Notes under the pieces: model-generated
The model's input: the letters and a program-made list of their open reading frames with translations, nothing else
The model's database searches: none
Told to the model about the DNA's origin: nothing
Shown: one piece after another, positions 1-64,000 of the stretch
Numbering within the stretch: position 1 is the first letter of the stretch
Layout: each line of letters starts with the position of its first letter
Translations under genes and position numbers: made by a program
IMG/VR virus record: IMGVR_UViG_3300020048_000135
Coordinates: 603 to 64,602 of that record
Direction: 5' to 3' (one strand)
Source: a virus
Taxonomy: Duplodnaviria > Caudoviricetes
DNA length: 64,000 nucleotides

Positions 1-897
1 GAATTTTCAGAAAATATTAACAATATTTTTTGTACTTTTGCAAATCAAGAAAAACATTCTTCAAGTTCTGGTAAATTATACCACCACAGAGTTTTAGAGG
101 GATTTGGGCAGAACGAAGATGAACCATTATTACCTTCATATTGATATGATACTCAATATCCTTTTGAACTTGAATTTGTAGTTGGTGCAATTCCTGGAGT
201 CCAAAAAATCTTTAACAATTTAAAAATAATATCTAACTTAGCAGAACCTTATTCATTTTATTATGAGGTATCTGGAGATAGTTATGATTTTAGTAAGGAT
301 AAAAAGATTATTCGTCTTTTAAATGATTTAACTGTATCAGTAATAGATGGAGTTACAATGCCAGATCATGCCGACGCTCCAAGAAGTGAGGCTCTTATTA
401 GAGCTAGGTATAAAGAATATTTAAAAGAAAAGCCGGAAGTTAAAAAACTTCCTTGAATTTATATACAATCATTTGATATTAATGATCCTGATTCTTTCTT
501 TAGAGATAGAGGGGATTTAGTAATACCATTTAATATGTCTATTTTAAAAGATATTAATTTAAGACAAAGTAATAAAAGTAGTGAAACTTTTTTAACTACT
601 TATCAAAGAGGATCAGACATTAAGAAATATGGAAGATTAAAAGGTAATATGCAGTATTTAGAAGATTCTTGGAATATTCAAATCCAACCTCTTAGTTTAA
701 AATATGGATACATTATTACTAATAATTCAGGAAGAACAAGTGAACCACCTGATCCAATAGAAGATCCTTTTAGATTTACTGATTTTAAAGATATGGATAT
801 CAGAGATAAGTATATAAAAATTAGGGTAAAATATAAAGGAGATCAACTTGTGATAATAAATGCACTAAAAACGCTATATACAATAAGCTATGCATAA
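1..897 (+). CDS. C-terminal part of crAss-like tail stabilisation (muzzle-like) protein; 5'-truncated; TGA=Trp
   Basis: Frame 1 is open from base 1 to TAA 895-897 if TGA at 142 and 454 is Trp. It contains YWYDTQYPFELEFVVG, QKIFNNLKIISN and a C-terminal RDKYIKIRVKY...TISYA, which resemble crAss-like tail stabilisation proteins. It lies directly upstream of the cargo/vRNAP cluster. Confidence 0.6.
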
Positions 898-1981
898 AAT
901 ATTAAAATATCAAGAACCCTCGGGAACATTGGGAGCTATAGATTGGTTTAAAAAAGCGTTAAGTAGTTTCTCTGCAAACAGAGAGTTAAAAAAGAAAGAA
1001 AAAACTGCATTATTAGAAACTCCAGAAGGACAGAAAGAGGCTGGTATAAAAGCAAATAATATAAATACAGGCGCAAATCTTATATCAGCTGGGTTAGATG
1101 TACTTCCAGAATTAGCTGGGGGAACAAAAGCAGCTGTAGGTAATCCAGGTTTAGATGCAGGTTTATCATTAGCGGCAGATGCTGTTGGAGCACTTGGGCC
1201 TTGAGGACAATTTGCTAAAATTGGAATTAAAGGTTTTCAAGCTTTAAATAATTATGCTGGAAAAACAGCTGATAGTCTTGCTACAGCAGGAGCAACAGCT
1301 ACTGGATATGATATTCAAACAAGTGATACAGCAGGTCTGAAATTTTCACTATTAAATAGTGGAAAAAAATTAAGAAATGCTAATAGACTTAATGCAAGTA
1401 AAGATGCATTTAATATGGCTGCAATACAAGCAACATATCAGAATAATCAAAACCAAATGGCAGCAGCCGGATCTTTATCTAATATAATGAGTAAGAATAA
1501 TATGGCTTTATACAGTGGTATGAATTCTAACATCGTATCAGTTAAATCTGGAGGGGCTCTTAAATCTATTAAAATTATAAAAGCTAGAGTTGGCGCTAAA
1601 ATTCAAAAGGCACAATCTGGAGAAGCTTTAGACTTGGGAAAAGTAGAAGATGTCATTACTCAGAATGTAATTCCAGAAGGAGCATTACATGCAAGATTAA
1701 ATAATTATGAAGGAGAACTTGGAGAACAAGTTACTAATAAAGGAATCCCAGTAATTACTTATGAAAAGGGAGATAAAATATTACAACACGCAGAAATTGA
1801 ACATTCTGAAATTATATTTAATAAAACTACTTCTGATAAATTGGAAGAATTATATAAAGAGTATAAAGATGCAGTAGATTCCAGAAAAAAGGAGTTAGAA
1901 ATAGAATGTGGTAAATTACTTACTGTTGAAATATTAGAGAATACAAATGATAATGTAGGATTATTAAACAATATAGAATAA
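890..1981 (+). CDS. 363-aa putative virion cargo protein with Gly/Ala-rich hydrophobic segment; TGA=Trp
   Basis: Track ORFs 890..1204 and 1415..1981 are in one frame and joined by a single TGA (1202-1204). It has a hydrophobic AGLSLAADAVGALGPWG segment and a C-terminal GALHARL...KGIPV...EIE..EIIF block like conserved crAss-like structural proteins. Confidence 0.6.
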
Positions 1982-2469
1982 TGACAATTCCTAAAAATAT
2001 ATCATTCCTACATCCAATGATTGAAAAATTTCAAATGGGTGGTGGGTTATTAAAAAAAGAAGATAAAAAAGAAACTTGTGCAAGTGCGGATAACGATTAC
2101 GGCACAATGTTTCTTAAATTTTTATGAGTAAGAGATCAAGCTCATATATTTCATTGACAGGCAAAAATGAATTCACATCATGTAATTTTAGGAAGTTTTT
2201 ACGAAGACTATTTAGAAGAACTTGATGAATTGGCTGAAACTATATTTGGTAAAACAGGCAAAACTTTTACAATAGGTTCTGGAACTATGAATTTTAAAGA
2301 TTATAGTGAAGAAAATTTAAAAATGTATTTGCAAAAAGTACCAATGATATTTGGTGAATATATTACAAAACAATTTCCAAATATTCCTGAAAATGCAGGG
2401 ATATATCATGTAATAGGAGATATACTTGAAGTAATTAATAAAATGAGATATTTGATGTCTCAAAAGTAG
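1981..2469 (+). CDS. Ferritin/Dps-like four-helix protein (DUF5856-like), 162 aa; TGA=Trp
   Basis: ATG 1981 overlaps the upstream TAA. With TGA 2125 and 2155 as Trp it reads QAHIFHWQ...HVILGSFYEDYLEELDELAE, the pattern of phage ferritin-like proteins. Ends at TAG 2467-2469. Confidence 0.7.
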
Positions 2470-2471
2470 TT

Positions 2472-4169
2472 ATGAGGTATATTCCTAAATATCAAAGAGG
2501 TGAGAAAATTCCCACATTAAGAGAATTTAATTCTACTCAAGACGGAACATATGTACAGTCAGCTTTAAATCCTATTGAAACACAGGAAGTTGCTAGGCAA
2601 GCTAATGATTTAAGGATTAAAGAAAAAGCTCAGTCTTTAACTGATTATTATAACCAACCTAATATGATAGGTGGTATGAAGCGTAAGCCTACTACAGCGG
2701 ATATAACTACACAAGCTACAAATTCCGTAGCTTATAATGAACAGCTTAAAAATAATCCTGTAGGAACTCTTGGACCTGATTTAGCAATGTCTCTTATACC
2801 AGAAGTTTTAATGCTTAAAACGCCACAGCAATTTATATCTAAAGTTATTTCTAGAGTTAAAACACCGCAATTTATATCTAAAAGTATTTCTAAACTTAAT
2901 CCTTTTAAAAATAATAATGCTTTACCAATGTTAAATATTGATAAGAATGCATATTATAGAGTAATAGGAAATAATGAGGGATATTTAGATGCTATAACTA
3001 GTAAAGTAATTAGACCTAATCAAACTGGAATATTTAAAGGAAGGCAAACATATTATACTAAAGGTGCTATAAATGATATTAATAATCCTGTTGTTAAAGG
3101 TGGGGCAAAAAAAGGAACTGTATATGCTGGAGATTATGTTGTAGAAGTAAAGCCAAATGATATTCATTTTCCTAAACCTGCTGATAATTTAAATAAAGAA
3201 TGAAATTTTGGATCTACTATGCCGGGAAATGAAATACCTATAGATTCAGAATTTGTAAAATTATATAAGCGTACTAAAAAAGGATATGTTAATGTAGATA
3301 AATCTCCTATCATTAGTGATAATATAAGTAAAAAAGGAATTAATGGAATTTTTGCTAATTTTGATCCCAGAAATTTAAAAACAGAATCTGGATTAGATTG
3401 AATGAAAAAATGACATTCACATCCTGATTTTGTAAAAAAGTATAATATTAATGGTAAGTATAGTGGCGATGCTATGCAACAGTATGTATTAGGAGAATTG
3501 GGTAAATATCAACCTAAGAATTATATAGATTTGTTAAAAGATAAAGGGTTAAAAACATATCTTCGACATTCTATTTCAAATTCTGGCGTATCGTGGGGAA
3601 CTGCTGATAAAATATATTATAACAGAACTCCACATTTACCTTTTAATAAAAGAGGTTTAGAGTCTACTAAAACACATGAATTAACACATTTAATAGAAGG
3701 CAATGGGCATCATTTAGGCCCACTTGAAGAACAGAGTTTATTAAAACCATTTGGGGTAAAAGATAAAAATGCTATTCCAAAAAAAGGAACTTCTCAAAGA
3801 GAATTTTTAGGATATGACCCAGAATATTTTTTAGAGCCTACAGAAATTCATGCTAGAATGAATGAAGCAAGATTTGAACTAGGACTTTCTCCAAAAGATG
3901 AATTTACTACAGGAATGTTTAATAAAATAGCTAAAGATCATGATTGGTATGGAATGGGGAAGTATATAAAAAATAAAGAAGATTTTAAAACTTTAATGAA
4001 TACCTTTTGGGCAACAACCCCTTTAATAGGAGTAGGAGCATTAGTTAATTCTAATAATCAAAAGCCTCAAATATCTAAATATCAAAAAGGAAAAGTTATT
4101 TATAAAAAAGAAAACTTACATATTATCCAAGAAACTCTTAACACTATAAAAGAATTATGAAAGAAATAA
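2472..4169 (+). CDS. 565-aa virion-module protein with zincin-like metalloprotease domain; TGA=Trp
   Basis: Track ORFs 2472, 3219 and 3474 share a frame and are separated only by TGA. HExxH motif THELTH at 3675-3689 is followed by EPTEIHARMNE. The first TAA is at 4167-4169 (TGA 4158 is an alternative end). Confidence 0.7.
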
Positions 4170-4723
4170 AAATAAGTATAGCTGGAAAAGAGTATTCTGT
4201 AAAATTAGCAGAAACTGATGAACAAAGAGAAATTGGTTTACAGAATGTTGACAGTTTAAAAGATAATGAAGGAATGTTATTTGTATTTTATGATGAAGAT
4301 ACTCAAAACTTCTGAATGAAGGACACTAAAATTCCTTTAGATATAATTTTTATAAAAGAAAATTTAAGAGTAGATTCAGTTCAAGAAGGTGTTCCAAATT
4401 CAGAAGATATTATTTCTGGAACAGGTTTATATGTTTTAGAATTGAATAAAGATTCTGGTGTAAAAGAAAGAGATATTTTGGAATTTAATCCTGATAAGAA
4501 AGTTAATAAAATGTTAGTACTAGATTCGGAAGGGAAGCCTCAGATGGAACTAGTAGGAGGAGAGAGAATCTTTTCTAGAGTACATACTAAGATACTTATA
4601 AAGTTTGCTAAAAGAGCAGCACTATTAGATGACGATAATAGCTACAAAGCGTTGGGTAAAAGAATGTTTAAATTTCTGGGTATTCAAGAGGATACAGAAC
4701 CAGAGTACGTTGAGAGCAAATAA
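4157..4723 (+). CDS. DUF192 family protein with C-terminal extension, 188 aa; TGA=Trp
   Basis: Reads GLQNVDSL...GMLFVF...FWMKDTKIPLDIIFI. The Trp of the DUF192 F-W-M-K motif is TGA 4313-4315. Confidence 0.85.
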
Positions 4724-4785
4724 GATGAAGTGAAATATGATTATGCAAATATTAAAATTAATTAAACTTAAATTAAATCAATCCG

Positions 4786-5043
4786 ATGAAAGTAAAAAAA
4801 TTTCAAGAAGGCGGCGCAATGCCCCCACAAGGACAACCACAACAGGCTCCAGCAGAACAACAGGCTTCTCCAGAACAGCAACTACAAGCTATGGCTGCTG
4901 AAATTATCAAGTCTTTAGGGCCAGAAGCGGCAGCCATGCTAGCCCAGTTAATTATGGAAATGTTACAAGGCGCTCAACAAGCACAGCCTGCCGCACCTAC
5001 TTATGCTAGAAGAGGCGGAAAATTAGTGATGTTAGGCCAATAA
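4786..5043 (+). CDS. Small Q/P/A-rich virion-module protein, 85 aa
   Basis: Clean ORF starting MKVKKFQEGG and ending YARRGGKL..., followed by a terminator hairpin. Confidence 0.75.
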   Translation: MKVKKFQEGGAMPPQGQPQQAPAEQQASPEQQLQAMAAEIIKSLGPEAAAMLAQLIMEMLQGAQQAQPAAPTYARRGGKLVMLGQ

Positions 5044-5054
5044 TAGCCTACCTT

Positions 5055-5092
5055 AAAAGGGAAGCAGAAAATCTGACTTCCCTTTATTTTTA
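5055..5092 (+). terminator. Intrinsic terminator
   Basis: Stem AAAGGGAAG-CAG / CTG-A-CTTCCCTTT followed by a T-rich tract, just after the stop at 5043. Confidence 0.7.
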
Positions 5093-5114
5093 TAATCATT
5101 AATTTAATAAAATA

Positions 5115-8100
5115 ATGGCTCAAATAAAAAAATTACAAAACGGCAGTAAATTAACCAAAGAACAAAGGGCCGAAAAGAAATTGGAAAATTTTAATTTATC
5201 TAAAGAAGGAAAAGATTTAGTCATAGCTTCTTTAAATGAGTTTATGAAGTTAACTCCAGAACAATTTAAACAAACAGAATTAGTAGGTCCAGATTCTTAT
5301 GAAGTAACTGCCGGAGGAGATTACGATTTTTCTGGAAGTTCTGATCCAGTAAAAAATAATTGGCTTACTGGTAGATCAAAAGTTAAAGATCCAAATGATG
5401 CAAATAATATTGCTGCAACTATATATAGTCAAGTATTAAAAGAGTTAGATTTAGAAACTCAAGCGGAAGCTGAATTAGCTAAAAAGAATAGAAATAGCTA
5501 TGGAATTTCCAAATATGATTATAATTTAGAAGATGTTTTTGAAGATCAAGGAGTGGATGAGTGACTAAGTCAATACACTACTAATGAGGCAAGACAATCT
5601 GCTTTACTGCCTAAAATAAATGCTCATTTAGATAATTATATAACAAGGGCTGAATCAGATCCTAATAATACTTATACAGATGTTGATAAAGTAAAGACTA
5701 TGAGGGATGCTATTACTGCTTCTGGTTGAAAAGGATTTACAGATAATGCAACTACTTTAGGTTGGAATGATTCTAAATACTTATTATCAGCAAGCCAATT
5801 ACAAACTATAGCTGATAATAAAACAGCTAAAGATGCCGAAGCAAAAAAGAAAAGTGATGAAGAAGCTTTTAATGCAAGAGTTACTCAACTTAGTCAAACA
5901 CTTGGTTTCCCAGAAGAAGTAGCAGCAGATTTAGTTAAAAGAAACTTACATATATTTACCCCTTCCTCTGGTAATTATTTAGAAGAAGATTTACAAAAAT
6001 ATCTTAACGATAAACAATGATACGGATTTAGGGGAAATGAAGGAGAGTTAGTATTTTATGATAGAAATTTTGATCCACAACAAATATTAGGGTCTGATAT
6101 AGAAGAAGGTTCGGCTCTTTCTGGACATCAATGAACATATGATCAACTAAGAGGTAGGGCAGTTCATTCTGATTATACATACCCAATAGATGATTATCAA
6201 AGTATATTTAATATGATTCCAGTAGGACCATCAATTTCAGCATCAGCTCCTAGTGTTCCATGAAAAGGTTCTAATACTTATTTTCCAGGTAAAATGAATT
6301 CATCTTCTGATTTACAAAAAGAATTAGAAAAGTATGAGAAAGAAGTAGAAAATTTAATGAATAAAGATATTAATGGAAATTATATTGGATTACGTGAAGG
6401 CGGGAATAAAAATGCAGCTAATGATAGTCCAGCCGCAATATTAAAAAAGGCTTTAATAGATCATCATTATGATATACCATTAGCACAAAGAAAAAGAATT
6501 GTTGATTTACTAAGTCTTTATAATGAAGGATTAAGAGCCTTAAACATACAACCAGAAGCTGCAATTGATTACTCCGATCATTCTGATGCAAATGAATTTA
6601 GAATAATTGGTAATCAAATTACAAATGGTTTAAAAGGTTTCTGAGGTTCTGAAAATCCTAAATATAAAAAAGGAGGCATACTAAAATTTCAAGATGGAAG
6701 TATTTTTAAAGAATATAAGAAAAGAATAGAAGCAGAGAAAGCAGCTGCTCCTCCAAAAGAACGACAATTTACTACTCCTAAGGATATAAGAGGAACTTGG
6801 AAAGATATGGGAGCTGATGAAAAAGCTTGGAGAGCTACTTCTATTGCAGGAGCAGTAGGAAGTTTAGCTCCTGGAGTTGGTGCAATAGGAGCAGGTACTT
6901 CTCTTGTAGCTGACATAATGGCTGATGTTGTTAAGGATGGTTTTCAAGCAAGTGATGTTTTTAATTGGAATACGGCTTTTAACGCTGGGTTTGTAGGACT
7001 GTCTTTACTAGGTCTAGGGGCATTAAAACCCATTATGCAGGCAGGTAAACTTGGAAAAGCTGCGTCAACAGCTAAAAAGGGAACTGATTTAGCTGAAGTT
7101 TTACTTAAAAGTAATAAATTTAAAAGTTCTGAAAAAATTACAAAAGCTTTAGGATTAACTGATGAAGGATTTGAGGGAATAAAAGCACTTCAAAATTTTG
7201 CTAAGAAAAAAGGAATAAAAACTACTGAAGAACTAGTTGAAAGAGTAGGAAATATTTTAAAAAAAGGAGCTGATACTGGAAAGGATGCAAAATCACTTAT
7301 TACTAAAGAGACTGCTACTAAACTAGAACAAGGGGTAAAAGCTTTGAATAAAATAGTTGAAACTGCAAATCCTGTTATGGGTAATTTAAAACTTGGAAAA
7401 GTTGCAGGAACTTTAACATCAGCAGGTAAAACTGGAGCAGTTGCAAGTGGTAATGGAGCAGTAACTTTAGGTAAATGGGCAGCAAAAGCTGCAATGGTTT
7501 CTCCTTTAGTAACTGATTTGCCAAAAACTTTATATACAGGAGTAACTGATGGTTGAGAATATACAAAACCTCAAGATATTAAAAATATAGCTATTGGGGC
7601 CGCCTCTACATCAAAGTTATTTTCTAGATATATGAATGCAAGATCTATAAAAGGCAAAGAAAAACATTTAGTAGAACAAGCTAATAAAGCTAAAGAAATT
7701 GCTAAAAAACCTATTATTAAAGAGCCTATTAAAAATAGAACTTCTTTAGAAAATACTATTGGTCCAAAAACTAAACAAAGTAAGGCTGATGAAATAAAAT
7801 ATTCAAAAGAAGTTTTGATAGAAGAAAATAGGAAAGCTAGAGTAAATAATATGATTAATAATGTTGATGATATGAAAGGTAGTTTAGCTAGAAAAAGAAG
7901 ACAATCTTCTGCAATTTCTACAACTCCAAAAACTGAAGGTAAACAGCTGACACTATTTGAAAATACTCCAATACCAAAAGTTAGTAAAGTTGGAACTAAT
8001 GAATCTAATTTAGCTAAAATTAAGGAAGCAATGCGAGAAAAGTTGAAAAATTCTAATAGAACATCTAATTCTCAAAATAATACAAAACGATTTATAAAAG

Positions 8101-9611
8101 ATCCAGAAGGAAATTGAAGACAAGATAGTGATAATACTTTTACTTGATTTGCAAAAGCTGATACTAAAAAATTAGGCTGACAACAAGCTATAAACGAAAT
8201 GAAACTAAAAAGATCTTCTGGCAAACCAATAAATAAAATTGCCAAAGGAGGATTAATTCCTAAATTTCAAAATCCAACGTCTTTAGGTATTGCTGCAGCA
8301 TATATGACAAAAAATTATTTACAAGGTCTTAATAATACTAGAGAAGATTGATCTTGAATGTATAATAAACCATATGATAAATCATTTTCTAAAATGGGAG
8401 CATATCTTGAAAATAATACAGCAAAAATGGAGAAAGAAAAATATCAACTAAATTCTTCTTTTGCAAAAAGTTTAAGACCTGATTATATTGATCAGTCTAA
8501 GAAATTCTCTGATATGAAACCTTTTGATGTAAAAACTGCTAAACAAACTGAAGCGGATACTGGTAGAAGAGGATTACTTCCAAATTTACAACAATTAGGA
8601 AAATCTGCTCTTGGAAATTTAGATAATTTAAGTATTTCAAATGCAGCGATGTTTGCTTCTACTTTAAATGCTAATAGACAATTAGAAAAAAATAGAAGAA
8701 GAAGTGTAATTGCAGAAGGAAGTTTTAGAGAATCTTATATGCCTCAAGCTCCTTTTATTTCTCCATTAAATAGTGATACAATGCTTGCCCAAAGGTCAGC
8801 TAATGAATTAAGGTCTAGAATTAATAGAGGTACTAAAAGTATAAATATTAATGATGGGATTGCTGCTCAATTAGATGTTGAAAATCAAATAGCAGACAGA
8901 ATGTATGCTATACAATCTGGAGAAAAACAACGTAGAGATGGTATAAATATCCAAAATGCTAATAGTACTTATCAAACAAATCTCCATAATTTAGGAGTAA
9001 GTAATAGAAATAGATCAATTGCTGCTAAAACAGAAGCTGAATTAGCTAAAGATCCTACCGACTTGTTAAATCATACAGCTTTTACTAATTTTATAACTTC
9101 TGCAAATCAGAATTTTAAAGTAAGAAGTCATGGTAAAGCAGTAGATGATTATTACAAAACTATTAATAATAAGGATGTTATGTCAAAAGTAGAGGTTGCT
9201 CAAAAAGCTTATAAAGATCATATAGCAACTTATGATGCAACAAAAACTGCTTTTGAAACAGCTAATAAAGCTGTTGTTGGAGTTGATGGAAAACCAGTAG
9301 TTTTTGAAGAGCATTCAGCAGAAAATGCATGAAAAGCTAAGAAAGAAGAATTATATAATGCTGTTAAAACTGCTATGGAACCAATATCTGTTGCAAAAAT
9401 GAGGGTAGAACAATTTTCTATGAATCCTTCTTACTTTAGTAATCTTAGTACGTTTAATAAAAAGGGTGGAACTCTTGAAAGAGAAAAATTAGAAGCGCAA
9501 AAAACTAAAGACAGCTCTTCAAATAATACTAAAGAAAAAGAACTTTTATATAAAGCTATTTTTCATAATAATGAAATATTGTTAAAAACTTTATCAATAC
9601 TATTTAAGTAA
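5115..9611 (+). CDS. 1498-aa putative ejected cargo protein with membrane-inserting Gly/Ala-rich segments; TGA=Trp
   Basis: Six track ORFs share one frame. Manual translation of every gap shows only TGA (13 in total) and no TAA/TAG before 9609-9611. Hydrophobic segments lie at about 6830-7030 and 7400-7530. Confidence 0.75.
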
Positions 9612-11540
9612 ATGAAGTATGAAATAAGAAAATTCAATTATGGGGGTGCAATGTTCACCCCTATAATTGAAACTATGCCAGGAACGAGCTCAACAAGTTC
9701 AGGAAGTTCAAGGACTTCTTCAGACGATGATACTTCTAATAAAAAAGAATCATCTGTATTAGATGATGAAATATTAGAAAGATTGTATCAAGTAAAGGGA
9801 TTGACAAATGATGTACATAAATTTATATCAGAGATATCTGAATTAGAAGATGCTATGGAATTTTCACTTTCTGATACTAATAATAGAACAAAACTATTAC
9901 ATATAATTGATAAGTCTAATGAAATTTCAGAAAGCAAAGAATATTGAAAAGATGCTATAGGAAGAGCTAAAGAAACTGGAGGATTAGGAGAAATAGCAGT
10001 TGATAATGAAGGGAGGGTATTTGTTAAGGATAAAAAGAATAATATACTTTCTCTTTCGCCAGAAAATGTACTTAAAAATAAAGGTAAATATTCTTTATTA
10101 AGTGTACAAGAATTAATGTATGAAAGACAAAATAATCCTTTATTAGCTGGTAAAAATCAAGTATTTACAGTTGCGGATAATGCAATTGGTATTAAAGAAA
10201 TTGGAGATCATATATCAAAAATACTTTCAACTTTTGGAAAAGAAGATTCTAAAAGCGAGAGTGTATTTTCAAAATCTGAAGCTGCAAAACAAATACAATC
10301 TCTTGGAGGCAAAAAACCTTCAGAACAAGATATAGAATCTTTATTAATATTAAAGCAGGTAGCATCAGGATATTCAGATTATTCTAAAGTAAAAATAGAA
10401 AAATCTTCAGAAAGAAATAATCTTACTGCAGGGCTAAATTATATTTGAAATAGTTTAGGTTCCCCAGCTCAAAATAAATTAAAAGCCTTGTCTAAACTAC
10501 AAGGAGAAAATGATGCAAGTAAGTTTCTATTAACTATGATAGAAAAACAAACTGATCAATCCACAAGTATAAGTGTGCTTCCTATGTCTAATCAAGTAGC
10601 TAGAGGAGAAGGTTCTGAAGGTTCTGATGGATCTAAAAAAGTTGCCTGAACTCCTGCGGAGTTATCTTTGATGGATAAACTTTATAAACCTGGAACTACT
10701 TATACTATTAATAATCCTAATGCAGGAGTAGAAATACAAATGGCTGCAACTTTTGTAGGACCTTTATATGAATTAGATAAGTCTGGAGCAGTTATAGAAC
10801 CTACGATGCTTAGTAATATACTTTCAAAAAATAAATATCAATCAATATTAAATCCTCATGATGCATATATTGGAGATACTAAAATAGATCCATCTCAATT
10901 AGGAGAAATAGTCTATTCTGGAAATGATATTGCAAAGGTATTTGTTCCAATTAAGCAAGATGGATCTTTAGATTTAGGTTCTATGGATAGGTTTAATAAA
11001 GTATTTAAAGTATATCAAGAAAATAAAGACGAATGGACTGTTCAGCAAGCACAAGCTTATTTTATAAATAATGATTTTCCAGGAGTTAAAATAAAAAGAT
11101 TAGCTGGTAGAGATGGAAAAGTATCTAGTGAATTGGTAGAAAATAATGCAGTAAAACCTTTTTTAGCAGTACCAATATTAACTAACTCTGCATCAGATCT
11201 TTCAGATAATCCATGAATGAATAAATTGCTAGGGAATAAAAGAGAATCTGCCGAACTTATAATGGACAGAGCTTTTACAATTTTTGGAGGAACTCCATCT
11301 AAACCTACTGCTAATAATATGACACCAAGTAATCCTTGATATAATCCCATAAATGAAAAACCATATTCTGGAACTGTATTTATAGCATTTAGACCAGAAG
11401 CTTCAGCATATTTATCAAGTATGAGTAGTCATTTCTTTGGAGAAGGAGTAGATGAAGAAAATGTTAGAATGAATTTACAACACTCTGCAAATAATAGCTA
11501 TTCAAAAGCTGATGCAAGTGGAAAAGTTTTATATGAATAA
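9612..11540 (+). CDS. 642-aa virion-module protein of unknown function; TGA=Trp
   Basis: ATG follows the upstream TAA directly. The frame is open through 5 TGA to TAA 11538-11540. N-terminus is MKYEIRKFNYGG. Confidence 0.75.
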
Positions 11541-11551
11541 TAAAAATTACT

Positions 11552-14500
11552 ATGAATAATAATAAACCCAACGATATACTTGTTGCAACAATAAATAATC
11601 CTTCAGTATCTGCATATGATTTATTATCCAGTAATGTACTAGGAGATAATACTTCATTACATACAAAAGAAGAATATAAAAGTACTAAATTTATAAAAAA
11701 TGCTTTTACAACTGATGGAAAATTTGATGAAGTTGCTTTTGATAAAATGTATAAATTAGCTTCAGATAAATATGCTGAACTAACTAATGAAGAATATATT
11801 AATAGTTTAGATGAATTAGAATATAATCCATTTGATATTACAAGACCTAAAGAAGCTAAAACATATTCCGTTGGGAGTTTTTATAATAAAGAAATAAACC
11901 CCTTTAAAGTATCAAAAGGATGGTCAGGTATAGGAAGTGTAGATGAAAGCCCCTTTTCTTTAAGAGAAATAGCTCAACAAAGTAAAGTATATGATAAAGA
12001 AACAGATACTTGATCTGAAGAATCTTTAAATGATTTATCTATTAAAGATAAATTATTTGGGGAGACTTTAGTTTATGCTCAGTATGATAATGATGGAGAA
12101 CATGAAGATCTTGAATCTGGATATATGGTCAAACATAAAAAAGGAGATTGAATAGTAAATAAAGAAGGTAATATCTTTACTGAAAAATTAGGTAAAAGAG
12201 AGATTTATGGGAAACAAGTAGTAAATCCTTCTGATATAATGACTACTGATGGAAGTATATTTGATAAATTTAATTTCTTTGATTCTGATGATAGAGAAAA
12301 ATCTATTGCTGGAACTAGTTTTAAATTAGCTGCTCAAATTGCCCCATATGTAATACCTGGAGTTAATTTTTATTATGGAGGGGTTACAGCAGCAATAAAT
12401 CTAGCTGCAGTATTACCGACCTTTTATAAAGCGTTAGAAGGTATGTTGTTAGGAGATAAAGTAACTGGAGCTACTAAATTAGCTACTGCAGGAGAAAATT
12501 ATTTAGCAAAATTTGTTCAGAATAGTATATCTGATGAATCTCAAGATTCTTTATTTAATTATGAACAAATGGGACAGTTAGTTACATCTGTGTTTGCTCA
12601 AATATATCAACAAAGGGCTGCTGCTAGTTTAGCTACTATTGTAAAAAGTCCTAAAAATCAATTATTCGATAAAAAACTTAAAGAATTATTAGATGAACCT
12701 AATAAAAATTTTATTAAAAACAATTGAAAACTTAAACTTAAAGGCGTTGAGATAGGTGAAGAAGCAGAGAAAAAAATATATGCTTCAATGGCTGAAAAAA
12801 TTCCTGGCTTAAAAGAGTTAAGAGAACAACAATCTCATATGGCAAAAGCTTTTAATCTTGGTTATATGGCTATGGTTACAAGTGCTGATATTTATGGAGA
12901 AGCGATAGAAGGAGGGTACGATAGAAGAACAGCTGGTTTTGCAACTTTAGCAGCAACAGCTGGACAATACGGGATAATGATGAATAATGAAATGGGAACT
13001 TGGTTTTTAGATAAAACTACTGGCTATGATATTAATACTAATAAAGTATTAACAAGAAAAGCTATTAAAGACTTTTTACCTGAAATTAAAAAAGCATTTC
13101 AAGCTAGATCTAAAGACGGGCAAAAAATTGCTTTATCTAAAAGTTTTAAAGGAATTAAAGAAAAGTTTAATGATATATTCTTAAATCCATCTGAATTAGG
13201 AGAAAATCTTTTTAAGCATTCTATAGTAGAAGGTGTGGAAGAGGTTACAGAACAATTAGTTTTAGATTCTACTAAAGGTATGATAGATGTAATGAGTTAT
13301 TTAGGACTTACAAAAAATCAAGGATCTTTTGGAGGATTTGACAATGTATTTAGTAAAAAAGGATTAGAAAATTACCTTGCAAATTTAGTAGGAGGTATGA
13401 TAGGTGGGCCATTATTTGAATATAATTCTACTAAAATAGAGCCAAAAATTAATTCTTTATTTAAAAATAAAATAGTACAACCAGAAGTAAAAACTTCGAT
13501 ATATCAATTAATTGGGAATGGCAAAACTAATGAGTTAATAGCAGAAATAAATAAACAACGTAAGTTTTTAGGTAATAATTTTATTAATTTAGCCTCAGTA
13601 GAAGGAGATGTTCAACCAGCAGAAAAAGTCGGAAAATCAGAAGCTGATATAATAGCCGACAATGCTATTGGAATTGTTAAAATAATAGAAGGGATAATGA
13701 ACTCTAATGCATTAGTTAAAACTAATGAAGAAATTGTTCAAAAAGCTTTTATAGATCATTTAGTTATAGAAGGTCTGGAAAAAGCAAAAGAAAATTTTTC
13801 TACTGGAGTAGAGGGTCTTGTATTGAATGATTATACTAAAAATTTAGATCTTTTGGTAGAAAAAAATCTAGAAATTTTAGAACTTCAAAAAAATACAACA
13901 GAAGCCTCTAATAATGAGTCTATAAAACAGTTAAAAGAAGAAGCTTCTGTTTATAAAAATAATATTAATGATATTTTAGAGGGTAAAAAAGCCCAGCATT
14001 ATTTTGATAGAGTTGTTACTTATTTTAATAAAGATCTTCTTAATTCATTTGTTGCCGTTGATAGAGATTCTTACGCTAAAATAAAATATAAAAAAAGTTA
14101 CTATGATATGCCAGAAACTGGTATAGGCTTTACTAAAGAAAAAGTTAATAAGGAATGAAAAGAATACAAAGATTCTGGAGACATAGTTAAAGACTTAGAA
14201 GTTGCTGTAGAAGCAATTTTAAATCTTGAGCAATTAAGCAATGAGGCTGTAACTAAATTTTCTGAATCTGGATATGATGTTCAAAGAATAAAAAGTGGAA
14301 AAGATCTTATTAATATGATTGCAACTAATTCTTTATTTTCTACTGAAAAAGAAAGTAAAGGCGCCTCTTTTGCACAATTTTTAGAAATGTCAAAAACTCT
14401 TGGTAAAAAAAGTGGTAAGAAAATACTTCCTTGAGATGTAATAACAACTAACTTTTTTGAAGGATTGTTAAATAATAATTTCATTATTAATTCTAATACT

Positions 14501-17500
14501 AATGAAACTATTACCCCAGAATCTTTAGAACAAGTAGTAGAAATTGAAGGCAATAAGACTACAAAAAAAGAAATTCTAAAAGATTCAGTTAACGATGTAC
14601 TAGCTTTAATTCCTGCGGATAATATTAATATAGAAGTTTTTGCAAAGACATTTAATGAATTTACAAATAAAGTAAATGAAGATTTTAATAAGGAAATAGA
14701 AAGACTTAGTATTGATAAAAATATCCTAACTTCAAAATTGGAATCAAAAAATGGAACAGAGCGCACACAAATTGAAAATGAAATAAGTGAAATAGACCAA
14801 AAAATAAATGATATAAATTATAAAAAACTTAATGCACATGTTCTTTCAGGATTTCAGTTTACAAATGGTCAAAAAAATAAATTAAATATATTAGAAGACA
14901 ATTTAAAATCAGAATTAGAATTTCTTAAACTTACTAAAGAAAAAGAATTTTTAAAAAAATTAAAAGACAAAAAAAACTTAGAATATGATTCTGGTAAAGT
15001 ATTAACAGATGTAGAATCTATAATAACAGAAAAAATAGATGGTAAAAAGAAAAAAACAAAAGATATAATAGAAGAACTTTCTCAATATCTTGCAAATAAT
15101 GAAGTTTTTAATAAAGAAGTTTTACATACAACTCTTAATTCTCCAACTGGAAAAAGTACCGATAAAATAAAACGAGTAGTTACTGCTTTAAAGAAGGATG
15201 AAAGTTCTTTTAGTAATTACAACTCTGTTATGAAGAATCATCAAGATTCCCTGCAAGTTATAGAAAATGAAAAATCTTCTTTAGAAGAAATCAACTATCT
15301 ATTCCATGCTTTATTAAAAGAATTTAAAGAAGGAAATAGAGATGGAGAAATATTAGAATTACTTAATAAAACTTATAATAATAGTTTTGAATCATTATCA
15401 AGTATGAATGTTTCAAAAGTATTTAAAGATGAAGAGTTACTGGAAGTTTTAAAAGTTACTTCAAATGATTTATCACTTTTAAATAATTTATTTACTAAAT
15501 GATCCACGTATGTTGTAGTAAGAAATGATGTTGAAAGTGGACAAAACCCAGAAGAGTATTGAAAAGAAATAGGCAACATTATAAATTCTATTAGCAATGA
15601 AAATGTTAAAAATAAAATTTCCAAAGTAATTAAAAAAGATTCTGAAGGATTAAGTACAAGAGAAGAATTGCAGAAAATAAAAAATGTAGTTACAAATATG
15701 CTTGATTTTAAAATTAATAATAAATCAGACATTGAAGTATTACTTAAATCAGAAGAAATATTTTCTAAAAGTAATGAATTTATATCTAATTCTATATATG
15801 ATTTTGTAAAAGAATTTTCTGTATCTTTGAATAATGATTCAAATCCGCAAATTATAAAACTTTTTGATATACTTAAAAATGAAGAATATTCACTACGTAA
15901 AGCATCTGATGCCTCTAATTATTTATCAGATGGAGTTAATATTAAAGTGCTTCAACAGGGAATAGATACTTTAAAAATGCTTAAATCTGTTGTCAATGGT
16001 TTTAGTACGACTACAATAGATCTTAATAATCCTTATGGCTTCATAGCATTAAGACAACAATTTGCTAAAGCAAATAATACTAAATCTGATGTTTTAAAAT
16101 TAAAAACCATAAATTCTGATACTGCAGGATTGATTAATAATGATATTAAAAGACTTGAAAATAAATTAGGTTTTATGAAAATACTATTATTAGGGAATTC
16201 TGGCAAAATGTATGAAGAAGAAGAAGAAATTAGAGCAAAAACTAATGATCTACTTCTTAATCATTGAAAAGAAATATCTAAACTAAATATTAAATTAGCT
16301 GGAAATTCGGTAATAGATGATTTAGATAGTATTATAGTAAATAAATCTTGGTCTAATGAAAAGAAACTTATGGCTATAGGAGAGTCTTTTTATGAAAAGC
16401 ATAAAAATATATCAACTCAAGATAGAAAATCTTTTCTTGCAGATTTAAAAAAATCTCTACCTTATAAAAATAATGCTATTAATATATATAGTAAAGATGG
16501 AAGTAATATTATAAATAAAGATGTTAAACAAGTAAGTAATAATGATTTTATTTTATACCTAGCTTCTAACCTTGTTATAAATTCAAAAGATTTTAATATA
16601 AGGTTAAAACAAGCTCTTGAAGGTGAATTTGACAAATCTCCATTCTTTACACAAGAAATTGCAGCCCAAATAGCCTATGCATCTATTGTTGATCCTGAAT
16701 TATTTCAAGAATTGGCTAAACCTGATAATGATAATATTATAAATACTGAGAGAATTACTTATTTACTTGGCAATACAGGAACTGGAAAAACTACTGTAGA
16801 AGCTAAGCTTTTAATAAATTTACTTAAAAATAATAATCCAAATTTAAAAGTATGATTTGCAGCTCCTTATAAAGACCAAGCTGAAAAATTAGAAAGAGAA
16901 GCTCTTTTGGGAATGGATACAAAATCCTTTACTAAAAATACACTTAGTAAAAAAGAAGTTTTTGAAGCTTTGGGAGTTGCTGATATTCATAATAATATTA
17001 ATAATCCAGCTAATAATGTAATAAATTATAAAAATGGATATTTAACTGTAAATAAAGAAGCGTACGAAAATATTACAATAGCTGAAAATTTACCTAATAT
17101 ACTTTTTATAGATGAGATAACTCATTTTGGTGCTCATGAACTTTATTTATTAAATGAAGTTTCTAAAAAAGCATTAGAACAAGGAAAAATACTTAAAATA
17201 GTGGGAATAGGAGATATTGCCCAAAGTGGATATGAATTTCAAGGCTTGTCTTTTAATGCAGATTATGTATCTGGTATATTTGCTCCTAGGCTTTCTTTAA
17301 CCGTAAGGGCTTTAAATATACAACAAAGATCAAATGCAGATTATTTATCCGCTTTGGCAAATACTACACGTCAATTATGAGAATCTACAAATGATGATAA
17401 AGTTATATTAGATATTATAGGAAAAGGAGTTTCCTTATCATCGTATACAGACAATGAAATTTTAAATGGAAGTTTGTTAATTAAGAAAGATCCAGGCTCG

Positions 17501-20500
17501 AATAATCCTGAAGAATCACCTAAGGCAACTATTCCTGATAATGTTTTAAAAGTATTATCCAAAACAATTCAAAAAAATAGTAATACAAAAATAGCTATAT
17601 TAAATGATTCTTTAGATCTTTCAGATGATTTATTAGATGCTTTTGCTAAACATGGTATTACTGATTCAAACTATAAAATATACAGTCCTAGTAATATACA
17701 GGGAGCTGAATCGGATTATTTTATTTTTAGTACTTCTTTGATAAATCCTAAAACTACTTTAGCTTCTAAAATAAGAGCTTTAAATACTTATATTACAAGA
17801 GCAAAACATGCAACAATAATATTAAATGATGCTCCTGAAAATCTGCCTTTTGAATTAATTGAAAAAATAGATGATTATCCAAGATTTATTGACCCGCTTA
17901 CAGAAGAGGTAATAAAAGAAAATAAACAGTCTAGAATAAAAGCTTTAACAGAACTTTTGGGAGAAGATTTAAAAATAAAGTATGATTATTTTAAATTTGA
18001 AAGTGATAAGGTAGAAGAAATTAGTCCCAGTAAAGAAGAAGGTATTAGATCTTTAACTCTTAAGGCTGAAGATAAATTACCTGAATGGGAGACTAAAAAT
18101 ATACCAATTTCTAGTATGAAAGATATAAAAGATTCTTATATGATACACACTTTTTATAATGATTTAAACGCTACTAAAGTACATCATGCTGCTGAAGATA
18201 AGTATTCCTTACAAAAAAAAGAAGGATCTTTTTATGGCTTAAATACAGGAAAAGTAACTGAGGCTGAACTTGATGAAATTATAAATAACTATGTTAAGTT
18301 AAAAAATAATATTTTATTAAATAAAGGACATGATGAAGATTTTCATATAAATGGAAAAACTGTATGAGGAACTACTAAAGGAGAATTTGTAATACGTAAA
18401 AGTACTTATGATTCATCTTATAATAATCCATATAAAAAACTTTATGGAAATCCCAGTCAAATGCTTACAACTGGAGAAGTTTTTGTAAATCTTTTTTACA
18501 AAGTAAAAAATGTTAGAGATGATATTGAATATATACATTTAGCGACATTCCCAAAATTAACTACATTAGAGAATAATTTAGAAGGAGGAGCAAATTCTGA
18601 ATTATATAAAAAGTATAAAGAATTTATGGGCAGTACTAATCAAGAAGTAGTTGTAGATAAAGATTCATTTACTATACATACTTCTACCAGATTAGTAACA
18701 CATGAGGATGCTAAAGTACCTAGAGAAGAATTTACAATAGAAGCTTTGAAGAAAATTCCAGGTATAAGGTTTTTTAGTACAAATACTAATAGTTTTGTAG
18801 ATTCTCCTGAAATAAATTTATACCCAAATAGAAATAGCCCCACTGGATTTTCTGATTTCGTAAATTTATACAGAAAAACATTATTTAATAAAGAACCTAC
18901 TAATGAGGAATTTAAGAAAATGTTTGAAATGTATGCTGGAAATGCTTATATAGTAGTATCTTTTATGCCAAAAGGTATAAATAAAGGAACTGAAAAAAAT
19001 AGTCATCTTCAAATAATACCTTTAAAAGCAAAACAAAGACCTTTTGAAGAAGTTGTAAAAATAATACATAACTTTAAAAGGCTAAAGGATAAAAAAGAAA
19101 AAAACCCAGAATATTCTGTAATAAAATCATTATTTAGTGGGTCTCAAATTTTAGACTTACTTATCTTACTAGCTGAAAAAAGACCAGATTTATATACTAA
19201 ATTATTTGAGCCTAATAATGATATTTTAGATGCTCAAAATAAATGAAATGAGTTGGATAATAACACAAATGCTACCGTTAAGGCATTTATAGAAGAGTAT
19301 TATACAGTCATGAAAATTGATGTTAATAAATATGGAAATAGTTTAATATATAGATTAGGATATACTAATAAACATTTAGTTGAAGTATTTACTCTTATAT
19401 TACAAACTGTTAAAGATGCTCAAAAAGTAAATAAAAGTATTGATAAAAAAGCTCTTAAAAAAGCTTTAGTAGAAAAAATTAAAATACAATCTTCTACTCC
19501 ATGATTTCATGATTTTTGACATTTGTTTCAATTACAAAATATGTTTGCTAATATGTCTGAAAGAACTGATATTTTAACAGGTTTGTCTGATTTTGCAAAA
19601 ACTATGAGTTCTACATTAAGTGAAATTACTAAATTTTTTGAAGAAGAAATAAAAATAGCTGGAAAATATGTAACTGGAATTTATTATAATCCACCTATAC
19701 ATGGTAAGGCAGGTAGTGATGGAAATTTAACTTTGGATAAAAGTGCAGAAAATTTAAATATGGAATATCTTTATACTGATTTAGCTCCAGAAAGTCCTTA
19801 TTTATTATTAAAAACAGATTTTATTCAAGAAGGAGGATTAGTAATTGATTCTAGTATTAAAACTGCTGAAACTGCTGAAACTGCTGAAATTATTGAAGAA
19901 GATTCAAATATAAATTCAAGTACAGATGTAAAAGTAGATGAACAAATTGAAATAAATAGTCCTAATGTATTAAAAGAATCTGAAATTGAAAATATTTCTG
20001 AGCCTGTTAAAACTAATGAAAAAGTTATTACAGAAACTGCTAAACAAAAAAAGAAAAGACTTGAAGAAGAGGCTAAAAAATTACCACAAGAATCTAAAAA
20101 TGTTCAAGCTGAAATTCAAACTCCAATTGATGCATTAAAACAAAAAGTAATAATGAATACTTTTTATTCTAATATATTTAAACCTTTAAATGATTCTTTA
20201 GAAGAGTGGGCTCTTTTAGATAATAATTTAAAAAAATTAAAAGGATTATTAGATAGTTATAATATTAAAATTGAAAATACTGATAGTATAGTTTCACATA
20301 TATTAAATCTTTTAACTTCTATTGCTAATACAACAGACTCTAAAAACTTATTTAATTACTGAGTAAAAACCAGAGAATATCAATTAAAAGCTGAGCTAGA
20401 AGGTAAGGATAAAGATACTTGAATGATTGAATTTTTTAGAGGGACTGATTTTAATGATTTTTATAATAATATAAAAACATCTGGAAATCAAGAAGGTAAC

Positions 20501-20614
20501 TTTTTAGAAAATCTAAAAGATTTAATGTTTGATTCCTTAAATACTACTGATGGAACAGAGCTTGGAGAATATGCAAGCTTCTTAGATGATAAACTAATAA
20601 AAAATTGCAATTAA
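11552..20614 (+). CDS. 3020-aa giant virion protein with SF1 helicase-like domain; TGA=Trp
   Basis: One frame with 16 TGA and no TAA/TAG until 20612. Motifs: Walker A GNTGTGKTT (16769-16795), Ia WFAAPYKDQA, Walker B LFIDE (about 17102-17116), III GDIAQ, V IQGAESD, VI YITRA. Confidence 0.85.
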
Positions 20615-20615
20615 C

Positions 20616-23600
20616 ATGATTGTCTGCACACCTGATAGGCAAAAAGCCTTTTTAAATAATATAAAGAGACAAAAAATTATTAATCTACAAACTATAATAG
20701 ATTTTGCTAAAAGTTATTTAAAACTTGATGATAATATAACTAAATTATCAGAAATATTAGATTCTTTCTCTACTGAAAAAGAGGAATTTATAAATTATTT
20801 ACAAACTATAGCTAATATTTCTATTAAGGAAACTAGTGAAGGAGAGATGGCAATAAAGGGGCCTAAAAAGCCCCAATCTCCTTCTAATGTATCCCCTAAT
20901 TTTATAGCTGCTAATGTAGATTTATTATTTACGGAAATGCATATTGCACATTTGCATTTTAAACAAAATACAAATAAGCTTTTGTTATCAGCTGCTTATA
21001 TTGGAGACAAAGATAAAGATACATATGCATCAGATTCTGAAATTACAGAGAATATGAATTCTTTAAAAAATGATCTTTTTATTGAAATTGTAGACTATTT
21101 AGTACTTCAGGGTATATTAAAAAAAGAAGATTATTTTGAAGATATAAAAGTAGGTGAAAATATTGTTAGAAAATCTTTAATAAAGCTTTTTGACAGTTCA
21201 GGATTTAATCCTCGCGCTTATAAAAATCATTATAAATTAGTAATGAATTTATTAGAAAATCATTTATTATCTGATTCAGATGCCATTGTTTCAGTCCCAA
21301 ATTCAAATCAAAAAATACCAGCATTATTTGGTCCTTTAGAAGATCCCATAGCAAAGAAAAAATATGATGTATATAATGCAGCTATATTACTTTTAAATTT
21401 TGATACAATTGTTTTATCAGATTTTGAAAAAATATTAGGAGTAGATAAAACTACTTTTAATACATTTGATCAACCTTTAAATGGTTTTAAATATTTTAGA
21501 AAAGTAAAAGGTTTAGAAACTGCCTATTTTAAAGAAGATGGGGTAACTACTGGAGGAGTAGAAGAATTTGAAAGTAAACTTTCTCATAGTTTAGTATCTA
21601 TAATTCCAATATATAGTGCTGATAAAATACTTACAACTAACTTCATGGAAATGAGAGATTTGTATGGATTAGGATCTAAACTTAATGATTTTCAAACTAA
21701 AAACTTTGTGACTTTATCTAAAATAGAAGATTGAACTACTTTAGAAGAAGATCCTATAAGAATGTTGAATTGATATAGTGATAGAATTATAGAGGCTTAT
21801 GGAAAAGAATTTTTAACTACAGCAAGTACACAAGATTCTTTATCAGCCTCATTTTGAGAAGATTTTAGGTATAAAGTAAATGTTGTAGTATCTTTAAAAG
21901 ATTTTTTAAAAGAAATAAAGATTAAGGAAGAAAATTCTACTAATTTTTCTATGGCTAGAATTATTACTCAGCCATTGGTAAATTCAATTGGAGCTGTATA
22001 TTCTACAGATGGAGTTGACAAACATTGAAGAAGTTATAAGGAAATGCACGCTCATAATTCTGAAAGGGTGCAATTACAAGAATCTATATATGGACATTTA
22101 AAAAATAAACTATCTAATTGGGATAAAGTATATTATAATAAGGAAACTTTAAGACAAACTCTTAAAAACTTAGATACTGCTTCTTTAAGAAAAGTTATAA
22201 ATAATTTAACTGGAATTTATTTAGACACTAATTCATTAAAAAATTTATTAGAAAAATGAACTTCTAACAAAGGTATAGGAAGAGATTTAACTTCAGAAGA
22301 AAGATTAGAGGCCATTGTAGGAAAAATTCATGACATGATTTTAAAAATATTTCCAGAAACTGAGGAAATAGAAGTCATTACTAAAGCCACTAAAGAGACT
22401 CCATCAAAAACTATAAAAGTTACTAAGGGATTATATAAAGGAAGTTTATTTGAAGCCATAGCTAAAAATGAATTAAATATAGAAAAACTTAGTTATGATC
22501 AAGTAAATACTACTAATGATGTAATATCTACTTTATCAAGTTCTACATCTTTAGGAGCTATATTAGATGAAAAATTAAAATCAGTAAAAGCTATAGTACT
22601 TACTAAAGTTTCAAAACAAGATGGAAAACCTATTCCTACTTCTGTTATACCTAGTCTAGGATTTAATGATTCAGCTTTATTATTAGAAAGACTAAGATTA
22701 GAAAGGAATGAGAAAGACAGACTTTATAAAAATTATTTTGTAAATAACGGAGGTTTAAAAGGAACTGTAATAAGATTAGAATCTTTAAGTGGAGAAGATG
22801 CCAAAGATGCAGCTTTATTAAATGTAGTAGAAAATTTTACTTCTCATTTTGAATTCGATTTTTTAGAGTCTTTAAAAATACTTCCAGAAGGAAGTACTGC
22901 TATTGACGATGTTAATATAATGATTGGTAATTATGCTGATAAATCTAGAATTTTAGATAAAAGAGTCTCAAATAAAGCTTCTTTAAATGGATTGGCTATA
23001 ATTAAATCTACTTCTCCAGCTGCAAAATTATCACTTGAAAAAAGTGTAAATGTAATGGATTCTGAAAAAGTTTGGGAAGAAAGTAGAAAACAATCTTTAA
23101 ACTATTATACTGATTTATCTATAAGTCTTATAAATACTTACTTAGAATTAATACCTAATTTAATACCTAAAAAAAGTATAGGAAAAAAAGAATATTTCTT
23201 TAATACTGATGATGGGACAGCTAAAATAGACTATGTAAAAATAAAAAAGCTTTTAAAGCAAATAAATAATCATATAAAAGGAATAGATTACAATAATTTT
23301 TTAAAAATAACTAATTCTCTCAAAGGAGATTTTGTAAAAGAATTACACTATTCTGTGTATAAAGAAGGTGATGTGTCTAAGATTTCTTTAAATCAAACTA
23401 TTTTAGATTATTTAGATATATATTCAGATCCTCTTATATTTGATAAATTTGTAGAAAGACAAAGAGAATCTTTTTTATACAAAATATTAGATTATAAACC
23501 AAGTGGTATTTTAATGGATGCTCGTTCTGCTACAAAATTATCTAGTTCAAAAGATGGATATGATGAAAACATAATGAAAATGATGGTGCATTCTATAGGA

Positions 23601-26600
23601 TATGATTATGGTGATTATAAAACTTTCTTTGTAGAAGATGTTAAAGAGAATATTGAAGAAGAAGAAATATCTGGAGATATAAATACTATAGAAAATGAAT
23701 TAGAAGAAATTGATACCGCAACAGGAAATCATAGAATGTATATTGTTACAAATGGTAAAATAATATTAAATCCATTAGTAGAAAAATGATTATCTGTTAA
23801 TGAATTTTTTAGAAATGAATATTTATACATGTCTATAAAACCAGACTATATGCATCCAGCTAAATCTCTAGAGGATAGAAGTAAAAATGTTACTATAGAT
23901 GATTTTTTAGATAGTTTTTCTAAAGAGTCGGGTTTAAGATTAATCGGTATGGCTAAACGTAATGTTTCTATGACAGGTTCTACAGAATTACCTACTAGAG
24001 GAAGTAGGATTGGTACTCCTGACAATGTTAATGTAGCTGTTATAGATGATCGTAAATCTAATATACCCCTAATTTCTGGAAAAAATGTTAAGCAAGCTCT
24101 TCATGATGGAAGTACACTACTTACATATTCTTATTCTAAAATGATAGACCATTCCTATCAAGGAAAGGGTATGGAAGGAGCTAAAAAACAATTAGCTACT
24201 TTTATAACAGAGTTTGGAAGCGCTCTTAAAAAAGATGCTGAAAGTGATATAACTAATGCCAGTATTAGAAATTCTAATAGATCTGAAACAAAATTAAGAG
24301 ATAAGCAATTTCAAGCTCATTCAATACCTATTTTTATAGATAATTTTGATTCTGGAGTTATTAGAACCAATAATACATTTTTTAAAGACGGAGACTATTA
24401 TGCTATTAATAGTTATATTATTAAAGATAATGAAGTTTCTTATCATATGTCCAAATATGATCACATAAATAAAATTTGGGTAAATATTGGCAAACAATCT
24501 CCTGTTATAATTAAAAATTTATTTGATTTTTGAGAATTATTTGGAGGAGAAAATTCAGTAGATGAGAATTTTGAATTTAATGAAGGATCTAATGAAAGTG
24601 TTTTTTCTTTAATAACGAGTTATAAAGTTAAAGAAGATAGTCCTTATATGACTAGACTAAAAGAAGTGGATTTTAATACCAAAGAACTTGCAGAAATAAA
24701 AGCTACTAATGGTTATATTTTAAAAAGTAAAATGATTCATATTATAGCTAATCACAGTGGTTTTAAATCTGGAGCAAGTAATTTACATGGATCGGATTAC
24801 TGAACTAATGCTGAAAAATTAAAACATACTACTTATAGAAATAGGCATATGGGTATTCAATTAGATCCAACCCATGAAATAGAAAATTCTAAAATTAAAG
24901 AAGTCACTCAAATGATTTCTGCATTATCTCAAAATCCTGATACAGCAGCACAAGCTGAAGAAATGTATCAAACATTAGCAGACATAATTGAAGATTCTAT
25001 CAAAAGAACTTATAAAAAAGGATATTTTACTCAAGAAAGAAATTTAAAAGATCTATATAAAACATTATCAAATAGTTTAATAAGATCTTTAAACAATTCT
25101 GCAAATGTTGGATTAGCCAAAACTATTGCCCAAACATTTGAACATGGTCAATTATTACCTTTTAGTAATCAAAATTTCTTCAGAGATTTTATAAAAGATT
25201 TAGTAGTTAGAATGAATAAAGATTTTATTACTAGGTATTATCAAGGAACTGGGGGTATATTACTTGCTTCTCATGGAATAATAACAGTTTTAGAAAACAG
25301 CAAAGGAGAAGTATTTTCTCAAGGAGATGTTAGAGAATTAGCCATTAAACATTATAACAATAATAGATCTTCTTATGGTCTTAATACTACTACTGAAGGT
25401 ATAATTAACACTTATATAGAAACAATGTTTGCAGATGAATTAATAGATGCAGAAGAATTGCAATTATTAGACTCTGTTAATATTAACGGCCAAATTCAAA
25501 AACTGGATACTATAGAAAAATACTATGCTTTTAAGGAAACTTATAAAGGACTAAAAGTAAATAAATCTAGAAAAACTTCTAGAGATTTAAAACCTATAGA
25601 AATTTCTTATTCCATAAAAAGACTCTTTCAAAATGAAGAAGGTTTAGTAGAAGAAAAAATTGTAAAAAGAACATTATGGGATTCAATTCCTATGAAACTT
25701 AAATTTTTAAAATATTATTCTACTCCGGAATTGGTAAATTTAATGAATCAATTTAAAATAAAATTCAAAATAGATGAATCTACTTTAGAAGGTAAAAAAA
25801 GACTTGATTTAATGTTAAATTTATGGCTGCACAGAGAAAATCAAATGTTATCTAGAGGTAGAAGCTTATATGATATTACTGAAAGTATGTTTACTGTAAA
25901 TGGAGTTACAGATTTTGATAAATATTTTGGAATTGATCCTAATACTAAAGAAATTAAGGATGATCTTTCATCTATTGTAATAGAAGATTATATAGATCAT
26001 TATAACACAATATCTTCTGAATTAGTTACATATAATAAGAAGGCTGCAGAATTAATTATGGCTAATATATATTCTGAAACATTTGATACTGGTAAAGATA
26101 GTATTGGATTTATTAGGGATAAAGGAAGTGAATATTTTAAAGAAAAACTTAGAGAGTATTATAAATATGATAGTACTATAAAAGCTGATTTTAAAATTGC
26201 CACAAAAGAAAGAGATATATATGTAAGATTTGTTCCTAAAAATGAATTACCTCAAGTAGCAGCTAGTAAATTAAAAGGGTTTATAATAGATGATTTTGAT
26301 GAAGATGGAGCTCCTAAAAAAATGAGAGCTGGATCTTTTGGAGAAATTTTATATGAACTTCCTAAACATTCTGTAGTAAATATATTGCCAGACTATGATG
26401 TATTATATATAGAATCTGGAGAAAGAGAATCAATAGTAGCAGAAGAAGAAAGTACTGGAATAAGTAAATCCATAAAAAAGTTTATTCCTTATAAAAATAT
26501 TAATTGGACTTTAGACGAACTTTTAAAATCTTTCGACTCTAATGTAAAAGCTATAGTCCCTATAATGAATAATTATATAAAAGACGATACTAAACTATTA

Positions 26601-29600
26601 CATAATTTTAATAAACAAGTTTATGAATTGTTTAAATTATATTCTGGGTATACACCAAAGAATTATGAGTCTTTTAATGCATATTTAAAAAACAATTTAG
26701 AATCTATTTTAGATCAAGTTTCTAAAAGAACTTATGTATCCTGAGAAAAGTCTACTCAATTTGTTGCTTCTCGTATTCCTGCTCAATCTATGCAATCTTT
26801 TATGGAAATGAATAATGTTGGGTACTTTAATACTAATAATAATGAAGTTTATGTATCTATATGACAAATAGTAATACAGGGATCTGACTTTGATATTGAT
26901 AAAGCTTATTTAATGGGATATGGGTTCAATAAAATGGGACACTATGAAATAGCAAGTGATGCTTTTAAATTTACTACTAAAGAATCTTTAGAAGCAATAG
27001 AAGCATTACCAAAACCCTCTAGAAAAACAACATCTTTTACATCTGGAAATAAAGAAGTATTAGATATTTCGTTAGAATTTAATAAATTTGTAGAAAGTTT
27101 TGAAAGTCTTGAAAATATAGACCCAAATTCTTTAGGAAAACTTGAAGATTGATTAGAAGAAATTGCCAATCTAGAAGAATATACTGAAGATATGTTAATT
27201 AGTGGAATAAGTATTCCTGTAAAAAGTATAAAAATTATAGGAGATATTTTAGAAAAGATAAAAAAATCAAATATAGTTAACATTGATTATTTATATAAAC
27301 CTCTTATAAGTAAAGATTATCAGGAAAATATATTTAATGAATATAAAAAAGTGTTAGTTAATTTAGTTAATAATCACAACACTTCTAAAAATTATACTAA
27401 AAATAAATTTTCTCAGATTAATGCAAATGTTTCAAATATAAGAAAAATAATATCAGATCCAGCAAATCAACTTTGAGCAAATAGTCCAGTTGATTTTGAT
27501 CCTTTCAATGAAGGTGCTGAGGAAGTTATTAAAGAAAGGGAAGAAAAAAGAGAGAAAAGAATTTCTGAAATATTAAAGGATAATGATGTTAATACAAAAA
27601 TAGAAGATATAAAAGACTCTTTAAAAATATTATCTGAAATAAATTCTTTGTATAAAGTAATAGTTCTTAAACCTGCAAAAACTTTAGGAGAATATATTAA
27701 AGAAGCAGAAAGAATTAACATGTTGAAAAATACTCTGTCTGGACACGATATGGTTAGTATGTTTAAACAACAATCTGATGCTATTATAGGTAAAAAAGAT
27801 GTGGGTATTGGTGCAAATGGTCTAAAAGTAATGTTTGCATTAAATTCTTATTATAATAAATATTATAAGTCTTTAGCCGTAAGATCTTCTGATAATGCTT
27901 TATTAGATTCTAAAGGAAAGACAGTAGATCCAATGAAAGATCCTAAATGGTTTGAAAAAACTTTAAATATGGGAGGTAAAATTGGAACGATTACTAAAGC
28001 AACTATAGCTGATGTTTGACTTAATGATAATTTAAAAGGAGCTATACTTAATAGTCTTGGTTTAGAAAGTCAACAAAATTTGCTTAGTATTGTGCAAAAC
28101 GGAATGGCGGCTATATATATCTCAGGATTTGTATCTGCAGCAACAGATAATGCTAAAGAGTTAATTATGGCTAAAATTAATGCTATTAATGAACTTGCTT
28201 CTATGCATTTATATTTAATGATGTTAGGACTTAGTGCTGAACAAGTATCAAGTTATATGACTTCTGATCTAGCAAACCATGTTGTTTCTAAAATAAATTC
28301 ATCTAACATATATGAAAATGCTAAAGGAATGAGTGTAAATAATATTATAAAAAGTTATATTAAAAACAATCCTTCAGAAGAAACTTTAGCAAAAACATTT
28401 ATTGATGTATATCAAGGGGCACAAGAATTTTCAAATTTAGCCGGGTTATTAAAAATAAATCAATCTACTAGTGCTGATATTAATAGTATGTTTTTATTTT
28501 TAAATAAATTTAATACTGCTATGTATACTAGAGAACATGCAGTATTAGAAGAAAATCTTTGAAAATTAAATTCAGAAGAACATTTAGATGAGGCTGTACA
28601 AATAATAATGACTAAAAATCCTAAGTTATCTGAATCTTATATTAAAAATGTTTTGGGAAAAGCTTCTAATATAAAAGTTAATACCATAAATGAAAAAGGG
28701 GAAATTGTTACTAAAACAACTTCACTTTTAGCGGGAGGATTTGATTTTAGATATTATATAGAAAACGATAATGTAAATTATAGGGAAGTTGCTATAGAAT
28801 ATTATAATTTATTTAAAAACACAATTAACATATTTGATGTAATAGAAGATTCTACACATTTCAAATCAATGATTAAAGGATTAAGTAATGTTCATATGAG
28901 TGCTATGATTGTATCTAAAAAATATAATTTTGTATTTAATACTGCTTTAGACATTATTAGAGAAAAATCTCCTGAAATATATAATAATAATCAAAAAACA
29001 ATAAAAAATTATTTAGGAAATTCTAAACTAGTAATAAATTTAGATGATAGAATTATAGGAAAATTACTTAGAGGATATGATGGATTTGTAGTATCTGCGT
29101 GAACTAAGACAAATGATTTAAAAGATTATCAAATAAGTATTAAGACTCTTTTAGAGCAATCTGGATTAGATAAATTTGAAGCTTACGTAAGTGACGATGC
29201 AAAAATTAATCCTATAGGAAAATCTGATGAAGGAACTAAAACTATCATGGTAAATTCTGAAGAAGATTTAATAATAGATTTAACTTCTGATTTTGGAATA
29301 GCCAACTTTAAAAAAGCTATGGAAGAATTAATTTTTCCTATATTAAAAAGATCTCAATCTTCTCAATTAGGATCTTTGCTAAGATTAAAAAGTTTAAGAA
29401 ATCCATATGGTTTATTTACTTCTCAAATAACTCCTACATTTGGTATAAGTTCTTTGGATAATGCTGTAAATGTAACTAAATATCAAGCTTTATTACACGA
29501 TTTTAATCAAGTAGATTTTAAAATAGAATCTGAAAATAAAATAAAAAATAAGGATAAAAATATTTTAAGATATAAAGATTTATTTTATTTATACAATCTT

Positions 29601-30032
29601 ATAGTAAATAATGAACAGTATGGTGATAATAGACTTACTCCAATATTTCAAGATTATGTAAAGGATAAAAATAGCATAGCTTATAAATATCTCGATTTTT
29701 CAAGAAAAATAGATTTAAGAGAAGTTGATATATTTAAAATAGATATTGATCCTACTTTAAATGATGGTTCTAAAAATGTGCTTTATGATAAACTATTACA
29801 TAGTTTTAAAAATGATGTTATATTTTTAGCATTAAATAAAAGAGGGGCAGTAAATGTAAAAAGATTAGGTGCTACTGCTTCTACTCAAATTGCAGTGAGA
29901 AATTCTCATTTCATTATAAATACTCATGCTGATGTTTCAGCTAATATAGATGTAGAAAAATATACTCAATATTCGTCTTTATTATCTATACTTAATAATT
30001 CAAACTTACTTATAAACTTTAAATGCGATTAA
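20616..30032 (+). CDS. Virion-packaged multisubunit-type RNA polymerase (crAss-type, single 3138-aa chain); TGA=Trp
   Basis: One frame with 15 TGA, ending at TAA 30030. SRIPAQSMQS is followed by the catalytic GSDFDIDK (DFDID 26886-26900), the motif known from crAss-like vRNAPs such as phi14:2 gp66. Confidence 0.92.
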
Positions 30033-30033
30033 T

Positions 30034-33000
30034 ATGAAGTGTTATTATTACATAAAACTTCCAAATGGTGGGGAACTTAGATTCCCCGCCACTTTTTCAA
30101 CTTTATCTTCTAAAGATAATAAAGAGCTTAGAGATTTAATAAATAAATTTAAACAAGCTAAAACAGATGCTTTTAATGCTTTACAATCTTATGTTAAAAA
30201 TAATACTGGACTTTCAGGTCAGGCTACAGTACTTATAAATGAAATTCAAGTAGATCATAATCTTATAAGCGACGAAGATTTTGAAAAATTTATAACAAAT
30301 ATAAATGATAAAGTAACAGCTAAAGGAGAGTATGCTGAATTACAGAAAGCTATAAGTCAAGTTATTTTTAGCAAAAAAGGTAAAATAGACTATTTTAATA
30401 AAAATGAAAACTGAGTAAGTATAAAACCGGAAGAAGCTATTCAAAAATTAAAAAATCCAGTTCATATTGATTATTTTGGACAAGTAGATTTTGAAAATAT
30501 AGTTGGGACACTTAGTTATAACGATTTACATGAAGAAAATGTAATAAAAACTCTTGAATTAGATTCATTTGGATTAAATTCCAATTTTCCAAGAAATTTA
30601 GATAAATTATTAGGTTTTGCTTTTCCAAATAAAAATTACAACAGAGTTCAAAAAACTTTTTTTAAAACTACTTTTTCATCAGATTCAGTTATGGGAAAAG
30701 ATGATTCCATAATAATATACGATGAACATTTGAGATTGCCTCTTATATTTGTACAAGAAAATAGTCAATTATCTTTAAATTTTGCAATGCTTAAAGTTAT
30801 TGCAGTCTCTCTTTTTGAAAATAAACCTGACTATTTAAAAGAGATTATACAAATGTATAATAAGAAAGCACATGAAACAAATCAAATAGATGTAAATATT
30901 GAAATAAAAGAGTTTTTTACAGGAAAAGTAATAGATGGAATAAGATCGGATCCAGAATTTTATAAACTTTATAAATTTGCATATGGAGAAGATGCATTAA
31001 GTTTATTAGCATCAAAAATGATAGAACTTTTACCAGCACAAAATGAAGATTTAAAAAACCCTATTAAAAATACAATAGGATTAATGTCTCCTAAAAATTT
31101 GAGTAGCTTTAATAAATTAATAGAGCAAAAAGAATTTGTAAAAAGTTCTAATAAAGAACAAATCGTATTATTTGAAAAATATCAAATAAAAGATATATTG
31201 CCTTTATTTGAGAAGGATAAAAGAACTTCTTATTATAATATAGAGGAAGTGATAGGTCCTTTTGAATCTTCTATAGATTTGTTTAATTATTTAAATTATA
31301 ATATAAGAAAAAACCTTGATTTAGTCAAAGTTTCAATAGAAAATAAAAAATCCGGTGAGGTTAAAAATAGATATATAACTCCATCAGTTATAAAAGTATA
31401 TGGGGATGTTGTTTTTATAAGAGGATGATATAGTCAAAACGGAACTCCTACATCATATTCAGGTGTATTAGATTTTAAAAAATCCTTGTCGATAAATAAA
31501 TTTCACTCTAGTAAAAAACCAGATATTTATTCTAGTAATATGACTGAAAAACTTGTAAGGCCTATAATTATTAAAATAGACTCTGAAAACAAGATGCCTG
31601 ATTCAGTAATAAAAAGTTTAATTCATAGAGGTAGTTATGTAGAATATACCTATGAAAAAAATGAAAAAGATGAAAAAACTGGAAGTATTGTAAGAGTAGA
31701 GAAAAAAGGAAAGGGAACAGTAAAAAATGTACTTCCTGGAGAGATACAACTAAATCCAGTAATATTCAAAGATAAATCAATTAGTTTTTCTCCAACTATG
31801 TCTAGTATCACATTGATACATAGTAATATAGAAGAATTAGGAGGATTTATTTATAAAGAATTTGCAAAATTAAAAGATTTAACTTTATCCCAAGAAGAAG
31901 AATTAGATAAATTTTTAATTGGAAAAAGTCAACTAGCTATAAAAAGTCTTCAAACGTGAGATAGTACAACTCCTATATCAAAAGGAGATTGAGTATCTAT
32001 AAATGCAGGTAAAAATAGCAAAGGAGAAGATTTAGTTGTACATAATATGGTAGTAGGAAAATCTAAAGACACAGTTTACATATTAATACAAACAGCTAAA
32101 GGTAGTAGAATAGAATCTATTCCAAAAACTAAAATAACTAATGTATTTAAGCCTAAAGTTAAATTTGATAATGATAAAAGAAGAGAAATAGGTGAATTTT
32201 ATTCAAAAGTTATGGAGGAAAGATCTATTAGACAACATGAATATTCAATGTTTTATGATGCAAATAAACTGTCAGATGGAGACTTTGCATGATCTGAGTC
32301 AAAAAAGATATTATATACATTAATAAACAAAGAGTCAAATGAATTTATCAATTTTTCTATAAAAGATGGAGAAGAATCTGTAGAATATTCAACTTCATTA
32401 CCTAAAGATGTTGTATTTATTACTAATAAAAACATTGCAGATGATAGCTATGGAGTTTATATAGACTTTAATAATTTTGATCTAATAACTACTGATAAAT
32501 TAGAAGAAAAGCAAGAAGAAAAAATGTATCTTATTCCTGAAAATATGGATGTGACTATAGATAATCTCTTGCCATCTGGTAATCTTAATATAGGATTAGT
32601 AAAAGATAAAGATTTTGTTCAAAATTTTGAAGAAGACCCAACAATTTATAAAGATGTTACTAGACAGGTTATAGAACTTATAAATTTAAGAAGGAAAGAT
32701 ATAACTACTGGTAAAGGTACTAAAATGTTAGCTATAAAACATTCTGAAGGAGGTTTTTATAAAAGGTACGATTCAAATTTATATCAAGTAAATTACTCAA
32801 AAGAATATGTTAAGTTTCTGAAAGATTATGCATTTATATCTTTAAGAAAAAAAGAGATAGTAAATGGTAAAGAAAAAGAAGTTATAAGTCATAAATATAG
32901 AATTATTGCTAATGATGGAAAAAAATTAATTCTTGAATACAATGTATTTAATAAATTTGGAAAAGTAATTACAGTTAGTAAAACATTAGACTTAGAGACA

Positions 33001-33756
33001 GAAGGAGATAATATAAAGTATTTGTTTGTAATGAAACATAATTCCGATTATGCAGCTGTTAAAAAGATTAATGAAGCAACTAAAATAAAAGAAGAGAAAC
33101 TTTCTAAAAAAGAAATGTTTTCTGGTATAATAACAGCTTTTCATCGTTTATACAATATTGATGTAGAAGTGAGGTCTTTAGAAGACGGTTTAAAAAAGAC
33201 TAAAAAAGCTTATATTCAGGCATCTTCTGCAGGAAATAAAATAGTAATAAATAAAGATTTAGATGGGTCTGAAGAAGAGATACTTCATGAATACCTACAT
33301 TTATTTTTATCTGCAGCAAAATATAATAATTCTAATATATATGAAAAGCTATTAGTGAATTGATTAAAAGTTACAGGTCAATCTTTAGAAAATTTAAATT
33401 TAATAGAAGCTGAAGAACTTTTTGTTTTTGAAGTTAGCACTCGAATGACAACAAATAGGGAATATTTACTAAATATAGACATGGAAAGTTTTTTAGAATT
33501 ATTTAGTGAAATATTAAAACAGTTAAAAGTAATAGAAAATGATGATAATACATTTAATCCAAAAAATGGAACCATTCAATCAGTATTTCATATATTAAAT
33601 TATAAAATGTCTGATATATCAGCATTTAAATCTTTAGGATCTTCTTCTAAATCTAGAACTAACTTACTGTATTATGATTTAAACTTTAAAGAATGAATGG
33701 AAAAGCTTACTACAGGGGGAGATGAAAATAATAAACTAATAATAAATTGCGAATAA
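30034..33756 (+). CDS. 1240-aa vRNAP-associated protein with zincin (HExxH) domain; TGA=Trp
   Basis: One frame with 7 TGA, ending at TAA 33754. KAYIQ...IVINKD...EEILHEYLHLF (HExxH at 33286-33300) with a downstream EELF. Confidence 0.8.
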
Positions 33757-33757
33757 A

Positions 33758-36700
33758 ATGAGTTGTAGATATGAAATAATTATAAACGGAACAAGAGCAG
33801 AATTAGATTCTATATTAGATTTATCTAAATATTATTATATAAATGGAGGGACTCTAAATACTCAAAGAGTATTTAGCTCTGTTCAGGATGTAGTAAATAC
33901 TTTAAATACTGTATTAGGAAGAACAGACGCTATAAAGAAAGATGATAAGAAAACTACTATTACTAAATTTATATCAGAAGAAAATAAAATATTTAGAAAA
34001 TTAGGATATAATAAAGATAGACTTTCTCCGGAATATGTAGAAGAAAGTAGAGTATTAAATTCTGTACTAAAAAATCTTCCATTTAAAATGTCTCAAGGAG
34101 TAACTTCTTTACAAGATTTAATTGATAAAGTAGAAAAAAATCCAGAATATAAAGAAATTTTTGAAAGCAGTTTAAATAATATTAAGAGTATTATAGAGTC
34201 TGAAGAACTTGGGAAGAATTTTGGGATATCATTACATAAAGCTTTAGCTTTAATAATAAGAGGTGCCAATTTAGATGATCAAGTTTTTAAAATATTAAAA
34301 GAGCATGAGGATATATTAGATAATAAAGAATCTTGAAAAAATAAACTCACTGATACATTATCTAAAATACATAAAGAAATTGCAGTGCTTATTAATAATG
34401 GAGGTACTATATTCTCTGAATTTAATGTAGATTCTGTAGAAGGTTTAATTCCTTTAAAAGGATCAGCTGATATTATTCTAGTAGATTCTGAAGGTAATTT
34501 GCATATTTATGATTTAAAAGTTTCAAAGCATGATTATGCAGATTGGGATTCTGCAAAAGTACTATATACTGATTATCAATTAGCTTTTTATAGAGGATTA
34601 TTATCTCAATATGTAGATATTACTAATGCAACCTTAAACATAATACCTATTAAAATAGGACAAATATATAAAAGTTCTGAAAATGCCAAAGGGCAACTTT
34701 TACATTCAAATTTTCACTATAATAAACAAATATCATTACTAACAGAGTCTAGTAAAGGACTTCATTCTAATGGAAAAATAACTAAATTAGTAGAGCAGAT
34801 CTTGCCTCCTAAAATGAATATTCAAGCAAATGACAAAGTTATAAAAGATTTTAAAGATGATTTAAATATATTATTACCTAATTATGAAATTAAAACTAAT
34901 AATGCAGAATATAATGTAGATAAAATTGTTGATTATGCAGAACGTAATGGAAAATTTGATATATTTAATAGCTTTACTAAAGATTCTTTAGAATTAGTAG
35001 AAAATCTAGGGAAATTAGGATTTAAAGGAGAAGGCGATATTTTTAAATATGAATGAGGGAATATGGCTCTTGCAGAGAAAAAGAAAAAATATAGAGAGGC
35101 TATTGAAATTTATGTTGCATATGCAAAACAACATAGAAATAATAACTTAATAAGTCTTAAAAATTCTATAATGTCTGCTATTAATAGTGGAAAAAATACA
35201 ATTACCTGAAATAATAAATCTATTGAAACTAATTTAAATAATCTTTTAAAACCATATTTATTAGGAAATTATAGGCATATAAATGGAATAAAAGAACTAG
35301 ATGATTTAGGCTTAATTCTAATGCAAAATAAATCTGACAATAGTTATAGTATATTAAGTATAAGTTCTTTTCTTCAAGAAGCATCTTATAGTAATGATTT
35401 ATTATTTGGGGACTTGGAATATATTAAATCTTATTTATTTTTTAATAATTTTTATGATGTTTTAAGAATTGATAAAAATAAAATTGAAGATATAATAGTA
35501 TTTAATCTACAATCCGGCAGTTACTATTATAGAGATCTAGATTCTACCTTTGAATCTTTTAATAATTTAATGAAACAAAGACCTTTAAATAATAGATTAG
35601 ATTCATTTACAAATTTAAAAGATACTATAGAAAGTGCTAAATATATTATAAGAAATGTTTTAAGATCATATAATAAACCTAATAAAACAACTTTAGAAAC
35701 TATATTATCTCCAATTATTAATGAGTCTATTAATGTAGAAGATTTAGCAACTGTTAAATTAAAACAGCTGATGTCAAAATTTAGAGATGAATTTCCTCAA
35801 ATCACATCAAAAAAACCTAAAGATAGCTTAAATTTTAATGATGATATTGAATATTTATATGGAATATTATCAAGAATATTACTTTTAAAAGAAGATATAA
35901 CTCCTTATGGAGATACTGGGAATTTAAAGGAATTTGGAGTATCTTTTTCTGATGTTAAATCTATTTTTAAACCATTTTTTAGTGATAAAAAAGAGGAATA
36001 TGATGCTAATGGAAGAAGAATACAAGGAATAATTGGTGGGACAATGACTATCCCTCCTGATAAAATATCATCTGTAGACTTAAGAAATATTAATTCCTTG
36101 ATTAATAGTGGAAACTCATTTGTAAGACAAATATTTTATAAACAATCTTCTCATTTAAGAAGTTTAACTAGAGGCTTTTTCAAACAAATAAATTATACTC
36201 CATCTGAACAAAATTGGTTAGGTAACTATAGAAATAAATTTGAAGGAATGTGAGTAAAAGATGGAGATTCTATATCAAATGCATGAAAAGTAAAAAATCC
36301 ATACTTATATGATGTTAATAATTCTATGAAAGACTCTGAAAGAGCTTATTTAACAAAATTGCTTTTTGAGATAAAAAGATGAGAATTAGGAATTTCTGAA
36401 AGTTCAGATATAAATATAACTTCATTGGATACTTTAAAACAATCTAAAGACGGATTAAAAGTATTGGAAGCTATTGAATCTGGAGAGTATTTTAGAATGC
36501 CTTTAGTTAAAAATCAACAATTAACTAAAGTTGGGGCATTGTGAAAAGATGGGTTTTCTGGATGAGTAGATAAAGCTAAAATGATTGGGGAAGAATTTAA
36601 TGACTTCTTTGATGAAAGAGAATTACATGAAGAAGAACGTTCAAATATTTATAAAAAAGAATTGGGCTACTATGAAATGTATAATATATATGAAATGCAA

Positions 36701-38395
36701 TTAAATAGAAGCGGGTTTATAAAAGAAATGGTAGATAAAAATTCTCCACAATATTATGAATTAAATCTTGATATAATTGCTCATAGAGTGGCTTTCGCAA
36801 AAATAAGACAAAAATACATTGACTCTATATTACCTACTATTAATGCGTACATGTGAGAGATGAAATTAAGAGCTGGTATAGGTAATCAAGATATTTCAAA
36901 TGCTTTAGACTATATAACTCAAAGAGTTAAAACTGCTTTGTTTGATTCTCCTAATGTTTCAGAAGATGCCATAGATGCAGTAAAAATAGTAGCTCCTTTA
37001 AAGGCTATTACAACTGCTGGAATGCTAGCTTTTAGACCTATGTTATTACTAAAAGAATTAGGTGTTGGACTATATAAAGGAATAGCATTAGCAGCTACTA
37101 AAATATATGGAACTCAACAATTTGGTATAGAATCTTATTTTAAAGCTTTGGGAAAATTAGCTACTATTGATAAAAAAGCTTCTTCAGAATTTAATTTAAT
37201 AGATGCTATTAATTTTTACTATGGTTTTGCGAATACTGATGCTAATAGTCTTGTCCAAAAAATGCAAACTAATAGAAGAGGAATTTTAATGGGGTTAGGT
37301 CCATGAATGTATTCTACAAGTACAGCTCCTGATTATTATAATAGACTTTCATTATTTTTAGCTAAGATGATAGAAGAAGGTACTTATGAAGCACATTCTA
37401 TAGTGGACGGATATTTACAGTATGACGCCACCAAAGATAAAAGATTTACAAAATATTTTGCAAATAGACATCTTCATAAAAATAGTGCAGGAAAATATAT
37501 ACCAGCTAAAAATGATGAAGAATATAACAAACAAAGAAATTTGTATACCCTTACTATGAAAGAGCTTAATGAGAATGGCGAAAGATTTGGTAATGTTGAG
37601 TTAACTGAAGAAAATGATATACTTCCACAGGCTTATTCTGAAAAAGAAAGACTAAGTTTTAAATCTTTTGTTGATACTGTATATGGTTATTATGATAAAG
37701 ATTCGCAAGCTTTATGGCATCAAACTTGATATGGTATAATTTTTCTACAATTTTTACAATTTTGGCCAGGAAAGATGAGTCAATGGTATGGAAAAGAAAT
37801 TACTGCAAAAGAAAGTATGATGGGAGAACACGTTCAAAAAACAATCACTCGTGATGGTAAAAAAATACCTATATGAAGAAAAGCTATATATAGTGATTCA
37901 AATCCAGAAGAAATTTTAGGATTCAGTGAAACAGAAGAATATACTGGAGATCCTCATATAATATGGATTGGAAGACCACAAGAAGGTTTAATGCAATCAA
38001 TATTAAAAACTGCAAGGTATTTTTTCCATGGAGAAATGGGAGAATTTAAAAGTGATGAATTACTTCAAAAAAGATTTCTTTTTGGAATCGCTGACGGATT
38101 ATTAATGATGTTATTATTTGGAATAATAGCGAAACTTTTAGCAGGATGAACTGAAGAAAATGGAGTTGAAGGACTTGAAGAGGATACTATAAAATTCTTT
38201 CAAAAAGTTGCAGAAAAAGCAGAAAAAGAAGGAAGTTTACCGCAAAATACATTTGGAGCTATAAATACAACTCCTGCTTTTGTAAGCTATGGAACTAAAC
38301 TTTGAACAGATATGTTAGATGTTTTTGAAGGTAATAAAACAGTGTCAGACTTTTCTAAAAATGTAAAAGCTTTTGAATTATTTAATCAAGAGTAA
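33758..38395 (+). CDS. 1545-aa giant virion protein with PD-(D/E)xK nuclease domain and C-terminal hydrophobic helix; TGA=Trp
   Basis: One frame with 14 TGA, ending at TAA 38393. GISLH...GSADIILVD...IYDLKVS...YQLAFY (about 34220-34590) fits a RecB/Cas4-like PD-(D/E)xK nuclease. TM-like GIADGLLMMLLFGIIAKLLAG lies at about 38085-38145. Confidence 0.8.
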
Positions 38396-38396
38396 G

Positions 38397-38444
38397 AAAA
38401 AAAATGCCCCTCCACACAATTAAGTGTAGAGGGGCATTTTGTAT
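38397..38444. terminator. Bidirectional intrinsic terminator between the convergent modules
   Basis: AAAATGCCCCT (38401-38411) pairs with AGGGGCATTTT (38430-38440), with A-tract and T-tract flanks, between the converging stops at 38395 and 38445. Confidence 0.85.
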
Positions 38445-39164
38445 TTAGATAAGTGAGTAAAATTCTTCCGACATCTTTTCTCTGTGATGTCCATTATATA
38501 CAGCAGGTCTTTCGTAATGGTCTGAGAATAATTTAGTAGCTTCTTTTACATTAGAGGATTTAATCAATTTATTAAAAGCATTTCTTTCTGTTGTGTTCAA
38601 CTCTTTCCATATAAATTCTAATTGTAAATCAACATCATCTAAAGATTTTCTTTTTTCAGCAGAAAATCTTTTTAAGCTGTCTAATCTTTTACCATTCCAT
38701 TGAGCCAGTCCATAAGATTGTCCAGTATCTCCTAAAACACCTGATCTGAAGGAAGATTCTGCAAATAAATTACCAGCTATTGCAGCAGATTGCTCTTTAC
38801 TTAATCCTTTACTCATAAAGAATTCTGAGATTTTCTTACCGGTAGACAGCTGTTGAGAACTTAAAGAATATCCAGTAGTTGGCTGATTTATATCTAAAGA
38901 AGATCTACTAGGGCTTTCAATAGTATTTACAGGAGGGAGACTTTCTTCAGTCTTTTTCCTAGTAGGAAGTGTAACTTTTTTAATCTTTTCTGCATTAGTT
39001 TTTGGAGGTTCAAAATCATCAATACCAAAAAAGGTTTTAATATGATCGCTTGCAGCTCCAAAATATTCTGTTAAATTCCCAAAAGGAGTTAAAGATTCTA
39101 CGATATCATCTTTAGTAGGATTTATTTTCAATTCGGGTGTTGTGTGTGTAAAAGGGTATTCCAT
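38445..39164 (-). CDS. Phage tail-type lysozyme (Phage_lysozyme2-like) with low-complexity N-terminal region
   Basis: AAIAGNLFAESS...YGLAQWNGKR...QLEFIWKEL...FSDHYERPA matches the tail lysozyme pattern. Confidence 0.85.
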   Translation of the reverse strand: MEYPFTHTTPELKINPTKDDIVESLTPFGNLTEYFGAASDHIKTFFGIDDFEPPKTNAEKIKKVTLPTRKKTEESLPPVNTIESPSRSSLDINQPTTGYSLSSQQLSTGKKISEFFMSKGLSKEQSAAIAGNLFAESSFRSGVLGDTGQSYGLAQWNGKRLDSLKRFSAEKRKSLDDVDLQLEFIWKELNTTERNAFNKLIKSSNVKEATKLFSDHYERPAVYNGHHREKMSEEFYSLI

Positions 39165-39231
39165 AGTTATTATTAATTTAATTTGTAAAATTACAAATTT
39201 TTAATAACATAAATTTAAAACAAATCAGAAA

Positions 39232-39274
39232 AAAAAATAGGGGGAACCGCATTATCTGCAGTTCCCCCTTTTCT
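39232..39274 (-). terminator. Intrinsic terminator closing the upstream minus-strand operon
   Basis: GC-rich stem GGGGGAAC (39240-39247) / GTTCCCCC (39261-39268) with a U-tract on the minus strand. Confidence 0.8.
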
Positions 39275-39306
39275 TGTTATTTATCAATATAATTTTGATA
39301 AAATGT

Positions 39307-39567
39307 TTAGACTATATTAGTCTTAAGTAAATTTCCATCTTTACTAAATACTCTAGTTATAGAAATATCTAAAACCTTGGCAGCCTTTTCTGCTGCAAAA
39401 CCAATATTAAAAATACCAGATTGAATAAGTTCTGCTATTGCAGCAAGTTCAACTTGAGAAATATCTTTATCTAAAGTATGTTTTGTATAACTTATGATAA
39501 AATTATTCAACTCTTGTAGAGTTATGGATTCATTTTTTAGTATTTTTACTACTGTGTTTCTATCCAT
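39307..39567 (-). CDS. Hypothetical protein, 86 aa
   Basis: ORF; ATG 39567 (MDRNTVVK) is preferred over the longer track start. Confidence 0.6.
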   Translation of the reverse strand: MDRNTVVKILKNESITLQELNNFIISYTKHTLDKDISQVELAAIAELIQSGIFNIGFAAEKAAKVLDISITRVFSKDGNLLKTNIV

Positions 39568-39772
39568 TGTTTTTGATTTTTTATGGCTATTATTGAATTT
39601 AAAGAACATTTTAACGGATTTTTTGATGAGTAAATATTTTAGCCATTTTGGTGATAGCAAAAAATCACCCTTAGCTAAGTACTACTTTATGTATAAAAGT
39701 TAAGAGAAAGTCTCCTAACTATGTACAGACGTAAAATAAAAATTTTTATACACTTTCAAAAAATAAAAGTCA

Positions 39773-39958
39773 CTAATCTTTGAAGTACAGCTCTTCCTCA
39801 CATTCATCACAATACTGAGGCTTGAGTTTTATCTCGCCTTTAAAAGCTAATTTTTCATCTTCTGTAAAATCTACCCAGTATTTTATAGTTGCACTACATT
39901 TTGAGCACAACATTACTGGGTATCCTCCATTAAACTTAAAAACTGCTCTTTTTTTCAT
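39773..39958 (-). CDS. Small Zn-ribbon protein
   Basis: Two CxxC pairs (CSKC, CDEC); TAG stop. Confidence 0.55.
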   Translation of the reverse strand: MKKRAVFKFNGGYPVMLCSKCSATIKYWVDFTEDEKLAFKGEIKLKPQYCDECEEELYFKD

Positions 39959-40096
39959 ATTACTTCGTATTAGTTTTTACGCCTATTTTGACTTCCTGGT
40001 TTAGTGTATGTCCCAGGTTTTTGAATATTAGATTTACTAATTACAGAGTCCTTAATAAAATCTAATATTCTCATGTCTCTTTTTTTAATACTGTTC

Positions 40097-40816
40097 TTAT
40101 ATTTCACTGTTAATATTTTTGAATTCTTGAATAATACTTAATACTATATCTAATTGTTTTTCAGAAAGATCATGTGCACTAATTAAGTCATCTTGAGTAA
40201 GTGGTATAACATTTTCTTCTTCAATAAGAATATCATATTCATCATAATAAGATCCATTTTCTATACTAGTAACAATCTTAACTTGATCAAAATTTTCACA
40301 TACAACATCACCTATTTTAAAAGAATTAGTTTTTATTTTTGGAGGGTCATCAAAATTTATTCTACTATGTCTAGCAATCTTCCAAGTAGTTATATCCACA
40401 AGTGTTATAGGATGTCTAAATTCAGCAACTGTTTGGCAAACATTAAATCCGAAACCTCCAGTAGAATCATCTTTTCCTAAATAATTCCATTTAATATTTC
40501 CAAGAAAAATGTTACTCTCTTTGACAAACCAATTTTTAAAAGATTCCCAATCTGGATGAGTTTCATCACATTGTACAAAAAATCTTTTTGGAAATGGGTT
40601 AAAAGAATAATAAAATAAGTTCCACAATTCCAAACTTATTAAAAAACTTCTATTACCAAAACTACCAAGAGTAGGAGAGGTTACATATTTTCCATCAATA
40701 TAACCAAAATATTCATCTTTGTTTTCAGGAACTCGAGCAATTAAATTTTCAAACCATTTTTTAAAATGGGGCCAAATAATACTACTTTCATCTTTTTTTA
40801 ATAAAAAATTTTCCAT
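40097..40816 (-). CDS. Hypothetical protein with an internally duplicated Trp-rich module
   Basis: Two W..FKxWF...Y.G...L(I/V).L..W units, similar to 46631..46906. Confidence 0.7.
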   Translation of the reverse strand: MENFLLKKDESSIIWPHFKKWFENLIARVPENKDEYFGYIDGKYVTSPTLGSFGNRSFLISLELWNLFYYSFNPFPKRFFVQCDETHPDWESFKNWFVKESNIFLGNIKWNYLGKDDSTGGFGFNVCQTVAEFRHPITLVDITTWKIARHSRINFDDPPKIKTNSFKIGDVVCENFDQVKIVTSIENGSYYDEYDILIEEENVIPLTQDDLISAHDLSEKQLDIVLSIIQEFKNINSEI

Positions 40817-40820
40817 ATTA

Positions 40821-41225
40821 TTACATTTTTATAAATTCACTGAAAGAGAAATTAGCAATCATATTAAATTCTAATGAGCTGATTAAAGATATATCTCCAA
40901 CCTTTACAGGGGCACTCCATAAATATCCAGTATCCATATTTAACAATCCACACTTTTTGCTACTTGTCTGTGCTAAAATATACATACCATCTGGACCTTT
41001 AAATTTATCCCCAATTAAATAATTAGTAATAGGATTGATTCCTAATAAATATTTATCTAGCAATTCTTTAAGTATACCAGTAGGACTTATTAATTGTTTT
41101 CCGCCAAATTCATTTTTAAAACCTGTTAAGGTATTGTATAAATATAACATTTCATCATTATATTGTGAAAATTTATATTTACCAAGTAATTCATCTAAAT
41201 ACTGATTAATTGTTTTACTTTTCAT
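40821..41225 (-). CDS. Hypothetical protein
   Basis: ORF in a tightly packed operon. Confidence 0.65.
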   Translation of the reverse strand: MKSKTINQYLDELLGKYKFSQYNDEMLYLYNTLTGFKNEFGGKQLISPTGILKELLDKYLLGINPITNYLIGDKFKGPDGMYILAQTSSKKCGLLNMDTGYLWSAPVKVGDISLISSLEFNMIANFSFSEFIKM

Positions 41226-41964
41226 AAAAACTATTTAATTTTATTTCCGCTATTTCATTTATATTTAATCCTATTATAGTAGAATCTTTTATAGGAACTC
41301 TATGTGTTATATGATAATGTCCATGATACCATAATTTAGGATTATAATAATCAAATAATTCCAAACATATTTTATGTTCTCTATCACAATCCAAAGCTAG
41401 TTTTTTATCAACATCATAAGAAATCTTTAACCAATCTGGCATTGGAGGTAAATTACATTGTATGGAGTCTCTATCTACAGCATGAGTTATTAAAACATCT
41501 ATTTTCATGTTTTTTATTTCCGCATAGTGTTTAACATTAGACATTTCTTCTCCATACCAATAATCAGTGTTAAGTTTTCTAAACCTTCTATCAACTGATA
41601 CAGCTCCACCAACACATAATATTTTAGTAGTATCTACTTCAACATAAGTATAGTCCGGAACCAAGATAAATCTATCATTAGAAATATCTTTGCGTATATC
41701 CTCATTTAAAAAATACTCAGGATTATCGTGATTTCCTCTTATAAATATTAAATGCAGATTTCTTTTTTCTAAGAATGCATCAAAATTCTTAGCAATCATT
41801 TTCTTTATTTTAAAGACTTTAGTATCAGAAAATCCAAATCCACAATCTCCTGCTATAAATACTACACAATTCTCTACATTTTTTAACAATGTATGCAACA
41901 CTTCAAATGTTCCATGTATATCACCTATTACAGCAATAGCTTTATTTTCAAATTTTAAAAACAT
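41215..41964 (-). CDS. Calcineurin-like metallophosphoesterase
   Basis: Motifs GDIHG, GDCG, RGNHD, ITH and HGHYH. Confidence 0.9.
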   Translation of the reverse strand: MFLKFENKAIAVIGDIHGTFEVLHTLLKNVENCVVFIAGDCGFGFSDTKVFKIKKMIAKNFDAFLEKRNLHLIFIRGNHDNPEYFLNEDIRKDISNDRFILVPDYTYVEVDTTKILCVGGAVSVDRRFRKLNTDYWYGEEMSNVKHYAEIKNMKIDVLITHAVDRDSIQCNLPPMPDWLKISYDVDKKLALDCDREHKICLELFDYYNPKLWYHGHYHITHRVPIKDSTIIGLNINEIAEIKLNSFYEK

Positions 41965-41965
41965 A

Positions 41966-42451
41966 TTAAAAACTATTTTCTCCGTAAAGATTTTCTAATT
42001 CCCAAAGTTCTTTATATTCCAAATTAGATTCTGGATATTTATCCTCAAGTTCTTTTATTAAAAAATCTTTTCTACGTATATTAAAATATCTAGATTCTAT
42101 GGAATCAGCTAAATCTCTAACATCTTTTGGGCCTATAACAGTCATTCTTAAGTCATAATCAAAATATTTAAATTTATATTCTAAAAAATGAATTCCATTT
42201 GTAAGTTCATAAATAAAATTATAAATAACATCATTATTATTTAAACGAAGTATTGATACAGCTCTTAAAAACCACCTTGGAACCCAATAAGGTTTAGCTA
42301 CATAATCCATATAAACTATTAAAGGTTTAATAAACTCAAAAAGATCTTTTTTACAATGTTTAGGATTAGGAATATTACCTAAATATATGTATTTTTCATA
42401 GAAATCTTTAGGAAAAAATATTCTTTTTAAAGTATCAAATAATTTATCCAT
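41966..42451 (-). CDS. Hypothetical protein
   Basis: ORF; ATG 42451 (MDKLF) is preferred. Confidence 0.65.
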   Translation of the reverse strand: MDKLFDTLKRIFFPKDFYEKYIYLGNIPNPKHCKKDLFEFIKPLIVYMDYVAKPYWVPRWFLRAVSILRLNNNDVIYNFIYELTNGIHFLEYKFKYFDYDLRMTVIGPKDVRDLADSIESRYFNIRRKDFLIKELEDKYPESNLEYKELWELENLYGENSF

Positions 42452-42869
42452 ACAATTTAACTTCTTTAGCATAGACATCTTCTTCACTATATAAACATTC
42501 CATAGAACCAAAAATTTTATAGTCTACAGAAGAATTATACCCAAATAAACTATCTGAAAGCATCATTATAAAATATTCTGCATTATCAAGTGAAATATTG
42601 TCTAAATTATCAAAATTAGCTACCTTAATATCACTAAGAATATCTTTATTCTTTGCAATATATTTAAGAGTTTCTTCACTTATTGGACCATATAATGATA
42701 AAATCCCATCATAAGAAAATAGATCTTTACATATTTTATATATGTTTTTAACTTTCTCTACATCTTCAAATACAAATTCACTTGTTTCATAATGCAAATC
42801 TTCAAAGTCTTCAAGAGATTTTATAGTCACATTATAACCTTTATTTAATATTTTTTTCGAATGTTTCAT
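42444..42869 (-). CDS. Hypothetical acidic protein
   Basis: ORF; ATG 42869 (MKHSKK) is preferred. Confidence 0.6.
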   Translation of the reverse strand: MKHSKKILNKGYNVTIKSLEDFEDLHYETSEFVFEDVEKVKNIYKICKDLFSYDGILSLYGPISEETLKYIAKNKDILSDIKVANFDNLDNISLDNAEYFIMMLSDSLFGYNSSVDYKIFGSMECLYSEEDVYAKEVKLYG

Positions 42870-42873
42870 TTGT

Positions 42874-43200
42874 TTACCTATTATCTCCAGAACCACTAAT
42901 TACTCCACGTATTCTTCTGGATTCTATTTTTACTATGTTCATTCTCATAATTTCTTTAAGAGTATATCCAATATTTTCTGCAACAGCGGTTACATAAAAT
43001 AAAGCATCTCCTAACTCAAGTGCAATGTCATGTTTAGATTCTTCATCAAAGATACCATCTTTGTCTCTAAGAACTTTTTTGACTTTTTCTGCAACTTCTC
43101 CAGCTTCTCCATTTAATCCTAGTACCGGATAAATAATATTTTCTCCTTTACCAAAATTAACATTGGATAACGCTCTTTGACTATATTCTTCTACTGTCAT
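42874..43200 (-). CDS. mazG: MazG-like nucleotide pyrophosphohydrolase
   Basis: LGLNGEAGEVAEKVKK...IALELGDALFY...N..K...R...GSGDNR, a single-domain phage MazG-like pattern. Confidence 0.88.
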   Translation of the reverse strand: MTVEEYSQRALSNVNFGKGENIIYPVLGLNGEAGEVAEKVKKVLRDKDGIFDEESKHDIALELGDALFYVTAVAENIGYTLKEIMRMNIVKIESRRIRGVISGSGDNR

Positions 43201-43201
43201 T

Positions 43202-44383
43202 TTATTGCTCAACTAAATGTCTATATTGAATAAATCCTTTAAAATTACGACACCAACCTTCTTGTTCAGTATATCCATTTACATCTGGATAAGGAGAGGT
43301 TTTAGTAAAATTTCTATATTCTAAATCACTCATAACTTGAGCACAATGTTCAAAAGGACTCATATGCTTACTTTCTAATAACATATCATGTAACTTAACA
43401 TCAGCTTCATAATCAATTTTTGGATTATCACCAAGAGTTTCATAAGATATACGGGCGCAACGAGAAGTTGCTATTTTAATATCTAAATTAATAGGTTGGT
43501 TTTCTAATGAATATACTTTTCTGATAGAATCCCAATCAAACCTATCACCAAAAGGAATATGCCATTCTCCTGCTTGTAATTGCTTTGGATTAGATTGATT
43601 ATAAGCATCCCACATCATTTCAGCAATAGCTTGAATATGAATTTCTGCTTGAGAATCATTAGTTAAAAGTTTAGATGTATCAAGATTACCTGCCTCATCA
43701 TCTGCTCCCATATCTCTATTAAGACCAGCATATATAGATAAAGCACACTTTAAATCTTCTTTACTTTTAGAAATCATCCCTTCTAAATATGTATGCTTAT
43801 ATCTAGGACACCTTAATTCAAAGAAATTATCATATTCAGTGCCGGTAATAATTTCAGTATGCCATAAGAAAGGTTCTAAAAGTCTATTACAAAGTTGTTT
43901 GGTGGTTCTAAATACATGAAGTATTGATGCAGCTTCTACAGCTTTATCTCTTGCTAATAACCACCAATCATCTAAAGTTTTAGTAAAATCTTTATAATCT
44001 TGAAGTAGGTTTTCAATTAAGATAACCTTTTCATCAATTTCATTTTTTAAAGCGTAATATTTTTTCGAATCTCTTTCAAAATATAATGTATTTACTAAAG
44101 CAGTTATGAAAGAATTAAGATTAAAAGTATCTGTCTTTGATAAATACTCTGTTCCTTGCATACCTGGATGATCTTTTTGCCAAGCAATTGGAATAAATGG
44201 ATCTTCTTTTACCATTTTAACCATCTTTTTAAATGGTATGGCTCTACTACTTGCAGAATTTCTGCTTAATATCCTATGTCTACACATCTCCGCATGAATA
44301 ATACGCGGATAAGTTACTTTATATGTTATGATCCTGTCTCCTTGTAGACCAACAGAATCAGCTAAAATACTACATTTATACAT
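43202..44383 (-). CDS. thyX: Flavin-dependent thymidylate synthase
   Basis: ThyX motif RHRILSRNSASSR, plus SRCARISY and HMSPFEH. Longer than usual because of inserts. Confidence 0.85.
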   Translation of the reverse strand: MYKCSILADSVGLQGDRIITYKVTYPRIIHAEMCRHRILSRNSASSRAIPFKKMVKMVKEDPFIPIAWQKDHPGMQGTEYLSKTDTFNLNSFITALVNTLYFERDSKKYYALKNEIDEKVILIENLLQDYKDFTKTLDDWWLLARDKAVEAASILHVFRTTKQLCNRLLEPFLWHTEIITGTEYDNFFELRCPRYKHTYLEGMISKSKEDLKCALSIYAGLNRDMGADDEAGNLDTSKLLTNDSQAEIHIQAIAEMMWDAYNQSNPKQLQAGEWHIPFGDRFDWDSIRKVYSLENQPINLDIKIATSRCARISYETLGDNPKIDYEADVKLHDMLLESKHMSPFEHCAQVMSDLEYRNFTKTSPYPDVNGYTEQEGWCRNFKGFIQYRHLVEQ

Positions 44384-44675
44384 TACTCTTAAACCTTGTT
44401 AATATTCTTTTATATCTAATAATATTATCTTCGCATTCTTTTATGTATTTTTCAATACTATGAAACAAAAATTCTATTAATAAGGGATCTGTTACAGTGT
44501 TTTCAACAGTGAGAGGATAATTAAAATAAAAAACTTCACTATGATTATGTATATAAAAAGTTCTACCTGTAGTACCTAATATAACAGTTCCTCCATCTCT
44601 AAAGAAATCAATACTTTTAATTTTAAAATATTCCCCTTTATTGACTATATAATTTTTTAATTCTTCGTTACTCAC
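44376..44675 (-). CDS. Hypothetical protein
   Basis: GTG-start ORF overlapping both neighbours. Confidence 0.6.
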   Translation of the reverse strand: MSNEELKNYIVNKGEYFKIKSIDFFRDGGTVILGTTGRTFYIHNHSEVFYFNYPLTVENTVTDPLLIEFLFHSIEKYIKECEDNIIRYKRILTRFKSNV

Positions 44676-45669
44676 TTTTAAACATTAATTTATTAAATTG
44701 CTCATTATCTAATATAAATCCAGAAGCCCCTTTATGACCGCCTCCGTCAAATTGTTTAGCTATTAAAGTACAATCAACTTCTCCATTATCATTATAAACA
44801 CTAAAATTCCATTTACCATTTGCATACCAAAAGCAAGCACAACCATCATAACCATCTTTATGATAATCTATACCAAAGTTAACAGGATTAAAACGTTCTT
44901 TGTTAATACATATAAATTTACGTCTTAAAGTAGATATTTGTTTGCCAAAATTATCCCTTGTTATATTCATAAAAGGTTCTGATAATTCAATCTCAAATCC
45001 ATTCTTATAAGTTTGTTTAGCTTCTGTACAGAGATACCTGTAGATAGGTGCTCCAGATTTCCAAATTACTCCTTCAATAGAGTCCGCATATCTTATGCCT
45101 TTTACCCTACCATTAATAGAATCTATTAAGCATTTATAAGCTTCCTCATAATTATCAATAGTTTCTCTTGCCCCATACTGAAACTCTAAGACTTTTTGCT
45201 CTTCATCAGTACCCTTATGTCCAAAACAATCATACCTACCAAGAAATCTAACAAGTTCAGGCATTGGTTTATCAGGAAAGAAATATTTCCATGTAAGTTC
45301 ACAAGCTGCAAATTTAGTATCTCTCAGACCACAGGGTAAATCTAAATCATATTCATATTTATTAGCATAATTAAAAACATCATTTATAACAGATATATGA
45401 TGATCTATCCATATGAAATTACTACCATATCTTTCATATAAATTAATCATTGGTTGAATAGCTTCTACTGATAAGTCTTTAGTTTTGAAACTAATATCAC
45501 ACATAATAACTCTATCATATTCAGATAAATCAGGAATAGGTTGCCCATAATTATAACCAATATAGTCTTGAGTACCGCCTTTACGTTCTGTAGTAAAATA
45601 ATGTTTAACTATCGCTGCACTCATCCATCCATCAAGGTCAATTGAATGATATATACATACTGTTTTCAT
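44668..45669 (-). CDS. DHH/DHHA1 family phosphoesterase
   Basis: Motifs YHSIDLDG, MCDISF, WIDHH and a C-terminal GGGHKGASGF. Confidence 0.88.
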   Translation of the reverse strand: MKTVCIYHSIDLDGWMSAAIVKHYFTTERKGGTQDYIGYNYGQPIPDLSEYDRVIMCDISFKTKDLSVEAIQPMINLYERYGSNFIWIDHHISVINDVFNYANKYEYDLDLPCGLRDTKFAACELTWKYFFPDKPMPELVRFLGRYDCFGHKGTDEEQKVLEFQYGARETIDNYEEAYKCLIDSINGRVKGIRYADSIEGVIWKSGAPIYRYLCTEAKQTYKNGFEIELSEPFMNITRDNFGKQISTLRRKFICINKERFNPVNFGIDYHKDGYDGCACFWYANGKWNFSVYNDNGEVDCTLIAKQFDGGGHKGASGFILDNEQFNKLMFKSE

Positions 45670-45672
45670 ATA

Positions 45673-45927
45673 TTATTCATTTTCTTGCTTAAGTAATTCA
45701 TCTGCAATCATATAAGCACTTTTTACATATGATTTAGCATTATCTATTCTATTGTCAGTATACAAACCTAATCCATTTTTCATTAATAACCCTTGCATAG
45801 CAGCACAAGCTGCGTAGAATCTTTTATTAATTCCAGGAAGAAATTCTCTATGGGTCAAACCAGAACCTGTATCACTTAAATATTCTTTTTCACAAGGAAA
45901 TGCTGGCTCTTGTCCTAATTTACTCAT
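45673..45927 (-). CDS. Conserved-looking small phage protein
   Basis: AFP...GLT.R...ACAAMQG...AYMIADELL pattern common in phage hypothetical proteins. Confidence 0.65.
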   Translation of the reverse strand: MSKLGQEPAFPCEKEYLSDTGSGLTHREFLPGINKRFYAACAAMQGLLMKNGLGLYTDNRIDNAKSYVKSAYMIADELLKQENE

Positions 45928-46282
45928 TTTTATTCTTTTCTAAATTATTTTCAAGATATTCTTTATATAATCTAAGTTGATATAAGACAAATCTTTCAGA
46001 TTCTAAACCCTCTAAAATTGAATCTATTGAAGAGTTTATAAATTCAATTTTATTATCTTCCCATCCTAAAGGAGTGATATCATTTATATTAGAAACAGCA
46101 TACATTTTTAGCAATGTTTCTGAATCTTTACAAGAATTTTCACGTTCTAATATAGCATTAGAAACTTCTTGTAATTCGTTATTTTTATTAAAGGCTATGC
46201 TTTTTAAAAATATATTTGTATTAAAATCTGTTCCCCAAGACATATTACCAGTCGATATTAATTTGATATTCTCCGGGTTCAA
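45920..46282 (-). CDS. Hypothetical protein (start uncertain)
   Basis: TTG-start ORF filling the operon gap. Confidence 0.5.
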   Translation of the reverse strand: MNPENIKLISTGNMSWGTDFNTNIFLKSIAFNKNNELQEVSNAILERENSCKDSETLLKMYAVSNINDITPLGWEDNKIEFINSSIDSILEGLESERFVLYQLRLYKEYLENNLEKNKNE

Positions 46283-46634
46283 GTAACCCTCTTTTACATA
46301 AATCTGAAGCTATAACATTTACATCAGGATAAAAATTTCTCTGCCAAAACAATCTATTTTGCCAGTGATATTCAGGATTAAAATGTTTAGCGGTATCTTC
46401 TGGGGAAGTATTTAGCCAAGTTTCAAAACTAACTCCCATTTCTCCTCCATTAACCTCAAATGGTATTTCTGTATTTTCAAAATCTTCTTCGTAAACTGCA
46501 TTAGTACTAATTGTTACAACACCTCTTAGTTTACAACCATCTTGTTGTTGAAAACAATAAATTTTATTGTATGTCTTCTCTACAAAATTATCCCAGTCAT
46601 CTGAATCTATTTGTTTAATATTAGTTATTCTCAT
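46245..46634 (-). CDS. Hypothetical protein
   Basis: ATG 46634 in an ATGA overlap with the upstream gene. Confidence 0.65.
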   Translation of the reverse strand: MRITNIKQIDSDDWDNFVEKTYNKIYCFQQQDGCKLRGVVTISTNAVYEEDFENTEIPFEVNGGEMGVSFETWLNTSPEDTAKHFNPEYHWQNRLFWQRNFYPDVNVIASDLCKRGLLEPGEYQINIDW

Positions 46635-46906
46635 AATGTCCAATTTTGATAAGTAAAATAACCTTTTTGTTCTTCTTTAATTTCGTTAACACATTCATTC
46701 CATTCTTCAAGACTAATTAATTTTGGATTATTTTCGAAATCTTCAATTCTATCCCAATATTCTATACATCCATCATATCCATAATAATTCCATGATCTAC
46801 CAGTTAAGTTTTGATCGTAAGTTTCATTTAGCCAATTAATATATTTAAGCCATAATGGATTATCTTTATCTGCTAAAATTACAAAATATTGTGGTAATTT
46901 TTTCAT
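46631..46906 (-). CDS. Trp-rich module protein, paralogous to the repeats of 40097..40816
   Basis: LWLKYINWL...WNYYGYDG...LISLEEWN; ends in TGA within an ATGA overlap. Confidence 0.65.
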   Translation of the reverse strand: MKKLPQYFVILADKDNPLWLKYINWLNETYDQNLTGRSWNYYGYDGCIEYWDRIEDFENNPKLISLEEWNECVNEIKEEQKGYFTYQNWTL

Positions 46907-47358
46907 ATTATTTTATTGTTTAAAATGTAATCAAATGCTGCGCTATATGCTTCCTTGGGTGTTTTATAATATTTTTCAGTAGATGAATAGATACATTTAA
47001 GATTTTCCCCAATATCACATATTCTAAAAAAGAATAATAAATTTGCATCAAAAAAATCTCTACAATCAACATCAGCTGTAACCCAAATATTATGATTAAT
47101 TAACAACCAATTAACAACTTGCCAATGTTCAGGCGCATTACAAATATGTAATTGATTTTTTCTTCTAACAAATTGAAATGTATTTTTATGCTTTTCACTA
47201 TCAGGTAAACCACATTTATACAAAATCCCATCATGTTTAAAATTTTGAAAATCATTAATATAATAATGACTACACGCTTCATCAAATCCTTTTTCTTTAA
47301 GCAATTTAGCCTGCTTAAATGTTACGTATGTTGGTTCAATTTTTGTAGTATTTTCCAT
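46903..47358 (-). CDS. Paralog family A protein
   Basis: YVTFKQAKLLKEKGFDEAC...APEHWQVVNWL; ends in TGA within an ATGA overlap. Confidence 0.7.
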   Translation of the reverse strand: MENTTKIEPTYVTFKQAKLLKEKGFDEACSHYYINDFQNFKHDGILYKCGLPDSEKHKNTFQFVRRKNQLHICNAPEHWQVVNWLLINHNIWVTADVDCRDFFDANLLFFFRICDIGENLKCIYSSTEKYYKTPKEAYSAAFDYILNNKII

Positions 47359-47367
47359 AAATAAAAA

Positions 47368-47508
47368 TTATTTATATAATTCTGGATATTTTGCTTTATC
47401 TTCTGTTAACCACGATTCATATCCTGGATTAATACCACATTCTTTTACTTTACCTATTATGTATAATAAAACACATAATAAAATAATCCCTATCATTAAT
47501 TCAATCAT
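47368..47508 (-). CDS. Small membrane protein, 46 aa (below track cutoff)
   Basis: Manual translation MIELMIGIILLCVLLYIIGKVKECG...; fills the operon gap exactly. Confidence 0.55.
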   Translation of the reverse strand: MIELMIGIILLCVLLYIIGKVKECGINPGYESWLTEDKAKYPELYK

Positions 47509-47509
47509 G

Positions 47510-47797
47510 TTACTTTATGTTCTTAAGTGGGTAAGCATTTAAAATTGAGTTTCTATTTATACCAATAATACCCTCAAACCTATCTGTCCAAATATTGAGA
47601 AATTCTTCCATCCAATCTTCTTTAACATCGTAATGAGTTAAAAAAGCATTTTCAAGAATAGCTTCTGCTTGTGCTTTGCAATGAAGTTTAGCAAATTCAA
47701 TCATCATTTTTTCTATATAATGAGAGAATGTAAAACCAAATTTTAACCTAGATTCCGTTTGCTTTCTAAATTCTTCTGCTGTTGGTACTCTATTCAT
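47510..47797 (-). CDS. Paralog family B protein
   Basis: PTAEE...IEFAKLH...ENA...SILNAYPL..IK. Confidence 0.7.
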   Translation of the reverse strand: MNRVPTAEEFRKQTESRLKFGFTFSHYIEKMMIEFAKLHCKAQAEAILENAFLTHYDVKEDWMEEFLNIWTDRFEGIIGINRNSILNAYPLKNIK

Positions 47798-47803
47798 GAC
47801 TTT

Positions 47804-48055
47804 TTACTTTATTTTATCAAGTGAATAAGCATTTAAAATTGATTTCTCATCAACCCATATTTCTCCAGTCCCATAATCTGCTGGATTTTCTTTTGCTATA
47901 GCATTTTCACCTGCTGCTTTTAAAGCTGCCTCAACGTGAAGTTTAGCAAATTCAATAACTTTTCGTCTAACATGTGCTGCCATTTCAGGATATTCAGCAT
48001 CCATTATAGAGTATTCTGTTTTAAATAATTCTTCTGCTGTTGGTAATTTACTCAT
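47804..48055 (-). CDS. Paralog family B protein
   Basis: PTAEE...IEFAKLH...ENA...DEKSILNAYSLDKIK. Confidence 0.7.
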   Translation of the reverse strand: MSKLPTAEELFKTEYSIMDAEYPEMAAHVRRKVIEFAKLHVEAALKAAGENAIAKENPADYGTGEIWVDEKSILNAYSLDKIK

Positions 48056-48456
48056 GATACTTTTTGTTTATTATACCACTTGATAAATTCAACTATTGCA
48101 AGCCAAGTACCTTCTAATTCTGAAAAAGAATTTATCTCAATAAATGGCATTGGATAGGTTATATAAACTCCTTTAATTCTAATTTTGATAGGTTTATCCA
48201 ACTCATTTAAATGAAATTTAGCACACCTATTTGTATTAAAAATATATCTCTGTCCATCTTTGTTTCCATGATTAGTCATAGAAATCTTTTCAACAACTGG
48301 CATTAACCAATCCCAAGAGGAGTGGTATCTTAATATATCTAAACAAAATTTATCACTTGGAGTTCCTATATCTTTTAACCAACTTTTAATATCCTCTTCT
48401 GAAAAAGGACTTAATGCTATAAGTCTGTTTCCTTCAATGATTTCTTCTCCAGACAT
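48052..48456 (-). CDS. Hypothetical protein
   Basis: L.YHSSWDWLMPVVEKI motif seen in phage hypothetical proteins; TGA stop in an ATGA overlap. Confidence 0.65.
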   Translation of the reverse strand: MSGEEIIEGNRLIALSPFSEEDIKSWLKDIGTPSDKFCLDILRYHSSWDWLMPVVEKISMTNHGNKDGQRYIFNTNRCAKFHLNELDKPIKIRIKGVYITYPMPFIEINSFSELEGTWLAIVEFIKWYNKQKVS

Positions 48457-48460
48457 TACA

Positions 48461-48943
48461 TTAAGGTTTTAAAGCCATTTCAAAAATTTCTTTATTGGCT
48501 TCATATGCTTCCATTAATATTTCTATTGATTTAAATGTGGGTGTAGATAAAGAAGTCCATTTTCCATGAAGATAGTCCATCTTATTTTCTTCATTATCCC
48601 ATGTTGGAAAATATTTTGACTGCACATCATTTGTGTAACCACCTTCCCATCCATCATTGTAATATTCAGCAATAATATATAGCTGACATAATGCTCTTAC
48701 TTTTTCTGCAATACGATTAGAAGGCAAATGAGTTCTTGTTGATTTATCAAAACTCCTAGTATAACGTGTTATTTCTCCAAACGAACTAAGACAATACTGA
48801 GTTTTCCCTAGGTTATTTAATTGTATTTCTTCCCAAGTTGGATTTTCTTTTCCAACTTTTTTAAATTGTATGAGATCAAAAGTTGATTTTTCTTTATCAA
48901 TTTCGTATCCTTTTGGAGGTATGATTTTAATTTCTTTGTCCAT
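48461..48943 (-). CDS. Paralog family C protein (tandem copy 2)
   Basis: MDKEIKIIPPKGYEIDK...ALCQLYIIAEYYNDGW; near-collinear with 48946..49425. Confidence 0.75.
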   Translation of the reverse strand: MDKEIKIIPPKGYEIDKEKSTFDLIQFKKVGKENPTWEEIQLNNLGKTQYCLSSFGEITRYTRSFDKSTRTHLPSNRIAEKVRALCQLYIIAEYYNDGWEGGYTNDVQSKYFPTWDNEENKMDYLHGKWTSLSTPTFKSIEILMEAYEANKEIFEMALKP

Positions 48944-48945
48944 AA

Positions 48946-49425
48946 TTATTGTTTTAATGCTGTTTCAAATATTTCTTTATTTGCTTCATAAGCTGTTTGT
49001 AATATTTCTGCTGATTTAAAAACTGGATTGGCTGATGAATAATTTCTGGATGAAGTATAAAAAGGCTCATTTCCATATTTAAAACATAAGTAATGTTTTA
49101 TACAATTATCATCTTCCCAATCAGCTACCCATCCATCATTATAATACTCGGCAATGATATACAACTGACATAAGGCTATTACTTTTTTGGCAATGTATTC
49201 AGATGGTAAGTGTGAGGCGGAATGAGATACTGAGTCAAGGTTATTTGTTTGAACATCTCCAACAGACCTTATAAAATACTGCGTTTTACCAATATTCTTT
49301 TCTTGTATTTCTAACCAAGTTAGATTCTTTTTCTCAATTGGTTTAAATTTGATATGATCAAAGGTAGAGTTTACTTTGTCAATCTCATAACCTTCTGGTG
49401 GTGTAATTTTAATTTCTTTATCCAT
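48946..49425 (-). CDS. Paralog family C protein (tandem copy 1)
   Basis: MDKEIKITPPEGYEIDK...ALCQLYIIAEYYNDGW. Confidence 0.75.
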   Translation of the reverse strand: MDKEIKITPPEGYEIDKVNSTFDHIKFKPIEKKNLTWLEIQEKNIGKTQYFIRSVGDVQTNNLDSVSHSASHLPSEYIAKKVIALCQLYIIAEYYNDGWVADWEDDNCIKHYLCFKYGNEPFYTSSRNYSSANPVFKSAEILQTAYEANKEIFETALKQ

Positions 49426-49427
49426 AA

Positions 49428-49760
49428 TTATTGTTTTGAAATTAGCCCTCCTACAAAAGCATTACCATATTTAGGGTCTCTTCTATTACCTATAGTTTCG
49501 CAAAGAGGGATATCATTATTTCTTAAATCTTTTTTAACTCTACTTGATATTTCTTGTTCCTCAAGATACCATTCAGCAAATTTTCTAAAAAGATGTTGAG
49601 ATATTTTAATAGAAGTGGGTCCAATAACAAGAGTAACAAAAGCTGGTTGTACAGTAAGACTATTTTCATTAATAGCAATGCCCTGCTCATTAAGTTTAGA
49701 AACATCAACGCTATCCTTACAATCTGCAGGACTTAATTTATTTTTATATGTAGTGTTCAT
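49428..49760 (-). CDS. Hypothetical protein
   Basis: ORF in the operon. Confidence 0.6.
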   Translation of the reverse strand: MNTTYKNKLSPADCKDSVDVSKLNEQGIAINENSLTVQPAFVTLVIGPTSIKISQHLFRKFAEWYLEEQEISSRVKKDLRNNDIPLCETIGNRRDPKYGNAFVGGLISKQ

Positions 49761-49762
49761 AA

Positions 49763-49930
49763 TTATTTGGTATATTTTATAAATAATTCATTAAATTCTT
49801 TTTCTGATAAAAGAGTAGAAAAAGGTATAAATTTTCCATAATGATTTCTAATTTTTAAATATTTAATAGCAAAATAATATGAAGATTCTTTACATTTAAC
49901 ATATTCTTCAACTATTTCTTCTTGAGTCAT
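49763..49930 (-). CDS. 55-aa protein resembling the N-terminal segment of T4-type large terminases
   Basis: Manual translation MTQEEIVEEYVKCKESSYYFAIKYLKIRNHYGKFIPFS...; starts in an ATGA overlap and ends at TAA. Confidence 0.5.
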   Translation of the reverse strand: MTQEEIVEEYVKCKESSYYFAIKYLKIRNHYGKFIPFSTLLSEKEFNELFIKYTK

Positions 49931-50166
49931 AGTAAGTTTCTTATAGGAACAAAATAAGCAGAACTTCCTGTCTTATCTTCACTACCACCACAAAAAATGG
50001 ATTCTTCACTATCCATATAATGTTGTGATTCGGGCCATTCAATTAACATGTAACCATTACTTATACAAAGTAATAGTGTTTTTAATTCATCTGGAGTTTT
50101 TTCGCCATACATTTCAAATACTGCTTGACCAAGTTGCTCCATTGCAATTTCAAAATTTGTTTCCAT
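49927..50166 (-). CDS. Hypothetical protein
   Basis: ORF; TGA stop in an ATGA overlap. Confidence 0.6.
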   Translation of the reverse strand: METNFEIAMEQLGQAVFEMYGEKTPDELKTLLLCISNGYMLIEWPESQHYMDSEESIFCGGSEDKTGSSAYFVPIRNLL

Positions 50167-50167
50167 T

Positions 50168-50386
50168 TTAAATTCCTATCACTATTTTTCTATTTTTTAA
50201 AATTTCTATATCTTCTTCAGACATATCAGGACTTATTATAAATGTATATTGATCTACATAGTTCAAACAACATTTTAAATTTAATTCTTTAGATAAAGAA
50301 TAGGCTTCATCAATGGCAGCTTTACGATCTCCAAAATATTTAGATGTTCTAACAACTTCTAAATTTAACATGATGTTTTCTCTCAT
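50168..50386 (-). CDS. Hypothetical protein
   Basis: ORF in the operon. Confidence 0.55.
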   Translation of the reverse strand: MRENIMLNLEVVRTSKYFGDRKAAIDEAYSLSKELNLKCCLNYVDQYTFIISPDMSEEDIEILKNRKIVIGI

Positions 50387-50389
50387 AGT

Positions 50390-50803
50390 TTATATATTTT
50401 CTACTAAGTCAATTCCTTCTAAAATTGCATTTTCTCTAGCTTCCTCATAAGTTTTCCATTCTTTAGGAGAAACACATATATCTTCATCACTAGAAGATTT
50501 ATAATAAATATGCCATTGAAAACAAAATTTATCATCTTCTAAAAATCCTTTATCAAAAACATCTGGTTCAATAATAATATCATGGTTAATTCTAAACCAA
50601 TCAATCGCTTGTTGCCACAAAGGAGCTGTACATTGTTTTACTCCTCCATAATTAGATTGTATTGTTGAGTTTTGACGTTCTAAATCAAAATATTCAAACA
50701 TATTAAATTCTGAATCCTTATCAAAAAATCCAAAACACTCTTCATTAAAACCTAGTTCTTTTAAAGCTAATGCTATTTTGTATGTTACAAATTGTTTTTG
50801 CAT
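50390..50803 (-). CDS. Paralog family A protein
   Basis: FVTYKIALALKELGFNEEC...APLWQQAIDWF. Confidence 0.7.
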   Translation of the reverse strand: MQKQFVTYKIALALKELGFNEECFGFFDKDSEFNMFEYFDLERQNSTIQSNYGGVKQCTAPLWQQAIDWFRINHDIIIEPDVFDKGFLEDDKFCFQWHIYYKSSSDEDICVSPKEWKTYEEARENAILEGIDLVENI

Positions 50804-51147
50804 AATCCTATTAATTTTTTAAGACCTTCTTCATTTCTATATATATTTTGAATTTCATCATCATAAAAGTCAAATACAAGCCAATCTCCTTGATCGAATT
50901 CAATAGAAAAAGTACTATTATTAATATCAAATTTAGTGGAAAGAAATTTAAATGCCTGCTGCCAAAGTGGGGCTAGAATTGAATATTTATCTTTAGTATT
51001 TGATGAAGATGTTTTATAATATAAAGACCCTTCTTTACAATCTATTTTCCATCCTTCGCTAGTAATATAATGAGCAAAACACTTTTCATTAAAATTTAGC
51101 TTTTCTAACTCTACTGCAATTTTATAAGGTACAAATTGATTTTTCAT
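50785..51147 (-). CDS. Paralog family A protein
   Basis: FVPYKIAVELEKLNFNEKC...APLWQQAFKFL. Confidence 0.7.
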   Translation of the reverse strand: MKNQFVPYKIAVELEKLNFNEKCFAHYITSEGWKIDCKEGSLYYKTSSSNTKDKYSILAPLWQQAFKFLSTKFDINNSTFSIEFDQGDWLVFDFYDDEIQNIYRNEEGLKKLIGLCKNNL

Positions 51148-51416
51148 TATTTAATTTGATTTATAGTGTTGAGAATAGATTGTTCATCAATAATAACAAA
51201 TCTTCCATCTTTTAGACATAATTCAGTAGATGTCTTACCATCTATTTGAGAATTACATGGAATTATCATAGCATTTTCAACAGCAAGTTCTAAAGTTTGT
51301 TCACAGGCTTCTCTCATTGCTAATTTAATTAATTTAGCTGTTCCAGGAAATCTGTATGAAAATATATCCCAATCAATATCTGCATTAAGAATCTCTTCTA
51401 AGTTTATTTCTCTCAT
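51147..51416 (-). CDS. Paralog family B-related protein
   Basis: M.E.NLEEI...AMREACEQTLELAVENA...IDEQSILNTINQIK. Confidence 0.7.
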   Translation of the reverse strand: MREINLEEILNADIDWDIFSYRFPGTAKLIKLAMREACEQTLELAVENAMIIPCNSQIDGKTSTELCLKDGRFVIIDEQSILNTINQIK

Positions 51417-51682
51417 AACTTAACTTGTTCAATGGTGTTAAGAATAGATTGTTTGTCAATATTATAGTATGTATACCCAGGCCCTCCATGTATAGATTCA
51501 GCTACTTCATGCTGAATAACTTCAGCATTATCAGCAGCAAGTTCAAGTGTTTGCTTACAAGCTTCTTTCATAGCAGTTCTCATATCAGGGTATGGAAATG
51601 AATCTTTACTTTCATTCCATTGTTTATCTGAAAGTCCATGTTGAAATTTGCGTTGTATCTCCTCTAAGTTTACTTCTTTCAT
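51413..51682 (-). CDS. Paralog family B-related protein
   Basis: M.E.NLEEI...AMKEACKQTLELAADNA...IDKQSILNTIEQVK; TGA stop in an ATGA overlap. Confidence 0.7.
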   Translation of the reverse strand: MKEVNLEEIQRKFQHGLSDKQWNESKDSFPYPDMRTAMKEACKQTLELAADNAEVIQHEVAESIHGGPGYTYYNIDKQSILNTIEQVKL

Positions 51683-51873
51683 TGTAAAAATGTTTTGTAT
51701 ATAATCTCAGATTCAAAATTTAATTCTAACCAAGAATCAATTAGGTTTTTCATTCTAAGTACTGAATGTATATCACCTAATAACTTAGACTCTTCTTTAA
51801 TTTCTTTTGTTTTAAGTCTTTTCTTATTTTCAAGAAGTTTTAACTTATCTAAAATATACTCTTGATCTTTCAT
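51679..51873 (-). CDS. Hypothetical protein
   Basis: ORF; TGA stop in an ATGA overlap. Confidence 0.55.
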   Translation of the reverse strand: MKDQEYILDKLKLLENKKRLKTKEIKEESKLLGDIHSVLRMKNLIDSWLELNFESEIIYKTFLQ

Positions 51874-51879
51874 TGTTAT

Positions 51880-52197
51880 TTATTCTTCTAATAATGTGTT
51901 AAATTCGCCTAATCTAAAATATTTATATAACCAAATAAATGGTGCTACAATAGGCATAATAAAAAATTGAAAGTCTGTTATAATATCCATTTTCCAATGA
52001 ATACTGCCAAATGATGCAACCATATTAATAAATGCTATAAACATTACAATAGGACCAGCAATCATAGTAAATATAATCAATTGTAGTAAAAACCACCATA
52101 TAAATATAGTTGGAAATAATACTATTCTCCAAAATATACTTAAATGAATTATCCCTTCTCTTGGTATATTAAGATCTTCTAAATCTATTTTATCCAT
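51880..52197 (-). CDS. Membrane protein (2-3 predicted TM segments)
   Basis: Long hydrophobic run IFWRIVLFPTIFIWWFLLQLIIFTMIAGPIVMFIAFINMV. Confidence 0.7.
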   Translation of the reverse strand: MDKIDLEDLNIPREGIIHLSIFWRIVLFPTIFIWWFLLQLIIFTMIAGPIVMFIAFINMVASFGSIHWKMDIITDFQFFIMPIVAPFIWLYKYFRLGEFNTLLEE

Positions 52198-52198
52198 A

Positions 52199-52423
52199 TT
52201 AAGATTCTGTTAATTTCTTAAATTCTTTATTAAAATGTTTTATAGCTTCGGTTATAGATTTTAAATCATTTACTTCTAGTTCAGTACCGCAAGTCACTTT
52301 GTTTTGTTCAACGTCTAAAATACTAAATTTGAAAGGGTCTGCTATACCAGTACTTCCATGTAATTCTATTAAAGTACCATCAATATCATAAGTGATTAAT
52401 AACTCTGTAGTAACTACTTTCAT
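52199..52423 (-). CDS. Hypothetical protein
   Basis: ORF with a TAATG overlap. Confidence 0.55.
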   Translation of the reverse strand: MKVVTTELLITYDIDGTLIELHGSTGIADPFKFSILDVEQNKVTCGTELEVNDLKSITEAIKHFNKEFKKLTES

Positions 52424-52608
52424 TATTCATCAAGTATTACAGTTAGACTTCCAGTCCAATTCAGTGTATTTAATTCATTCCAATAAGTATCTTCATCTTG
52501 TTCTGAAATATCTTCAGGATCAGCAAGAAGTACTCTATGTAATCCAATTATATAATTATCATCACCAGAGGCAACAATATTTTGTAAGCTGTCTATTAAT
52601 TTTGACAT
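52423..52608 (-). CDS. Small acidic hypothetical protein
   Basis: ORF immediately downstream of the structured RNA candidate. Confidence 0.55.
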   Translation of the reverse strand: MSKLIDSLQNIVASGDDNYIIGLHRVLLADPEDISEQDEDTYWNELNTLNWTGSLTVILDE

Positions 52609-52630
52609 ATTTAAATTTTTATTATTAATA

Positions 52631-52716
52631 AATCATGTAGTTATTCTAATACCCTTTTATGTGTACTACAACCTGCTGAACCTATCCGAGTTTTTCAAGG
52701 GTACAGGTTTATGATT
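52631..52716 (-). ncRNA. Candidate structured RNA (three-way junction plus pseudoknot), family unrecognised
   Basis: Four perfect complementary pairs in 86 intergenic nt: AATCAT/ATGATT, GTAGT/ACTAC, AACCTG/CAGGTT, and the crossing pair TACCCTT/AAGGGTA. Confidence 0.45.
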
Positions 52717-52724
52717 AACTTGTT

Positions 52725-53000
52725 TTATTTAGTGTAATTTTTAGCCATTTGGTTTAGTACAAAATATTCAAATTCTGAATCAGTAGATTGTTCTTCATAT
52801 TCAGCATTGCTATAGAAGTGCAAAGTTACTCCTAAATTTGAATATCTTGCTGTATTTATTTCTCCAACAGAATTTACAACTAAATCTCCTTTTGCAACTG
52901 TGGTAATAAATTTAAGCATTGAACTACTAACTGGAATAATTATAGTTTCTCCTTCGTAAGTCATTTTACTTAATATGTAGTCATCTAATATTTTAATCAT
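52725..53000 (-). CDS. Hypothetical protein
   Basis: ORF. Confidence 0.55.
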   Translation of the reverse strand: MIKILDDYILSKMTYEGETIIIPVSSSMLKFITTVAKGDLVVNSVGEINTARYSNLGVTLHFYSNAEYEEQSTDSEFEYFVLNQMAKNYTK

Positions 53001-53190
53001 ATAAATTTACATTATGTTTTAATAATTTCCCATTACTTCCTATATGATATTTAAAGCATTTAGAACACTTGTAAGAAACTAATTTATGAATTCTTTTAGG
53101 TTCTTTATTTAATCTTTTACAAGCTTCTATAGCTTCATCCATAGTATTGAATTTAACTTTTGGTTTGCCAAAAGTAGTCATACATTCCAT
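52993..53190 (-). CDS. Small Zn-binding protein
   Basis: K.KF.T..EA...YKCSKC..YHIG pattern. Confidence 0.6.
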   Translation of the reverse strand: MECMTTFGKPKVKFNTMDEAIEACKRLNKEPKRIHKLVSYKCSKCFKYHIGSNGKLLKHNVNLYD

Positions 53191-53192
53191 AT

Positions 53193-54350
53193 CTATTCAT
53201 CATTTTCAATTAAAAAATTCGGATTTATAACTTTAAAACTAAAAAGTTTTTTACCGTTTTCAATAGACCTAACTACAATTCCTTCTCTTTGTACATTAGG
53301 ATTTATAATAGAATTACCTTTACTAAGCTCAACTAACTCTTGAACTGTAGATCCTAAATCAGATAAATATGGAAAAATAGTACTTACTGTCGAATTACTA
53401 TTTGCTAAAGTGAAAGTATGTGGAATGATTGGAACAATCTCAAGACCATACTTTTCACAAAAAATTCCCATTTCTCTATAATCATATTGATAATTTTTTT
53501 CATGGTCTATAATATTAAATACCCACATAGTAGGTTCTTTAATACCATATTTATTACCTTGAACTTTAGTATCACCTTGCTCACCTTGAATAGTTAGTGT
53601 TGGATTCTCCCTAAGTATTTGTTTAATATTATATTTTTTAGCAATTCTCCAGTATAAACTTCTTTTATCATTTGTAGTTATTTTTCTGCTACACACAACA
53701 AATTTATATTTTTTAAAAGGGAGTTTTTTAAGTATGCCTCCAAATCTAGGAACAATTTTTCCTGTAAAAGTAACAGATTGATAATCTATTTTTTCTGTAA
53801 TATAAACTTTAGAATCTTTAGATTTCTGTAATATTGTAGGCATATTTTGAATCCTCTCTTCGTCTGTTTTTGATATCCAATAAGGCCAGCCTTTTCTCTG
53901 ATTTCTTGATAAAAATAATCTTCTAAACCAAGAATATCTCATTAAGAATTTTTTTAACTTATTTTTTTCAAGTTTAATCTTCTCTTCTTCTCTCTGGAGT
54001 TCAGATTGTTCAGAGGGAGATAAATATTTAGTAATACCTAATATCTCAGTTACATCATCGCCAACAAAGCCTGATAAACTACCTAATGGTAAAATTAATC
54101 CTTGACTAATTTGACTAAGAAGTTTTATAGTCTTTACCCTAAATTTTCGTTTCCTAAGAAACTCAAACTCCGGTTTATCTGGCATTACTGAATCAACTTC
54201 AACATAAACTATTATATCCCCAACTTTAAATTCCCCTTTTTTAACCACACATTCCCAACCTAAAACTCGAGCTACTTCTATCTTATCAGCTCCTTGAATT
54301 GGGGAAATAGATTCTATTATCTCTATATGCGCTAGTTTTCTATCACTCAT
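53193..54350 (-). CDS. RNA ligase (Rnl2-like, DRB0094-type, with N-terminal OB module)
   Basis: N-terminal RKLAHIE.I..I.PI.GADKIEVA.V.GW.CVVKKGEF, then KTDEERIQN, motif I TEKIDYQS, QGE, EGIV and FKVIN. Confidence 0.85.
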   Translation of the reverse strand: MSDRKLAHIEIIESISPIQGADKIEVARVLGWECVVKKGEFKVGDIIVYVEVDSVMPDKPEFEFLRKRKFRVKTIKLLSQISQGLILPLGSLSGFVGDDVTEILGITKYLSPSEQSELQREEEKIKLEKNKLKKFLMRYSWFRRLFLSRNQRKGWPYWISKTDEERIQNMPTILQKSKDSKVYITEKIDYQSVTFTGKIVPRFGGILKKLPFKKYKFVVCSRKITTNDKRSLYWRIAKKYNIKQILRENPTLTIQGEQGDTKVQGNKYGIKEPTMWVFNIIDHEKNYQYDYREMGIFCEKYGLEIVPIIPHTFTLANSNSTVSTIFPYLSDLGSTVQELVELSKGNSIINPNVQREGIVVRSIENGKKLFSFKVINPNFLIENDE

Positions 54351-54517
54351 TAAATTTGTATATTTAGAAAGTCACATTTCATATAATCTACATTATCTCC
54401 ATAGTTTAAATTAACCCAATCTTCTAGGTCAAAATCATCTAAATCTGAATCCTCAATGTCACTGTATAACATGATTTCAGTTGAATTTAAGTCATAACAA
54501 AAAACTACAACGTACAT
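54350..54517 (-). CDS. Small acidic protein, 55 aa (below track cutoff)
   Basis: Manual translation MYVVVFCYDLNSTEIMLYSDIEDSDLDDF...; TAATG overlap with the ligase. Confidence 0.5.
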   Translation of the reverse strand: MYVVVFCYDLNSTEIMLYSDIEDSDLDDFDLEDWVNLNYGDNVDYMKCDFLNIQI

Positions 54518-54520
54518 AAA

Positions 54521-54847
54521 TTATTTTTTAAAAGAGTTATAAAAATGAAAACCACTATATAACTCATCGTGATTTTCTTCGTAAGGAATTGCATGGTATA
54601 ATATCCAACCTTCTCTTTCTTCTGAAAAAATTTCATCAGCTTCTTCTTCTGAGCAATCTTCCTCATCCATTATATCTGTAGAATTTCTTAAACCGCTAGC
54701 ACCTGTATAACTATCATAATTTTCACAAGCTATATCAAATACTATCATTTCTGCTTCTTCTAAACTGGATGCTTCTATAACTTCATAGTTTTGAATACCT
54801 CCAAAACCACCTGCAAGTCCCCAGCTTATCGTATATAAATTTTCCAT
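54521..54847 (-). CDS. Acidic hypothetical protein
   Basis: ATG 54847 in a TAATG overlap with the Thg1-like gene. Confidence 0.65.
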   Translation of the reverse strand: MENLYTISWGLAGGFGGIQNYEVIEASSLEEAEMIVFDIACENYDSYTGASGLRNSTDIMDEEDCSEEEADEIFSEEREGWILYHAIPYEENHDELYSGFHFYNSFKK

Positions 54848-55629
54848 TAACACGGAATTATTAAGTTCTTTAAATAATCTACATCCTGAGTAAATATAGG
54901 AGGTTCAGAAACTTCCCAAGAAAATTTACCAGGTTCTGCAAAAAAATCTTTTGTAAAGAAATCTTTTAAAACAATCCTTCCTCTTTTGTATCTTGGGCTA
55001 TAATCATTCCAATTAACTCCTTTTTCAAAAATCATATCTTGAAGTTCAAGTGAATTTTTACCATCAACTTCATTATGACTATAATATTCTTGCGAAACAG
55101 AAAAGATGGAATTTCTAGTAGTATCCTGTTGTCTCCAAATAAAATAATTTATAACTTCCGATTTGAAAGAAATTGTAAACGCTCTAGCATCAAATTCTGC
55201 CAATTTAGTTTCCGATAATATATCAAAAGGATTAAAATTAGGAGTAGTTACAGCATTTGAAAACTCTCTTAATAATCTTAATTGGTTAAATTTAGCAGTA
55301 GCCATTGACGCAGAAACACTTGCAATTTTTTGGATATTTCCATTAAACCAAGGGGAAGTATTTATATTATCAAAATCTGTAACTAATATTGAAATTTCAT
55401 CAGATTGGACAAATGCTAGTTTTGCTCCTTGTATATTTTTACAAAGGTATTTAGCGGTTTCATCCATATCATTCATAAGACCATCATCAAATGGTTTATC
55501 TAATCCTACTGTGTAACTATGAAAAGCTTTTCCATCAATTCTTATTATAGTATAAGTTCTCTTAGGGAGAAAATATCTAGTAACAGATTCATAGTAAGTT
55601 TTCATTCTTTCAGATAATGCATCTTTCAT
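54847..55629 (-). CDS. Thg1-like protein (tRNA-His guanylyltransferase / 3'-5' polymerase family)
   Basis: IRIDGKAFH, VQSDEIS, KIASVSAS.AT, FDAR and YFIWRQQD..RNS. Confidence 0.9.
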   Translation of the reverse strand: MKDALSERMKTYYESVTRYFLPKRTYTIIRIDGKAFHSYTVGLDKPFDDGLMNDMDETAKYLCKNIQGAKLAFVQSDEISILVTDFDNINTSPWFNGNIQKIASVSASMATAKFNQLRLLREFSNAVTTPNFNPFDILSETKLAEFDARAFTISFKSEVINYFIWRQQDTTRNSIFSVSQEYYSHNEVDGKNSLELQDMIFEKGVNWNDYSPRYKRGRIVLKDFFTKDFFAEPGKFSWEVSEPPIFTQDVDYLKNLIIPC

Positions 55630-55630
55630 A

Positions 55631-55768
55631 TTATTTTTTATTTTGTAAAATAAGTTTTTTATTAACTTTTTCTTGAATTAAATATTTAATTTCATCAATT
55701 GCTTCTTTTGCTGAAATGTTGCCACAATGCAAATCATACGAAATACTTTTTAATAATTTATCTTTCAT
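55631..55768 (-). CDS. Small hypothetical protein, 45 aa
   Basis: Manual translation MKDKLLKSISYDLHCGNISAKEAIDEIK...; TAATG overlap. Confidence 0.4.
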   Translation of the reverse strand: MKDKLLKSISYDLHCGNISAKEAIDEIKYLIQEKVNKKLILQNKK

Positions 55769-55923
55769 TAATAATATTTTAAATGTTTTAATACTATTTC
55801 TCCAATTGTTCCTAAATCAGAATTTTCATCTGTATAGGCATTATATACTTCTTCTTCTAAAGCGTCAAGTATATCAGCCTTTGTTTTCCATTGAAGAATT
55901 TCTTCAGATAATTTGTCATCCAT
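55768..55923 (-). CDS. Small hypothetical protein, 51 aa
   Basis: Manual translation MDDKLSEEILQWKTKADILDALEEEVYNAY...; fills the operon gap. Confidence 0.45.
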   Translation of the reverse strand: MDDKLSEEILQWKTKADILDALEEEVYNAYTDENSDLGTIGEIVLKHLKYY

Positions 55924-55925
55924 AA

Positions 55926-56639
55926 TTAAAGGTTCAAAGCTTTTTTAAGCCTACTTAATATAAAAAAGGTATTGAACATATTATGATCTTTTACAGCTTC
56001 TGTACAAGCATCTATAAATTTTACATTGCTTGCAATTATTTCCTCATTAGATTTAATAATCACATCTTTTTCTTCAAGAAGTGTAATTAACCCATTTTTA
56101 GTAGATTTAAGTTCAGATATTTCAGATTCCAATTTGGAATATTTTTGTCTAAGTTCGTGCTCTGTTAATTTAAAAGCTTTAGCAGATTCTAACTCTCTTT
56201 TAATATCAGCATCAATAGAATCTATAATTTGTTTTCTTAATTCTTCTTCTATTTCTTCCATACCATGAGTGGTAATAACAGGTTCTTGTTCATGAAAAAA
56301 GATACTTTTTTTAAAAAATTTCTCTGCCATTACTTCTATAATACGTTCATAACCATAATCAAAATGTACAGACCCGTTATTAATAAGATCCTGAATGCTT
56401 TTCAATATATAAGCTAATTCATGTTTTGAATATCTTACTTTCAAAAGAGCTTCTTCTTTAATAGTTTTATGTACTTTTACAACCTTCATTTTAGTACTTT
56501 CTAATGCTTCTAATTTTTCTTTCTGTAAAGTAGCTATTTGCTCTCTTAAGGTTCTTTCATTTTTTAAAGAATCTTCAAGTAGTCTTTTATTTTCTTGCAT
56601 CTTTTCATATTCTGAAAGATCCATTTTTATTTCTGCCAT
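55926..56639 (-). CDS. Coiled-coil hypothetical protein
   Basis: E/K/L-rich heptad-like stretches. Confidence 0.7.
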   Translation of the reverse strand: MAEIKMDLSEYEKMQENKRLLEDSLKNERTLREQIATLQKEKLEALESTKMKVVKVHKTIKEEALLKVRYSKHELAYILKSIQDLINNGSVHFDYGYERIIEVMAEKFFKKSIFFHEQEPVITTHGMEEIEEELRKQIIDSIDADIKRELESAKAFKLTEHELRQKYSKLESEISELKSTKNGLITLLEEKDVIIKSNEEIIASNVKFIDACTEAVKDHNMFNTFFILSRLKKALNL

Positions 56640-56643
56640 TATT

Positions 56644-57288
56644 TTAAATTTTAGATTTTACAATGTCTGTTAATGCTTTAGATATTTTTTCAAGGACATT
56701 AGATGAATCATTTAAATAGTATTTTCCAAATATAGGAGCTACTTCTTTTACAGATAAACAAGGCTTATTTACCATAACATAATCCATAGCTTTTTCTTCT
56801 GAGGAAAAATATTTATCATCCATATTCCAATGTTCTACTGGGTGATCTTTAGTAGAAGTACTATATTTACCAACAGTTCTCTGTCCTGTATTAAATAGTC
56901 TCCCAACATAATATATTTTATCGCCTTCATAAAAATCTACTCCGTCACTAGTAGTAAATAAAGGAATTCGTTTAGTAACAATTACAAAATCTTTAGGCTT
57001 ATCAATTTCTTGCCAATATCTTTCTTGTCCATCAATCCAATAAGACATAGGGTGCCCACAAATTTCTTCTAAAGAAGAAACAATTCTTCCAATTTGCATA
57101 AGAGCCCCATTATCTTCAGTCCAACCAACACCATCTCTAGTTTGTGAAATAAGTTTATAATATCTTATAGGTTCCCAAAATTCTGGGTATTTTCCATAGC
57201 TATTAAGTCCAACTTCATTATTAAAAACTTTTATAATAGTTCCTAATTCTGGAGACCCAGGATATTCTTTTATTAGAATATATTCCAT
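56644..57288 (-). CDS. Hypothetical protein
   Basis: ATG 57288 (TAATG overlap); Y.LIKEYPGSP...YPEFWE N-terminal motif. Confidence 0.7.
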   Translation of the reverse strand: MEYILIKEYPGSPELGTIIKVFNNEVGLNSYGKYPEFWEPIRYYKLISQTRDGVGWTEDNGALMQIGRIVSSLEEICGHPMSYWIDGQERYWQEIDKPKDFVIVTKRIPLFTTSDGVDFYEGDKIYYVGRLFNTGQRTVGKYSTSTKDHPVEHWNMDDKYFSSEEKAMDYVMVNKPCLSVKEVAPIFGKYYLNDSSNVLEKISKALTDIVKSKI

Positions 57289-57899
57289 TAATTTATCAAT
57301 TCCCATTTATAAATAGAATTTAAAGTTCTAAATGTGTTATCATCAATTATCTCAGTAACAATGGAAGTACTCCAATAACTCATTTGGGGAAACCTCATTC
57401 CAAGCATAGGGACAATTCCTTCCTCTATTTCTAATTGCTTTTCAAAACCCACATCAATATTATTAGGGTGTCTTGCGTCTGGCAATTCTTCTAATTTAGT
57501 TATTTTTATTAACATTTTCTTTTTTAATTTTAAAATTTTCTCAAAAAGTCCATTTATATCTTCGTAAAAAGCTATCTCATTAAAAAAATCTTCTGTATCA
57601 TTACAAACCCAAACTAATCTTCTAGGAGAAAATAACTTCTCTTGTTTAATTAATATGTTTGTCTTTTTAAAAATAAAATCTATAGCCTGCTGTTTAAGTG
57701 GGGCTAATATAGTATTAGCTGTTTGATTATGTAATTCTAATCTATTCTTATCTATAAGTACGTTTGAAACTAGTACAGGTTTTAAATCATCTATTCCATG
57801 TTTCCAAAAAGCAAAAGACGGCTCATTATAACCAATATCTTTTAAAGCTTTCGAAGTCGTGTAATTTACAAAATTACTAAATATTTCTTCTTTATTCAT
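57288..57899 (-). CDS. Paralog family A domain fused to a second small domain
   Basis: FVNY...ALKDIGYNE...APLKQQAIDFI followed in frame by MLIKITKL... Confidence 0.6.
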   Translation of the reverse strand: MNKEEIFSNFVNYTTSKALKDIGYNEPSFAFWKHGIDDLKPVLVSNVLIDKNRLELHNQTANTILAPLKQQAIDFIFKKTNILIKQEKLFSPRRLVWVCNDTEDFFNEIAFYEDINGLFEKILKLKKKMLIKITKLEELPDARHPNNIDVGFEKQLEIEEGIVPMLGMRFPQMSYWSTSIVTEIIDDNTFRTLNSIYKWELIN

Positions 57900-57914
57900 A
57901 ACTTATTAAGTTAG

Positions 57915-57987
57915 TCGAAGTAGAGGGACTCGAACCCTCACTTTACAGATTAGAAATCTGTTACTTTATCCATTAAGTTATACTTCA
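57915..57987 (-). tRNA. trnR: tRNA-Arg(UCU)
   Basis: Cloverleaf: acceptor TGAAGTA/TACTTCG, D arm ACTT-AATGGATA-AAGT, anticodon arm ACAGA-TT TCT AA-TCTGT, T arm GAGGG-TTCGAGT-CCCTC. Arg identity base A20 is present; CCA is not encoded. Confidence 0.93.
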
Positions 57988-58006
57988 ATACCTTTAGAGG
58001 AATTCT

Positions 58007-58792
58007 CTAAAATATAGTTTTTCTTGCAACTAATATATCTTTAATATTGTTTATGAGATCGTCAATTGTGCCATTATTATCAATAACATAATCAAATGTA
58101 TAATCATCTAATGCTGTTTCAGATTTATGTTCTTTAGGATATTCATGAAAACCATCAATATCAAATTTAGACCATTTTTCAATTTCAGACTTTCTATTAA
58201 TTCTAATTACTATACCATTACGATCTAGTATACCATTAGCTTCATTAGGGAATCGTACATCAGTAATAATCCAACTAGGATATTCAGGATTTTTTATACC
58301 TTGACGTACACTAAAGTTAACAGCATGGAAATTATTATCATATTTACTAAATAAAGCATTAACCCAAGTATTACTATGTAATTGATTCCGAAATAAATCA
58401 GTACCAACATATTGTAATAATTCACGATATGTCATTACATCACCAGTATCAATACTATTTAATCTTTTTCCTACAGTTATGTGATTACCATGATCATCTA
58501 ATTTAGTCCATTCATCACCCAATTTACTATTTTTAAAGGTAATATCTTCTAACTGTTCTCTTGTACAACCAGTTAAAATACATACTATATCTTTAAGAGC
58601 ATCAGCAAACTTTTTTATTTCCCATTTGGAAGCAGTTACATCATAACCAACATTGATATTAATATACTCTTCCATCCATTGTTGGAAAATAAGACCATCT
58701 CTTTTTGCATACTCATCAGTTAAATATTGTATTATTAAACCTGCAGTATCCTTTCCACTTCCAATTTTACCACTTATTCCAATTATTGCCAT
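58007..58792 (-). CDS. Deoxynucleoside monophosphate kinase (T4 gp1-like)
   Basis: GISGKIGSGKDT, KFADALK, RELLQYVGT, ITDVRFPNE and SETALD. Confidence 0.9.
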   Translation of the reverse strand: MAIIGISGKIGSGKDTAGLIIQYLTDEYAKRDGLIFQQWMEEYININVGYDVTASKWEIKKFADALKDIVCILTGCTREQLEDITFKNSKLGDEWTKLDDHGNHITVGKRLNSIDTGDVMTYRELLQYVGTDLFRNQLHSNTWVNALFSKYDNNFHAVNFSVRQGIKNPEYPSWIITDVRFPNEANGILDRNGIVIRINRKSEIEKWSKFDIDGFHEYPKEHKSETALDDYTFDYVIDNNGTIDDLINNIKDILVARKTIF

Positions 58793-58799
58793 ATATTCA

Positions 58800-58839
58800 G
58801 TATAAAACGTCAGGCATAAAATTATTACACCTGACGTTA
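58800..58839 (-). terminator. Intrinsic terminator / long hairpin after the ligase gene
   Basis: Minus-strand stem AACGUCAGGUGUAA / UUAUGCCUGACGUU followed by UUAU. Confidence 0.65.
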
Positions 58840-58845
58840 AATCAA

Positions 58846-60015
58846 TTAATCGGTTCTAACATTTTGAAATACAGTTTGTAAAGGAATTCCTTCTTTTGAA
58901 TATTCAAAGAATTTAACAGTCCCTTTCTTCCCTATAATATCATCCATATTATCTAAATAGTAGGCTTTTAATGCCCTATTACCAATAGGCTTTGCTTCAA
59001 ATAATTTACCAGTTACAGTTTGGCAGATGAATACAAAATCCTCATCTCTTAGACCTTCTGAAAAATCAACTATTTCAAACTCATCATCTTGATACATTTT
59101 TACTTTAATCATATCAGAACCTCTTTTTCCAAATTGGTATTCTTTATCAGGCTTTCTAGCAACTAAGCCTTCAAAACCTTCTTCTACCCATTTATTATGA
59201 AGATCTTCAATTTCTTCCCAACTTTTAGTAGGAATATGTTCTAATACTTTTATTTTCAAAGAACCTTTAAATATTTCAGCAATTTCTTTTAAAATCTTTA
59301 AACGATCTTCAAAGACCATACCTGGAATTGCTAAATCATAAATCCAATATTCAAGCATTTCACATCTTGGAGACCAAGTTTCTAGTCTTGCAATACCAGA
59401 AATTTCTTGCAAATAATGTCCATGAGCATATAACTCTCCGTCCAAAGTATAATCAGGATGTTCCATTAAAAAGTCAGACAATTCTTCTGTAATTTTTGCA
59501 GCAGCAACATCATAATTTTTACCTCCCCTACTTACAGTGATAGCATGTTCTACTGGAATACTCCATTTAGTTAACATTCTAACACCGTTTAGTTTACTGG
59601 AACAGTACATAAGTTTTTGTAAAACTGAATTCTGTACTTTGTCAGAAGATTTAGCCAACATTGGTTTTAAATTACCAGATTGGTCGCTTTTAACACTAGG
59701 AACCAACGTATCTAATTCATCACTAGTTATGGAATCAAACTTTTTCTTAGTTAAAGAATCTAATCTTTTATATCCTTTATCTAAGTATTTGCTTAATACA
59801 CTATTAAACTCAAGTTCGGTTTGTTGTAATACTGATCTTTTAGCTTTTCCTTTTTCAATAATTAATTCTGGTTGCTTAGTCATTTTACCTTGATATTGAC
59901 CTGTATACCTATTAATTATAAAAGAATTACCTTCCTGACTCAACATTACATTAACAACTTGTATTTTATCCCTAGCATTTCTAGATACTAAAATTATGTC
60001 ATTAATTACAATCAT
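58846..60015 (-). CDS. ATP-dependent DNA ligase
   Basis: KPMLA, motif I KLNGVR, LDGELY, EGLVAR and KVK, with a C-terminal OB-fold. Confidence 0.88.
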   Translation of the reverse strand: MIVINDIILVSRNARDKIQVVNVMLSQEGNSFIINRYTGQYQGKMTKQPELIIEKGKAKRSVLQQTELEFNSVLSKYLDKGYKRLDSLTKKKFDSITSDELDTLVPSVKSDQSGNLKPMLAKSSDKVQNSVLQKLMYCSSKLNGVRMLTKWSIPVEHAITVSRGGKNYDVAAAKITEELSDFLMEHPDYTLDGELYAHGHYLQEISGIARLETWSPRCEMLEYWIYDLAIPGMVFEDRLKILKEIAEIFKGSLKIKVLEHIPTKSWEEIEDLHNKWVEEGFEGLVARKPDKEYQFGKRGSDMIKVKMYQDDEFEIVDFSEGLRDEDFVFICQTVTGKLFEAKPIGNRALKAYYLDNMDDIIGKKGTVKFFEYSKEGIPLQTVFQNVRTD

Positions 60016-60377
60016 TATGCAGTAAAAAGATAAAGATTACCAGTGAGGGTAGTTACGAACTCATATTCTTTAACATCATTTTCATCTCTTCCCTCAATTA
60101 CATTAGCAACTAACTCATTCATACTATCTTTAAGAATAGAAACTAATTCAGTATATTGTGGGCTATTTCTATAACAACTATGAAAAAAGTCATCAAGCTC
60201 TTCTGTAGCTTCATTTTTTAATAGTTCTCTAACTTCATCATAAGTAAATAATGAATATGTAGTATCTTCTACATAGAATTCACTAGAATCTTGATGGTCA
60301 AAATATTCTAAAATAAGATCGTCTTTTACAGACTGATCAAGTGTTAAATAATCCAATAAAATTTGTAAATTTGTCAT
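60015..60377 (-). CDS. Acidic hypothetical protein
   Basis: ATG 60377 preferred; TAATG overlap with the ligase. Confidence 0.6.
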   Translation of the reverse strand: MTNLQILLDYLTLDQSVKDDLILEYFDHQDSSEFYVEDTTYSLFTYDEVRELLKNEATEELDDFFHSCYRNSPQYTELVSILKDSMNELVANVIEGRDENDVKEYEFVTTLTGNLYLFTA

Positions 60378-60381
60378 TTCT

Positions 60382-60573
60382 TTATACTCCTGTACTTCCA
60401 AATCCGCCTAAACCCCTTACAGTATCTTCAAGTTCATTGACATTTTCACAAACATGCCATTCTATCTTTTCAGTTTTTATTAGAACTGCTTGAGCAATTC
60501 TATCACCTTGAGAAATAACAAAAGTTTCCTCACCTGTATTCATAATAATTACACCCCAAGAATTACGATAATC
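60382..60573 (-). CDS. dut: dUTPase, exon 2
   Basis: DYRNSWGVIIMN...GDRIAQAV...RGLGGFGSTG (motifs III-V). Confidence 0.9.
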   Translation of the reverse strand, partial: DYRNSWGVIIMNTGEETFVISQGDRIAQAVLIKTEKIEWHVCENVNELEDTVRGLGGFGSTGV

Positions 60574-60637
60574 CAATTTGTTGTCGTATAAGCTCTTTAT
60601 CTTATACTTCTGTAATTTCATTTGTTATATTTACAGT

Positions 60638-61387
60638 TCAGACTATATCATCACTTCCACCGACTGTGGAAGGCAAGGCGCTCGTGTTGACATTACTATC
60701 CTCAGCATTACCTGTTTGGATTCGGTCATTAGTCGTTGAACCTTCAAAAGTATTACTACTTAAGATTGGCTGCTGATTGTCTACTTCTAGATTTTCCAGC
60801 AATTCACCTTGTTTTAAGACGCCAATTATTTTATTATGTAAAGAAGTGTGTTCACTTCTAGTTAAAATTTGTAAATTCTCTAACCTATTATCTGTTTTTA
60901 CTTCGTTTATATGATGAATATCATATATTTCTTTTAAAACATAAAAATTATCTACTAATTCAAAATAATTTTTATCAAATAAGTTATAATTCTTTTCAAT
61001 AATTAATCTATGCTGTCTAATTCTACCATCTTCTCCAGATTTTGGATGATTTGGACAATATTCATAAATATAATTATTATGGAAAGTTTCAAGTCCTTTA
61101 TACGAACTATTTAACTCTCCTTTTAATCCGAATTGATGATTTTTCTCGCCTTTCATATAATCTGCTTTTAATAAATTTGCACATTCCATAGAACAAGTTA
61201 TATCATTTTTTACTCTTTTTAATCTAGAAGGTTTTAAATACATTTTAACTCCACATACTGCACATTCACAATTTGAGGGTTTGTTAAATTTCTGCCATTC
61301 TTCATAACATTTATATGAACAAAATTTAGCAGGAAATTTTTTTGTATCTATTACATAATCTTCTTTTTCACAAATTTCACATTTCAT
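60638..61387 (-). CDS. Intron-encoded HNH homing endonuclease with N-terminal Zn-binding repeats
   Basis: CxxC/CSxxC repeats, then QHRLIIEK...IHHINEVKTDNRLENLQIL..SEH..LH. The reading frame runs on into the ribozyme core. Confidence 0.88.
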   Translation of the reverse strand: MKCEICEKEDYVIDTKKFPAKFCSYKCYEEWQKFNKPSNCECAVCGVKMYLKPSRLKRVKNDITCSMECANLLKADYMKGEKNHQFGLKGELNSSYKGLETFHNNYIYEYCPNHPKSGEDGRIRQHRLIIEKNYNLFDKNYFELVDNFYVLKEIYDIHHINEVKTDNRLENLQILTRSEHTSLHNKIIGVLKQGELLENLEVDNQQPILSSNTFEGSTTNDRIQTGNAEDSNVNTSALPSTVGGSDDIV

Positions 61388-61416
61388 AATTTTTTTTATT
61401 TAAATTTTTAACTCTG

Positions 61417-61424
61417 CAAAGTTA
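61417..61424 (-). promoter_or_regulatory. Bacteroidota-type -7 promoter element upstream of the HNH gene
   Basis: TAACTTTG matches TAnnTTTG about 30 nt upstream of ATG 61387. It sits in an inverted repeat. No clear -33 TTTG. Confidence 0.4.
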
Positions 61425-61490
61425 AGAATTTTTTATTTATGAAAACTATAAAATGTGAGATTTTTAATATTTATCCTGGAACTATTATTT

Positions 61491-61799
61491 AGCGTCTATA
61501 GTACCAGGACTATTTAAAACTGTGACCCCATTCTTTAAAGCTAAACCACTTCTTGGTCTTATTTGAATTTCATACCCTTCTGGTATTGCAGTATATAAAT
61601 TAGTAGGAATTAAAGCCCTACCTCCGCCAAATAAATATAATTTATTTTCTGATTCATCATATTTAGCCCAAGAAAAAAACTTACTATTTAATCCTTTTGA
61701 AAAATCAGCTTGTAAATCTACTCCAGAAGATCCTGGAGTAGCGTAATTTGGTAATAGATTATTAGAATTGTTAACTACACTAACTATCATGGTTTTCAT
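61491..61799 (-). CDS. dut: dUTPase, exon 1
   Basis: [19 protein letters not shown] and NSPGTIDA (motifs I-III); 166 aa after splicing. Confidence 0.9.
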
Positions 61800-61968
61800 T
61801 ATTTAAAATATTAAACCAATCAGAAAAATCTCTTTTGTTTAACATATTAAGTGCTTTATCTAAATCTTCAGTATTGGGATAAAGATTTGAATATAAAACT
61901 TTACGAGCTTCTGAAACCATATAAGCTCCAAAAGATTCTAAATCTTCCCCAGTAAAAAACATCACCAT
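61780..61968 (-). CDS. Small hypothetical protein
   Basis: ORF ending in TAG, overlapping the dut start. Confidence 0.55.
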
Positions 61969-62023
61969 TATAAATTTATTTAAACATTACTTATGAGAAA
62001 CTTTGTGCTTCTCATTAAATCTA

Positions 62024-64000
62024 TTATCCGCACTTACTTGTGCCACAATCTCTACATACCATGCATCCACCTTGATAAATAATCTTATGGCTTCCGCAAG
62101 ATTCACATTGTTCTCCATGAACTAATGTTCCATCTGGTACATAATCTTTTAAAGATCTTATTAATCCGGCTTTCCAAGTATTCATACCTTTATTAGTGAA
62201 ACTAAGACCTTCAACGATCTTAATTACTTGGTCCATCGGAGTATTTTGCCTAAATAAGGCAGATACAAATCGTGCATAATTCCAATACTCCTTATCAAAA
62301 ATTCTAGATAATCCGCCAAGGGTATTAGTATAGCCATATGAATCAATATATCTAAAATCGTACCTAGAAGTTCCATCATTTTGCTTTACTTTAATAATAA
62401 TACCATCTTCCAAAGTAGAAGGTATTGGAAATACGTCAATATCTTTAGGTCCGGTAAATATCTCATATGGATTTCCATCTAAGATACCTATAAAAGCTAC
62501 CCACTCTTTTCTATCATTCTTAAACTGTTTTACTTTACAGAATAATTCAGTAGGTCTTACTTTGTTTTTCTTTTCTACTTCAGCAGATTTAACTAAAATA
62601 CCACTTCTAGAACCATCTCTATATATTGTAATACCTTTCAAATTATGTTTATGAGCAGTATTATAAATAATAGAAACAGTTTCTTTTGAAACATTATTAG
62701 GTAAATTAACAGTAGAACTTATACTATGAGTAGTATATTTTTGTAAAGTTGACTGAACTTTTACTCTATCTTCAGACATAAGATCTTCAGCAGTATTTAA
62801 ATGCCAAGGGGATAATTCAACTAATTCCTTTAAATTCTCTTCAGACATATTTTCTATATTACTGCCTTCTCCATCAACATAAGTTTCATACCATTTTTTG
62901 AAAGATCCATGAACTACATTATAGTTTTTGAATCCAATACCATTTTGGTCAACAAAGTCTGGAGCTTCTCCGGAATTACATTTTTTCCTTCTTACATAGA
63001 ATAAACTAAAAACAGGCTCACAACCAGAACTGGTTCCAGCCATTATACTTATAGTTCCTGTAGGAGCAATAGTACTCCAAGAAATATTTCTTCTGCCATA
63101 CAATATCATCCTAGAACATTCTTCAGGGAATATATCTACTAATTCAGAAAAGAATTTATTCTTTCCATCATATAAAGGCATTCTTCCAGTATAAGGATCA
63201 ATAACATCTCCTTCAAAATGATATTCTTTTGTAATATCATGTGCAGGAAAAGGGCCATTAAGAATAGCTAAGTCAATGGAAGCATTTAATTCAGCTTTCA
63301 TTTTCAGCTTCATAATTTGGTCTATAGTTTCCAGATCATTATAATCTTTTCCTAAAGCTGCTAACATATCACCAAGACCAGTGATGCCTACTCCAGTTCT
63401 ACGACCTTCTTCTCCAATATTATAAATATTTTGCCAAAGTTCTCTTTCTGAACCTGTAGTTGCAGCAATTATTTTATTAACTGCTTCTAATTCTAAATCA
63501 ACTAGAATGTCTCCTATAATTTGGGCTTCATAAAATACTTTATAAGCCTTATCAAGGTCTATACTAGCATTAGATTTAAATTGATTTTTCACCAAATTAA
63601 ATAAATTGGATGCAATTAATCTGCAGGAATCAAATGCACTAAGAGGGATCTCTCCGCAAGGATTTGTAGATATAGCTCTAAATTTAGGATATACACTTGC
63701 AGGGTCATTATCAATTATATTGTCCCAAAATAATATACCAGGTTCTGCAGAAGTCCAAGCACAATGAATTATAGATTCCCATAATTCCTTTGCTCTTATC
63801 TTTTTAAAATATACTTTAATTGGCTCTTGACTAAGATCAGAACTAGTATAAAATAAACTTTCTACTAATTTATTATAGTCGAGATCTTCTGCCTTCATCA
63901 ACTTACTTTTATCAAAATCACAAGGCCATCTTAAGATATAATCTTCATCATTTCTAGCAGCTTCCATAAATTCTCCATTGAGTCTTACAGAAATATTAGC
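62024..64000 (-). CDS. nrdJ: Class II (B12-dependent) ribonucleotide reductase; 5' end lies beyond the window
   Basis: ANISVR..EFM, EPGILF, TNPCGEIPL, TIAPTGTIS, TSSGCEP, SISSTVNLP and a C-terminal Zn-finger. The frame is open to the window edge. Confidence 0.9.
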   Translation of the reverse strand, partial: ANISVRLNGEFMEAARNDEDYILRWPCDFDKSKLMKAEDLDYNKLVESLFYTSSDLSQEPIKVYFKKIRAKELWESIIHCAWTSAEPGILFWDNIIDNDPASVYPKFRAISTNPCGEIPLSAFDSCRLIASNLFNLVKNQFKSNASIDLDKAYKVFYEAQIIGDILVDLELEAVNKIIAATTGSERELWQNIYNIGEEGRRTGVGITGLGDMLAALGKDYNDLETIDQIMKLKMKAELNASIDLAILNGPFPAHDITKEYHFEGDVIDPYTGRMPLYDGKNKFFSELVDIFPEECSRMILYGRRNISWSTIAPTGTISIMAGTSSGCEPVFSLFYVRRKKCNSGEAPDFVDQNGIGFKNYNVVHGSFKKWYETYVDGEGSNIENMSEENLKELVELSPWHLNTAEDLMSEDRVKVQSTLQKYTTHSISSTVNLPNNVSKETVSIIYNTAHKHNLKGITIYRDGSRSGILVKSAEVEKKNKVRPTELFCKVKQFKNDRKEWVAFIGILDGNPYEIFTGPKDIDVFPIPSTLEDGIIIKVKQNDGTSRYDFRYIDSYGYTNTLGGLSRIFDKEYWNYARFVSALFRQNTPMDQVIKIVEGLSFTNKGMNTWKAGLIRSLKDYVPDGTLVHGEQCESCGSHKIIYQGGCMVCRDCGTSKCG

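Follow-up and report, generated by a model that had tools for sequence, protein, structure and literature searches.

The 64,000-nucleotide stretch of DNA analysed here (the window) belongs to a phage genome written in two genetic codes, in which TGA specifies tryptophan in a virion block on the + strand, the block on the - strand keeps to the standard code, and the recoded codons are probably decoded by a phage-encoded tRNA(UCA). The contig corresponds to ~37% of a large crAss-like phage genome, the full length of which was estimated to be near 175 kb, and the G+C content of the window is 27%. As judged from profile matches in the homologous genome MT835470 (Crass_capsid, 4e-14; crAss_MUZ, 2e-27), the lineage appears to be crAss-like.

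Distribution of TGA between the two strands

The late block, which encodes virion or ejected proteins, occupies positions 1 to 38395 of the + strand and comprises 11 long genes. The early block, devoted to replication and nucleotide metabolism, extends from 38445 to 64000 on the - strand. The timing labels late and early were derived from gene functions alone. A 17-bp, G+C-rich hairpin (38401 to 38440, assigned to neither strand), with an A run on one flank and a T run on the opposite flank, is likely to be a two-way terminator and lies exactly at the seam of the two convergent blocks and of both codes.

Coverage of the + strand by open reading frames of at least 100 aa rose from 0.725 under table 11 to 0.997 when TGA was read through, and reading through TAG instead gave no such rise (0.736). 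In the - strand block, read-through of TGA increased coverage only from 0.779 to 0.797. Under table 11, positions 1 to 38395 of the + strand were broken into 31 open reading frames of at least 150 aa; under table 4, the same region resolved into the 11 long genes, the largest coding for proteins of 3020 and 3138 aa. The first-pass annotation had reported about 80 in-frame TGA codons interrupting 11 + strand genes, and we counted 80 TGA and 30 TGG in these genes, TGA accounting for 73% of the Trp codons of the late block (82 TGA versus 32 TGG if all + strand open reading frames of at least 80 aa between 1 and 38395 are included). Late frames were interrupted by TGA alone, never by TAA or TAG, and did not require frameshifts. 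All 13 stops of + strand genes were TAA or TAG, and TAG stops were located at 2467, 53193, and 58007, as expected from the earlier claim that this codon still terminates translation.

Genes of the - strand contained 131 TGG codons and no internal TGA, and their stops comprised 40 TAA, 4 TAG, and 7 TGA. The restriction of recoding to the late strand and the uninterrupted state of the long - strand genes, both noted in the first pass, were thus borne out, as was the use of TGG for all 11 Trp codons of NrdJ. At the ratio found in the late block, the chance of observing no TGA among 131 early Trp codons would be ~5e-73, and A-ending codons make up 82 to 95% of the NNA:NNG pairs other than Trp in early genes. 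Besides NrdJ, the block (38445 to 64000) encodes a DNA ligase, a dNMP kinase, a Thg1-like protein, an RNA ligase, a DHH-domain protein, a ThyX-like protein, a metallophosphoesterase, and an HNH protein. It also contains a peptidoglycan-hydrolase-like (lysozyme-like) gene (38445-39164, - strand). Since this gene belongs to the standard-code block, not every typically late function is gated. The vicinity of the lysozyme-like gene yielded no membrane-spanning segments, and a lysis cassette could therefore not be defined.

Tryptophan as the residue specified by TGA

Relatives of the phage were obtained by tblastn against phage records, from a protein collection, and with an early-gene query; megablast against phage records returned nothing, and queries with late proteins returned no relatives among IMG/VR or JGI metagenome contigs. 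The closest complete relative found (163,048 bp; 44% amino acid identity) carries ~20 tRNAs and is considered circular because of a 55-bp end repeat. Among 67 TGA codons that could be aligned with this 163-kb genome, 36 faced TGG, 5 TGA, 8 a Phe codon, and 3 a Tyr codon, against a background in which TGG represents 0.7% of all aligned codons. The rate was similar for the TGG codons of the window itself, 17 of 26 being opposite TGG. TGG was present in at least one relative at 39 of the 67 TGA sites alignable to any relative.

Individual genes gave the same picture. The first gene (1 to 897, + strand; 2 TGA) is the 3' part of a crAss-type muzzle gene truncated by the contig end. It scored 26.8 bits against Pfam crAss_MUZ_C, for a cut-off of 27, and is homologous to an MT835470 gene matching crAss_MUZ at 1.9e-27; its TGA at 142 is opposite TGG in three relatives. 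In the DUF192 gene (4157 to 4723, + strand; Pfam, 1.9e-23), the TGA at 4313 lies within the F-W-MK motif, where the first pass had placed a conserved Trp; the position is occupied by W in two solved structures (PDB 3pjy and 3m7a), by TGG in two relatives, and by TGA in the 163-kb relative. In the DUF5856 or Dps-like (ferritin-like) gene (1981 to 2469, + strand; 2 TGA, no TGG, TAG stop), the TGA at 2155 was paired with the W of HW in a Dps protein, the match being weak (E 0.2). For the 3020-aa protein, which has an SF1-helicase-like P-loop core (11552 to 20614, + strand), the TGA at 16853, attributed earlier to helicase motif Ia, is opposite TGG in three relatives, and the TGA:TGG ratio was 16:5, as counted previously. 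All three coordinates given for these conserved Trp positions (4313, 2155, and 16853) hold.

The 3138-aa protein (20616 to 30032, + strand) is a putative virion RNA polymerase based on its size, its position, and a DFDID motif. The label remains an inference, because this giant protein had no profile or PDB match. Searches with the giant proteins returned no PHROG match and no PDB sequence match, and their Pfam matches were confined to P-loop domains. The ratio of 15 TGA to 7 TGG agreed with the previous count, and 10 of these 15 TGA sites had TGG or TGA in at least one relative. Six of the seven TGA codons of the 1240-aa protein (30034 to 33756, + strand; no TGG) faced TGG in the 163-kb relative. 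The remaining long genes discussed here encode a 1498-aa virion protein without family assignment (5115 to 9611, + strand; 13 TGA, 6 TGG) and a 1545-aa protein that closes the late block (33758 to 38395, + strand; 14 TGA, 6 TGG) and has an orthologue with a PDDEXK_1 match in the 163-kb relative.

Over five relatives, 193 aligned cells were opposite TGA; TGG was the most common partner (58 cells) and Gly never occurred. These alignments support the reading of TGA as Trp in the late block. A reading of TGA as something other than Trp (code 25 Gly, selenocysteine, or Cys), or of the genes as pseudogenes or products of assembly errors, has nothing in its favor beyond the presence of in-frame TGA. 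We consider this negligible, given the absence of Gly from the aligned cells, the number of sites (82 being far too many for selenocysteine), and frames broken by TGA alone with no need for frameshifts.

A host in which TGA is already a Trp codon (code 4, as in Mycoplasma or Spiroplasma) would abolish any switch and any timing, and the first-pass annotation had named it as one of the refuting cases, beside TGA aligning with Gly. Such a host would suit the low G+C content (27%) and a contig devoid of a suppressor tRNA. It is nevertheless very unlikely from the sequence evidence, since none of the 131 early Trp codons is TGA despite the strong A-ending bias and TGA acts as the stop of seven early genes. 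Gene order is shared with relatives that have the standard code (MT835470) or TAG recoding in the same block (MT835492), three other relatives being TGA-recoded, and the tRNA(UCA) carried by one relative would be needless in a code-4 host. The crAss-like lineage argues in the same direction, as does the lack of a Shine-Dalgarno signal: sites were found at 0 of 10 late starts and 5 of 49 early starts, a background level and a pattern as in Bacteroidota.

Probable decoding of TGA and proposed timing of late translation

The suggested search for a tRNA-Trp(UCA), a release factor, or a TrpRS identified none of them on the contig (~37% of the genome), even when relaxed. In the window, ARAGORN allowing introns and lowered thresholds found no UCA anticodon, Rfam at E values up to 5 returned only the tRNA-Arg, and blastn with the tRNA(UCA) of the relative gave only 10-base chance matches. 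The sole tRNA of the contig is a tRNA-Arg(UCU) (57914 to 57987, - strand), which is not a suppressor. An intergenic element at 52631-52716 folded no better than shuffled sequences on the - strand (z -0.66) and displayed no loop resembling a UCA anticodon. A 94-nt tRNA-like gene of near relative G003 was rejected as a suppressor, its anticodon being GUA (Tyr).

The 163-kb relative does carry a Trp-type tRNA(UCA) (positions 5429-5521 of that genome), with A1-U72, G73, and the anticodon loop CUUCAAA. It is similar to the tRNA-Trp(CCA) of the same genome, and the CCA anticodon hairpin is repeated in the variable arm of the tRNA(UCA), possibly to let the host TrpRS still charge it. The phage contig of this relative also lacked genes for a TrpRS or a release factor. 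That contig was binned with a Bacteroides MAG in which class I release factors are encoded by two genes or more, binning being weak evidence. For other phages, insertion of Trp at UGA by a phage tRNA(UCA) has been demonstrated (PMC12636597). Speaking against a phage-encoded switch, Borges et al. (preprint 10.1101/2021.08.26.457843) detected suppressor tRNAs in just 35% of the genomes of code-4 phages.

We propose that a Trp-type tRNA(UCA) encoded by the phage reads the TGA codons of the late block; its gene would be situated in the two thirds of the genome that the contig lacks, on the model of the closest complete relative. Charging would be by the host TrpRS, and the tRNA would compete with host RF2. 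Early genes would be translatable from the first minute, and full-length late proteins would be made only after the tRNA(UCA) had accumulated. Read-through late in infection would cost little, because TAA or TAG follows the early TGA stops within 1 to 15 codons. The earlier proposal that a phage-encoded switch turns the code into a timing gate stood as regards confinement of recoding to the virion strand, the switch itself being an assumption for this DNA. We infer the gate from the tRNA(UCA) of the 163-kb relative and from the literature, where it is a hypothesis.

Recoding may also be real and suppressor dependent without an evolved timer, A+T mutational pressure converting TGG to TGA at every site able to bear the change once a suppressor tRNA is available late in infection. 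Early genes would then retain TGG only because they are read before the suppressor tRNA exists, and the suppressor might be maintained mainly to disturb host translation, as discussed by Yutin et al. (PMC7886860). This account is possible, although we favor it less than the timing gate. At 0.73, the TGA share comes close to the proportion of A-ending codons in other NNA:NNG pairs (0.84 to 0.95), and among relatives TGA makes up a growing part of the aligned Trp codons as G+C drops (~15% at 32% G+C, 25% at 30%, and 62% at 25.6%). Both mutational drift and selection for a gate are compatible with this pattern. Sense TGA codons are evenly distributed across all late genes, and the following base shows no bias of the kind that selection against RF2 would suggest. 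Drift is less easily reconciled with the absolute partition (0 of 131 versus 80 of 110 Trp codons) coinciding with the terminator. A near relative has open reading frames inserted within its early block that are heavily recoded, unlike the genes next to them, and control at the level of single genes points to something beyond drift. The timer and drift accounts differ in purpose and share the same mechanism, and sequence alone cannot separate them.

A further and rather doubtful reading is that the gate, with a Trp tRNA(UCA) like that of the 163-kb relative as the missing switch, does not time lysis but shields the cell against enzymes that the phage itself ejects (the giant helicase, the RNA polymerase, and the PD-(D/E)xK protein). 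What is recoded is exactly the block of virion cargo, which ends at the two-way terminator, and the sole lysozyme-like gene keeps the standard code.

Relation to known split-code phages

Published work already covers both the opal recoding of late genes in crAss-like phages and the idea of a timing gate. Opal and amber recoding of late genes with suppressor tRNAs has been described in crAss-like phages (Yutin et al. 2021, PMC7886860; PMC12386605). The window shares with the Zeta group of these phages (PMC7886860; Lera, PMC12386605) a large genome (~175 kb estimated here; 163 kb in the relative), a low G+C content, homing-endonuclease genes, the use of TGA for Trp mainly in structural genes, including those for the muzzle, RNA polymerase, and helicase, and adjacent branches that differ in code (TAG, TGA, or standard). 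The phage would be a candidate member of this group; the TerL, portal, and MCP genes fall outside the contig. Recoding in the window is denser, at 73% of late Trp codons, and its limits are exactly those of the strands. In Lera, TGA occurs in the lysin and holin genes, whereas the sole lysozyme-like gene of the window has no TGA.

The code-switch timing model for alternatively coded gut phages (Borges et al., preprint 10.1101/2021.08.26.457843) similarly involves early genes in the standard code, structural genes forming one recoded unit, in-frame stops aligned with Trp, and late translation proposed to need a phage suppressor tRNA. The code-change module of that model (tRNA, TrpRS, and RF1) was not found here or on the phage contig of the 163-kb relative, and the model stresses a lysis cassette, which the window does not contain. 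Contiguous blocks with one code each are also a feature of the multi-code genomes reported with Mgcod (preprint 10.1101/2022.06.29.495998), and the window is a textbook example with two blocks. Phages of code 4 Mollicutes or code 25 Absconditabacteria likewise have TGA as a sense codon, but their whole genome is in the host code, unlike the window, half of which avoids sense TGA and in which TGA is not Gly.

The contig opens no new question. Annotation with table 11 breaks its 11 recoded genes into ~30 fragments, and a two-code gene finder is therefore required. It provides a very clean instance of the published split-code layout, with an absolute strand partition and a terminator at the seam. 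Its close relatives span standard, TAG-recoded, and TGA-recoded states, making the clade useful for studying the origin of such codes.

Two gene blocks and two genetic codes

The window is a 64,000-base part of a linear viral contig of 64,602 bases, which has no end repeat and is 37% complete according to CheckV, implying a whole genome near 175 kb. Its G+C content is 25 to 32%, the sign of the GC skew switches near 38 to 40 kb, and two convergent gene blocks meet at 38.4 kb. The late block (positions 1 to 38395, + strand) comprises a crAss-type muzzle gene inside which the contig begins (crAss_MUZ_C match, 26.8 bits), a Dps-like DUF5856 gene, a DUF192 gene, and genes for several very large proteins. 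One of the latter (3020 aa) has a helicase-like P-loop core. Another (3138 aa) contains a DFDID motif and is labeled only provisionally as a putative virion RNA polymerase, an identity for which no supporting profile or PDB match was found. The early block (positions 38445 to 64000, - strand) encodes NrdJ, a DNA ligase, a dNMP kinase, a Thg1-like enzyme, an RNA ligase, and DHH-domain, ThyX-like, metallophosphoesterase, HNH endonuclease, and lysozyme-like proteins. A 17-bp G+C-rich hairpin, bordered by an A run and a T run on opposite sides, occupies the exact junction of the blocks (38401 to 38440) and resembles a two-way terminator.

Table 11 leaves the + strand block fragmented into many ORFs, which become 11 long, tightly packed genes under table 4. 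Comparison of the two tables for each strand, based on ORFs of at least 100 aa, revealed that the gain in coding density was largely confined to the + strand, where TGA read-through increased coverage from 0.725 to 0.997, the - strand block being nearly unchanged (0.779 to 0.797). TAG read-through afforded no gain in + strand ORF coverage. The in-frame TGA:TGG ratio was 82:32 in all + strand ORFs of at least 80 aa and 80:30 across the 11 long genes. Recounting reproduced exactly the ratios that the first-pass annotation had reported for the helicase giant (16:5) and the putative polymerase (15:7), as well as the 11 Trp codons of NrdJ, all TGG; TGA at 4313, 2155, and 16853 and TAG at 2467, 53193, and 58007 were found where it had placed them. 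The frequency of Trp codons is 0.87% in late proteins, roughly half that in early proteins (1.63%). The stops of the + strand are exclusively TAA (11) and TAG (2). Those of the - strand are TAA (40), TAG (4), and TGA (7), each TGA stop being followed by TAA or TAG 1 to 15 codons downstream. The genes of this strand, the long ones of which had been described as uninterrupted, contain 131 TGG and no internal TGA. The layout is a strict two-code one, TGA specifying Trp in the virion and cargo block.

The standard-code strand ends with a gene (38445 to 39164, - strand) that encodes a Phage_lysozyme2-domain protein (3.8e-33) and is free of TGA. In published recoded phages, lysis genes rank among those with the most recoding. 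No membrane-spanning proteins were found among the neighbors of the lysozyme-like gene. The genes for an RNA ligase (PHA02142 OB-fold), a Thg1-like 3'-5' polymerase, and tRNA-Arg(UCU) cluster within 5 kb on the - strand (53193 to 55629 and 57914 to 57987), possibly forming a tRNA repair set in a phage dependent on a special tRNA. The intergenic region from 52625 to 52722, a proposed structured RNA, has a - strand fold no better than that of shuffled sequences (z = -0.66) and is not a tRNA according to Rfam and ARAGORN.

Identity of the residue encoded by TGA

Late genes were translated with X at TGA and aligned to five related genomes, and the codon facing each X was read. The closest complete relative, a circular contig of 163,048 bp (the 163-kb relative) with a 55-bp end repeat, displays 44% amino acid identity with the window over 11,504 aligned codons. 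At the 67 aligned TGA sites, this relative has TGG in 36 cases and TGA in 5, the remaining sites facing mostly Phe, Tyr, Ile, or Leu; overall, TGG accounts for 0.7% of aligned codons. TGG codons in the window itself are matched by TGG at 17 of 26 sites, so TGA behaves like an ordinary Trp codon. Among the five relatives, TGG was present in at least one genome at 39 of the 67 alignable sites, and Gly in none of 193 aligned cells. The TGA of DUF192 faces a conserved W in two solved structures, and that of DUF5856 aligns, though only weakly, with a Dps protein's HW tryptophan. The assignment of TGA to conserved Trp positions was upheld. Code 25 (TGA as Gly), selenocysteine, and pseudogenization were ruled out.

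Code states in related phages and in the host

The block of muzzle, DUF192, helicase-giant, and polymerase-giant genes is common to the window and to the related phage genomes MT835470 (117 kb, carrying Crass_capsid and crAss_MUZ genes) and MT835492 (122 kb). This single block is found in three codes: standard in MT835470 (L001 to L003), as in the rest of that genome; TAG recoded in MT835492 (L004 to L006); and TGA recoded in the window. The counterpart in MT835492 is so massively recoded that no ORF of at least 100 aa is left under table 11, and no suppressor tRNA was detected in that record. Three other relatives are TGA recoded. Since relatives are standard, TAG recoded, or TGA recoded, the code flips within this crAss-like lineage, as described for the Zeta group (Yutin et al. 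2021, PMC7886860).

It is unlikely that the host itself reads TGA as Trp (code 4), because early NNA:NNG pairs are otherwise 82 to 95% A-ending, yet TGA:TGG is 0:131; because seven early genes stop at TGA; because one relative encodes its own tRNA(UCA); and because Shine-Dalgarno sites are found at only 0 of 10 late and 5 of 49 early gene starts, which is the background level. Bacteroidota and their phages typically lack such sites. The 163-kb relative was binned with a Bacteroides MAG, which is weak host evidence; this MAG has two or more genes for class I release factors.

Proposed suppressor tRNA and timing of late gene translation

The first-pass annotation proposed that a phage-encoded switch gates translation of the virion genes. 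The sole tRNA on the 37%-complete contig is tRNA-Arg(UCU), and neither a suppressor tRNA, even with relaxed searches, nor a TrpRS or release factor was found there; the switch in this phage is therefore inferred, not seen. A candidate is provided by the 163-kb relative, which encodes a 93-nt tRNA(UCA) on its late strand (L041:5429-5521), separate from its ~20 early-strand tRNA genes and ~2.4 kb ahead of the first gene containing in-frame TGA. Neither a TrpRS nor a release factor was found on that phage contig. The tRNA(UCA) (A1-U72, G73, loop CUUCAAA) resembles the tRNA-Trp(CCA) of the same phage, and its long variable arm (5-bp stem, 7-nt loop GUCCAAA) duplicates the CCA anticodon hairpin of tRNA-Trp. 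The long-arm design recurs in other viral contigs (L139, L148, L172, L188, L198, L205, and others): a pattern scan of viral contigs yielded 21 tRNA(UCA) genes, 13 of them 93 to 100 nt long and most of these 13 with a similar ..CCAAA.. loop.

In the proposed mechanism, a Trp-type tRNA(UCA) whose gene lies in another part of the genome would compete with host RF2, and full-length late proteins would appear only once this tRNA had accumulated. Back-up stops near the few early TGA stops would limit damage from late read-through. Drift under A+T pressure, with no selected timer, also fits the late TGA share (0.73), which is not far from that of A-ending codons in other pairs (0.84 to 0.95), and the climb of the TGA share among relatives as G+C drops. 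However, the partition of TGA between the blocks is absolute, and G003, the nearest relative of the early block, has recoded insertions amid TGA-free orthologues of the window's early genes. These ~10 ORFs (100 to 315 aa, with 2 to 7 TGA and 0 to 1 TGG; for example, G003:C1 positions 3956 to 4741, 7037 to 7636, and 8747 to 9421) lack homologues in the window. One is lodged between two parts of the DNA ligase gene, suggesting recoded homing-endonuclease or intron ORFs. This pattern matches the recoded homing endonuclease described by Borges et al. (preprint 10.1101/2021.08.26.457843), which was taken as delayed expression. Both a selected timer and drift are compatible with the sequence.

Opal and amber recoding of late genes, together with suppressor tRNAs, is documented in crAss-like phages (Yutin et al. 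2021, PMC7886860), including Lera and other opal-recoded Zeta phages (PMC12386605); insertion of Trp at UGA by a phage tRNA(UCA) has been demonstrated (PMC12636597), and Borges et al. have put forward a timing and lysis-control model. The window is a known phenomenon, correctly read, in a new genome, to which it adds minor local points: an exact strand partition with a terminator-like hairpin at the seam, dense recoding, and a lysozyme-like gene in the standard code.

Follow-up and report, generated by a model that had tools for sequence, protein, structure and literature searches.

The four consecutive giant open reading frames of the window (the whole 64,000-nucleotide stretch of phage DNA analysed here) together encode only six cysteines, and all six are found at the ends where one protein faces the next. 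From the sequence pattern and its conservation in relatives, we consider it probable that the proteins are joined by a heterotypic head-to-tail link, presumably a disulfide, which would turn them into a redox-cleavable train of proteins, packaged together and ejected in order. The frames, all on the plus strand, were read with TGA as tryptophan (translation table 4); table 11 breaks them into many fragments. P1 (11552..20614; 3020 amino acids) is the first member of the proposed chain, P2 (20616..30032; 3138 amino acids) is the predicted virion RNA polymerase catalytic protein, P3 (30034..33756; 1240 amino acids) has a C-terminal zincin-like domain, and P4 (33758..38395; 1545 amino acids) is the last member.

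The computed translation contained no internal cysteine among the 8,943 residues of P1–P4, and each of the six cysteines was located at most four residues from one of the three internal junctions. At junction 1, Cys3019 of P1, its second-last residue (TGC, 20606..20608), is on the upstream side and Cys4 of P2 (TGC, 20625..20627) on the downstream side. The corresponding plus-strand codons are those of Cys3137 of P2 (TGC, 30024..30026) and Cys3 of P3 (TGT, 30040..30042) at junction 2, and of Cys1239 of P3 (TGC, 33748..33750) and Cys3 of P4 (TGT, 33764..33766) at junction 3. Hence, P2 has cysteines at positions 4 and 3137 (of 3138) only and P3 at positions 3 and 1239 (of 1240) only, the sole cysteine of P1 is residue 3019 of 3020, with none at the N-terminus, and the sole cysteine of P4 is residue 3, with none at the C-terminus. 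The preliminary description of this DNA, which had assigned all six cysteines to the junctions by manual scan, was exact in this respect, and the terminal peptides quoted in it were all correct. The chance that six randomly placed cysteines all fall within the 18 junction-end positions is (18/8943)^6, or roughly 1e-16, and even when the outermost 10 residues of each of the eight termini are counted, the chance is approximately 5e-13.

P1–P4 are cysteine-suppressed like phage ejection proteins, their cysteine content being much lower than in the remaining proteome; the early minus-strand genes have 0.4–3.8% cysteine. The two virion open reading frames upstream (1498 and 642 amino acids; 5115..11540, plus strand), which belong to the context and are outside the chain, have no cysteine in 2,140 amino acids, and their counterparts in three relatives (L003, L005, and L007) are likewise cysteine-free.

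Hundreds of homologues, some with no more than about 20% identity, were found to share the terminal cysteines, a check that the preliminary description had proposed. The C-terminal cysteine was present in 112/112 homologues of P1, and P2 homologues had the N-terminal cysteine in 117/118 and the C-terminal one in 116/118 cases, the latter being absent from two of the 118. Among the P4 homologues, 75/77 carried the N-terminal cysteine, which was missing in two of the 77 representatives. The internal cysteine frequency of these three families (0.12–0.23%) predicts a cysteine in 1–2% of the cases per terminus. The same description had reasoned that a linear chain leaves its first protein without an N-terminal and its last protein without a C-terminal cysteine; this was borne out by 0/112 P1 and 0/77 P4 homologues and by 17/17 genomes. 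In alignments with a mean column identity of 22–30%, C3019 of P1, C3137 of P2, C3 and C1239 of P3 (7 sequences), and C3 of P4 (43 sequences) form invariant columns, and C4 of P2 is nearly invariant. Across the families, 0–10 residues follow the C-terminal cysteine and 2–7 residues precede the N-terminal one. The residues flanking the terminal cysteines vary between clades and the tail after the cysteine can be of any composition; in the window clade, D, E, or N often comes directly after the C-terminal cysteine.

The rule was obeyed in all 17 crAss-like genomes (the window and 16 others), which use three genetic codes and include the cultured phages crAss001, DAC15, and phi14:2. Six homologous loci follow it when read with TAG as glutamine, TGA as tryptophan, or the standard code. 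In crAss001, with the chain order gp47-gp50-gp49, gp47 has a cysteine at position −3 only, gp50 at positions 5, 1334, and −9, and gp49 at position 5 only; DAC15 displays the same pattern. The proteins g067, g066, and g065 of phi14:2 contain four cysteines in 5,398 amino acids, all of them terminal. The presence of gp47, gp49, and gp50 in crAss001 virions has been shown by mass spectrometry (PMC10172136), and the annotation of phi14:2 lists g065–g071 as virion proteins on the basis of MS/MS. In the genomes examined, the rule was independent of gene adjacency and spacing.

The arrangement of the junctions in the window could still suggest an origin at the DNA level. Each of them consists of the cysteine codon, one codon, TAA, one base, and ATG, and junctions 1 and 3 are similar as DNA, as would be expected if the cysteine codons were a by-product of a nucleotide-level signal (reinitiation, frameshift, or translational coupling) or the remnant of a giant open reading frame that was split, the residue itself being functionless. 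In relatives, however, the junction spacing varies between −10 nt (an overlap) and +11 nt (a gap), one start codon is GTG, and both TGT and TGC are used for the terminal cysteines. Since spacing and start codon vary while the cysteine rule stays, selection acts on the protein and not on a DNA motif. In crAss001 (gp47) and DAC15, moreover, the gene for the first protein lies on the other strand and apart from that of the presumed partner, but the protein has kept its C-terminal cysteine, and invariance at about 20% identity with concurrent removal of internal cysteines is not expected of a relic. We thus regard a functionless by-product or relic as extremely improbable, and the variation in spacing, start codon, and strand led us to reject any junction motif or coupling signal in the DNA.

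Gene fusions and terminal cysteines were complementary. Where two members of the set form a single fused polypeptide, terminal cysteines are kept at the remaining junction only: in Intestiviridae, in which the RNA polymerase is fused with the next protein, those of the first junction are left, and in Suoliviridae, in which the first two proteins are fused, those of the second. FpV4 shows the same cysteine pattern as these cases, its fusion being deduced from size only. The protein P0303, which looks like a fusion of P3 and P4, retains one cysteine precisely where the two would be joined. A single terminal cysteine is present on each protein of the two-protein systems, which makes N-to-C cyclisation within one protein impossible, and intramolecular cyclisation was rejected for this reason.

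A head-to-tail chain would arise as follows. Internal cysteines would have been removed from P1–P4, as in other ejected phage proteins, and a single cysteine retained at every end adjoining a neighbour in the chain. Pairing would take place between the C-terminal cysteine of protein n and the N-terminal cysteine of its neighbour n + 1, most likely by a disulfide that forms within the assembled particle, and the result would be one quasi-linear chain, P1-P2-P3-P4. As the cysteines are located 0–11 residues from the ends, a linked junction would be hardly thicker than one unfolded chain, and the set could therefore pass through portal and tail channel as a single train, its order fixed and its stoichiometry 1:1. 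Reduction in the cytoplasm would afterwards free the separate enzymes. At the proposed contact, cysteines are conserved on both partners, as in translocated proteins linked by interchain disulfides. The linear pairing pattern contained in the preliminary interpretation passed every comparative test; the lock that it proposed, a disulfide or a shared metal, stays a matter of probability, as do the docking of the termini by strand complementation and the suggested roles in stoichiometry and ejection order. For crAss001, disulfides between virion proteins have been seen by cryo-EM, and the cargo must partly unfold for passage through the tail (PMC10172136). Some observations count against the head-to-tail reading: a few P2 and P4 homologues lack one of the terminal cysteines, the C-terminal cysteine is as far inward as −9 to −11 in some members, P3 and P4 have similar N-terminal motifs, which would leave junction specificity unexplained, and one cysteine per terminus does not by itself fix the pairing partner. 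The cytoplasm in which phages are assembled is reducing and the habitat of gut phages is anoxic, so that the moment and manner of disulfide formation would need explaining. Extended to Crassvirales and their relatives, the proposal is that the injected set of 0.7–1 MDa is one disulfide-stitched train of 2–4 giant polypeptides joined C-to-N, packaged 1:1, passing the tail in fixed order, and released in the cytoplasm, a fusion and a cysteine pair being interchangeable; we see the chances for and against this general form as evenly balanced.

The same head-to-tail pairing could also exist without a disulfide, if the two cysteines share a metal (Zn or Fe) or stabilise a non-covalent strand docking. 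The pairing logic across genomes fits this equally well, the difficulty of forming a disulfide under reducing cytoplasmic or anoxic gut conditions would not arise, and the D, E, or N after the C-terminal cysteine in the window clade could supply an extra ligand. On the other hand, there is a single cysteine per terminus with neither a CxxC motif nor a conserved histidine, the residues flanking the cysteine are not conserved across clades, and inter-subunit disulfides do occur in crAss001 virions (PMC10172136), so that we judge metal sharing or docking to be unlikely. It is likewise doubtful, and in our estimation quite improbable, that the cysteines do not join neighbours at all and instead form like-with-like links, anchor the proteins to another virion component, or serve as redox-sensing or unfolding handles. 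The choice of partner is not readable from sequence alone, and some gp45-like cargo proteins of Intestiviridae have a single near-C-terminal cysteine with no obvious partner, which would suit such roles. They fail to explain, however, why N-terminal cysteines never occur in the first protein or C-terminal ones in the last, or why a fusion removes the terminal cysteines of exactly one junction, and the middle proteins, having a cysteine at both ends, would polymerise if like paired with like.

Several known types of terminal cysteine were considered and rejected. A split intein would be expected to have an N-terminal half of about 100 amino acids after the upstream extein and, ahead of the +1 cysteine, a C-terminal half whose last residues are HN. 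With only 0–10 residues after the C-terminal and 2–7 before the N-terminal cysteine, and with no Pfam intein domain, split inteins and trans-splicing do not apply. Known zinc clasps and hooks take two cysteines from each partner, with CxxC or CxC required on each, and here every terminus has a single cysteine. The motifs defining lipoprotein-type N-terminal cysteines were absent. A phage thioredoxin is encoded near the module in some relatives but absent from the 64.6-kb record of the window, and its role as a dedicated partner was not supported; phage thioredoxin genes usually serve ribonucleotide reductase.

P1–P4 are best explained as a virion-packaged, host-injected set comprising a helicase protein, the virion RNA polymerase, a zincin protein, and a nuclease protein. 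Among P1–P4, Pfam detected AAA/helicase domains in P1 only, with an SF1 helicase-like core at approximately residues 1731–2093. P2 contains the metal-binding signature of two-barrel RNA polymerases, DFDID (26886..26900, plus strand; residues 2091–2095), preceded by GS and followed by K-x-Y, and D2091, D2093, and D2095 are invariant in the alignment of the P2 family. The context GSDFD-x-DK is common to P2, crAss001 gp50 (position 1483), phi14:2 gp66 (1361), and the RNA polymerase fusion of crAssphage LMMB (1433). The HExxH zincin motif of P3 is at residues 1085–1089 (33286..33300, plus strand), and H1085, E1086, and H1089 are invariant in the 7-sequence alignment. P4 has a putative PD-(D/E)xK-type nuclease region near its N-terminus. 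Thus, of the labels helicase, RNA polymerase, protease, and nuclease given in the preliminary description, the first three were supported by domains or motifs of the window proteins themselves and the fourth only by PF12705 matches on homologues of P4. P2 sits in the late module among cargo genes, and a divergent early module then follows; a PF25731 crAss_MUZ gene is near the module in the relative L007.

At the sequence level, P2 had no match to gp50, gp66, or the LMMB protein by phmmer and two-round profile searches, nor to PDB sequences, and pairwise phmmer and iterated profiles gave nothing between the window-clade proteins and those of crAss001, phi14:2, and LMMB. PHROGs contained no match for any of P1–P4, and searches of IMG/VR, GenBank phages, and a word-indexed protein collection gave no relatives of P3 beyond P3 itself. 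For the RNA polymerases of epsilon crAss-like phages, only HHpred-level similarity has been reported (PMC11054128). The equivalence of the window clade with the canonical crassvirus proteins is therefore suggested by the RNA polymerase motif and synteny, and virion presence and delivery into the host are known for the crAss001 and phi14:2 counterparts only (PMC10172136; phi14:2 annotation). The window set and the Crassvirales cargo (gp47, gp50, and gp49 of crAss001; g067, g066, and g065 of phi14:2) have in common giant proteins, virion-borne in crAss001 and phi14:2 and presumably so in the window, that adjoin muzzle and cargo genes, the GSDFD-x-DK catalytic signature, and the terminal-cysteine rule. 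They differ in that the chain of the window clade numbers four proteins and that of the Crassvirales cargo three, and the window clade is recoded with TGA as tryptophan and lacks a sequence-level match to the canonical proteins; in addition, the helicase of the window is in P1 and its zincin in P3, whereas the zincin of Intestiviridae is in the first protein.

Schitoviridae (N4, DEV) also package an RNA polymerase (about 3,500 amino acids) that is ejected into the host, and strong cysteine suppression has been documented for their ejected proteins (PMC11445570). Unlike the crassvirus set, the N4-type enzyme is one essentially cysteine-free polypeptide (N-terminal domain, core, and C-terminal domain) of unrelated fold (PMC13434306); crassviruses spread the load over 2–4 polypeptides, with cysteines exactly at the split points.

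Two further systems resemble the proposed chain. In AB toxins of the diphtheria and botulinum type, the chains are held by a disulfide whose reduction follows translocation, and the likeness is one of working only, namely a redox-cleavable covalent link that passes a narrow channel and is released by the cytosol. There is no homology, and the toxin chains come from a nicked precursor with non-terminal cysteines, whereas here separate genes encode proteins facing each other end-to-end. In the docking domains of modular polyketide and non-ribosomal peptide synthases, short C- and N-terminal elements likewise order giant multi-enzyme subunits, and fusion and fission are common, but these domains are non-covalent, helical, and cytoplasmic, with no conserved cysteine and no translocation.

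Literature searches found no prior description of a terminal-cysteine link in crassvirus giant proteins, in agreement with the preliminary claim that such a chain was undescribed for crAss-like phages, and the terminal cysteines are not mentioned in the recent structural papers examined (PMC10172136; PMC13434306). How giant enzymes of several hundred kDa are stored and ejected through a narrow tail has been posed there as an open question. An end-to-end cysteine link, if true, would provide a physical mechanism for stoichiometry, exit order, and release, account for the family-specific splitting and fusion of the module, and relate the three-protein set of crassviruses to the single-chain N4 enzyme; it would span Crassvirales, including the most abundant human gut phages. 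The terminal cysteines can also be used as an annotation rule, as they indicate where these giant genes, often recoded and difficult to annotate, truly begin and end and which of them belong to the chain. By this rule, the start of crAss002 gp33 is likely to be mis-set, and an unannotated gene follows gp32 of cr10_1.

ORF calling with table 4 placed the four giant proteins back to back on the plus strand of the window: P1 at 11552-20614 (3020 aa), P2 at 20616-30032 (3138 aa), P3 at 30034-33756 (1240 aa), and P4 at 33758-38395 (1545 aa). Under table 11, the ORFs were broken by 52 in-frame TGA codons. The preliminary description had counted six Cys residues in P1–P4, all at the junctions where the C-terminus of one protein faces the N-terminus of the next. 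Computed translation gave the same count: the 8,943 residues contained Cys3019 in P1, Cys4 and Cys3137 in P2, Cys3 and Cys1239 in P3, and Cys3 in P4, and Cys was absent from the interior of all four proteins. The terminal peptides listed in that description were all correct. The probability that six Cys would land at these ends by random placement is approximately 1e-16. The two virion ORFs preceding P1 (1498 and 642 aa) were also Cys-free; translated with the standard code, the early genes on the minus strand had a Cys content of 0.4–3.8%. TGA encoded Trp throughout the plus-strand late genes (window 1-38395; 1–16 in-frame TGA per gene), and in-frame TGA was absent from most minus-strand early genes (38445-64000). 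The IMG/VR record is a 64.6-kb contig with an estimated completeness of 37%.

Residues 1731–2093 of P1 form an SF1-type helicase core (Pfam AAA_12, AAA_30, AAA_19, and ResIII). P2 contains an invariant DFDID motif within a GSDFD-x-DK context common to P2, crAss001 gp50, the crAssphage LMMB RNAP fusion, and phi14:2 gp66, the crassvirus virion RNAP with a solved structure. The C-terminal end of P3 is a zincin-like domain in which HExxH was invariant in the alignment, and P4 homologues matched the PD-(D/E)xK family PF12705 in Pfam. Sequence searches did not connect the window clade with the canonical crassvirus proteins, so their equivalence is based on synteny and the catalytic motif. The neighboring genes (DUF192, tail lysozyme, metallophosphatase, RNA ligase, Thg1, and ribonucleotide reductase) fit a crAss-like late/early boundary, and a crAss muzzle-protein gene was present in one relative.

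Conservation of the terminal Cys was examined among near-full-length homologues retrieved by queries with P2, P1, and residues 1–1200 of P4, the P4 family being counted as one representative per 50%-identity cluster. The results showed that C-terminal Cys (last 12 residues) was present in 112/112 P1 homologues and N-terminal Cys (first 10 residues) in none of them; the P2 family had N-terminal Cys in 117 and C-terminal Cys in 116 of 118 members; and the P4 family had N-terminal Cys (positions 3–6) in 75/77 and C-terminal Cys in 0/77. The expected value, from an internal frequency of 0.12–0.23% in these families, is approximately 1–2% per terminus. In alignments with a mean column identity of 22–30%, the terminal Cys columns were invariant or nearly so, matching catalytic residues. 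The N-terminal motifs of P3 and P4 were alike. The claim that the first chain protein lacks an N-terminal Cys and the last a C-terminal one was borne out.

We also compared six homologous loci, read with TAG as Gln, TGA as Trp, or the standard code. All six kept the four-gene order and the terminal-Cys rule (first protein, C-terminal Cys only; middle two, both; last, N-terminal only). At the junctions, genes overlapped by up to 10 nt or were separated by up to 11 nt, one start codon was GTG and lay within the upstream stop region, and both Cys codons were employed. Hence, the TAA-N-ATG layout of the window is incidental, and the residue is what selection acts on. P3 varied from 360 to 1257 aa in the relatives; the 360-aa form (L007:19416-20498) is essentially the zincin domain alone, with both terminal Cys retained. 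In a standard-code locus (L006:2072-9985), P1 was called as four pieces (2023, 325, 218, and 54 aa), the last ending with a single Cys at −4; this may reflect frameshifts, assembly errors, or a genuine split.

The observation also held in the 16 further crAss-like genomes that we examined, and the number of terminal Cys was twice the number of junctions in 17/17 genomes. In crAss001, the cargo protein gp47 (2341 aa) has a single Cys at −3, gp50 (RNAP, 2412 aa) has Cys at 5, 1334, and −9, and gp49 (1349 aa) has a single Cys at 5; DAC15 shows the same pattern. Since the gp47 gene lies on the strand opposite gp50 and gp49, gene adjacency is unnecessary for the rule. In phi14:2, the single Cys of g067 is its last residue, g066 (RNAP) has Cys at 3 and −2 only, and g065 at 3 only, so that all four Cys in 5,398 residues are terminal.

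Gene fusions took the place of Cys pairs. Blastp showed that the RNAP of Intestiviridae (LMMB, crAss002, Rudgehvirus, and cr8_1) is fused to a gp49-like protein, and only two terminal Cys are left, a C-terminal one in the first protein and an N-terminal one in the fusion. In Suoliviridae (cr113_1 and cr10_1), a gp47-like part is fused to the RNAP part, and terminal Cys are kept at the second junction only. FpV4 has this same pattern; its fusion is suggested by an extension of approximately 1,700 aa N-terminal to the RNAP region, in which blastp detected no gp47-like match. P0303 looks like a fusion of a short P3 with P4, with one Cys remaining at the fusion point, and the LMMB protein has a Cys close to its fusion region that is possibly a relic. 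The annotated start of crAss002 gp33 (L012:12088-12190) probably lies 32 codons upstream of the true start, because an internal Met-Ser-Cys (residues 33–35) matches the N-termini of relatives. In cr10_1 (NC_055875), gp32 is followed by an ORF of at least 1203 aa that lacks an annotation (L014:20748-24356) and runs past the record end; this ORF, with Cys at position 5, supplies the final chain member that had been missing.

These patterns point to a pairing of each protein's C-terminal end with the N-terminal end of its successor in the chain. Cyclisation within one protein is excluded, since each protein of the two-protein systems has a single terminal Cys. The head-to-tail chain proposed in the preliminary description is strongly supported by the comparative data, the physical link being predicted from sequence. 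A disulfide would be the simplest chemistry for the putative joint, as each end carries one Cys, the flanking residues are not conserved across clades, and the crAss001 virion contains inter-subunit disulfides (PMC10172136). Such joints would turn the proteins into a nearly linear train, threadable through a channel, that cytoplasmic reductants could cut. Small thioredoxin genes occur in the early module just past the giant-gene block of several relatives (L003:28885-28889 region, L016:27240-27515, and L017:27230-27499), and none was found within the 64.6-kb record; their role may lie with ribonucleotide reductase and not with the chain.

Gp47, gp49, and gp50 are found in crAss001 virions, where tail constrictions were argued to require partial unfolding of the cargo, and the order of cargo exit was left without explanation (PMC10172136). 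The relationships of the three RNAP-associated proteins were still listed as open in 2026 (PMC13434306). The full-text crassvirus literature searched, the phi14:2 RNAP structure paper being outside its scope, mentioned neither terminal cysteines nor a linkage of RNAP-associated proteins, in line with the earlier remark that such a link is undescribed for crAss-like phages. The terminal-Cys chain would be a variant of the known crassvirus ejected-cargo system. Ejected proteins of N4-like phages are Cys-suppressed, an effect attributed to their transit of the oxidising periplasm (PMC11445570); against this background, the Cys retained at each crassvirus joint stands out.

The gp45-like cargo of Intestiviridae has a single Cys near the C-terminus without an evident partner (LMMB, 861 aa, L010:1576-4161, at −2; crAss002 gp30, L012:1393-3066, at −8; Rudgehvirus gene49, L016:1950-4223, at −11), and the only Cys of FpV4 gp30 (L013:1054-2850) is at position 5. 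The early genes of the window include a minus-strand tRNA-Arg with anticodon TCT (57914-57987) and two pairs of small paralogous genes, the members of each pair being adjacent, one at 48461-49425 (160 and 159 aa, whose N-termini are nearly identical) and the other at 50390-51147 (137 and 120 aa).
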